Positions 1 through 64,000 of a stretch of DNA of 64,000 bases are shown here, piece by piece (positions within the stretch are counted from its first letter, which is position 1; every line of letters begins with the position of its first letter). This DNA is from Schmidtea polychroa. Taxonomy: Eukaryota. Below the pieces are notes generated by a model that did not search any database, was not told the DNA's origin, and saw only the letters and a program-made list of their open reading frames with translations. Both the position numbers and the translations under genes were made by a program. The stretch is taken from NCBI GenBank assembly GCA_044892525.1, contig CM097885.1, positions 25,670,001 to 25,734,000 of the forward strand. The letters are read 5' to 3'.

Positions 1-1129
1 TAAGTATTTTTTTAAAAGTAATACATGTACTCAAATTGATTGACTGATTTCTCAATATATTCAAAAAAAATCAGTATAAATTCATTACAATTATCAAAGT
101 CAGCAATCTACAATAAAAATAATTATCATAAAATTCCAAAAGACACTGATAACTAATGATAACATCTAATAAACCAGTAAATTTATTTAAATGACAATAA
201 TTGGTATATCCTAGTGAATTCTCCAATTTCTCATTTCCTCCCAAATATATCAATATGTAAAGATTGGTATTGTAATGATAAATACTTGTTAAGGATCATA
301 TATTCACCTCAAACTAACAAGATTCCTTAAAATCCCTTAAATGACTATATTTCTACCCTTAATTCATATTATTACAAATATTTCACTAAAATCATCTAAA
401 AAGCATCAAATTTCATTGAAATAACTCTATCTTTTAAGATTAGTATTTTATCGATAAATATCCTTAAAAGGTTATATATTTACCTCAGACTAATAAGATT
501 GCTTAAAATTCCCTTTAAATGACTTTAATTCCTATTATCACGAATATTTCCCTATAAAACATGTAAAATAATTTGGTCATTAACCCTAAATAATTTATAA
601 AATCTAATGATAAAACTGGTTATAATTAATTTTTTGTTAATAACTGTACTCGATATTTTAAATAAATATTACTACAATATAACTGACTAGGTCCCATTGA
701 AAGATTTATCCATTCAATAAAATATATTTCTTCAAATGATCATTTTTACCAATATTCAACCGATTTAATTACTAATTAAAATCAAGATTTCTTCCAATAA
801 AGATCAATTTTTTTAGTCGATGTTTTAAGTCCATATTTATCAACTTTTGTCATTCTCCCTCTTAAATAAAGATAAAAATAATTTAAAGTTGATATTTCAT
901 TGTCAAAACCAAGTAAATCGGTCATTAACACTACTTAATAAAACCCTGGATAATTAAAAGAAAATTTAATAAAACATTGTTCTAAAACATAAATCTAAAT
1001 TAATATACAATGAATTAATCACAACCTAATAAAACGATATAATTATTAGTGATTCATAACTGACTAATTGCAATTTCCCTTAAAACATTGATATTTTACC
1101 AACATTACCCATGTAAATATTCAAAAGAT

Positions 1130-1400
1130 TCCCATCGAAACCCATCCCTCATTAAAAGCAACCGACTATATCTTTCTTAAAATGAAATATTTCCCATATT
1201 AACCGACTATATCCCCATTAAAAAATCATATATTCCCACCTTATCTGATCTCTCATTAAATCTAACCGACTATATCCCTTTAAAAATCATATATTCCCAT
1301 CTTAACCCATCCCTCATTAAATTTAACCGACAATATCCCATCTTATCCGATCTCTCAGCAAATAATTCTACCCTTTTAAACATCTATCCGATTATATCCC
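1130..1400 (+). repeat. C-rich degenerate minisatellite (aaccgactatatccc core) inside the 6.67 kb unit
   Basis: aaccgactatat/aaccgacaatat recurs at ~1160, 1201, 1264 and 1325. Present in each unit copy. Confidence 0.8.
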
Positions 1401-2149
1401 TTATTTTCCCTAAAGATTCCGCCAACTTGAGCCTTTTAATATATATCAATCCTCTTAAAATCCTCAGAGAAATTCAAAAATATGACTTAACTGTTATAGA
1501 CACCAGACATTCTTCCATTGAAATAATTTAGAAGCTATGTAGTAAGAGCCCGCTGAAAGGTCAAAATTCACTAAAATTTTCTACAAATATTTAACCCATC
1601 AAATACTAGAGATGATATATATTGATTGAACATAATTCTTCAACGATTCAACCAAGCATTTTCAAGCAATAATAGGAAACTAAATTTCAAGTAAGTTAAC
1701 TGGTTTCTTAGCTTATGTTTTTTAAAGTTCATCAATGAGTAAATATTCTTAGAAAATTATTGAAAAAATTATTTAGTCAAATACATTACAAAGTTATCAT
1801 CAAAAATCACTTAATTATTAACCTAATTGTCAATGAAATTAATTTTTATTTAAAAACTATTCAATAAAATACAACTAATTATCAAGAAATTAATTAAATT
1901 TATCAATTAAATTTATCAGTCAACATGAAAGTTTTAGAAAATTGTTCAATATCCTCATAAAAATTTATCATATCACTTGATTATTGTAAAAACTCTAATT
2001 ATTAACCTCATTGAAAATAATTTTTATTTAAAATTTAAAAAAAAACAAGTCAATAAAAATACATCCAATTATCAAGAAATTAATTAAATTTATCTTAGAA
2101 TTAGCATTAAATTATTAAATATTCATTCAATAAACATCAAATTTGCAAA

Positions 2150-2418
2150 AATGTTAGAAATCCACAAAAATAATAGAAATTTACAAAAATCAAAGAAATT
2201 CACAAAAATGATAGAAATCCACAAAAATAATAGAAATTTACAAAAATGATAAAAATTCATTAAAATGATAGATATCCACAAAAATTACTGATATTCACAA
2301 AAAATTATGGAAATTCACAAGAATAATAGAAATTCACAAAAAATGATGGAAATCCACAAAAAACGATAAAAATTTACAAAAAATGATAGAAATTCATAAA
2401 AATGATAGAAATTTACTT
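2150..2418 (+). repeat. ~19-20 bp minisatellite (gatagaaattcacaaaaaat) inside the unit
   Basis: About a dozen degenerate tandem copies of agaaat(t/c)(c/t)acaaaaa. Confidence 0.85.
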
Positions 2419-3596
2419 GAATAAAACCATCAACTCTAAAAATTATCAATGAATGCCATACAAATTTGCCTAAATAATCATTCAAATAAAAGCATTAAAT
2501 ATCTTTACGACTAATACCCTTGCGACTTGTTGAATGTGAGTAGTACCCTTGTGAGCAATACCCATAGGGGGACAGAATATTTTGTCGGATAAACTCACAG
2601 TATATATTAATTAACTCATTCTTCATTGAATTAGTAAAATTATCATAATTTCGATAAAAATTCTAATGTGGTAAGCAATGTAAAAGACAATTATTCTTTA
2701 AACTTTGATAAAATTAACAATGAAGGTGGTAAGAATCTTCATTAAAGTGAGGAAATTACTCGATGATAAATTCAAATGGGTGAAAATAATTGGTAGAATA
2801 ATTCATTAATGGATCATGAGAGGAAAATACTGAGAAGTAGTATAGATAAGATGAAGGTTGATAAGAATGGATGTATTGCAACTATTTTCTAAAAATTAAC
2901 ACTTTAATAAAAGAAAAACTTTTAAAACAAATATTTGTGGGGAAGTGAATAATTAATCAAAATCGGCGGAATATAAGTAGAAAATCGGGGTGGGGGTTAT
3001 AGGCGAATAATTAATGGTAATCAATGGTAAAAAATTTTAAATAAGTAAATTAATGTATTAATTTTTAAATAAGTAAATTAAAGTAATGTAATAAGTAAAT
3101 TAAAGTAAGATTTTAAAATTTAATTACAAAATAATAGAAGGTGTTTGAGAATTGAAATTTTTTGATGAAAATTTTGAAATACCAAGTACATACAACCAAC
3201 ATCAACCAGGTACTAAGCATTATCAACCAAGTACTAACAACCAAGTAACTTACCTAGTACTAAGCACTGTCAACTAGATACCAAACACTTACAACCAGAT
3301 GACCACATGAAATTATTGGTTAAATATGAAAATAAGGATTATATTTAGTTGTTAAGTAAATTATGGTGTAAAATTAAGAAATAAATAATAATTAGGTAAA
3401 TTAAAGTTAAAAATTTTAAATAAGTAAATTAAGGTTCAAAATTTAAAATTAAGTATCCAATGGTTCAAATTTTAAATTAAAGCTAAATAAGTAAATTAAA
3501 GTAAGATTTTTAAATTTATTATCAAAAGATTGAATAACCACCAACTTTTTTTGAGAAATGTAATTTATAATGAAAATTTAAATGGAAATTTTAATG

Positions 3597-3653
<57 letters not shown>

Positions 3654-4124
3654 CAATAATAATAACAATAATAATAATAATAATTCAACAGTTACCAACA
3701 ATCGGTTACTAAATATTTTTAACTAGGTGCTAACAAATACTTTCAACATGATACCACGTACTAACTAACTCTCAAACAACCACATACTTACAACTAACTA
3801 CTTACAATCAACTAAATATTCTTTATTGTATTTTATGAAATGCTTTTTAAATTAATATTTTTTATACAGCTTCTATAATAATTTTAATTACAATCAGTAG
3901 AAAAACCTTTTCAAAATGTCTAAATTTAACAAAAATGTAGATTTTCATCAAAAAATGAATAATTGTCAACTCTAACACCACGTGGAATTCAAAATAATTT
4001 TAATTACAATGAAAGACTAATGAATTCTAATTTACAAAACATTCTTCTTTTAAATGATAACTACTGACTTATTATTGCAATGTAAAAATCGCATTCAATA
4101 AATACTTATTGTTGATCAGTTTTA

Positions 4125-4250
4125 TTATATAAACTCTGAGTTTATCCGACAGGATGTTTTGACCCCCTAAGGGTACAGTTCGTAAGGGTACTGGTCGTAA
4201 GGGTACTGGTCGTAAGGGTATTAGTCGTAAGGGTATTGATCACTCTCAAT
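4125..4250 (+). repeat. Cassette with 15 bp tandem repeat (cgtaagggtactggt)n; direct copy at ~5893-6020, inverted degenerate copy at ~2505-2610
   Basis: ctgagtttatccgacaggatgttttgaccccctaaggg is followed by 4-5 15-mers. The reverse complement is recognisable at 2505-2610. Confidence 0.88.
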
Positions 4251-4269
4251 CCCCACCTACTCATTAATT

Positions 4270-5015
4270 AGCTACCATGTACTAACCACTAGGTTTCAAA
4301 CAACTAAATACTAAACACTTACAACCATGTACTAACAACCAGTTACCTGATACCTAGTACTTACAACTAGTTACTAACAACCAAAAACAAGCAACCAACT
4401 AGGTACCAAGTACTAACAACCAAAAACAACTAGCTAACAACTAGATACCAAGTACCTACAACCACCTACCTATTAACTAGCTACCAAGTACTTACAACTA
4501 GCTACGACCTACCAAGTACTAACAACTAACAACAACCAGGTACTAAGCATTATCAACCAAGTACCTAAAACCACGTATCAAATACATACAACCAACATCA
4601 ACCAGGTACCTACAACTAGATACTAACAAACAGTTACCAAGTACCTACAACCACCTACCCATTAACTAGTTACAACCAGCTAACAACTAGCTACCAAGTA
4701 CTAACAACCAACAACCAGCTAACAACTAACTACCAGATACCTACTACTTACAACCAACAACTAAGTACTAACAACCAGCTAACAACTAGATACCAGGTAC
4801 TAAGCATTATCAACCAAGTACCTACAACTAGATACTAACAACTAGATACCAAGTACCTACAACCACCTACCTATTAACTAGCTACTAGTTACTGACAACT
4901 AGATACCAAGTACATACAACCAACATCAACCAGGTACTAAGCATTATCAACCAAGTACTAACAACCAAGTACAAGATACCTAGTACTGTCAACTAGATAC
5001 CAAACACTTACAACC
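4270..5015 (+). repeat. A/C-rich cryptic simple repeat (ccaagtactaacaa / caactagata motifs)
   Basis: Dense shuffled short motifs with strong strand asymmetry (C much more frequent than G on +). Confidence 0.85.
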
Positions 5016-5399
5016 AGATGACCACATGAAATTATTGGTTAAATATGAAAATAAGGGTTATAATTAGTTGTTTAGTAAATTATGGTGTAAAATTAAGTAA
5101 TAAAGCATAAATAGGTAAATTAAGGATAAGTAAATTAAAGTTAAAAAATTAAATTAAAGTTAATTAAGGTCCAAATTTTAAAAATAAGTAATCAATGTTC
5201 TAAAAAATTAAATTAAAGTTAAATAAGTAAATTAAAGTAATAATTTTTAAAGAATTTAATTAAAGTAATAATTTTTAAATAAGTAATGTAATAAGTAAAT
5301 TAAAGTAAGATTTTTAAATTTATTATCAAAAGATTGAATAACCACCAACTTTTTTGAGAAATGTAATTTTTAATGAAAATTTAAATGGAAATTTAAATG

Positions 5400-5474
<75 letters not shown>

Positions 5475-8400
5475 TACTAATAATTCAACCGTTACCAACA
5501 ATCAGTTACTGATTATTTTTTAACTAGGTGCTAACAAATACTTACACCATGATACCACGTACTAACTAACTCTCAAACAACCAGATACTTACAACTAACT
5601 ACTAAATATTCTTTATTGTATTTTATGAAATGCTTTTTAAATTAATTTTTTATCTATCTTCAAAAATATATTTAATTACAATCATTAGAAAAACCTTTTC
5701 AAATTTAACAAAAATGTTGATTTTCATCAAAAAACCACAACTCATCACCACGTGGAATTCAAAATAATTTTAATTACAATGAAAGACTAATGAATTCTAA
5801 TTTACAAAACATTCTTCTTTTAAATGATAACTACTGACTTATTATTGCAAAGTAAAAATCGCATTCAATAAATACTTATTGTTGATCAGTTTTATTATAT
5901 ATACTCTGAGTTTATCCGACAGGATGTTTTGACCCCCTAAGGGTACAGGTCGTAAGGGTACTGGTCGTAAGGGTATTAGTCGTAAGGGTACTGGTCGAAA
6001 GGATATTGCTAACTCTCAACCCCAACCTACCCATTAACCACCTAACAAGTACCAACAACCAAGTCTCAAACAACTAAATACTAAACACTTACAACCATGT
6101 ACTAACAACCACCATCAAAACCCATCGAGAAATTAACAAATATCAACCTACAACTAGATACTTACAACCAGATACCTGCTACCAAGTACTTACAACAAGA
6201 TACCAAGTACCAACAATCAACTAACCACACATAAAAATAATAGCAATTAAATAAAAAAAATATTCTTCATCGCATACACTATTTTCTTATCAAAATCTAA
6301 AAAGTCAATCAGATACCAACTACCAAGTACCAAGTACTAACAACCAACTACCTAGAACCAACAACTATGTACTAACAAATTGATCTTTAAAAGAAAAATA
6401 CTCATCACTTGAAAAATTAGATGGAAAATTAATTGAACTCAAGGCATCAATAACTAGGTAAAAATTGATTAAATTATTGTAAAAATTTAAAATATTCGAA
6501 ATAAATATCATAAAAATTTAATTAATGGACAGGAAAAAATTCTAGTCATCAAGTAAATAAAAAAAATATTGATCATTCAAGTTGAATCAACTAAGATAAT
6601 AAATTAATAAGATAAGATCTAGTAGATAATTGATTTAGATTGAATAAATTAATTGAAATAAAATTAATTTTAAGTATTTTTTTAAAAGTAATACATGTAC
6701 TCAAATTGATTGACTGATTTCTCAATATATTCAAAAAAAATCAGTATAAATTCATTACAATTATCAAAGTCAGCAATCTACAATAAAAATAATTATCATA
6801 AAATTCCAAAAGACACTGATAACTAATGATAACATCTAATAAACCAGTAAATTTATTTAAATGACAATAATTGGTATATCCTAGTGAATTCTCCAATTTC
6901 TCATTTCCTCCCAAATATATCAATATGTAAAGATTGGTATTGTAATGATAAATACTTGTTAAGGATCATATATTCACCTCAAACTAACAAGATTCCTTAA
7001 AATCCCTTAAATGACTATATTTCTACCCTTAATTCATATTATTACAAATATTTCACTAAAATCATCTAAAAAGCATCAAATTTCATTGAAATAACTCTAT
7101 CTTTTAAGATTAGTATTTTATCGATAAATATCCTTAAAAGGTTATATATTTACCTCAGACTAATAAGATTGCTTAAAATTCCCTTTAAATGACTTTAATT
7201 CCTATTATCACGAATATTTCCCTATAAAACATGTAAAATAATTTGGTCATTAACCCTAAATAATTTATAAAATCTAATGATAAAACTGGTTATAATTAAT
7301 TTTTTGTTAATAACTGTACTCGATATTTTAAATAAATATTACTACAATATAACTGACTAGGTCCCATTGAAAGATTTATCCATTCAATAAAATATATTTC
7401 TTCAAATGATCATTTTTACCAATATTCAACCGATTTAATTACTAATTAAAATCAAGATTTCTTCCAATAAAGATCAATTTTTTTAGTCGATGTTTTAAGT
7501 CCATATTTATCAACTTTTGTCATTCTCCCTCTTAAATAAAGATAAAAATAATTTAAAGTTGATATTTCATTGTCAAAACCAAGTAAATCGGTCATTAACA
7601 CTACTTAATAAAACCCTGGATAATTAAAAGAAAATTTAATAAAACATTGTTCTAAAACATAAATCTAAATTAATATACAATGAATTAATCACAACCTAAT
7701 AAAACGATATAATTATTAGTGATTCATAACTGACTAATTGCAATTTCCCTTAAAACATTGATATTTTACCAACATTACCCATGTAAATATTCAAAAGATT
7801 CCCATCGAAACCCATCCCTCATTAAAAGCAACCGACTATATCTTTCTTAAAATGAAATATTTCCCATATTAACCGACTATATCCCCATTAAAAAATCATA
7901 TATTCCCACCTTATCTGATCTCTCATTAAATCTAACCGACTATATCCCTTTAAAAATCATATATTCCCATCTTAACCCATCCCTCATTAAATTTAACCGA
8001 CAATATCCCATCTTATCCGATCTCTCAGCAAATAATTCTACCCTTTTAAACATCTATCCGATTATATCCCTTATTTTCCCTAAAGATTCCGCCAACTTGA
8101 GCCTTTTAATATATATCAATCCTCTTAAAATCCTCAGAGAAATTCAAAAATATGACTTAACTGTTATAGACACCAGACATTCTTCCATTGAAATAATTTA
8201 GAAGCTATGTAGTAAGAGCCCGCTGAAAGGTCAAAATTCACTAAAATTTTCTACAAATATTTAACCCATCAAATACTAGAGATGATATATATTGATTGAA
8301 CATAATTCTTCAACGATTCAACCAAGCATTTTCAAGCAATAATAGGAAACTAAATTTCAAGTAAGTTAACTGGTTTCTTAGCTTATGTTTTTTAAAGTTC

Positions 8401-9686
8401 ATCAATGAGTAAATATTCTTAGAAAATTATTGAAAAAATTATTTAGTCAAATACATTACAAAGTTATCATCAAAAATCACTTAATTATTAACCTAATTGT
8501 CAATGAAATTAATTTTTATTTAAAAACTATTCAATAAAATACAACTAATTATCAAGAAATTAATTAAATTTATCAATTAAATTTATCAGTCAACATGAAA
8601 GTTTTAGAAAATTGTTCAATATCCTCATAAAAATTTATCATATCACTTGATTATTGTAAAAACTCTAATTATTAACCTCATTGAAAATAATTTTTATTTA
8701 AAATTTAAAAAAAAACAAGTCAATAAAAATACATCCAATTATCAAGAAATTAATTAAATTTATCTTAGAATTAGCATTAAATTATTAAATATTCATTCAA
8801 TAAACATCAAATTTGCAAAAATGTTAGAAATCCACAAAAATAATAGAAATTTACAAAAATCAAAGAAATTCACAAAAATGATAGAAATCCACAAAAATAA
8901 TAGAAATTTACAAAAATGATAAAAATTCATTAAAATGATAGATATCCACAAAAATTACTGATATTCACAAAAAATTATGGAAATTCACAAGAATAATAGA
9001 AATTCACAAAAAATGATGGAAATCCACAAAAAACGATAAAAATTTACAAAAAATGATAGAAATTCATAAAAATGATAGAAATTTACTTGAATAAAACCAT
9101 CAACTCTAAAAATTATCAATGAATGCCATACAAATTTGCCTAAATAATCATTCAAATAAAAGCATTAAATATCTTTACGACTAATACCCTTGCGACTTGT
9201 TGAATGTGAGTAGTACCCTTGTGAGCAATACCCATAGGGGGACAGAATATTTTGTCGGATAAACTCACAGTATATATTAATTAACTCATTCTTCATTGAA
9301 TTAGTAAAATTATCATAATTTCGATAAAAATTCTAATGTGGTAAGCAATGTAAAAGACAATTATTCTTTAAACTTTGATAAAATTAACAATGAAGGTGGT
9401 AAGAATCTTCATTAAAGTGAGGAAATTACTCGATGATAAATTCAAATGGGTGAAAATAATTGGTAGAATAATTCATTAATGGATCATGAGAGGAAAATAC
9501 TGAGAAGTAGTATAGATAAGATGAAGGTTGATAAGAATGGATGTATTGCAACTATTTTCTAAAAATTAACACTTTAATAAAAGAAAAACTTTTAAAACAA
9601 ATATTTGTGGGGAAGTGAATAATTAATCAAAATCGGCGGAATATAAGTAGAAAATCGGGGTGGGGGTTATAGGCGAATAATTAATG

Positions 9687-10266
9687 GTAATCAATGGTAA
9701 AAAATTTTAAATAAGTAAATTAATGTATTAATTTTTAAATAAGTAAATTAAAGTAATGTAATAAGTAAATTAAAGTAAGATTTTAAAATTTAATTACAAA
9801 ATAATAGAAGGTGTTTGAGAATTGAAATTTTTTGATGAAAATTTTGAAATACCAAGTACATACAACCAACATCAACCAGGTACTAAGCATTATCAACCAA
9901 GTACTAACAACCAAGTAACTTACCTAGTACTAAGCACTGTCAACTAGATACCAAACACTTACAACCAGATGACCACATGAAATTATTGGTTAAATATGAA
10001 AATAAGGATTATATTTAGTTGTTAAGTAAATTATGGTGTAAAATTAAGAAATAAATAATAATTAGGTAAATTAAAGTTAAAAATTTTAAATAAGTAAATT
10101 AAGGTTCAAAATTTAAAATTAAGTATCCAATGGTTCAAATTTTAAATTAAAGCTAAATAAGTAAATTAAAGTAAGATTTTTAAATTTATTATCAAAAGAT
10201 TGAATAACCACCAACTTTTTTTGAGAAATGTAATTTATAATGAAAATTTAAATGGAAATTTTAATG

Positions 10267-10329
<63 letters not shown>

Positions 10330-12074
10330 CAATAATAATAACAATAATAATAATAATAATTCAACAGTTACCAACAATCGGTTACTAAATATTTTTAACT
10401 AGGTGCTAACAAATACTTTCAACATGATACCACGTACTAACTAACTCTCAAACAACCACATACTTACAACTAACTACTTACAATCAACTAAATATTCTTT
10501 ATTGTATTTTATGAAATGCTTTTTAAATTAATATTTTTTATACAGCTTCTATAATAATTTTAATTACAATCAGTAGAAAAACCTTTTCAAAATGTCTAAA
10601 TTTAACAAAAATGTAGATTTTCATCAAAAAATGAATAATTGTCAACTCTAACACCACGTGGAATTCAAAATAATTTTAATTACAATGAAAGACTAATGAA
10701 TTCTAATTTACAAAACATTCTTCTTTTAAATGATAACTACTGACTTATTATTGCAATGTAAAAATCGCATTCAATAAATACTTATTGTTGATCAGTTTTA
10801 TTATATAAACTCTGAGTTTATCCGACAGGATGTTTTGACCCCCTAAGGGTACAGTTCGTAAGGGTACTGGTCGTAAGGGTACTGGTCGTAAGGGTATTAG
10901 TCGTAAGGGTATTGATCACTCTCAATCCCCACCTACTCATTAATTAGCTACCATGTACTAACCACTAGGTTTCAAACAACTAAATACTAAACACTTACAA
11001 CCATGTACTAACAACCAGTTACCTGATACCTAGTACTTACAACTAGTTACTAACAACCAAAAACAAGCAACCAACTAGGTACCAAGTACTAACAACCAAA
11101 AACAACTAGCTAACAACTAGATACCAAGTACCTACAACCACCTACCTATTAACTAGCTACCAAGTACTTACAACTAGCTACGACCTACCAAGTACTAACA
11201 ACTAACAACAACCAGGTACTAAGCATTATCAACCAAGTACCTAAAACCACGTATCAAATACATACAACCAACATCAACCAGGTACCTACAACTAGATACT
11301 AACAAACAGTTACCAAGTACCTACAACCACCTACCCATTAACTAGTTACAACCAGCTAACAACTAGCTACCAAGTACTAACAACCAACAACCAGCTAACA
11401 ACTAACTACCAGATACCTACTACTTACAACCAACAACTAAGTACTAACAACCAGCTAACAACTAGATACCAGGTACTAAGCATTATCAACCAAGTACCTA
11501 CAACTAGATACTAACAACTAGATACCAAGTACCTACAACCACCTACCTATTAACTAGCTACTAGTTACTGACAACTAGATACCAAGTACATACAACCAAC
11601 ATCAACCAGGTACTAAGCATTATCAACCAAGTACTAACAACCAAGTACAAGATACCTAGTACTGTCAACTAGATACCAAACACTTACAACCAGATGACCA
11701 CATGAAATTATTGGTTAAATATGAAAATAAGGGTTATAATTAGTTGTTTAGTAAATTATGGTGTAAAATTAAGTAATAAAGCATAAATAGGTAAATTAAG
11801 GATAAGTAAATTAAAGTTAAAAAATTAAATTAAAGTTAATTAAGGTCCAAATTTTAAAAATAAGTAATCAATGTTCTAAAAAATTAAATTAAAGTTAAAT
11901 AAGTAAATTAAAGTAATAATTTTTAAAGAATTTAATTAAAGTAATAATTTTTAAATAAGTAATGTAATAAGTAAATTAAAGTAAGATTTTTAAATTTATT
12001 ATCAAAAGATTGAATAACCACAACTTTTTTGAGAAATGTAATTTTTAATGAAAATTTAAATGGAAATTTAAATG

Positions 12075-12149
<75 letters not shown>

Positions 12150-15100
12150 TACTAATAATTCAACCGTTACCAACAATCAGTTACTGATTATTTTTTAACT
12201 AGGTGCTAACAAATACTTACACCATGATACCACGTACTAACTAACTCTCAAACAACCAGATACTTACAACTAACTACTAAATATTCTTTATTGTATTTTA
12301 TGAAATGCTTTTTAAATTAATTTTTTATCTATCTTCAAAAATATATTTAATTACAATCATTAGAAAAACCTTTTTCAAATTAACAAAAATGTTGATTTTC
12401 ATCAAAAAACCACAACTCATCACCACGTGGAATTCAAAATAATTTTAATTACAATGAAAGACTAATGAATTCTAATTTACAAAACATTCTTCTTTTAAAT
12501 GATAACTACTGACTTATTATTGCAAAGTAAAAATCGCATTCAATAAATACTTATTGTTGATCAGTTTTATTATATATACTCTGAGTTTATCCGACAGGAT
12601 GTTTTGACCCCCTAAGGGTACAGGTCGTAAGGGTACTGGTCGTAAGGGTATTAGTCGTAAGGGTACTGGTCGAAAGGATATTGCTAACTCTCAACCCCAA
12701 CCTACCCATTAACCACCTAACAAGTACCAACAACCAAGTCTCAAACAACTAAATACTAAACACTTACAACCATGTACTAACAACCACCATCAAAACCCAT
12801 CGAGAAATTAACAAATATCAACCTACAACTAGATACTTACAACCAGATACCTGCTACCAAGTACTTACAACAAGATACCAAGTACCAACAATCAACTAAC
12901 CACACATAAAAATAATAGCAATTAAATAAAAAAAATATTCTTCATCGCATACACTATTTTCTTATCAAAATCTAAAAAGTCAATCAGATACCAACTACCA
13001 AGTACCAAGTACTAACAACCAACTACCTAGAACCAACAACTATGTACTAACAAATTGATCTTTAAAAGAAAAATACTCATCACTTGAAAAATTAGATGGA
13101 AAATTAATTGAACTCAAGGCATCAATAACTAGGTAAAAATTGATTAAATTATTGTAAAAATTTAAAATATTCGAAATAAATATCATAAAAATTTAATTAA
13201 TGGACAGGAAAAAATTCTAGTCATCAAGTAAATAAAAAAAATATTGATCATTCAAGTTGAATCAACTAAGATAATAAATTAATAAGATAAGATCTAGTAG
13301 ATAATTGATTTAGATTGAATAAATTAATTGAAATAAAATTAATTTTAAGTATTTTTTTAAAAGTAATACATGTACTCAAATTGATTGACTGATTTCTCAA
13401 TATATTCAAAAAAAATCAGTATAAATTCATTACAATTATCAAAGTCAGCAATCTACAATAAAAATAATTATCATAAAATTCCAAAAGACACTGATAACTA
13501 ATGATAACATCTAATAAACCAGTAAATTTATTTAAATGACAATAATTGGTATATCCTAGTGAATTCTCCAATTTCTCATTTCCTCCCAAATATATCAATA
13601 TGTAAAGATTGGTATTGTAATGATAAATACTTGTTAAGGATCATATATTCACCTCAAACTAACAAGATTCCTTAAAATCCCTTAAATGACTATATTTCTA
13701 CCCTTAATTCATATTATTACAAATATTTCACTAAAATCATCTAAAAAGCATCAAATTTCATTGAAATAACTCTATCTTTTAAGATTAGTATTTTATCGAT
13801 AAATATCCTTAAAAGGTTATATATTTACCTCAGACTAATAAGATTGCTTAAAATTCCCTTTAAATGACTTTAATTCCTATTATCACGAATATTTCCCTAT
13901 AAAACATGTAAAATAATTTGGTCATTAACCCTAAATAATTTATAAAATCTAATGATAAAACTGGTTATAATTAATTTTTTGTTAATAACTGTACTCGATA
14001 TTTTAAATAAATATTACTACAATATAACTGACTAGGTCCCATTGAAAGATTTATCCATTCAATAAAATATATTTCTTCAAATGATCATTTTTACCAATAT
14101 TCAACCGATTTAATTACTAATTAAAATCAAGATTTCTTCCAATAAAGATCAATTTTTTTAGTCGATGTTTTAAGTCCATATTTATCAACTTTTGTCATTC
14201 TCCCTCTTAAATAAAGATAAAAATAATTTAAAGTTGATATTTCATTGTCAAAACCAAGTAAATCGGTCATTAACACTACTTAATAAAACCCTGGATAATT
14301 AAAAGAAAATTTAATAAAACATTGTTCTAAAACATAAATCTAAATTAATATACAATGAATTAATCACAACCTAATAAAACGATATAATTATTAGTGATTC
14401 ATAACTGACTAATTGCAATTTCCCTTAAAACATTGATATTTTACCAACATTACCCATGTAAATATTCAAAAGATTCCCATCGAAACCCATCCCTCATTAA
14501 AAGCAACCGACTATATCTTTCTTAAAATGAAATATTTCCCATATTAACCGACTATATCCCCATTAAAAAATCATATATTCCCACCTTATCTGATCTCTCA
14601 TTAAATCTAACCGACTATATCCCTTTAAAAATCATATATTCCCATCTTAACCCATCCCTCATTAAATTTAACCGACAATATCCCATCTTATCCGATCTCT
14701 CAGCAAATAATTCTACCCTTTTAAACATCTATCCGATTATATCCCTTATTTTCCCTAAAGATTCCGCCAACTTGAGCCTTTTAATATATATCAATCCTCT
14801 TAAAATCCTCAGAGAAATTCAAAAATATGACTTAACTGTTATAGACACCAGACATTCTTCCATTGAAATAATTTAGAAGCTATGTAGTAAGAGCCCGCTG
14901 AAAGGTCAAAATTCACTAAAATTTTCTACAAATATTTAACCCATCAAATACTAGAGATGATATATATTGATTGAACATAATTCTTCAACGATTCAACCAA
15001 GCATTTTCAAGCAATAATAGGAAACTAAATTTCAAGTAAGTTAACTGGTTTCTTAGCTTATGTTTTTTAAAGTTCATCAATGAGTAAATATTCTTAGAAA

Positions 15101-18100
15101 ATTATTGAAAAAATTATTTAGTCAAATACATTACAAAGTTATCATCAAAAATCACTTAATTATTAACCTAATTGTCAATGAAATTAATTTTTATTTAAAA
15201 ACTATTCAATAAAATACAACTAATTATCAAGAAATTAATTAAATTTATCAATTAAATTTATCAGTCAACATGAAAGTTTTAGAAAATTGTTCAATATCCT
15301 CATAAAAATTTATCATATCACTTGATTATTGTAAAAACTCTAATTATTAACCTCATTGAAAATAATTTTTATTTAAAATTTAAAAAAAAACAAGTCAATA
15401 AAAATACATCCAATTATCAAGAAATTAATTAAATTTATCTTAGAATTAGCATTAAATTATTAAATATTCATTCAATAAACATCAAATTTGCAAAAATGTT
15501 AGAAATCCACAAAAATAATAGAAATTTACAAAAATCAAAGAAATTCACAAAAATGATAGAAATCCACAAAAATAATAGAAATTTACAAAAATGATAAAAA
15601 TTCATTAAAATGATAGATATCCACAAAAATTACTGATATTCACAAAAAATTATGGAAATTCACAAGAATAATAGAAATTCACAAAAAATGATGGAAATCC
15701 ACAAAAAACGATAAAAATTTACAAAAAATGATAGAAATTCATAAAAATGATAGAAATTTACTTGAATAAAACCATCAACTCTAAAAATTATCAATGAATG
15801 CCATACAAATTTGCCTAAATAATCATTCAAATAAAAGCATTAAATATCTTTACGACTAATACCCTTGCGACTTGTTGAATGTGAGTAGTACCCTTGTGAG
15901 CAATACCCATAGGGGGACAGAATATTTTGTCGGATAAACTCACAGTATATATTAATTAACTCATTCTTCATTGAATTAGTAAAATTATCATAATTTCGAT
16001 AAAAATTCTAATGTGGTAAGCAATGTAAAAGACAATTATTCTTTAAACTTTGATAAAATTAACAATGAAGGTGGTAAGAATCTTCATTAAAGTGAGGAAA
16101 TTACTCGATGATAAATTCAAATGGGTGAAAATAATTGGTAGAATAATTCATTAATGGATCATGAGAGGAAAATACTGAGAAGTAGTATAGATAAGATGAA
16201 GGTTGATAAGAATGGATGTATTGCAACTATTTTCTAAAAATTAACACTTTAATAAAAAAAAAACTTTTAAAACAAATATTTGTGGGGAAGTGAATAATTA
16301 ATCAAAATCGGCGGAATATAAGTAGAAAATCGGGGTGGGGGTTATAGGCGAATAATTAATGGAAATTCGAGGGGATATAAGTGAATAATTAATGGAGAAT
16401 CGGGGGAATATAGGAGATTAAATAGTGGGATAATGAGAATCGGTGGAATATAAGTGAGAAGGATATGTAATTGAAACTATTTTATTACGTAACAAGCCGC
16501 GACTAATTTATTACATAACAAGCAGTGAATGATATTTTACCAACATTATACATGGTATATAATTTTAATTTTAATTGTATTTTTAAATTGTATATATTTT
16601 CAATATCATTCTATTGTTTAATACCAATAATAAGTATAAAAAGTCTATAATGATTAATAAATTAATATCTTGTTAACATTTATCTGAAAATTTAAAAAAC
16701 TTTACTTAAGATTTAGTGAAATATTTAATTTTGATTGTATTTTATAAGACATATATTTGAGTATTAACTTATTTTGATTGAAGTATTATATTCAATATTA
16801 TGATGATTTTTTTTCTAAATTAAAATATTTTAGTGTAAAATAGTAAATTTAATAATGAATAGAATACAATATTAAAGGACTTTTTAAAAAGAAAAATTAC
16901 TTTCTATTACCTAATTCCATCATTAAGTTTAAAAAGTCTATAACTGGTAATAAATCAATTTCTTATTCACATTTTCTTATAAAACTTATATTTTTAAATT
17001 TAGTGTAAAGAATTTAATTTTAATTGTATTTTATAAGTCATTTATTTGAATATTTATCTTATTTTTATTGAAAGGAGTAATATAATTAATAATATGATAA
17101 TTGTTTTTGAAATATTTAGTGTAGAATAATAAATTTATTAATAAATAATTATTACAATATTAAAGGACTTATACAACAAAATTTTTTTCTTATTCCATAA
17201 AAAAGTTTTAAAGTATATAACTGGTAATAAATTAATTTCTCATTTACATTTATTTAAAAAAGCTTTACTTATAAAATTTATATTTTCTAAGACTTATATT
17301 TGAATATTAACTTATTTTGATTGAAAATGGTAATTGATTTAGAAATTATTTAGTGTAAACTAAAACATTTAAATTATTAAGGTATTAAAGTACCTATTCA
17401 AAAATTAAAAAAAAAAGACCTAATCAATAATTCTCAATAAAATACCATTCACAGCTTGTTATGTAATAAACTAGTCGCGGCTTGTTATGTAATAAAATAG
17501 TTTAAATTACATATCCTTCTCACTTATATTCCACCGATTCTCATTATCCCACTATTTAATCTCCTATATTCCCCCGATTCTCCATTAATTATTCACTTAT
17601 ATCCCCTCGAATTTCCATTAATTATTCGCCTATAACCCCCACCCCGATTTTCTACTTATATTCCGCCGATTCTCCATTAATTATTCACTTATATCCCCTC
17701 GAATTTCCATTAATTATTCGCCTATAACCCCCACCCCGATTTTCTACTTATATTCCGCCGATTTTGATTAATTATTCACTTCCCCACAAATATTTGTTTT
17801 AAAAGTTTTTCTTTTATTAAAGTGTTAATTTTTAGAAAATAGTTGCAATACATCCATTCTTATCAACCTTCATCTTATCTATACTACTTCTCAGTATTTT
17901 CCTCTCATGATCCATTAATGAATTATTCTACCAATTATTTTCACCCATTTGAATTTATCATCGAGTAATTTCCTCACTTTAATGAAGATTCTTACCACCT
18001 TCATTGTTAATTTTATCAAAGTTTAAAGAATAATTGTCTTTTACATTGCTTACCACATTAGAATTTTTATCGAAATTATGATAATTTTACTAATTCAATG

Positions 18101-21100
18101 AAGAATGAGTTAATTAATATATACTGTGAGTTTATCCGACAAAATATTCTGTCCCCCTATGGGTATTGCTCACAAGGGTACTACTCACATTCAACAAGTC
18201 GCAAGGGTATTAGTCGTAAAGATATTTAATGCTTTTATTTGAATGATTATTTAGGCAAATTTGTATGGCATTCATTGATAATTTTTAGAGTTGATGGTTT
18301 TATTCAAGTAAATTTCTATCATTTTTATGAATTTCTATCATTTTTTGTAAATTTTTATCGTTTTTTGTGGATTTCCATCATTTTTTGTGAATTTCTATTA
18401 TTCTTGTGAATTTCCATAATTTTTTGTGAATATCAGTAATTTTTGTGGATATCTATCATTTTAATGAATTTTTATCATTTTTGTAAATTTCTATTATTTT
18501 TGTGGATTTCTATCATTTTTGTGAATTTCTTTGATTTTTGTAAATTTCTATTATTTTTGTGGATTTCTAACATTTTTGCAAATTTGATGTTTATTGAATG
18601 AATATTTAATAATTTAATGCTAATTCTAAGATAAATTTAATTAATTTCTTGATAATTGGATGTATTTTTATTGACTTGTTTTTTTTTAAATTTTAAATAA
18701 AAATTATTTTCAATGAGGTTAATAATTAGAGTTTTTACAATAATCAAGTGATATGATAAATTTTTATGAGGATATTGAACAATTTTCTAAAACTTTCATG
18801 TTGACTGATAAATTTAATTGATAAATTTAATTAATTTCTTGATAATTAGTTGTATTTTATTGAATAGTTTTTAAATAAAAATTAATTTCATTGACAATTA
18901 GGTTAATAATTAAGTGATTTTTGATGATAACTTTGTAATGTATTTGACTAAATAATTTTTTCAATAATTTTCTAAGAATATTTACTCATTGATGAACTTT
19001 AAAAAACATAAGCTAAGAAACCAGTTAACTTACTTGAAATTTAGTTTCCTATTATTGCTTGAAAATGCTTGGTTGAATCGTTGAAGAATTATGTTCAATC
19101 AATATATATCATCTCTAGTATTTGATGGGTTAAATATTTGTAGAAAATTTTAGTGAATTTTGACCTTTCAGCGGGCTCTTACTACATAGCTTCTAAATTA
19201 TTTCAATGGAAGAATGTCTGGTGTCTATAACAGTTAAGTCATATTTTTGAATTTCTCTGAGGATTTTAAGAGGATTGATATATATTAAAAGGCTCAAGTT
19301 GGCGGAATCTTTAGGGAAAATAAGGGATATAATCGGATAGATGTTTAAAAGGGTAGAATTATTTGCTGAGAGATCGGATAAGATGGGATATTGTCGGTTA
19401 AATTTAATGAGGGATGGGTTAAGATGGGAATATATGATTTTTAAAGGGATATAGTCGGTTAGATTTAATGAGAGATCAGATAAGGTGGGAATATATGATT
19501 TTTTAATGGGGATATAGTCGGTTAATATGGGAAATATTTCATTTTAAGAAAGATATAGTCGGTTGCTTTTAATGAGGGATGGGTTTCGATGGGAATCTTT
19601 TGAATATTTACATGGGTAATGTTGGTAAAATATCAATGTTTTAAGGGAAATTGCAATTAGTCAGTTATGAATCACTAATAATTATATCGTTTTATTAGGT
19701 TGTGATTAATTCATTGTATATTAATTTAGATTTATGTTTTAGAACAATGTTTTATTAAATTTTCTTTTAATTATCCAGGGTTTTATTAAGTAGTGTTAAT
19801 GACCGATTTACTTGGTTTTGACAATGAAATATCAACTTTAAATTATTTTTATCTTTATTTAAGAGGGAGAATGACAAAAGTTGATAAATATGGACTTAAA
19901 ACATCGACTAAAAAAATTGATCTTTATTGGAAGAAATCTTGATTTTAATTAGTAATTAAATCGGTTGAATATTGGTAAAAATGATCATTTGAAGAAATAT
20001 ATTTTATTGAATGGATAAATCTTTCAATGGGACCTAGTCAGTTATATTGTAGTAATATTTATTTAAAATATCGAGTACAGTTATTAACAAAAAATTAATT
20101 ATAACCAGTTTTATCATTAGATTTTATAAATTATTTAGGGTTAATGACCAAATTATTTTACATGTTTTATAGGGAAATATTCGTGATAATAGGAATTAAA
20201 GTCATTTAAAGGGAATTTTAAGCAATCTTATTAGTCTGAGGTAAATATATAACCTTTTAAGGATATTTATCGATAAAATACTAATCTTAAAAGATAGAGT
20301 TATTTCAATGAAATTTGATGCTTTTTAGATGATTTTAGTGAAATATTTGTAATAATATGAATTAAGGGTAGAAATATAGTCATTTAAGGGATTTTAAGGA
20401 ATCTTGTTAGTTTGAGGTGAATATATGATCCTTAACAAGTATTTATCATTACAATACCAATCTTTACATATTGATATATTTGGGAGGAAATGAGAAATTG
20501 GAGAATTCACTAGGATATACCAATTATTGTCATTTAAATAAATTTACTGGTTTATTAGATGTTATCATTAGTTATCAGTGTCTTTTGGAATTTTATGATA
20601 ATTATTTTTATTGTAGATTGCTGACTTTGATAATTGTAATGAATTTATACTGATTTTTTTTGAATATATTGAGAAATCAGTCAATCAATTTGAGTACATG
20701 TATTACTTTTAAAAAAATACTTAAAATTAATTTTATTTCAATTAATTTATTCAATCTAAATCAATTATCTACTAGATCTTATCTTATTAATTTATTATCT
20801 TAGTTGATTCAACTTGAATGATCAATATTTTTTTTATTTACTTGATGACTAGAATTTTTTCCTGTCCATTAATTAAATTTTTATGATATTTATTTCGAAT
20901 ATTTTAAATTTTTACAATAATTTAATCAATTTTTACCTAGTTATTGATGCCTTGAGTTCAATTAATTTTCCATCTAATTTTTCAAGTGATGAGTATTTTT
21001 CTTTTAAAGATCAATTTGTTAGTACATAGTTGTTGGTTCTAGGTAGTTGGTTGTTAGTACTTGGTACTTGGTAGTTGGTATCTGATTGACTTTTTAGATT

Positions 21101-21919
21101 TTGATAAGAAAATAGTGTATGCGATGAAGAATATTTTTTTTATTTAATTGCTATTATTTTTATGTGTGGTTAGTTGATTGTTGGTACTTGGTATCTTGTT
21201 GTAAGTACTTGGTAGCAGGTATCTGGTTGTAAGTATCTAGTTGTAGGTTGATATTTGTTAATTTCTCGATGGGTTTTGATGGTGGTTGTTAGTACATGGT
21301 TGTAAGTGTTTAGTATTTAGTTGTTTGAGACTTGGTTGTTGGTACTTGTTAGGTGGTTAATGGGTAGGTTGGGGTTGAGAGTTAGCAATATCCTTTCGAC
21401 CAGTACCCTTACGACTAATACCCTTACGACCAGTACCCTTACGACCTGTACCCTTAGGGGGTCAAAACATCCTGTCGGATAAACTCAGAGTATATATAAT
21501 AAAACTGATCAACAATAAGTATTTATTGAATGCGATTTTTACTTTGCAATAATAAGTCAGTAGTTATCATTTAAAAGAAGAATGTTTTGTAAATTAGAAT
21601 TCATTAGTCTTTCATTGTAATTAAAATTATTTTGAATTCCACGTGGTGATGAGTTGTGGTTTTTTGATGAAAATCAACATTTTTGTTAAATTTGAAAAGG
21701 TTTTTCTAATGATTGTAATTAAATATATTTTTGAAGATAGATAAAAAATTAATTTAAAAAGCATTTCATAAAATACAATAAAGAATATTTAGTAGTTAGT
21801 TGTAAGTATCTGGTTGTTTGAGAGTTAGTTAGTACGTGGTATCATGGTGTAAGTATTTGTTAGCACCTAGTTAAAAAATAATCAGTAACTGATTGTTGGT
21901 AACGGTTGAATTATTAGTA

Positions 21920-21991
<72 letters not shown>

Positions 21992-23737
21992 CATTTAAAT
22001 TTCCATTTAAATTTTCATTAAAAATTACATTTCTCAAAAAAGTTGGTGGTTATTCAATCTTTTGATAATAAATTTAAAAATCTTACTTTAATTTACTTAT
22101 TACATTACTTATTTAAAAATTATTACTTTAATTAAATTCTTTAAAAATTATTACTTTAATTTACTTATTTAACTTTAATTTAATTTTTTAGAACATTGAT
22201 TACTTATTTTTAAAATTTGGACCTTAATTAACTTTAATTTAATTTTTTAACTTTAATTTACTTATCCTTAATTTACCTATTTATGCTTTATTACTTAATT
22301 TTACACCATAATTTACTAAACAACTAATTATAACCCTTATTTTCATATTTAACCAATAATTTCATGTGGTCATCTGGTTGTAAGTGTTTGGTATCTAGTT
22401 GACAGTACTAGGTATCTTGTACTTGGTTGTTAGTACTTGGTTGATAATGCTTAGTACCTGGTTGATGTTGGTTGTATGTACTTGGTATCTAGTTGTCAGT
22501 AACTAGTAGCTAGTTAATAGGTAGGTGGTTGTAGGTACTTGGTATCTAGTTGTTAGTATCTAGTTGTAGGTACTTGGTTGATAATGCTTAGTACCTGGTA
22601 TCTAGTTGTTAGCTGGTTGTTAGTACTTAGTTGTTGGTTGTAAGTAGTAGGTATCTGGTAGTTAGTTGTTAGCTGGTTGTTGGTTGTTAGTACTTGGTAG
22701 CTAGTTGTTAGCTGGTTGTAACTAGTTAATGGGTAGGTGGTTGTAGGTACTTGGTAACTGTTTGTTAGTATCTAGTTGTAGGTACCTGGTTGATGTTGGT
22801 TGTATGTATTTGTTACGTGGTTTTAGGTACTTGGTTGATAATGCTTAGTACCTGGTTGTTGTTAGTTGTTAGTACTTGGTAGGTCGTAGCTAGTTGTAAG
22901 TACTTGGTAGCTAGTTAATAGGTAGGTGGTTGTAGGTACTTGGTATCTAGTTGTTAGCTAGTTGTTTTTGGTTGTTAGTACTTGGTACCTAGTTGGTTGC
23001 TTGTTTTTGGTTGTTAGTAACTAGTTGTAAGTACTAGGTATCAGGTAACTGGTTGTTAGTACATGGTTGTAAGTGTTTAGTATTTAGTTGTTTGAAACCT
23101 AGTGGTTAGTACATGGTAGCTAATTAATGAGTAGGTGGGGATTGAGAGTGATCAATACCCTTACGACTAATACCCTTACGACCAGTACCCTTACGACCAG
23201 TACCCTTACGAACTGTACCCTTAGGGGGTCAAAACATCCTGTCGGATAAACTCAGAGTTTATATAATAAAACTGATCAACAATAAGTATTTATTGAATGC
23301 GATTTTTACATTGCAATAATAAGTCAGTAGTTATCATTTAAAAGAAGAATGTTTTGTAAATTAGAATTCATTAGTCTTTCATTGTTATTAAAATTATTTT
23401 GAATTCCACGTGGTGTTAGAGTTGACAATTATTCATTTTTTGATGAAAATCTACATTTTTGTTAAATTTAGACATTTTGAAAAGGTTTTTCTACTGATTG
23501 TAATTAAAATTATTATAGAAGCTGTATAAAAAATATTAATTTAAAAAGCATTTCATAAAATACAATAAAGAATATTTAGTTGATTGTAAGTAGTTAGTTG
23601 TAAGTATGTGGTTGTTTGAGAGTTAGTTAGTACGTGGTATCATGTTGAAAGTATTTGTTAGCACCTAGTTAAAAATATTTAGTAACCGATTGTTGGTAAC
23701 TGTTGAATTATTATTATTATTATTGTTATTATTATTG

Positions 23738-23818
<81 letters not shown>

Positions 23819-24398
23819 CATTAAAATTTCCATTTAAATTTTCATTATAAATTACATTTCTCAAAAAAAGTTGGTGGTTATTCAATCTTTTGATAATAAA
23901 TTTAAAAATCTTACTTTAATTTACTTATTTAGCTTTAATTTAAAATTTGAACCATTGGATACTTAATTTTAAATTTTGAACCTTAATTTACTTATTTAAA
24001 ATTTTTAACTTTAATTTACCTAATTATTATTTATTTCTTAATTTTACACCATAATTTACTTAACAACTAAATATAATCCTTATTTTCATATTTAACCAAT
24101 AATTTCATGTGGTCATCTGGTTGTAAGTGTTTGGTATCTAGTTGACAGTGCTTAGTACTAGGTAAGTTACTTGGTTGTTAGTACTTGGTTGATAATGCTT
24201 AGTACCTGGTTGATGTTGGTTGTATGTACTTGGTATTTCAAAATTTTCATCAAAAAATTTCAATTCTCAAACACCTTCTATTATTTTGTAATTAAATTTT
24301 AAAATCTTACTTTAATTTACTTATTACATTACTTTAATTTACTTATTTAAAAATTAATACATTAATTTACTTATTTAAAATTTTTTACCATTGATTAC
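9687..24398. repeat. Giant inverted repeat (palindrome): left arm 9687-16539, spacer 16540-17437, right arm 17438-24398
   Basis: 17438-24398 is the reverse complement of 9687-16539. Mirrored ORFs: 13416..13598(-) with 20471..20653(+), and 10200..10388(+) with 23679..23885(-). The arms differ by a 92 bp duplication, (AAT)n length and a few substitutions. Confidence 0.97.
16540..17437. repeat. Central spacer of the palindrome containing three decayed ~280-290 bp tandem copies
   Basis: aagtctataa…taataaat(t/c)aat starts at ~16641, ~16934 and ~17211, each followed by a similar atttg(a/g)atatt…cttattttgattgaa block. Confidence 0.75.
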
Positions 24399-25490
24399 TT
24401 AATTTAAAAATTTGGACCATTATTTACTGTAATTTAGTTTTTAAGAACTTAAATTTACTTTAATTCAAAAATTTGGACCATTATTTACTTTAATTTGAAA
24501 AATTTGAGCCATTATTTACTTTAATTGAAAAATCTGAGCCCATTAATTACTTTAATTCGAAAATATGAACCTTAATTTAATTTTTTAGGACCATAATTAA
24601 CTTTAATTTAATTTTTTAGGACCATTATTTACTTTAATTTAAAATTTTGAACCTTAATTTAGTTATTTGAGCCCATTCATTACTTTAATTGAAAAATCTA
24701 AGCCCATAATTTACTTTAATTCAAAAATTTGGACCATAATTTACTGTAATTTTAAAATTTGGACCATAATTTACTGTAATTCAATTTTTTTTAGACCATA
24801 ATTTACTGTAATATAATTTTTTAGAACCATAATTTACTGTAATTTAATTTTTTAGGACCATAATTACCTTATTTGAAAAATTTGAACCATAATTTACTTT
24901 AATTGAAAAATTTGGACCATTATTTACTTTAATTTAATATTTTAGAACCATAATTTACTTTAATTTAATTTTTAGAACCATTATTTACTGTAATTCAATT
25001 TTTAGAACCATTATTTACTGTAATTGAAAATTTTGAGCCATAATTTACTATAATTTAATTTTTAGAACCATAATTTACTTTAATTTTAAAATTTGGACCT
25101 TAATTTACTTTAATTTAATTTTTAGAACCATTATTTACTTTAATTTAAATTTTTGGACCATTATTTACTGTAATTTAATTTTTAAGAACCATAATTTACT
25201 TTAATTGAAAAATTTGGACCATAATTTACTTTAATTTAATTTTTTAGAACCATAATTTACTTTAATTTAAATTTTTGGACCATTATTTACTGTAATTTAA
25301 TTTTTAAGAACCATTATTTACTTTAATTTAAAAATTTGGACCATAATTTACTGTAATTTAAAAATTTGAGCCATAATTTACTGTAATTTAATTTTTAGAA
25401 CCATAATTTACTGTAATTGAAAAATTTGAGCCATAATTTACTTTAATTTAATTTTTAGAACCATAATTTACTTTAATTGAAAAATTTACC
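24399..25490 (+). repeat. ~30 bp AT-rich satellite (ccataatttactttaattgaaaaatttgga-like)
   Basis: More than 30 tandem degenerate copies of (g/a)accataatttact(t/g)taatt. Confidence 0.92.
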
Positions 25491-25970
25491 ACGTTTTTAG
25501 TGTAGACCACATATTTCTCAGGACCAAGGAGACTCACCTCACTATAGTCTGAAAAATCCTTGGCTTTTTTAGTGTAGACCGGCTTTTTGTATTGAAAATA
25601 TCCTGAGACCTTAAATTACCATGCTTTTTTAGTGGTAGTCGGATTTTTGTATTGAAAAAAAATTTTTGTATTGAAAATCGTAGGACCAACGAGACCCCCT
25701 CACTATAGTGTGAAAATTACCATGCTTTTTTAGTGGTAGTCGGATTTTTGTATTGAAAAAATTTTTTTTTGTATTGAAAATCCTAGGACCATCGTTTTTG
25801 TATAGAAAAAATGTTATTTGTATTGAAAATCCCAGGACCATCGTTTTTGTATTGAAAAATTTTTTTTTGTATTGAAAATCCCAGGACCATCGTTTTTGTA
25901 TTGAAAAATTTTTTTTTGTATTGAAAATCCCAGGACCATCGAGACCCCCTCACTACAGTCTGAAAAATTG
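25490..25970 (+). repeat. Subterminal repeat block (tttgtattgaaaa arrays; three cctcacta(t/c)agt(c/g)tgaaaa motifs)
   Basis: Repeated gtattgaaaatcccaggaccatcg units; cctcactatag-type motif at ~25536, ~25697 and ~25947. Confidence 0.85.
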
Positions 25971-25980
25971 CGTAATCAAA

Positions 25981-26049
25981 AGTTGCAGCAAAAAAAAAGT
26001 TGCAGCAGGGGGTCCCCCCCATTGCTGCGGTACGCTACTATCTACCTAC

Positions 26050-26050
<1 letters not shown>
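25981..26050. mobile_element. Putative right terminus of a giant non-autonomous foldback element (GC hairpin + AGTAG-type end)
   Basis: A hairpin gcagca-ggggg-t-ccccccc-at-tgctgc lies at 26002-26028. The sequence ends …ctactatctacctact and switches abruptly to (ATT)n at 26051. The other end is outside the window. Confidence 0.45.
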
Positions 26051-26092
<42 letters not shown>

Positions 26093-26155
26093 TTTATAAT
26101 TATTATTAATATGAATATAGTGATGATTTCTTGGTGTTAAAATAAGTAAGTAAAT

Positions 26156-26321
26156 GTTAAATAAGTAAATGATAATATATACCTTTTGCTGCAAAGTATA
26201 TATTTAATAAAATAAAATAATTTTCGATTATATAAAATTAATCGAAAAATAATATCATTTTTTAATTTTATTCAATATATACTTTGCAGCAAATGGCTTA
26301 TATTATTATTTACTTGTTTAA
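26156..26321. mobile_element. Small foldback / MITE-like inverted repeat
   Basis: ttgctgcaaagtatatatt (26186-26204) pairs with aatatatactttgcagcaa (26274-26292). Imperfect pairing extends both outward and inward (ttttcgatta/taatcgaaaa). Confidence 0.6.
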
Positions 26322-26381
26322 TATTAATATTATTATTATTAATATTGTTGTAAACAATTTCGCCCTAACGTAATCTTATAG

Positions 26382-51972
<25,591 letters not shown>

Positions 51973-52980
51973 ATCAATTTTTTTGCTTTAGAATTTTCGC
52001 AATTTTACTGTTTTATTGTTCTTGCTATAATCTTGAGACGTCTTTTGTAGCTTTCTATAGTGTCTTTGCATGTCTTTGATGATGATATTGACATTGCACT
52101 GATGTCACACTTGTTCTGAGCTGGTCTTCTTTTCTTTTGGTTATTTTCGTTCATTGCGCTGGATTATAGAGGTAATTATCGCTTTTATTATTGATTTCTG
52201 TTTAATTTGGTTGATTATTTATGATTATCGATTTTTCGGTTTTAAATTATGTTATTGCTTCCCTAGGCTGTTTTTATATGTGACATAATCAATTGTGATG
52301 ATTTGTTGTTGTGTTGTAACATTTTCTCATGATTTGATAATTGATTTTTTTGTTTTATTATTATTATATTCATTCTGGTGTGTGATTGGTTTAAATTCCT
52401 GTGATCAATTAATTTAATATATTTCCTGTACACTTATTGGCTGTTTTTATAATATATTTATGCCGCAGTATTTTTGAATTATACCGTGCAATATGATGCG
52501 AGTTGTCCAAATGAGTGCAAATCAATTAAAAATTTGAAAAATTTTGAATCGATTGGCGATCTCCAGGTAATGTAATTGCAAAATTATAAATTAAGTAAAT
52601 AAAATTTTGTTTACGGCATTAATCATCTCATATCGAAAACAAAATCTTCGATCTTGGCAGGCTTAACATTTCTCTGTGTTTTATTCTATATAACTGACGT
52701 TATAACTCACTGAATATGTTCGTACTGCATCAGGAATGGCACTGATCTACATTTGTTGGAGTGGAGAGTTAAGAGATAACTGGACAACCACGCTCGATTA
52801 TCAAAATGAACTTTACAAAATTTTATATGACGTCCTGGTGTATTTTGGCGCATAAAAGAAATATGTAAAAGTTAAGTTCATTCGTTTTAATTCTACTGTA
52901 ACCACGTATGCTACCAGGTGAAAAGCAAGAGACCATCTACAATTAAAAAAAGAAATTAAGTCATTTTGTATTGTTTAGAT

Positions 52981-53734
52981 AAGGGGTGGGCAAAAGCCGG
53001 CCCGTTAAAAATCCCGCATGCAATTTTTTAAATTTCTTTCATCCGATTTTGTCGATATCAACAGTATTGGTGTGTGTAGTGTACAAATAAATAATGAAAA
53101 ATATAAATAATAGACAGTATTATAATTTTGAACAGCCGTAACCATACTACTTTAATGTATGCAACATACTCTAACAAAGCGCGTGGTTGGCTGACTACAT
53201 AAAATTGAACGTGTACTCCTCTCACTCTTCGAGGGATGACAGGTCACAGCACGAGTACTGTTTATTTTGATTTAACACTGGTCACATACTCGTCATCATT
53301 TCTTTTGAGATCACGTTTCGCATTAACTATAAATATTCTATTTTAACGTTTGATGTTTATCTTTTCTTTTTAAAATTCTATTTACTATTATATTTACAAA
53401 ATGCAATATAAACATAAAAATGTAATAACTATGTATCAATATTAAATATTTTGTATCGTTAAGATATAAATAAATAAAATAAAATCTGTCATTAACTGTT
53501 TTATTTAATGATCATTAATTTAATATAATGCATCATATTTCTTTAAAAATTGCGTGACATATTTTACTGGCACAAATTGTTTGCATGTTACCCAAGTAAG
53601 ACAATTTTATGGGCAGGATAAAAACCACCCAAAACATTCGCGTGTGCACAGTATAAGCGGTATAGTTCTCCGGCCCGGGAGACATTTTGAAAATTTCATT
53701 TTGGCCCGCACTTAAAAGTATTTGCCCACCCTTA
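52981..53734. mobile_element. Non-autonomous Buster-type hAT MITE
   Basis: TIRs aaggggtgggcaaa / tttgcccaccctta with subterminal ggcccg motifs. Perfect 8 bp TSD GTTTAGAT (52973-52980 and 53735-53742) with a central TA. Confidence 0.92.
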
Positions 53735-53899
53735 GTTTAGATTGTATTTTTCATAAAGCTTTCTGTTGTAGAATATTTTTTAAGTCACTTGATAAAGTTA
53801 AATCGATTTGTGAGTCACATATCTCTTCTTTTGAAGGCCAATCTTGTCTGTTGTATATTGGAATTCTGCTATAATAACTAAATCTCGATGTCAATCAGC

Positions 53900-54240
53900 A
53901 AAACAAGACTTGCGTTCTATTTTAAATATCAATTCTGATGAGTTCAGAGACAATAGCGGCAACGATTCACTCACATCTGGTATTACAAATCGGTCATATT
54001 GGGGAACAAGTGAATCTTTTAATGATGTATAATCTCCTTCCCCCAAACCACTTAATGAAAGATTTTTCACTTTTAATTAGCAGACTGTCAACAGTGATGA
54101 ACAAGTTGTAGAGAAAAATGGCACCATATGGAAGCCTTATAGTCAACAACATGACCGTGGAAGAAAACCAAAAGAAAATGTATTCTGAATCAAGCCTGGA
54201 GTCACGTTATATGCAACTGGTGATGAATCTCTCTATAGTG
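53900..54240 (+). mobile_element. Possible piggyBac transposase N-terminal remnant
   Basis: An acidic S/D-rich stretch is followed by EKNGTIWKPY…GRKPKENVF*IKPGVTLYA, resembling the piggyBac 'G..W…GR….N+++..PG.T.YA' segment. Confidence 0.5.
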
Positions 54241-55889
54241 CAATTCCTTTTTCTAACGGAATGTTGAAATGCTCACAGCCAAGGTCAACCGCTAATGTTT
54301 GTGTCACTAAATTAAATTGTAGTTATTATCGGTTTGCACCATGCAATAAACGTCATTTCAAAGAATGTGGTAAAGTCCCAACCTGCCAAGAAAAATAAAT
54401 CAAAATTAGATTGATCCTGGCTCTTTGCGAGGAGATGTTTCAACAGAAACCTTGATGAGTCAATAGCTTTCCATAAATGACCTAAGGACTCAGATAAATC
54501 ACTGTTTTGGTTGAAAGTAAAGAAATTGTAGTGAATAAGTAAAGAAAATTAAATTAAAATGAAAAGAAAGCAAAGAAGATAAGAATTTCTTTTCAGTAGT
54601 ATCAAATTTGATTTGTCAACTTACTTGAGGCGATTTCCCATAGGCTTACCTGCCTATTGGTCAAATAAATTTATTGAAACTGTAATGTCAAAATTTCATA
54701 GATTGTAAAGTTCAACTTGTGTTGAGTCATTCTTTAGATCAATAGCACAAGGAGTTAGATTTTCAGATATCTCACCGAACTATATGAAATAACTCAAAAA
54801 TATCATTCATAATTCCCCGGCAGCCTGTTAAGCCGAGATAAAATAAATTATATGTTTGGGTTTTTAGTGTCCGTTAAAATTGAATTGATTTTCTATTTTT
54901 TAGAAAGTGAGTACATTGGAAATGGATTTATTTCAATTGAGCCCTATATTAGAAATGCTTCAATATAGTGGAATTGGCCATTGTAGTAGACGTTAAATTT
55001 TATAGAATGGCGCCAGTGAATATTAACTGTCTTTTGAATATTGTGTTTTTAATTCATGTCTATATTCTTTATTTTTGTACGTGTACTAAGTACATTTTTT
55101 AATATAATTATCATAATTTCGGATTTACCACAAGGCTAAATAAGCTAAAGCTTGGAGCTTCACCTGTCGAAATTTTAAGACAAAAGTTGAACAGGAAAGA
55201 TTTTTATTTACTTCTGGCGACCAAAGCTTGCCAAAATAGCTACCGGTTTCCATATCCTATTTGTGTTTTCTATTTTTTGGGTTATTGCTGTTAAAGTCAG
55301 TACTGATTCTGACTCCTCGTGATCTTTCTCTCAATTATCAAGATAAAATCCAACACATAACACTATTAAATGTCAACAGATTTTGATACAAATTTCTCGA
55401 TTACACTCTTTAATAAAAATTGAAAGCAGGTAACCCTAAGGGAGACCGGTTTATTCAGATTTGGCAGTGCTTTTTATCTTCTTAAAATTTGAATTGTTTA
55501 AGCTTCTTGATCATTAATCAAGATATAGTTCTTTTCTATCTTTGACCAACTGGCATTTCTCGAACATTGACGTTTATTGCTACTCATCCCGCTTACTCTC
55601 ATAATTGAATTAGCATCGACCGAAAATTTGGAAAACAAAATAATTGATTAGGTGCCCTCTTGCCTTTGTTCACAGATCTCATTTCGCGAATTTCAAAATA
55701 ATAATTTTGAAAGGAAGTTTAATTATATTATCTGCTTGTTTACTGCTCGGGTTTCCGACGTGTGTAGGGTTTTCTACATGGCACGGGCCTCCCATATACT
55801 TGTTGGGTTTAGGGGTGTGTCCTTTTATTTTAAAATGTGATAGGTGTATTTATAGATGTTGAATTGACTGCTTCCTAAACGCCTTCATG

Positions 55890-56200
55890 ACTATTGTACT
55901 TTAGACCATTTGTGTACCCATGGCGACGACCATGTTGGTTCTGTACACAATGGCAGAAAATCCATGAGTAGGTGAGTTCTATTGCTAAAACTACTCCTCA
56001 TTGTATTTTCTTTTCGGGTTTTGGACTGTCGATAGAAGGTCTTACGTCATTATTTAGTATCTATTCTATTGTGAGATTATTGTCATGTCTTCATTTAACT
56101 ATGGTCCTCATTACTAGACATTTTCAAGTGTTATCTTCCAAAGTTTTTCGCAGGGATCCGCCTTTATTTTCCTGTTAATAAATGTTGTTCCACGCTTCCC
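55890..56200 (-). mobile_element. Possible decayed Penelope-like reverse transcriptase remnant
   Basis: Short minus-strand motifs ENKGGS…LEDNT and VYRTNMVVAMGTQM resemble ADKG and G.AMG motifs; heavily disrupted. Confidence 0.25.
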
Positions 56201-57343
56201 ATAATAGTTAAATTATTTTTCCAAAAATTTGAGCAGGGATCTGCCTGTATTTCTAGTCCTAACCTATGTTTAACCAAAATTACTTCCAGCGACAGACCCG
56301 TGGAGAAGCCTCCACATTTCGGCCCGAAATCAGGTGCGTGAACAAAAACCCAGCATACCCACCAGTCTGAGCATCCCTAAGGTACCCCAAACAAACCATG
56401 GTATGCTGGATCTCAATTCCACGGTACTATCGTTCATAATCAATAAACATAACAATTGAACCCAATAAAAATTATTATTCAAAACTTAAAAATTAAATGA
56501 AATTTAAATAATTAAAGAGAACAACAAAATAAATCAACTGAACTAAATTGAATATAAAATTTATTAGCTTAAAACATTACATAAAAATTTCATATTAAAA
56601 TAAAATTACCAAATCCAATCCACGATGGCATAAAATCGAAAAACTGAGAGCATGTGTTTTCCTTCAATGTAATGGTTACACTATCTGAAGTAACAAGTTG
56701 TGGTGTTGAAAAAACTAGTCCCCTAACTGAATTTTCAATCAATATTTATTATAGCACAATAATTAATGACTAGTGCCACAAAGAAATTTTCAATTGAAAT
56801 CAATTATTGCGGGGGCCCACCAGCTATAGAGAGCCTAAAATTATTACTAAACAAATATTTACAATCATTTTCTGAAACTTTTTTACCGCAGTTATATTTG
56901 CCTACAAACATAAAACTATCATTGAATAGCGGCTGCTGTGAATAACTATGTATTAAACTTTAACCGAAATATTTAAGTGGAAATATTTTATATTGCGCGG
57001 GGGACCCAATTTTGAAGTTCCGCCGTTGAATGTAATCACAATACATACATAAATTAACAGCAAACGGTCAAGGTTTTATCGTATTTTTGGAATTCGGAAG
57101 TATGACGCTTTTTAATACTCGAACAAATAGTTAGTTTAGTCTTCTACATCAAAGTTCGTCTCTTTACCACAAGTTAAAAAAATATAAATTTGGCCCTAAT
57201 TGAAGGTGTTGGTGTACAAAATAATTACGCATTGTTTCAGAACTTTCATAATTAATTTATTGAAGTCTAAAATTGATTAAATAATACATTCGATAAAAAG
57301 TATCAAATTTTAGAGATCCACATAAAGATCAAGAATATATTCG

Positions 57344-58873
57344 ATGTTTTATTCACTAAATTTCAAGGATCACAAAAGAACTCAAAGAACTAGAAACAGA
57401 GTCAGCCGAATATTTAGTTATCCCGTATTTAACTCTAAGCATGCAAGAAAAATTTTCGGAACAATGCAAAGACAAAAGATCGGCTTGATCTTTGTCTGTT
57501 TCATTGAAATGTTTTTCTTTACTTTAATCATCTTTGGATTCAATTCAATTACAACGGTATTCAAATCTTTGGGAGTTTTCTCAAAATTCTGTCATCCCAA
57601 TCACAATTTCCAAATTCACAATCTAACAAATATTATTAGTTGTTTTGATCAAGATGTAATTTTCGGATATATTTTTATAATCTGGGTAAATTTCCTGGCA
57701 TTGTCTGCGATTCCTGGAGGTTTGATCTTTGATTATTTTGGAATACGATTCACAAGAATTCTTTCTTCGATAATAAATGCTGTGGGTCTAGTTTTCTTTG
57801 GATTGGTCCAATTCAATTCTTGGCTTCTGATTCCGGCTGGGTGTCTTTCTGGATTAGGAGGGTTTATGCTAGGCGTATGTAATTCTGCTATTGCCGATAC
57901 TTATGGTATTCGGAAAAACCTTATGATATCTATTCTGAGTGGTTTATCTGGTTCTTCACTGTTAGTGTTTAATATCATTAAATTTCTATATGATCACGGA
58001 ATTGCTATATACATTTCATTCTCGGTTCTTGCTGTTTCATCACTATTTATTACGATTAGTAGTACTGTGTTCCTTTTAGATAGCATCCGTTTGCCTTCAA
58101 TTACCTTTAGTAGGAATGATGAGAGTGTGGACATTCCATACTTTTCGGAAAACGAAATGGAGCATCGGAGTTTTGTGAAGGAGATTAATGAAGAAAGGCA
58201 GGATTATTTATTGAAAACTTTCCCAACTCTTTTAAAGGCTATAACTAGTAGGCTATTCGTCATGCACTTGGTTTTCTATGTAATGATAACTTATAGGTTA
58301 AATTTTTTCCTATCTCAATTGGCGTCACAGTTGAATTTTTTGTTCCCAAAAAACTTTGCCATTATTGACCATTTAAAATTTCATTGTAGCATTTTTCTGT
58401 CATTAAATTTTTTTGGTGCATTCTTTATTGGAATGCTAATCGACTACAACCTAAAGAGAGTAAATATTATTCTTGAAAATTTGCATTTGGAGGAGATTCC
58501 TGTTAAAAAGTTTAGAATTTATCACAAAGCATTTGTCATTCCATTTTTGTTTGCTAGTATTTCAATTATAATCGCTTCCTGCCTCATTGGAATAGGGAAT
58601 AGGTACGTTGTCTATGGGATCTTTGTACTAGTTTGCATAGGACGATCATTTACCGGGTGCTTACTTGGCACATATACTTTAAATGTATTTCCTAAACAAT
58701 ATTTCGGCAGCTTAGTGGCAATCACTGTTCTTCTTTCGGGACTTTTTCTTTTAACGCATTTCCCTTTGGTTAAATATGCAGCTGCAGATCAGCATCCGTT
58801 AATAATTAATTATATATTAATAGCATGTCCAATTATATCTTTGATCCATCCAATTTGCTTGTATTTTGAATAA
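57344..58873 (+). CDS. Intronless MFS transporter, SLC43 (LAT3/LAT4/SLC43A3)-like, 509 aa
   Basis: About 12 hydrophobic segments. The N-terminal EMFFFTLIIFGFNSITTVFKSLGVFSKFC…C.DQD matches the SLC43 pattern (E…..G..FGW.SL..+LK.EG.FS.LC…C..QD), and the MFS motif G.IFDYFGIRFTR is present. The true start could be a downstream ATG. Confidence 0.88.
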   Translation: MFYSLNFKDHKRTQRTRNRVSRIFSYPVFNSKHARKIFGTMQRQKIGLIFVCFIEMFFFTLIIFGFNSITTVFKSLGVFSKFCHPNHNFQIHNLTNIISCFDQDVIFGYIFIIWVNFLALSAIPGGLIFDYFGIRFTRILSSIINAVGLVFFGLVQFNSWLLIPAGCLSGLGGFMLGVCNSAIADTYGIRKNLMISILSGLSGSSLLVFNIIKFLYDHGIAIYISFSVLAVSSLFITISSTVFLLDSIRLPSITFSRNDESVDIPYFSENEMEHRSFVKEINEERQDYLLKTFPTLLKAITSRLFVMHLVFYVMITYRLNFFLSQLASQLNFLFPKNFAIIDHLKFHCSIFLSLNFFGAFFIGMLIDYNLKRVNIILENLHLEEIPVKKFRIYHKAFVIPFLFASISIIIASCLIGIGNRYVVYGIFVLVCIGRSFTGCLLGTYTLNVFPKQYFGSLVAITVLLSGLFLLTHFPLVKYAAADQHPLIINYILIACPIISLIHPICLYFE

Positions 58874-60614
58874 CTTTATTTTCAAGAATCGTCAATATAT
58901 TTGCCGAATTTTACATTCAATACTTTAAAATATATTATAAAATTTGTATAGTTTTTTATTTTTGTTTAATCGATATGAAATTTATTTTCCATTTCAAATA
59001 ATTTTAACCACTTACACTGGTTATTATGCACGCTATTACGTTAACTAACTGAACCAAATGTTGATATGATGCGAGTAGGTAGTATTGTGCACTCCAGATC
59101 CAGTTACCCCCCCCCCCTATTTTTTTGGACAGCTCCCTCCTATAATTTTTTAATTTTGTTTAAATTATTCATTACATAATAATAAAAATTTTGTTTAAAT
59201 CGTTGATTACTTCATCAATTTTTTTTTTTAATAAGAACTTTTTATGTCAATATACTTGAAATTAAATTCTCTATTAAATGAGTCTATTGGTGGGTTACAG
59301 GTAATCAAACATTTTACCCTTTCGTGCTGTCTCCAGCGTAACCCAGAATACAAACGATTGCTTGCTCCACATGATACCCGTTGAGTGATCAACGTTGGTA
59401 CTGTATCAAGAGGGTGAGTGCTCGCAAGAAGTGAGTGCATAATTTGCACTATAATTGTTGGGCACTCCTTGGGTTCACGGACTATTGATAGAATATATGT
59501 GTCCGATTTGCTCTGGTCCCTCATCTTAATTGTTTTCCAAAATATTTGCTCGTTCTCTGATCAATCAGACACCAAACATACCACAATTTACACCAATTCA
59601 TCAAATCATTTATTCCGTGTATATGTCTATTCACAAATCGCTTTAAGTTCAGGGTGAGTTTTGATTCTCCCACTGTTTCTGCTCCTCTAATCTGAGCCTG
59701 TTCAGCTTTTCTAAGTGTTGTATCCCATTCGTTTACGTTTCGGTTTACTAGGCCAAGCCGGTGGGTAGATTTCGACCAGCTCCGTTGGCAATGGTCGGAT
59801 TTGTGCGGTTACCGCCGCGTCGATGGCTCGCTGGTTCAGTTGGGTCTCCAGTGCACGTACTTGGATCTTCAGGGCGCGGATTTCTGTCTGGTCCTGGATT
59901 GTTTGAGACTGAAGTTTTTGGATCTGCGTCATTCGCTTTTTCATTTCGGTCGGGTGAACCAGGTGCTTTCGAGCTCCCGGCATTGCCCTTTAAATTTCGC
60001 GATCCTGGCCTGAAGACCTTCTACCTGTTGTTGGGCTCGCTCCCGGTCCTTCCTTAGGTTCTCGAATAATTTGAACACTACAATTTAAAGAAATTATATA
60101 TAGATACACACATACATACACATATAGATAATAAACAACCATTCGATATCAAGCGTTCAATCTTATCCTATGTCGTCGTACTTCTACCGAACAGTAAAAT
60201 CATCAAAATAGTTTGAAATGAATACATTAAACGATATTATTTTATTACTGATAACTAAACCAAATGATAATGAGGAAAAATCAAGGAAATAAATAAAAAA
60301 AGTAAAATCACATTATGGTCACTAATAAAAATTCATGAGTCACGATGTGGAATAATGAGGTCCATATTATGCTAATGGGCCAGTCTTTCTAGGTCTTCCC
60401 CATTTCTTAGGAGAGGGAAGCTAACTTCAGCCTCTTTGATAGACGTACCGGTTATCTCTGCGCGGAGTTGAGCTTCAATCGCATGGAGTTTGCTCTGAGC
60501 GATCTCGATCGCGAAACTCCACAACCTATTTTTTAAAATCATGTGGCTTCAAGATTGACCTCTTATTTTAAAAAAATACATTAAAATACAGAAATATAAT
60601 ATTTATTAAAACAA

Positions 60615-62060
60615 TTAATGTGATGAATGGAATTGTTTTTCATCCAATAGTCTATTCATATCCGGAGAATAGTTTGTAACTGCCAATCTTAAACAATTTT
60701 CCAGATTTTTATTGGTAAGTTTTGTTCGATATTTATTCTTTATGAATTTCATTTTTGAAAATACGGATTCACACAAGTACGTTGATTCAAAAAGGCAAGA
60801 TATTTTTAATGCAACATCTCTTAAAAACGGATACTGATTCGGTGTTACATGGCTCCAAAATTCCAATTGATTTTTAGAAAATTCGCAATTCAACTCTATC
60901 ATTTTTTATTGAAATTAATTCCATTTCTAGCTGTGCTTTATCATATCCAAATTGGTTATTAATAACTTCCGAAAGAGTTTCGATATTAATATTTACGAAA
61001 GGATACATAATATATTTCAAAATTGGTTCGATCTTGCGGAAATCTGCGAAGCGTTTTTCAAACTCTTCTATTAAACTACTAACAATTGGTAAATAACTTT
61101 CACAGGAAAAAAGGAAAGTGTTTTAAATCATTTTCTTTTAAGTTCATTTTCCACAAGATTAATTTTTGGCTAAAACATTGCACCGCACTTATCATGTGCA
61201 TTATATTTTTATCTTTCCCTTGCAGATCTACATTCAAGTCATTTAGCTTCGCCGTAATATCAGTAAGAAACGCAAGATCTCTAAGCCATGAAACATTGCT
61301 TAGCTCCTGATGATGTCCTCCCAAAAATGAACTTATTTGTGGTAACAATTCTCTAAAACGCTTTAAATTTTTCCCTTACTTAGCCAACGAACTTCTGTAT
61401 GTAATAACAGATCACCATATTGACAATCGAGCTCGTCAGTTAGTCCTTTAAATAAACGTCTTTGCACTGATTTTCCTCTTATAGAATTACTAATTTTGAC
61501 TACAAGTTTCATAACAGAATTCATGTTCAAAAATTTAGCATAAAGGGCTTTCTGATGTATTATACAGTGATAACTTATGAATTCAGGATATTTTTGATCT
61601 TTTTAACATAATGCAATAAAACTTTTATGCATACCAGTTAATGATGGAACTCCATCAGTAGTGATACTTACCAATTTATCCAAAGATATATTATTTTCAT
61701 CTATGAAATCCTTAACGATTTGATAAATATCCTGGCAACATGAGTGTCCTTCAAGGGTTAATATTTTTAAAAGTTCTTCTCTCACGTCGAAAGTGTTAAA
61801 CACCATACGCACAAAAATAGCCAACTGAGCTTTATCAACTACATCTGAACTTTCATCAAGTTGCATCGAAAAATAAGAACACGTATTTAGATCGGTTTGT
61901 AACTGAATAAATGTATCAGAAACCATCGAGTCTACACGGCGCGTGACAGTTTAGTTGATAATTGCAGTGAAGCTATAGCTGTCAGAATGTCAGATTTGTT
62001 TAGAAGTATCGTTAGTTTTTTAGAATGCTTGTTTTAAATATTCACCATCTTCAAATGGAT
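60615..62060 (-). mobile_element. Buster-type hAT transposase pseudogene (GTF2IRD2/EPM2AIP1-like)
   Basis: Frameshifted ORFs 61603..61926, 61100..61348 and 60615..60902 contain FSMQLDESSD, ITTDGVPSL, YHCIIHQ, HTEVRWLS, WLRDLAFLTDIT and STYLCESVFSKMK. Confidence 0.92.
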
Positions 62061-62746
62061 TTTTTTAATAACCAAAACTTTTTTCCCACGGGCTCGGGCT
62101 TTCCATTACAGATTGACTTTTGATTTTTAGTAAGTTTTAATTAATTTTGCCCTTTTATTGATTTTCCCAATATTTGTTATGTCTTTCTTTTATTTATATT
62201 ATTTTGGTTTTCTTACCAACCCCAACAATATAGAAAGTTTGATGAAAAAAGATTCGTTGCACACAAGCACGGTGCACAAAATTTCCTTAATAAAAATACT
62301 CCATTGTTCAAAAAATAAGAGCTCTTAACAATAAGTCTGGGTCTCAGTTTAAATATAAAAAAATGAATTTTGGATGTTTTCGAAGAAATATTTTATGATT
62401 CCACATCACCAATTTTTACATACAAGTTTTTTAGCTAATTTATGTTTTATTGGGAGAATCTTTACCAAAAATTGTTCATATACAAAGAAGAAATATTACA
62501 TAAAAATTTGAAGAATTAAAAAAACGCTTAAAAATGTGTTGGCATTTTGAAAAATAAAGTAGAGACACAAAATTATAAGCAAAAAGACTCTATAAAAGAA
62601 TCTGACTCACTTGATTAGAACTCAGGTTTAATAAATTAATTAATTAGTTTTTGTTCTTTTTTTCGTTTTTTGTTTTTTTGTTCTTTCATGTTCGTCTCAT
62701 CATTGGTCATATTCTATTTCACATCCATTTCCCTTGAAAAATATTA

Positions 62747-63107
62747 ACTAATAATTTTTCTTAATATTTGCCGCGCACAAAATAGTCTATAAAAAAAGAT
62801 GTTCACATGGGAATCGGTGCTTCCCGATGCAATATAAGATCCGTTTGGGTGGAACACCAGCGAAGGTACAAAACCTCCGTGCTCCTGGAATGTGTCGTTT
62901 TTGTCATTACTGCTTGACGCGATCAAATTGTGAGACAGACATAACCAAGAGTGCATTCACACATTCCAGGAGCACGGAGGTTTTGTACCTTCGCTGGTGT
63001 TCCACCCAAACGGATCTTATATTGCATCGGGAGGCACCGATTCCCATGTGAACATCTTTTTTTATAGACTATTTTGTGCGCGGCAAATATTAAGAAAAAT
63101 TATTAGT
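62747..63107. repeat. Near-perfect 149 bp inverted repeat with 63 nt loop, containing a POC1-like WD40 coding fragment
   Basis: 62747-62895 is the reverse complement of 62959-63107 except for one T/G pair (62821/63033). The + frame reads KL*DRHNQECIHTFQEHGGFVPSLVFHPNGSYIASGGTDSHVNIF. Confidence 0.93.
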
Positions 63108-63239
63108 AATAATTGTTATTGGCGTTATTAAATCGAAATAGCATTAAAATCGATAAAAATTATAGAAGGTGTGGATAAAATTAAAAGAATTTTCCTTGAG
63201 TAATTTCCACAAAACTTCAAGAAATTTCAGAAATTCAAC

Positions 63240-64000
63240 ATGAACAATCATTTCCTGACTTACCCCATATTTTCTTCAAAGAATGCAAGACAAGTCTTTG
63301 GAACAATGCAAAAACAAAAGATCGGCTTGATTTTTATTTGTTTTGTTGAAATGTTTCTTTATACCATGATTATTTTCGGATTCAATTCAATTACGATTGT
63401 GTTCAAATCTTTGGGAGTTTTTTCAATGTTTTGTCTTCATACTGATGACAGTTCTATAATAGATAACAAAACAAACATTATACGTTGTCATGAACAAGAT
63501 GTTATTTACGGGTATATTTTTATAATCTGGGTAAATTTCCTGGCCTTTTCTGCGATTCCTGGAGGTTTGTTCTTTGACCATTTTGGAATACGATTCACAA
63601 AAATTCTTTCTTCGATAATAAATGCTGTGGGTCTAGTTTTCTTTGGATTGATCCAATTCAATTCTTGGCTTCTGATTCCGGCTGGGTGTCTTTCTGGATT
63701 GGGAGGATTTGTGTTAACCATATGTAATTCTGCTATTGCCGATACTTATGGTATTCGGAAAAACCTTATGATATCTATTCTGAGTGGTTTATCTGGTTCT
63801 TCACTGTTAGTGTTTAATATCATTAAATTTCTATATGATCACGGAGTTGCTATATACATTTCATTCTCGGTTCTTGCTGTTTTATCAATGTTTATTACGA
63901 TTACTGGTTCTATGCTACTCTTAGACAGCATCCGTTTGCCTTCAATTGTTATCAAGAATACTAGTAGTGAAGACATTCCATACTTTTCGGATTATGAAAT
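63240..64000 (+). CDS. Second SLC43-like transporter paralogue, 3'-partial (runs off the window)
   Basis: ATG at 63240 follows an in-frame stop at 63201. The frame stays open to the window end (MNNHFLTYPIFSSKNARQVFGTMQKQKIGLIF…) and is collinear with, and highly similar to, 57344..58873. Confidence 0.88.
   Translation, partial: MNNHFLTYPIFSSKNARQVFGTMQKQKIGLIFICFVEMFLYTMIIFGFNSITIVFKSLGVFSMFCLHTDDSSIIDNKTNIIRCHEQDVIYGYIFIIWVNFLAFSAIPGGLFFDHFGIRFTKILSSIINAVGLVFFGLIQFNSWLLIPAGCLSGLGGFVLTICNSAIADTYGIRKNLMISILSGLSGSSLLVFNIIKFLYDHGVAIYISFSVLAVLSMFITITGSMLLLDSIRLPSIVIKNTSSEDIPYFSDYE

Follow-up and report, generated by a model that had tools for sequence, protein, structure and literature searches.

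A gene-less palindrome with Maverick/Polinton ends in Schmidtea polychroa, enlarged by two likely post-insertion copies of one arm

What kind of mobile element consists of long inverted arms around a short spacer, carries no recognizable gene and exceeds 26 kb? This question is raised by the beginning of the window, by which we mean the whole stretch of 64,000 nucleotides that was analysed (assembly GCA_044892525.1, contig CM097885.1, positions 25,670,001 to 25,734,000). The original prediction was a giant non-autonomous element with terminal inverted repeats, whose left terminus lies upstream of the window. This proved correct: the left terminus, opening with AGTAGGTAGATAGTAGCG, was located upstream, and the element measures 33,160 bp up to a sharp boundary where its right end had been placed (Table 1). 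We are fairly confident that it is a gene-less palindrome with the ends of Maverick/Polinton elements, that coding Mavericks of the same genome likely provided the polymerase that copied it and the integrase that inserted it, and that it became oversized through two arm copies likely added after insertion.

Much of the predicted internal order was found on the right side, namely subterminal repeats inside the terminus, a 30-bp satellite, a near-identical arm of about 7 kb, an inner segment of about 0.2 kb and a 0.9-kb spacer. However, the left side is not the mirror image that had been expected. In the assembly it holds three tandem copies of the 6.67-kb arm (named u0, u1 and u2), as against one inverted copy on the right, and towards the ends the two sides are unlike in the order of their segments as well as in length. 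The subterminal block spans 1,190 bp on the left and 563 bp on the right, the satellite 533 bp and 1,153 bp, respectively, and an additional 1.6-kb ACTA-rich block containing a 465-bp insertion is present on the left side only. The u2 copy comprises AT-rich sequence with AAT runs, ACTA-rich repeats, a unique middle block and repeats of 61, 19 and 33 bp, and also an internal 1.75-kb duplication of two lineages. Within the element, a conserved motif of ~90 bp that ends in a TATA-like run occurs 12 times, with two of its cores upstream of the window. No known RNA family was detected in 9600-26100 at E-values up to 0.1. The element fills a single intron of an adducin-family gene, because the exon on its right is the next one after the exon just to its left, and these flanking exons abut each other.

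Table 1. Features of the element and its right flank, in window coordinates; negative values are positions upstream of the window start.
Feature	Position	Strand	Remarks
Left terminus	-7109 (G000:C1:25662891)	+	followed by subterminal repeats, 30-bp satellite and ACTA-rich block with 465-bp insertion
Left-arm copy u0	-3542..3021 (inner part 1..3021 in window)	+	
Tandem junction 1	3003..3027	+	inner end of left arm fused to outer start of a right-arm-type unit
Left-arm copy u1, 6,670 bp	3022..9691	+	
Tandem junction 2	9673..9697	+	identical to junction 1
Left-arm copy u2, 6,675 bp	9692..16366	+	
Inner inverted repeat, left copy, 179 bp	16367..16545	+	95% to right copy
Central non-palindromic spacer, ~0.88 kb	16546..17429	.	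holds a two-copy 277-bp repeat
Inner inverted repeat, right copy	17430..17702	-	one extra 92-bp repeat unit
Right arm, inverted 6.67-kb unit	17703..24393	-	99.5-99.6% to left copies
30-bp satellite	24335..25487	-	part of terminal repeat common to coding Mavericks
Subterminal repeats and G/C tract	25488..26033	-	49-bp units at 25745-25941; common to coding Mavericks
Right terminus	26034..26050	-	AGTAGGTAGATAGTAGC on minus strand
(ATT)n target microsatellite	26051..26092	+	also present left of left terminus
Host adducin-family exon (PF00596)	26382..26648	+	next exon after the one just left of the element
~90-bp motif, one copy	15860..15952	+	
~90-bp motif, cores elsewhere	2584, 9254, 21474, 23241	+	
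~90-bp motif, cores elsewhere	4150, 5920, 10826, 12595, 18140	-	

The predicted lack of credible coding sequence holds for the whole element, whose longest ATG-started frame, of 79 aa, is located in the terminal repeats. Genes for a protein-primed polymerase, integrase, ATPase or capsid are absent from this element and present in relatives with the same ends. We also considered whether the arms contain decayed Maverick genes. This was ruled out, since the frames of coding Mavericks match the element in terminal repeats and AAT runs only, variable columns of a mid-arm segment are spread evenly over the three codon phases (131/135/136), and gaps of length 3n are not in excess (29/106, 14/56, 12/44 and 7/28). 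As the interior has no detectable homology to type I coding copies, the element is not a simple deletion product. The ~90-bp motif was tried as a Helitron end and as a promoter of type I genes; both were rejected, because it is absent from type I coding copies and was not seen upstream of their genes.

The ends, on the other hand, are shared with coding elements. The terminus AGTAGGTAG, which stands at the left end and, inverted, at the right end, is a variant of the (AGT)2 motif described in PMC8097293. Genome-wide, it is matched exactly at 4,049 places (2,024 forward and 2,025 reverse; 0 for the control), so the dispersed copies sharing the right boundary that had been anticipated do exist. 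A target duplication was among the features proposed for checking, and an exact 6-bp one was found in 38 of 46 examined copies (32 of 37 having both ends, 6 of 8 more, and 0 of 1 further copy). At the present copy it is unreadable, because the element sits in an (ATT)n run and six additional AGT units stand at its left end; if these units count as element, ATTATT stands on both sides, which is compatible with a 6-bp duplication but uninformative. Three copies of 16.6-17.9 kb with the same ends carry PF03175 hits, and their ORFs match rve, Pox_A32, TBP and Adeno_PX; these Mavericks encode polymerase, integrase, ATPase and capsid-like proteins. Regarding individual ORFs, the genome search gave PF03175 113 bits at the place of a 1,445-aa polymerase ORF, of which a Pfam scan returned no PF03175 row, and the capsid-like ORF had no match among solved structures by sequence and none in Pfam. 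For a 407-aa ORF, the nearest Atlas clusters include DJR-like domains in 24-30% of members, which is a lead only. The terminal repeat common to the element and the coding Mavericks spans 1.2-2 kb, and three coding copies can be aligned at each of their ends with 24890-26007, at 74-84% and more in short stretches. Since the element has the same ends as coding Mavericks, it likely borrows their enzymes to move; this mobilisation in trans is suggested by the shared ends and duplications.

The original prediction had instead likened the element to the Drosophila foldback transposons FB and Galileo, which have long, internally repetitive inverted arms, are mostly non-autonomous and have a transposase as partner. 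A cut-and-paste element of this kind would account for gene-less DNA with long, internally repetitive arms. However, the duplication is 9 bp in FB and 7 bp in Galileo, as opposed to 6 bp here, and no coding elements other than Mavericks were found to carry these ends. The duplication length and the Maverick partners thus rule out this reading, which retains practically no probability; termini, target duplications and terminal repeats point to Mavericks of the same genome.

The predicted size of more than 26 kb is exceeded by this copy but is peculiar to it, as ordinary family members measure 13-18 kb. Among 20 copies chosen by position and size, 14 are gene-less, and 13 of those are palindromic. 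Adjacent end pairs of type I measure 13-18 kb in 19 of 38 cases and those of type II 12-18 kb in 22 of 30, counts in which the copies are related by descent; shorter copies with duplications exist (7.1, 8.2, 10.9 and 11.2 kb). The second terminus type carries a related gene-less interior. In a set of 20 copies whose arms were compared, the two arms of one copy are 99.6-100% alike in 13 and 91.6-97.2% alike in the other seven, and identity between copies averages 93.4%. For the spacer region (16420-17560), the best 40 places elsewhere match at 94-99%. The impression from such best-40 lists that the spacer is better conserved than the arms was dismissed, as position-picked copies give 89.7% versus 93.3-93.9%. 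The nearest relative of the window copy varies by segment. Coding copies yield palindromes too, and five of the six polymerase-end palindromes examined have a nested Maverick end at the centre, a ready seed for fold-back. We found no published description of this family; a Repbase or Dfam entry may exist.

We propose that a single strand, displaced by the protein-primed polymerase of the helper, could fold back on an internal inverted repeat and be extended along its own other end. Such extension would produce two long arms around a spacer and keep the arms alike. Displaced strands from different copies may recombine into mosaic arms, and the helper's integrase would insert the product. For Mavericks and related replicons, ends of the AGT type, duplications of 6 bp and repair through panhandles have been described (PMC8097293, 10.1101/2023.08.22.554363 and PMC11886824).

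Alternatively, each palindrome could have arisen singly in the chromosome after insertion, through host break repair at nested inverted repeats and gene conversion, without being moved as a palindrome. This would fit two copies whose flanks are inverted relative to each other (C3:55514131, extending about 430 bp, and C1:5691791), the nested insertions at the centres of polymerase-end palindromes, and the triplication at the present locus, which is likely a chromosomal event. However, most palindromic copies have a direct 6-bp duplication, which fold-back in the chromosome would fail to regenerate at the far side; also, unlinked loci share one arm-spacer-arm layout, and palindromic copies that are nearly identical group together on the tree. 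The duplications largely refute a chromosomal origin for the family, and we regard it as improbable. Nevertheless, an exact duplication is missing from eight of the 46 copies, and the flanks of two are inverted, so formation or extension in the chromosome does account for some palindromes.

With replicative fold-back as the preferred reading for the family, there remains the size of the present copy, which is twice the usual, chiefly owing to the threefold presence of one arm. Without the two extra copies, it would measure 19,815 bp. Of the left copies, u1 most resembles the right arm, with mismatches in 2 of 6,493 columns, and both u1 and u2 start with the right arm's outer form, without the left arm's 1.6-kb ACTA block. 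This makes the right arm the likely template of a triplication that probably followed insertion: synthesis may have departed from the left arm at its inner end, resumed at the outer end of the right arm and run inward again, either twice or once with subsequent unequal exchange. There is a modest chance that the real element is ~19.8 kb, and that the two extra arms are an artefact of assembling a long palindrome. The junction 25-mer occurs genome-wide only at the two junctions of this locus, and arm copies are 99.9% alike. Contig pieces of four runs cover all bins; the tandem junction is bridged by none of the 32 listed (6,706 further pieces). Against an artefact, mismatches between the four arm copies affect 2-8 of about 6,500 columns, several of these outside simple repeats, the copies also differ in AAT lengths, and the junction is a specific new join rather than a loop through an existing repeat. 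Moreover, a 36.3-kb copy (C1:12799098) has a near-identical internal amplification within one target duplication, though it comes from the same assembler. The 33-kb copy is an aberrant member of its family, not a new system.

That several independently built derivatives lie near helper length hints at selection for capsid size. A more tentative and rather doubtful reading is that the Mavericks of this genome form a helper-and-satellite population, in which palindromes, doubled halves and hybrids are kept near helper length by capsid fit. The classes concerned are gene-less palindromes, doubled polymerase halves, doubled structural halves and filler-plus-structural hybrids. If so, natural gutless vectors would outnumber their helpers and recombine during replication, a filler lineage would have moved between two Maverick end types, and the 33-kb copy, having outgrown the capsid once inserted, would be a dead end. 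The length spectrum would be fossil evidence of animal Mavericks spreading as particles, and family DNA would be expected as linear, protein-capped or nuclease-protected molecules. Maverick particles were unobserved as of the 2021 vertebrate survey (PMC8097293), and the question of whether Mavericks move as viruses can be approached directly through this family, which has roughly two thousand elements and whose sampled members are mostly without genes and close to helper length. Multiplying element count by length gives a rough figure of about 30 Mb for the family, which corresponds to some 4% of the genome in the form of long palindromes. Rearrangements can act on such sequences, as exemplified here by two 6.7-kb additions within a host intron.

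Among known systems, FB and Galileo differ in duplication length, in their ends and in using a transposase rather than a polymerase-integrase helper. Linear plasmids have palindromic deletion forms, in which strand fold-back likewise explains arms that enclose a spacer. Wang and colleagues reportedly treated panhandle repair of protein-primed replicons in 1991. In adenovirus and PRD1, such repair by a displaced strand folding on inverted repeats would similarly explain long arms and their homogenisation, though PMC11886824 itself describes direct evidence for panhandles as lacking. Maverick/Polinton elements, as described in PMC8097293 and 10.1101/2023.08.22.554363, resemble our element in AGT-type ends and 6-bp duplications, and its terminal repeats are common with the 16.6-17.9-kb coding copies. 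In contrast, our element is gene-less with an interior unrelated to coding copies, its inverted arms are about 7-8 kb rather than 0.1-1.5 kb, its 33,160 bp fall outside the 13-25 kb of autonomous elements, and its end type numbers about 2,000 elements, compared with a vertebrate median of 8 and maxima below 300 in these sources. The Polinton remnants of C. elegans eri-6/7 are also Polinton-derived inverted repeats in a host gene and tied to rearrangements, but the account in 10.1101/2024.01.15.575659 concerns ~0.7-kb repeats and partial copies rather than a genome-length gene-less family. Helper-dependent (gutless) adenovirus vectors likewise retain only the ends plus non-coding filler, and according to PMC4189039 undersized genomes become direct and inverted dimers near wild-type length; those vectors are laboratory constructs with proven packaging, whereas the elements described here integrate and are at most putatively packaged.

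The window spans G000:C1:25670001-25734000, and the element extends beyond its left side. In a self-comparison of the window, a 6.67-kb unit (the arm) runs in tandem across positions 1-16366 and recurs once, inverted, to the right of the centre; outside this right arm follow a 30-bp satellite, then 49-bp subterminal repeats and the element end at 26050, which reproduces the sharp right boundary, and the repeats before it, of the original prediction. The centre, described there as an inner segment of ~0.2 kb and a spacer of 0.9 kb, measures 179 bp for each of two inverted repeats (95% alike) and 0.88 kb for the spacer between them. In 120 kb of upstream DNA, a left terminus matching the right one was located at -7109 (negative positions lie upstream of the window start), where a terminus beyond the window had been expected. 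The reading as one giant element stood, its span being 33,160 bp where >26 kb had been proposed. The single mirror-image left side did not stand: three left arm copies (u0, u1 and u2) face one inverted right copy. In PF00596, the flanking exons correspond to positions 69-95 and 134-183; they adjoin when residues outside the matches are included, which places the whole element in one adducin intron, with (ATT)n on both flanks. Directly before the left terminus are six extra AGT units, absent at 112 of the 114 distinct termini examined, which may reflect polymerase slide-back or slippage beside a microsatellite. The left outer arm alone carries a 465-bp insertion, presumably hAT-like, whose short inverted ends are accompanied by an 8-bp duplication.

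Coordinates of the window element, of other features in the window, and of related copies in the same genome (G000:C1 and C3, contigs of the assembly; L-numbers, stretches or end pairs extracted from it)
Feature	Position	Remark
Complete element	-7109..26050	33,160 bp
Left arm copies u0, u1, u2	-3542..3021, 3022..9691, 9692..16366	
Right arm	17703-24393	inverted
~90-bp motif, window example	15860-15952	
Extra AGT units	-7127 to -7110	L031:2873-2890
465-bp insertion	-4502 to -4038	L031:5498-5962
TAA-rich satellite	30385-31870	degenerate
(AT)56 run	32982-33094	perfect
Open frames	35674-36127, 44822-46147, 49399-49665, 60615-61950	taken by us to resemble piggyBac, Tc1/mariner and hAT transposase fragments and an HSP90 fragment
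MFS transporter ORF (PF07690)	57326-58873	intron-less, 515 aa
Imperfect palindrome	62739-63114	376 bp, 88%
Second MFS transporter copy	63260-64000	86% identical, starts near window end
Type I hybrid	G000:C1:4717073-4732320 (L117-L118)	gene-less arm and spacer joined to structural-gene half of coding copy; flanked by 6-bp duplication
Polymerase-end palindromes	L123-L124, L145-L146, L127-L128, L143-L144, L105-L107	nested Maverick end or mini-element at centre
Structural-end palindrome	L043-L044	one copy
Type II copy, example	G000:C1:2881467-2895178 (L153-L154)	
Type II coding copy with motif, example	G000:C1:123366517	
Copies with mutually inverted flanks	G000:C3:55514131-55532007, C1:5691791-5708550	no direct duplication
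Coding element nested in type I copy	L167-L169, element positions 3514-18470	~15 kb, of a different kind; 363-bp inverted repeats, first bases not AG
TBP-like protein in coding copies	L096:2861-3337 (-)	PF00352, E 2.9e-16
Adenovirus mu-like match in coding-copy protein	L096:4213-4539 (+)	PF05829

Matches to the terminal 551 bp lie at many unlinked places (40 scored candidates, giving 73 rows); wherever the terminus is retained the boundary is sharp, as the original prediction of dispersed copies had it. In the 781 Mb of AT-rich genome searched, exact matches to the 17-base pattern of the element end number 2,024 on the forward strand and 2,025 on the reverse (control, 0), and we put the family with this terminus (type I) at roughly 2,000 elements. 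Of the 37 copies having both ends, 32 are flanked by an exact 6-bp target-site duplication, as are six of eight unusually long or short copies, and one further copy lacks it; in three of the eight copies without it, the mismatch is one base. Type I ends also occur on three copies of 16.6-17.9 kb that gave PF03175 matches in a profile search of the genome and contain ORFs with matches to rve, Pox_A32, TBP and Adeno_PX; the long polymerase ORF, when scanned against Pfam, returned no PF03175 row. Their capsid protein is a candidate from an Atlas lead, and its assignment leans partly on what we take to be the Maverick gene order. With these coding copies the window element shares its terminal 1.2-2 kb and nothing else. 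Such ends, such genes and 6-bp duplications are Maverick features in the portions of two accounts used here (PMC8097293; 10.1101/2023.08.22.554363). The window element is real: a non-autonomous Maverick, palindromic and without genes, whose 33-kb form is aberrant.

That it lacks credible protein-coding sequence, as predicted, is supported in several ways. Its longest ATG-started frame (79 aa) lies within the terminal repeats, and matches to the 129 open frames of four coding loci are confined to those repeats and to AAT runs. Across four aligned segments (20-27 copies), variable columns are evenly spread over codon phases and gaps of 3n are not enriched. Rfam matches were absent from window positions 9600-26100.

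The make-up of the family was sampled in 20 of the 22 adjacent end pairs lying 10-18 kb apart among the first 100 ends listed, a sample skewed towards these sizes and towards a 14-Mb stretch of a single contig. Gene-less copies account for 14 of the 20, and 13 of these are palindromic over 81-97% of their length; the other six comprise four with a double polymerase end, one joining a gene-less arm to structural genes and one with a full gene set. Five larger pairs are copies of the gene-less type enlarged by nested elements or internal amplification. Two copies have mutually inverted flanks, which may be due to post-insertion fold-back, insertion in a palindrome or an artefact.

A second end type (type II), AGTAGTAGGATGTGGGC, has 250 forward and 270 reverse matches, and comprises separate coding copies, hybrids and palindromes without genes, the last having an interior related to the gene-less interior, or filler, of type I. 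Ten type II copies consist of four gene-less palindromes (13.6-14.7 kb), three filler-plus-structural hybrids without polymerase and three with a full gene set; nine have a 6-bp duplication. Type II interiors are 64-80% alike to the window arm, and the best-kept part is a ~90-bp motif (86-94%) whose 19-base core has 6,411 exact matches in the genome. This motif occurs once per terminal repeat in each of the three coding copies of type II that were examined, 92% alike over 75 bp to the window example, and is absent from the type I coding copies examined; this distribution suggests that the filler derives from the type II system.

In 13 of the 20 sampled copies the two arms are 99.6-100% alike, against a between-copy average of 93.4%, so arms appear to be remade or homogenised within a copy. 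In the other seven, the arms are 91.6-97.2% alike and several pairs fall in different tree clades, mostly inside an exact duplication. The window copy, too, is mosaic: the identity of its nearest relative shifts along the arm, and an internal 1.75-kb duplication joins two lineages. We infer that arms could arise by fold-back and extension: a displaced strand would fold back on an internal inverted repeat and be extended, giving arm, spacer and arm. Nested Maverick ends at the centre of five of the six polymerase-end palindromes fit this model, which is discussed for adenovirus and PRD1 in an account that, in the part used here, states direct evidence to be lacking (PMC11886824).

The triplicated left side is peculiar to the window copy, which has 12 of the ~90-bp motifs versus at most four in the remaining gene-less copies of type I that are free of nested inserts. 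Both u1 and u2 open with the right arm's outer form, without the left arm's 1.6-kb ACTA block, and share only ~1 base with the preceding inner end at the join. Over ~6,500 columns, the arm copies, four in all, show 2-8 differences, with 2 between u1 and the right arm. These starts and the few differences point to a recent template switch, in which synthesis on the left arm would have jumped to the right arm and added left units. As the tandem junction was found nowhere else in the genome and the best mid-arm match in a genome search reached 94%, or 96% over part of the segment, with no near-identical copy among the hits, the triplication was likely a local event after insertion. Less probably, the extra copies could be an assembly error, with which it is consistent that none of the 32 contig pieces listed (6,706 further pieces lie beyond these) bridges the junction. 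Without the two extra units the element still measures 19.8 kb.

Adjacent type I end pairs cluster at 13-18 kb (19 of 38, with seven shorter and 12 longer), and for type II, 22 of the 30 pairs shorter than 100 kb lie at 12-18 kb; differently built derivatives of 11-18 kb are close to the coding copies (16.2-17.9 kb). When helper-dependent adenovirus vectors are shorter than 75% of genome length, they rearrange to form direct and inverted dimers (PMC4189039, in part), and vertebrate Mavericks vary by only ~10% around 17 kb, according to passages of PMC8097293. Capsid selection might hold derivative length in this way, which would make the family capsid-selected satellites, but we consider this rather unlikely. 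Against it, short copies of 7.1, 8.2, 10.9 and 11.2 kb have duplications, one polymerase pair implies a palindrome of ~7-8 kb, the copies are related by descent and the detailed sample was size-selected.

In the main texts searched, we found no description of gene-less palindromic Mavericks. The main text of a planarian genome comparison mentions neither Polintons nor palindromes (PMC11410931), and passages of an Anolis study give non-autonomous copies as absent (PMC3014272). Other sources, each used in part, report piRNAs targeting planarian Polintons (PMC8532177), a Maverick expansion in Dugesia (10.64898/2025.12.11.693146) and inversions driven by Polinton repeats in C. elegans (10.1101/2024.01.15.575659), and Burro is treated alongside Polintons in a review of giant transposons (PMC6431247).

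Follow-up and report, generated by a model that had tools for sequence, protein, structure and literature searches.

What kind of DNA ends at the ATT microsatellite near position 26,050, and what brought it there? We analysed a window of 64,000 nucleotides (the whole stretch, 64 kb), in which an AG-rich tip and a GC hairpin stand directly beside this microsatellite. The original prediction placed here the end of a giant gene-less palindrome moved by a Polinton/Maverick, with a Helitron or Helentron end as the weaker alternative. We find that 25981-26050 is very probably the end of a high-copy foldback mobile element. In the reading we prefer, to which we assign a probability of about one half, this giant foldback is young and non-autonomous, and a Polinton/Maverick mobilises it in trans.

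A gene-less palindrome with near-identical arms

Self-comparison of the window delimits a right arm of 8,613 bp on the minus strand (17438-26050), a central spacer of 898 bp (16540-17437) containing a degenerate tandem repeat of about 277 bp, and a left arm on the plus strand that runs past the window edge. The left side is built of units that are the reverse complement of 17707-24398: a first 6.67-kb copy (9687-16362), which together with the centre-proximal part forms the inner left arm (9687-16539), a second tandem copy (3017-9686) and a third, partial copy (1-3016), the left terminus lying beyond position 1. Within the window the right arm is mirrored over 6.96 kb, and the partner of its outer 1.65 kb is beyond the edge. 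Compared with the right arm, the unit at 9687-16362 carries 6 substitutions and a 1-bp indel over 6.7 kb, the unit at 3017-9686 carries 2 substitutions over 6.7 kb plus microsatellite length changes, and the partial unit shows no substitution over 3.0 kb, the junction base aside. Divergence of the left tandem copies (at least three) from the right arm is below 0.1%. Five further substitutions between the arms are found in the 67 bp beside the spacer, and the arms are further distinguished by microsatellite lengths and by a duplication of 92 bp, which in the right arm is situated close to the centre.

In the left arm of this copy, two or more additional 6.67-kb units have been added in tandem. 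Since both complete left copies share two substitutions, the tandem gain is later than these substitutions; it is a late event and probably does not belong to the mobile unit. If the tandem gain and the 92-bp duplication are subtracted, the symmetric length is 18,032 bp, and the symmetric form would be an element of about 18.0 kb, composed of two arms of about 8.5 kb and the 898-bp spacer. The left tip is predicted some 5.3 kb ahead of position 1, or at a distance greater than this by multiples of 6.67 kb. On the plus strand it should read AGTAGGTAGATAG, with ATT repeats ahead of it and, beyond them, an adducin exon that is missing from the window. The tandem-unit junctions at 3017 and 9687 have only a 1-bp shared G. 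Each arm also contains an older internal duplication (21283-22488 and 23050-24236, 83.5% identical), each copy of which adjoins an (ATT)n tract.

No genes are detectable in the element, and the right arm has no detectable coding capacity. Its longest ATG-initiated ORF encodes 79 amino acids, a length reached or exceeded in 7 of 50 shuffles. No Pfam match above cut-off was obtained for any of the 60 element ORFs of at least 40 amino acids, nor for the six frames of 16540-26050 with stops read as X; two weak matches below the cut-off, KSHV_K1 in the ORF search and PBP5_C in the read-through frames, were dismissed. A search of PHROGs with 48 of the 60 ORFs (the 12 containing microsatellites being left out) gave no match. 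Neither a Polinton gene remnant, nor a RepHel remnant, nor a reverse transcriptase remnant was found in the six read-through frames of the element. One segment of 330 bp chosen by eye, 17790-18120, had a period-3 z-score of 5.5 (1 in 300) but was dropped as a coding remnant because fixed 300-nucleotide windows scored 0.4 and 2.0; its frame, stops read as X, had no match among 1.84 billion representatives.

Rfam returned nothing at gathering score over the whole 64-kb window; a ribozyme or rRNA reading of 16200-26400 was rejected, with just two weak matches below gathering. A scan for sigma-70 promoters and terminators, irrelevant for an animal, gave nothing above shuffles. Relatives of the terminus were absent from viral contigs in all four pattern scans. 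In metagenome contigs, one pattern scan gave no match and another gave two, loci of 57.6% GC with no further similarity, which we attribute to chance. A search of RNA data with 25480-30400 listed no holder, a result with no bearing on expression. Self-comparison, together with the ORF and domain searches, thus bears out the claim that the terminus is the end of a giant gene-less palindrome.

The terminus, its repeats and its abundance

Read on the minus strand, (AAT)14 is followed by AGTAGGTAGATAGTAGCGTACC and then by GCAGCA-AT-G7-A-C5-TGCTGC, exactly the letters originally given. The first part, 5'-AGTAGGTAGATAGTAGCGTACC (26029-26050, minus strand), is the putative outer terminus, an AG/TAG-reiterated tip whose first A is 26050. 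The second part is a GC hairpin (26002-26028, read from 26028 to 26002 on the minus strand) located 22 bp inside the end, with an 11-bp stem made of a 6-bp outer and a 5-bp G/C inner portion. Its folding energy as DNA is -10.2 kcal/mol, against -6.7 for the best non-overlapping window, and it is the most stable of the 14,985 plus-strand 27-nucleotide windows of the 64 kb with at least 10 G+C. In its 101-nucleotide context the z-score is only -1.97 (8 of 200 shuffles). The hairpin sequence is single-copy within the window, even with up to three mismatches allowed. The adjoining (ATT)14 tract (26051-26092, plus strand) is the probable target of insertion.

How distinctive is the tip? Its first six letters, AGTAGG, are one mismatch from the Maverick (AGT)2 motif. 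In host DNA, AATA is followed by G in 140 of 760 cases, so that a 5'-AG alone is weak evidence; it is followed by GTAG in none of the 760, and by a 6-mer that departs from AGTAGT or AGAGAG at no more than one position in 13 (1.7%). Four TAG triplets per 22 nucleotides occur in none of 75,278 host windows and in 16 of 17,104 windows within the element, hence TAG-rich windows are present elsewhere in the element as well; both the tip-motif and the TAG-count tests are post hoc. Twelve other (AAT)6+ tract rows exist in the 64 kb, none of them followed by AGTAG. As AGTAG occurs again at 26039, one copy leaves the exact end unfixed. The tip's C-rich run can also be read as a microsatellite edge decayed from TAT to TAC.

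From the tip inward, the order is hairpin, two 13-mers, a 490-bp mosaic and a 1.15-kb minisatellite. The 13-mer, AAAAGTTGCAGCA, is present as two direct plus-strand copies (25978-25990 and 25995-26007) in a region of high contig depth (25978-26007). The mosaic of short repeats (25488-25977, plus strand, about 490 bp) comprises a 15-bp box in 11 copies, a 19-bp box in 3 copies and a 49-bp tandem in 4 copies, all 11 copies of the first and all 3 of the second lying within 570 bp of the end. The minisatellite, a 30/61-bp array in the outer right arm, covers 24335-25487 (plus strand).

We compared 4 of 21 public read runs (X1, X5, X6 and X13) with 25905-26900 and expressed depths relative to the adducin exon, whose depth was 16.9, 41.3 and 44.4 in X1, X5 and X6. 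Run X13, in which the repeat parts were covered and the exon was uncovered, was left out of the ratios. Run X1 may be the window's own source, with two zero-difference pieces over 26203-26287 and 26296-26900; X5 and X6 belong to a second study. In the order X1/X5/X6, depth amounted to 61,615/50,002/50,946 times single-copy at 25905-25938, 5,936/2,361/2,841 times at 25973-26006 and 50/23/30 times at 26007-26040, and the flank at 26109-26142 gave 1.0/0.2/0.2 times exon depth, X5 and X6 covering it partly. The terminus marks a boundary between highly repeated DNA and a single-copy host flank.

These summed contig depths are a rough measure and not a copy number, and the 13-mer occurs twice per end; we read them only as a family size of the order of 10^3 ends. 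The region of the 15-bp boxes is 10 to 21 times deeper than that of the 13-mers, a step that fits 11 boxes per end. The repeat 26040-26124 was skipped in read placement, and the nil depth at 26041-26108 reflects this skipping. Since depth drops past 26007, the outermost 45 bp, with the exact hairpin and tip, are not established family-wide; depth at 26013, only 3.8/0.6/0 times single-copy, counts against a family-wide hairpin and tip. Homopolymer fragmentation and repeat skipping may cause the drop at 26007-26040. Among the few contigs covering the hairpin, its inner G/C stem varies: three X1 contigs have an extra A at 26013, and in two X6 contigs the G run is replaced by another 13-mer-like unit and a longer C run.

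Possible mobilisation by a Polinton, and the alternatives

We infer from these features that the element is mobile and needs a helper. Is this helper a Polinton? We would put the odds at about even. Of the Polinton/Maverick-type end originally predicted, the 5'-AG (26050-26049) is present at the putative terminus and the tip comes within one mismatch of (AGT)2; AGTAGG itself does not figure among the published motifs. In vertebrates, Mavericks have (AGT)2 or (AG)3 at their ends and make target site duplications (TSDs) of 6 bp (PMC8097293), although motifs from vertebrates may not be the planarian's. Protein-primed origins require terminal repeats for sliding or jumping back (PMC2175359), and AGTAGG would permit a three-base jump-back of A or AG, not of AGT. 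The symmetric length of 18,032 bp falls within the range of intact vertebrate Mavericks (12.7-24.6 kb; PMC8097293), which counts for a Polinton; nematode Mavericks measure 13-25 kb, with TSDs of 5-8 bp (bioRxiv 10.1101/2023.08.22.554363). The TSD length is ambiguous at this copy because the site is (ATT)n.

The element thus resembles Polintons/Mavericks by its 5'-AG start, near-(AGT)2 tip, inverted ends and size of about 18 kb, within a 13-25 kb range (PMC8097293, PMC6431247, bioRxiv 10.1101/2023.08.22.554363). It differs by its tip, AGTAGG, by the absence of Polinton genes and by its 8.6-kb arms, which count against this relationship since Maverick terminal inverted repeats (TIRs) measure 0.05-1.5 kb (46-1,447 bp in intact vertebrate copies; PMC8097293). 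An autonomous Polinton has pPolB, a retroviral-like integrase, an ATPase, a protease and capsid genes; the element, lacking these, fails as an autonomous Polinton and may work like a Polinton derivative. It also counts against a Polinton that the window shows no TSD, no second end and no helper.

Under Polinton mobilisation, protein-primed replication would initiate with jump-back at the AG-reiterated tip, the origin, and the helper's polymerase/terminal protein or integrase would recognise the subterminal boxes and the hairpin as signals to bind. A displaced strand, folding back on a short and imperfect inverted repeat next to the spacer, would copy itself, yielding a palindrome with two identical ends, which the helper integrase would insert with a 6-bp duplication. 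In a model proposed for Polinton replication, a single strand is excised and its TIRs form a panhandle (PMC4046053). The concentration of mismatches beside the spacer, together with the near-identical arms, is what fold-back priming would leave; young age or arm-to-arm conversion would fit too.

A more specific reading, which we think less likely than not, sees in the element the integrated snap-back satellite of a polintovirus, obligately palindromic, gene-less and roughly of helper-genome length. Such a satellite would have retained nothing but the origin at its ends, protein-binding boxes in multiplied form and perhaps promoter boxes of the helper's type; replicated through a hairpin intermediate by the protein-primed polymerase of the helper, it would have reached the order of a thousand copies. 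The promoter boxes could be the GGATAAAC module of about 120 bp, present three times per arm (21392-21500 and 23156-23270 on the plus strand, 18220-18120 on the minus strand). In it, tandem repeats of 15 bp are followed by a run of G, by an invariant 15-mer that includes ATAAAC and finally by TATAT. While GGATAAAC occurs 3 times in the arm and is absent from host DNA at 26351-64000, the 6-mer ATAAAC is not enriched (the arm has 7, where 11.9 are expected).

Palindromic snap-back or hairpin defective genomes are known for protein-primed linear replicons, such as the hairpin derivatives of yeast pGKL1 and the defective genomes of adenovirus. In these, as in the element, one terminal region is duplicated in inverted orientation and both ends carry the origin. 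The element differs from them in being chromosomally integrated, high-copy and built of minisatellites. If the satellite reading is true, the element would be to the chromosome what defective-interfering genomes are to viruses, and would show in nature how Polintons replicate. A high-copy, gene-less and fully palindromic passenger would reveal which cis signals are minimally needed (tip, hairpin, boxes) and would lead one to expect detectable hairpin or protein-capped extrachromosomal DNA, so that the Polinton model becomes testable in an animal.

Has such an element been described before? Kapitonov and Jurka, in their 2006 Polinton paper, are said to list non-autonomous Polintons. In the literature we searched (titles and abstract beginnings, mostly without subscription papers and repeat catalogues), no gene-less giant palindromes with such ends came up, and phrases for non-autonomous Polinton or Maverick were found in one paper, on Tlr1. 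The available text of that paper terms Tlr1 non-autonomous, yet Tlr1 carries genes (PMC5499653). As far as the accessible parts of these papers go, no non-autonomous Polintons are reported in Anolis (PMC3014272), TIR-only remnants are described at one locus in C. elegans (bioRxiv 10.1101/2024.01.15.575659), and a review of giant transposons mentions foldback elements a single time, in another context (PMC6431247).

The strongest alternative, which we nevertheless judge unlikely, is a foldback derivative of a cut-and-paste TIR superfamily, of the Mutator/FB or P/Galileo type, in which the tandem boxes would be multiplied transposase-binding sites and the AG tip would be incidental. Long modular TIRs, internal tandem repeats and a non-coding middle constitute the foldback plan, which is also that of Drosophila FB, Tetris and Tm1, and the element has all three; the crowding of the 15-bp and 19-bp boxes within 570 bp of the end speaks for this origin too. 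The likeness extends to variable arm length, as far as the available descriptions of Tetris, Tm1 and Galileo show. However, Tetris TIRs reach 1,735 bp, with TSDs of 8-10 bp (PMC4079207), and the element's arms are about five times longer. Tm1, which mostly has a 9-bp TSD, has arms averaging 93% identity (PMC3169594), against more than 99.9% here, a difference that age could explain. The near-(AGT)2 tip, expected by chance in 1.7% of cases, is left unexplained, and an AG-reiterated tip is a further difference from Tetris and Tm1. Even if another transposase were the helper, the near-identical 8.6-kb arms would far exceed the foldback TIRs of these papers.

A Helitron origin was the weaker alternative of the original prediction, a judgment that needs to be divided. 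Canonical Helitrons (HLE1) have a 3' hairpin followed by CTRR (PMC11417382); there is no CTRR in 26029-26060, where CTAC stands at 26035, 26042 and 26046, and a canonical end is excluded. The Helentron alternative, on the other hand, had been underrated, since the geometry of the 3' end fits. At a T-rich target, the Helentron 3' end has its subterminal inverted repeat (subTIR) at a distance of 38-60 bp and a palindrome at 8-35 bp (PMC4067079). Here, the 13-mer, assumed to be the subTIR, ends 43 bp from the end (26007), and the hairpin lies at 22 bp (26028), both within the published ranges. HINEs contain tandem repeats and favour T-rich targets (PMC4067079), and the ATT tract offers TT sites. 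The terminus could then be a Helentron/HLE2-type 3' end (HINE, DINE-1-like), with the palindrome secondary, formed for example by two head-to-head copies or by fold-back. The 13-bp subterminal repeat, the stem-loop near the end, the internal minisatellites and the T-rich flank are indeed shared with HINE/DINE-1 and HLE2 elements as described in the parts of the literature available. Yet the whole element is palindromic, whereas HLE2 TIRs are 12-17 nucleotides long (PMC11417382), not kilobases; the tip has no T run, no inverted partner of the 13-mer exists in 1-26050 at up to two mismatches (the left end being beyond the window edge), and the read-through frames hold no RepHel remnant. We regard this origin as improbable.

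About as little can be said for the idea that there is no transposon end here at all, and that a dispersed satellite mosaic or local inverted duplication is edged by decaying (TAT)n, or that the assembly was misjoined at the microsatellite. If two additional C are allowed for, the tip can be read as units of TAC/TAT; none of the listed contigs spans 26040-26124 (the repeat skipped in read placement), the upstream adducin exon is missing from the window and the left arm is tandemly amplified. However, the parts are arranged as at an element end, with unique flank, tip, hairpin and graded subterminal repeats in succession, and the ratio of box to 13-mer depth is in line with 11 boxes per end. 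No other (AAT)6+ tract leads into AGTAG, and the 92-bp duplication and microsatellite differences between the arms are unlike a simple read chimera. We consider this explanation improbable as well. A stem-loop before a short tandem tail is the pattern of LINE 3' ends, so the hairpin and the (ATT)n could belong to a non-LTR retroelement or SINE, but neither a reverse transcriptase remnant nor an Rfam match reaching the gathering score was found, an inverted arm of 8.6 kb would be unexpected, and we hold this to be very improbable.

The host locus and its neighbourhood

The element end faces an adducin gene. An internal adducin exon encoding an Aldolase_II domain lies at 26382-26651 (plus strand), its acceptor 332 bp from the element end, and the exons begin at 26382, 26690, 30135, 43211 and 47117, with probably another at about 51.7-52.0 kb (gene 26382-52000). 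The related database adducin P0004 aligns to the exons from 26382 onward with 82-93% identity, and for its first 56 residues nothing in the 64-kb window matches better than E 2.1. As the preceding exon is missing from the window, the element sits in an adducin intron of more than 26 kb, unless there is a misjoin at the ATT tract; this copy would lengthen that intron by at least 26 kb. An ORF at 36387-36788 may be a further adducin exon, without a match in P0004.

Downstream are two tandem SLC43-like transporter genes (57326-58873 and 63260-64000), 86% identical in DNA, the first being a single long ORF. One SLC43-like protein nearby shares 45% identity with Schmidtea mediterranea slc43a-5, which makes a triclad planarian the probable host. 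P0004 itself joins an adducin to a piece of the SLC43-like family; it is probably a chimera of gene modelling or assembly, mirroring this order of genes.

Between the ATT tract and the adducin exon lies a separate palindromic MITE of about 200 bp (26147-26346), whose edges are marked by contigs with unrelated flanks that stop matching at 26147/26151 and 26343/26346. Its depth is about 800-3,200 times single-copy, which accounts for the high depth within the host flank. The MITE and the element have a 10-mer in common, TTGCAGCAAA, which may be chance.

Decayed transposon pieces are found at 44822-46147, 60615-61950, 35843-36127, 27169-27660 and 62747-63107. They comprise Tc1/mariner-like, hAT-like (DUF4371, weak) and piggyBac-like (zf-Tnp_2) sequences, an element with 14-bp inverted repeats and a hairpin element with 149-bp arms; apart from the Pfam names, the Tc1/mariner-like, hAT-like and piggyBac-like family labels are our own presumption. 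From its translation, we take 49399-49665 to be a short Hsp90-like N-terminal fragment, probably a piece of a pseudogene.

Follow-up and report, generated by a model that had tools for sequence, protein, structure and literature searches.

An inverted repeat at positions 62747–63107 of the 64,000-nucleotide stretch of Schmidtea polychroa DNA analysed here (the window) carries a piece of a POC1-type WD40 repeat in each of its arms, and is probably a neutral fold-back insertion, the scar of a DNA-repair accident.

Structure and fold of the inverted repeat

The left arm (62747–62895) is an inverted copy of the right arm (62959–63107), and an unpaired 63-nt spacer (62896–62958) lies between them. 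As the preliminary description had it, the arms are 149 bp long, and they show Watson–Crick complementarity at 148 of 149 positions; the single exception is T62821, which faces G63033 (a Ser versus a Gly codon). Pairing is limited by 62896/62958 on the inner side and 62746/63108 on the outer side, and a repeat search with looser extension gave an inverted repeat of 159 nt at 97%. The right arm is in the original orientation and consists of 101 nt of POC1-derived sequence followed by 48 AT-rich nt (63060–63107, 25% GC) that do not resemble POC1 (against it, 434 of 500 shuffles reach the same score or better). The left arm has its POC1 sense on the − strand, and POC1 homology stops at its inner end. 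The arm-encoded peptide, as first stated, occupies 62961–63059 on the + strand and is mirrored on the − strand in the left arm; the mismatched position reads G or S. Frameshift-aware alignment places the beginning of POC1 homology at 62922, 37 nt inside the spacer, from where it runs ungapped to about 63059, so the POC1 coding sequence of the right arm extends back over 62922–62958. Since the homology begins inside the spacer, spacer plus right arm represent the original, of which the left arm is a copy, and the fact that unbroken homology passes from the spacer into the right arm only supports a fold-back insertion.

The RNA fold of 62700–63150 has an energy of −296.4 kcal/mol (z −33.5; 0 of 100 shuffles fold as well), with perfect runs of 74 bp within the stem, and the conclusion that any transcript crossing both arms would form a long double-stranded RNA (dsRNA) stem is supported. 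The T/G mismatch had been read, as a G:U wobble, as a pointer to a + strand transcript. This reading is not supported, since both strands fold almost equally (stem energies of −288.5 and −284.3 kcal/mol) and every single transition leaves G:U on one strand with A–C on the other, which makes the wobble uninformative on strand.

Microsatellite self-matches aside, this is the sole long short-spacer inverted repeat in the non-repetitive right half of the window: the exact 14-mer inverted pairs within 1 kb in 33001–64000 are the hairpin and one 14-bp pair at 51498/51663, and the remaining 14-mer inverted matches there are self-overlapping and nearly all in (TA)n runs. Rfam gave no match at gathering score anywhere in the window. 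Divergence between the arms amounts to 1 site in 149 (95% interval 0.02–3.7%), against 14% between the transporter paralogues that lie nearby (below), so the fold-back is either young or homogenised by conversion, and the youth claimed for the duplication at the outset is borne out in that either-or form.

Relationship of the coding piece to POC1

The coding piece (62922–63059, + strand) is one WD40 repeat of 46 codons with one stop and without indel relative to two POC1 orthologues, and the + frame of spacer plus right arm matches Pfam WD40 with an E-value of 3.4e-9. The two orthologues, L001 and L004, were retrieved from metagenome contigs by a degenerate motif derived from the fragment, a search with four matches, two of them in WD40 frames (L001 and L004) and two in unrelated frames; both WD40 proteins with the motif are POC1-type. 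L004 is full length (98–1525 of its contig, 476 residues). Among its 87 PDB matches POC1 (9qzc) is second by E-value (1.5e-96) and aligns with residues 6–310 in one stretch, and the top match is a generic multi-repeat WD40 protein whose score comes from four partial stretches. L004 also terminates in a coiled-coil motif typical of POC1. L001 is a partial POC1 orthologue, 54% identical to the matching part of L004.

The fragment and one repeat of L004 are identical at 26 of 50 positions (65.5 bits), and the other L004 repeats reach at most 31.2 bits. When the fragment was compared with L001, L004 and 152 fetched proteins, the top two of 2023 alignments were to the same POC1 repeat in L004 (58.9 bits; 23/42 identical) and L001 (54.3 bits; 21/42), and the next best had 47.8 bits; this ranking test is partly circular, because the motif that retrieved the two orthologues was derived from the fragment. 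The POC1 origin proposed for the fragment thus holds in the sense that the equivalent repeat of two POC1 orthologues ranks first among the WD40 repeats compared, and on this sequence comparison we accept POC1 as the source.

Protein homology searches for a close relative of the fragment found none among longer proteins (0 of 3 candidates) and no candidate among short proteins. A 50%-cluster protein search returned 150 generic multi-repeat WD40 proteins with the EHGGF motif in none of them, an ESM Atlas search returned generic WD40 clusters only, and a metagenome locus search confirmed 0 of 598 candidate stretches. PDB searches with the fragment listed generic WD40 proteins first; POC1 9qzc was 20th in two of them and absent among the best 60 of 63 matches in a third. 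A literature search for the fragment motif together with POC1 found nothing. Within the window no other POC1 or WD40 piece was detected (phmmer, six frames; only the two arms matched).

Lesions and codon usage

The stop is a TGA nonsense codon at 62931–62933 (+ strand), within the spacer, in place of the Trp of the preceding WD dipeptide, which is W in both L001 and L004. Reading TGA as Trp was considered and rejected: neighbouring ORFs use TGG, and the adducin exons and transporter ORFs of the window (below) are open under the standard code. The arm part of the repeat has 33 codons without stop or indel, and at four arm positions the residue is one seldom seen in the corresponding WD40 column (P 8/1973, H 11/1779, N 17/1690 and F 17/1654, frequencies drawn from multi-repeat WD40 proteins and not from POC1s) and differs from both POC1 orthologues. 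The stop codon and the odd residues suggest that the piece has drifted from its parent; the rare arm residues could also be true lineage-specific POC1 sequence.

The window is AT-rich animal sequence, and Schmidtea mediterranea is placed at the AT-rich end of flatworm codon usage in the available text of PMC6739440. GC3 of the fragment, 24 of 46 codons, differs from that of the neighbouring transporter and adducin-like genes (333 of 1135; Fisher p 0.0016), and this foreign GC3 indicates that the donor lay elsewhere, in a different setting. GC-biased conversion in the arms was rejected as an explanation, as spacer (6/12) and arm (17/33) have the same GC3. We also rejected the idea that the whole spacer is decayed POC1 sequence between conserved arms: its first 26 nt do align to upstream POC1 codons when gap costs are low, but an equal or better score is reached by 219 of 500 shuffles and by 269 of 500 random segments.

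The site of the proposed insertion

To the left of the hairpin is a decayed hAT-type transposase (60618–61950, − strand, in several frames; Pfam Dimer_Tnp_hAT E 6e-7, DUF4371 E 5e-4) that lies between two transporter copies, and to its right is the second of these copies. At the exact arm ends there is no target-site duplication, and when 15 boundary settings were tried, no flanking direct repeat exceeded 3 nt (TAA, at 1 of 15).

These boundaries bear on the possibility that the POC1 fragment is cargo of a multi-copy mobile element, for example an LTR family with captured pieces of host mRNAs, and that the fold-back is a rearranged remnant of it. The fragment has no intron over 46 codons, its GC3 is foreign and its residues are odd, and the TAA repeat at the one boundary setting would fit as well; however, a 3-nt A/T repeat is expected here by chance. 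MITEs, Foldback elements and Pack-type TIR elements are short and bounded by long inverted repeats, and the hairpin resembles them in being short, with long inverted repeats and a piece of a host gene. It is unlike them in that it lacks an informative target-site duplication, has no second copy in the 64-kb window, and has arms that are mostly the cargo itself, not true terminal inverted repeats. We regard an origin as mobile-element cargo as quite improbable; were it correct, any siRNAs would hit that element first.

The setting is rich in other repeats and remnants. An adducin-like gene (26346–51972, + strand; multi-exon, relative P0002, Pfam PF00596) has a Lys-rich tail and transposon-filled introns, one of which holds a decayed Tc1/mariner-like transposase (44825–46147, − strand, in several frames; weak Pfam HTH_Tnp_Tc3_2 match, E 0.017). 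A transposase-type zinc-finger remnant lies at 35677–36127 (− strand; Pfam zf-Tnp_2 E 2.9e-5). The segment 59500–60100 is GC-richer, with a 92-aa coiled-coil-like open frame on the − strand (59714–59989) that has only weak Pfam matches, and is possibly a retroelement remnant. An HSP90 N-terminal fragment (49402–49551, + strand; ~45 codons, E 1.9e-17 to PDB HSP90) is present in an intron of the adducin-like gene, and further broken HSP90-like codons seem to continue to about 49660; stray pieces of host genes are thus not unique to the hairpin, with a background rate in the window that rests on this one other example.

The left part of the window (1–24400) consists of near-identical 6.67-kb tandem units with 19-nt and 30-nt minisatellites, and contains a perfect 4.3-kb inverted repeat (12079–16412/17657–21990); these repeats may be an assembly effect. 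Such very long identical repeats make for a difficult assembly context, and this lends some colour to the suspicion that the hairpin is a fold-back chimera, produced in the library or in assembly, and that the chromosome itself has a single arm. Against this, the arms differ at one base, and the duplication is internal, short and flanked by unique sequence on both sides, so that we consider an artefact very unlikely. The two best DNA runs contain 0.81 of the sampled words of 62600–64000, against a ceiling of 0.76 without the hairpin (p 0.14, not significant); these come from seven DNA-type runs of two studies, one of which may be the assembly's source, and word shares of this kind do not decide the presence of the hairpin. 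No RNA-type run was among those listed, which says nothing either way about expression.

The hairpin and the downstream transporter gene

The second MFS/SLC43-like ORF (63240–64000, + strand) is intronless, runs off the window and is a paralogue of the copy at 57326–58873; the SLC43 label is that of the preliminary description and does not come from a search made here. Pfam MFS_1 matches the first copy with an E-value of 2.8e-11 and the partial second copy weakly (0.0054), and the two are 86% identical in DNA over 744 nt. Between the tandem copies (57326–58873 and 63204–64000, + strand) identity is patchy, 35–42 of 50 positions at the ends and 44–50 of 50 over about 63506–63905, suggesting gene conversion, and by a crude count over 261 codons their differences mostly change the amino acid (98 versus 27 codons). 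The hairpin might seem to end where the upstream homology of the copies begins, as their alignment starts from 63108, but 31 of 300 shuffles score as well and we set this apparent junction aside.

The hairpin had been placed ~130 bp upstream of the second transporter ATG and taken as a possible 5′ leader of that gene. The distance is right (the ATG at 63240 is 132 nt from the right arm) and the strand is the same, and the left arm contains a TATAAAA at 62788–62794. A cis-acting leader would have the hairpin throttle translation of the transporter mRNA or route that mRNA to dicing. The TATAAAA lies in the left-arm mirror of the outer 48 nt, where 0.08 would be expected per 48 nt; yet the motif is common locally (47 in 29,600 nt), and a promoter scan that we ran used a bacterial consensus and is not relevant to the locus. 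There are five upstream ATGs (62799, 62807, 62827, 62890 and 63046). A stem of about −290 kcal/mol and five upstream ATGs should abolish ribosome scanning, yet the transporter ORF is intact, open over all 253 codons visible. The leader interpretation of the preliminary description is therefore not supported: a 5′-leader role of the hairpin is unlikely, and we hold cis-regulation through throttled translation or dicing to be highly improbable.

The hairpin as a candidate hairpin-RNA locus

The hairpin could instead be a working hairpin-RNA (hpRNA) locus, with its own transcript or as part of an upstream intron or outron of the transporter, whose siRNAs would lower POC1 mRNA in ciliated cells or sperm. 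The near-perfect 149-bp stem fits such a role, as does the position of the stop in the spacer, outside the arms. There is a precedent in Drosophila simulans, where the ~200-bp arms of hp-ODox1 match a single exon of a distant parent gene and the locus produces antisense siRNAs (according to the part of PMC10317233 available to us), and from planarians endo-siRNA candidates (PMC5671611, accessible text) and Dicer and Argonaute genes (PMC8797187, accessible text) have been reported.

The pattern of lesions adds little to this case. A single lesion in the 37 POC1-derived nt of the spacer, with none in the 101 nt of the arm, makes no real difference, the apparent further decay at the start of the spacer (26 nt) does not exceed chance, and the WD40-rare residues sit in the arms, which suggests drift from the parent. 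Nor does the gene context provide a carrier transcript. An intron of the adducin-like gene was considered and rejected, since that gene ends near 51972 and the hairpin lies outside it, and the interval from the hairpin to the transporter ATG showed no good splice acceptor. The acceptor at 63230, by which the hairpin might have belonged to an intron or outron, was rejected because one third of 1219 AG sites score as well with our matrix, which was built from seven sites. The predicted first exon of a relative found no match in the window. Taking these points together, we judge an active hpRNA locus to be unlikely.

Two structural marks of hpRNAs are present, a long near-perfect stem and arms homologous to a protein-coding gene. 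The class is defined, in the accessible part of PMC10317233, by Dcr-2-dependent ~21-nt RNAs and a capped, polyadenylated precursor transcript; on its structure the hairpin is a candidate and not a member. Strong stems are under-represented in standard RNA-seq (PMC10317233). The hairpin does not have the imperfect ~30–35 bp stem of a canonical microRNA precursor and matches no Rfam family, and more than 32 consecutive bp are flagged as atypical for microRNA precursors (PMC12553114, available portion).

Dicer, Argonaute, ADAR and RIG-I-like sensing of dsRNA have been reported from planarians (PMC8797187, as available), so that a long endogenous dsRNA could be processed in these animals, but could also be costly. 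Planarians have no centrosomes, and their basal bodies form in ciliated cells and sperm only (PMC4799839, whose accessible text does not mention POC1); a target class needed only for cilia and sperm would make a phenotype easy to test, if siRNAs hit POC1. We also weighed a newborn hpRNA gene, in which a repair accident would have folded a POC1 piece beside a promoter and the resulting siRNAs would tune POC1, possibly in the male germ line. This too we regard as quite unlikely; if true, it would be a natural anti-housekeeping hpRNA outside flies. More generally, siRNAs against POC1 would mean that gene-targeting hairpin RNAs are not confined to Drosophila but also occur in an animal where RNAi is in routine use. 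Among the titles listed by a literature search on planarian endo-siRNA, hairpins and inverted repeats, none describes such a planarian locus, which is weak evidence of absence.

Probable fold-back repair and comparison with known systems

The fold-back insertion that we favour would have arisen as follows. About 210 nt (spacer plus right arm) containing one POC1 WD40 repeat would have come from a distant locus, either the live POC1 gene or an already decayed copy of it. During copying, a template switch would have turned the new strand back on itself for 149 nt, leaving two inverted copies on either side of a single-copy tip of 63 nt, and end-joining would have placed this product between the dead hAT element and the transporter gene; in an alternative order of events, the fold-back would have taken place on site after insertion. 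Most likely the mature transporter mRNA does not include the hairpin, which would be without effect, and stray read-through might yield dsRNA that is edited or diced without having a selected role. If it is indeed neutral, the locus would be a clean natural case in which a distant gene served as template for an inverted insertion, and inverted templated insertions are thought to be raw material for hairpin-RNA genes. The available text of PMC11410931 contains nothing on short inverted repeats.

Compared with the POC1 centriolar WD40 protein (PDB 9qzc, and L004 and L001), the fragment likewise has the EHGGFV...FHP signature; unlike a POC1 gene it is a single 46-codon repeat that lacks a start codon and has a stop and four unusual residues, and is not a gene. 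The likeness to Drosophila hpRNAs (hp-ODox1 versus Tapas, in the portion of PMC10317233 available) is in anatomy: a young inverted repeat of 150–200 bp, with arms from a distant coding gene, in a repeat-rich setting. Because young Drosophila hpRNA loci share this anatomy, the anatomy itself is no argument against function; those loci, however, are established by ~21-nt RNAs and precursors, and the POC1 hairpin is a structural candidate in a host that is not a fly.

The proposed fold-back event resembles distant inverted templated insertions in yeast, in which two inverted, partly overlapping sequences from one locus are inserted at a distant break (Yu et al., PMC11724301). According to the accessible part of that study, these insertions have 0–4 nt of microhomology at their ends, most of them were seen in rad27 or RPA mutants, and in rad27 the two pieces overlap by a median of 50 bp; microhomology of 2–11 nt in the donor, where the inversion is joined, is a further mark of the class. 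The S. polychroa hairpin likewise consists of two pieces in inverted orientation that overlap and derive from a single distant locus, as the parent is absent from the window and GC3 is foreign. It shares with the yeast events an inverted repeat around a single-copy tip, and shows no informative target-site duplication. It differs from them in being a natural locus with an overlap of 149 bp, the yeast insertions having been recovered at an induced break and mostly in mutants (again as described in the available text), with the rad27 median of 50 bp.
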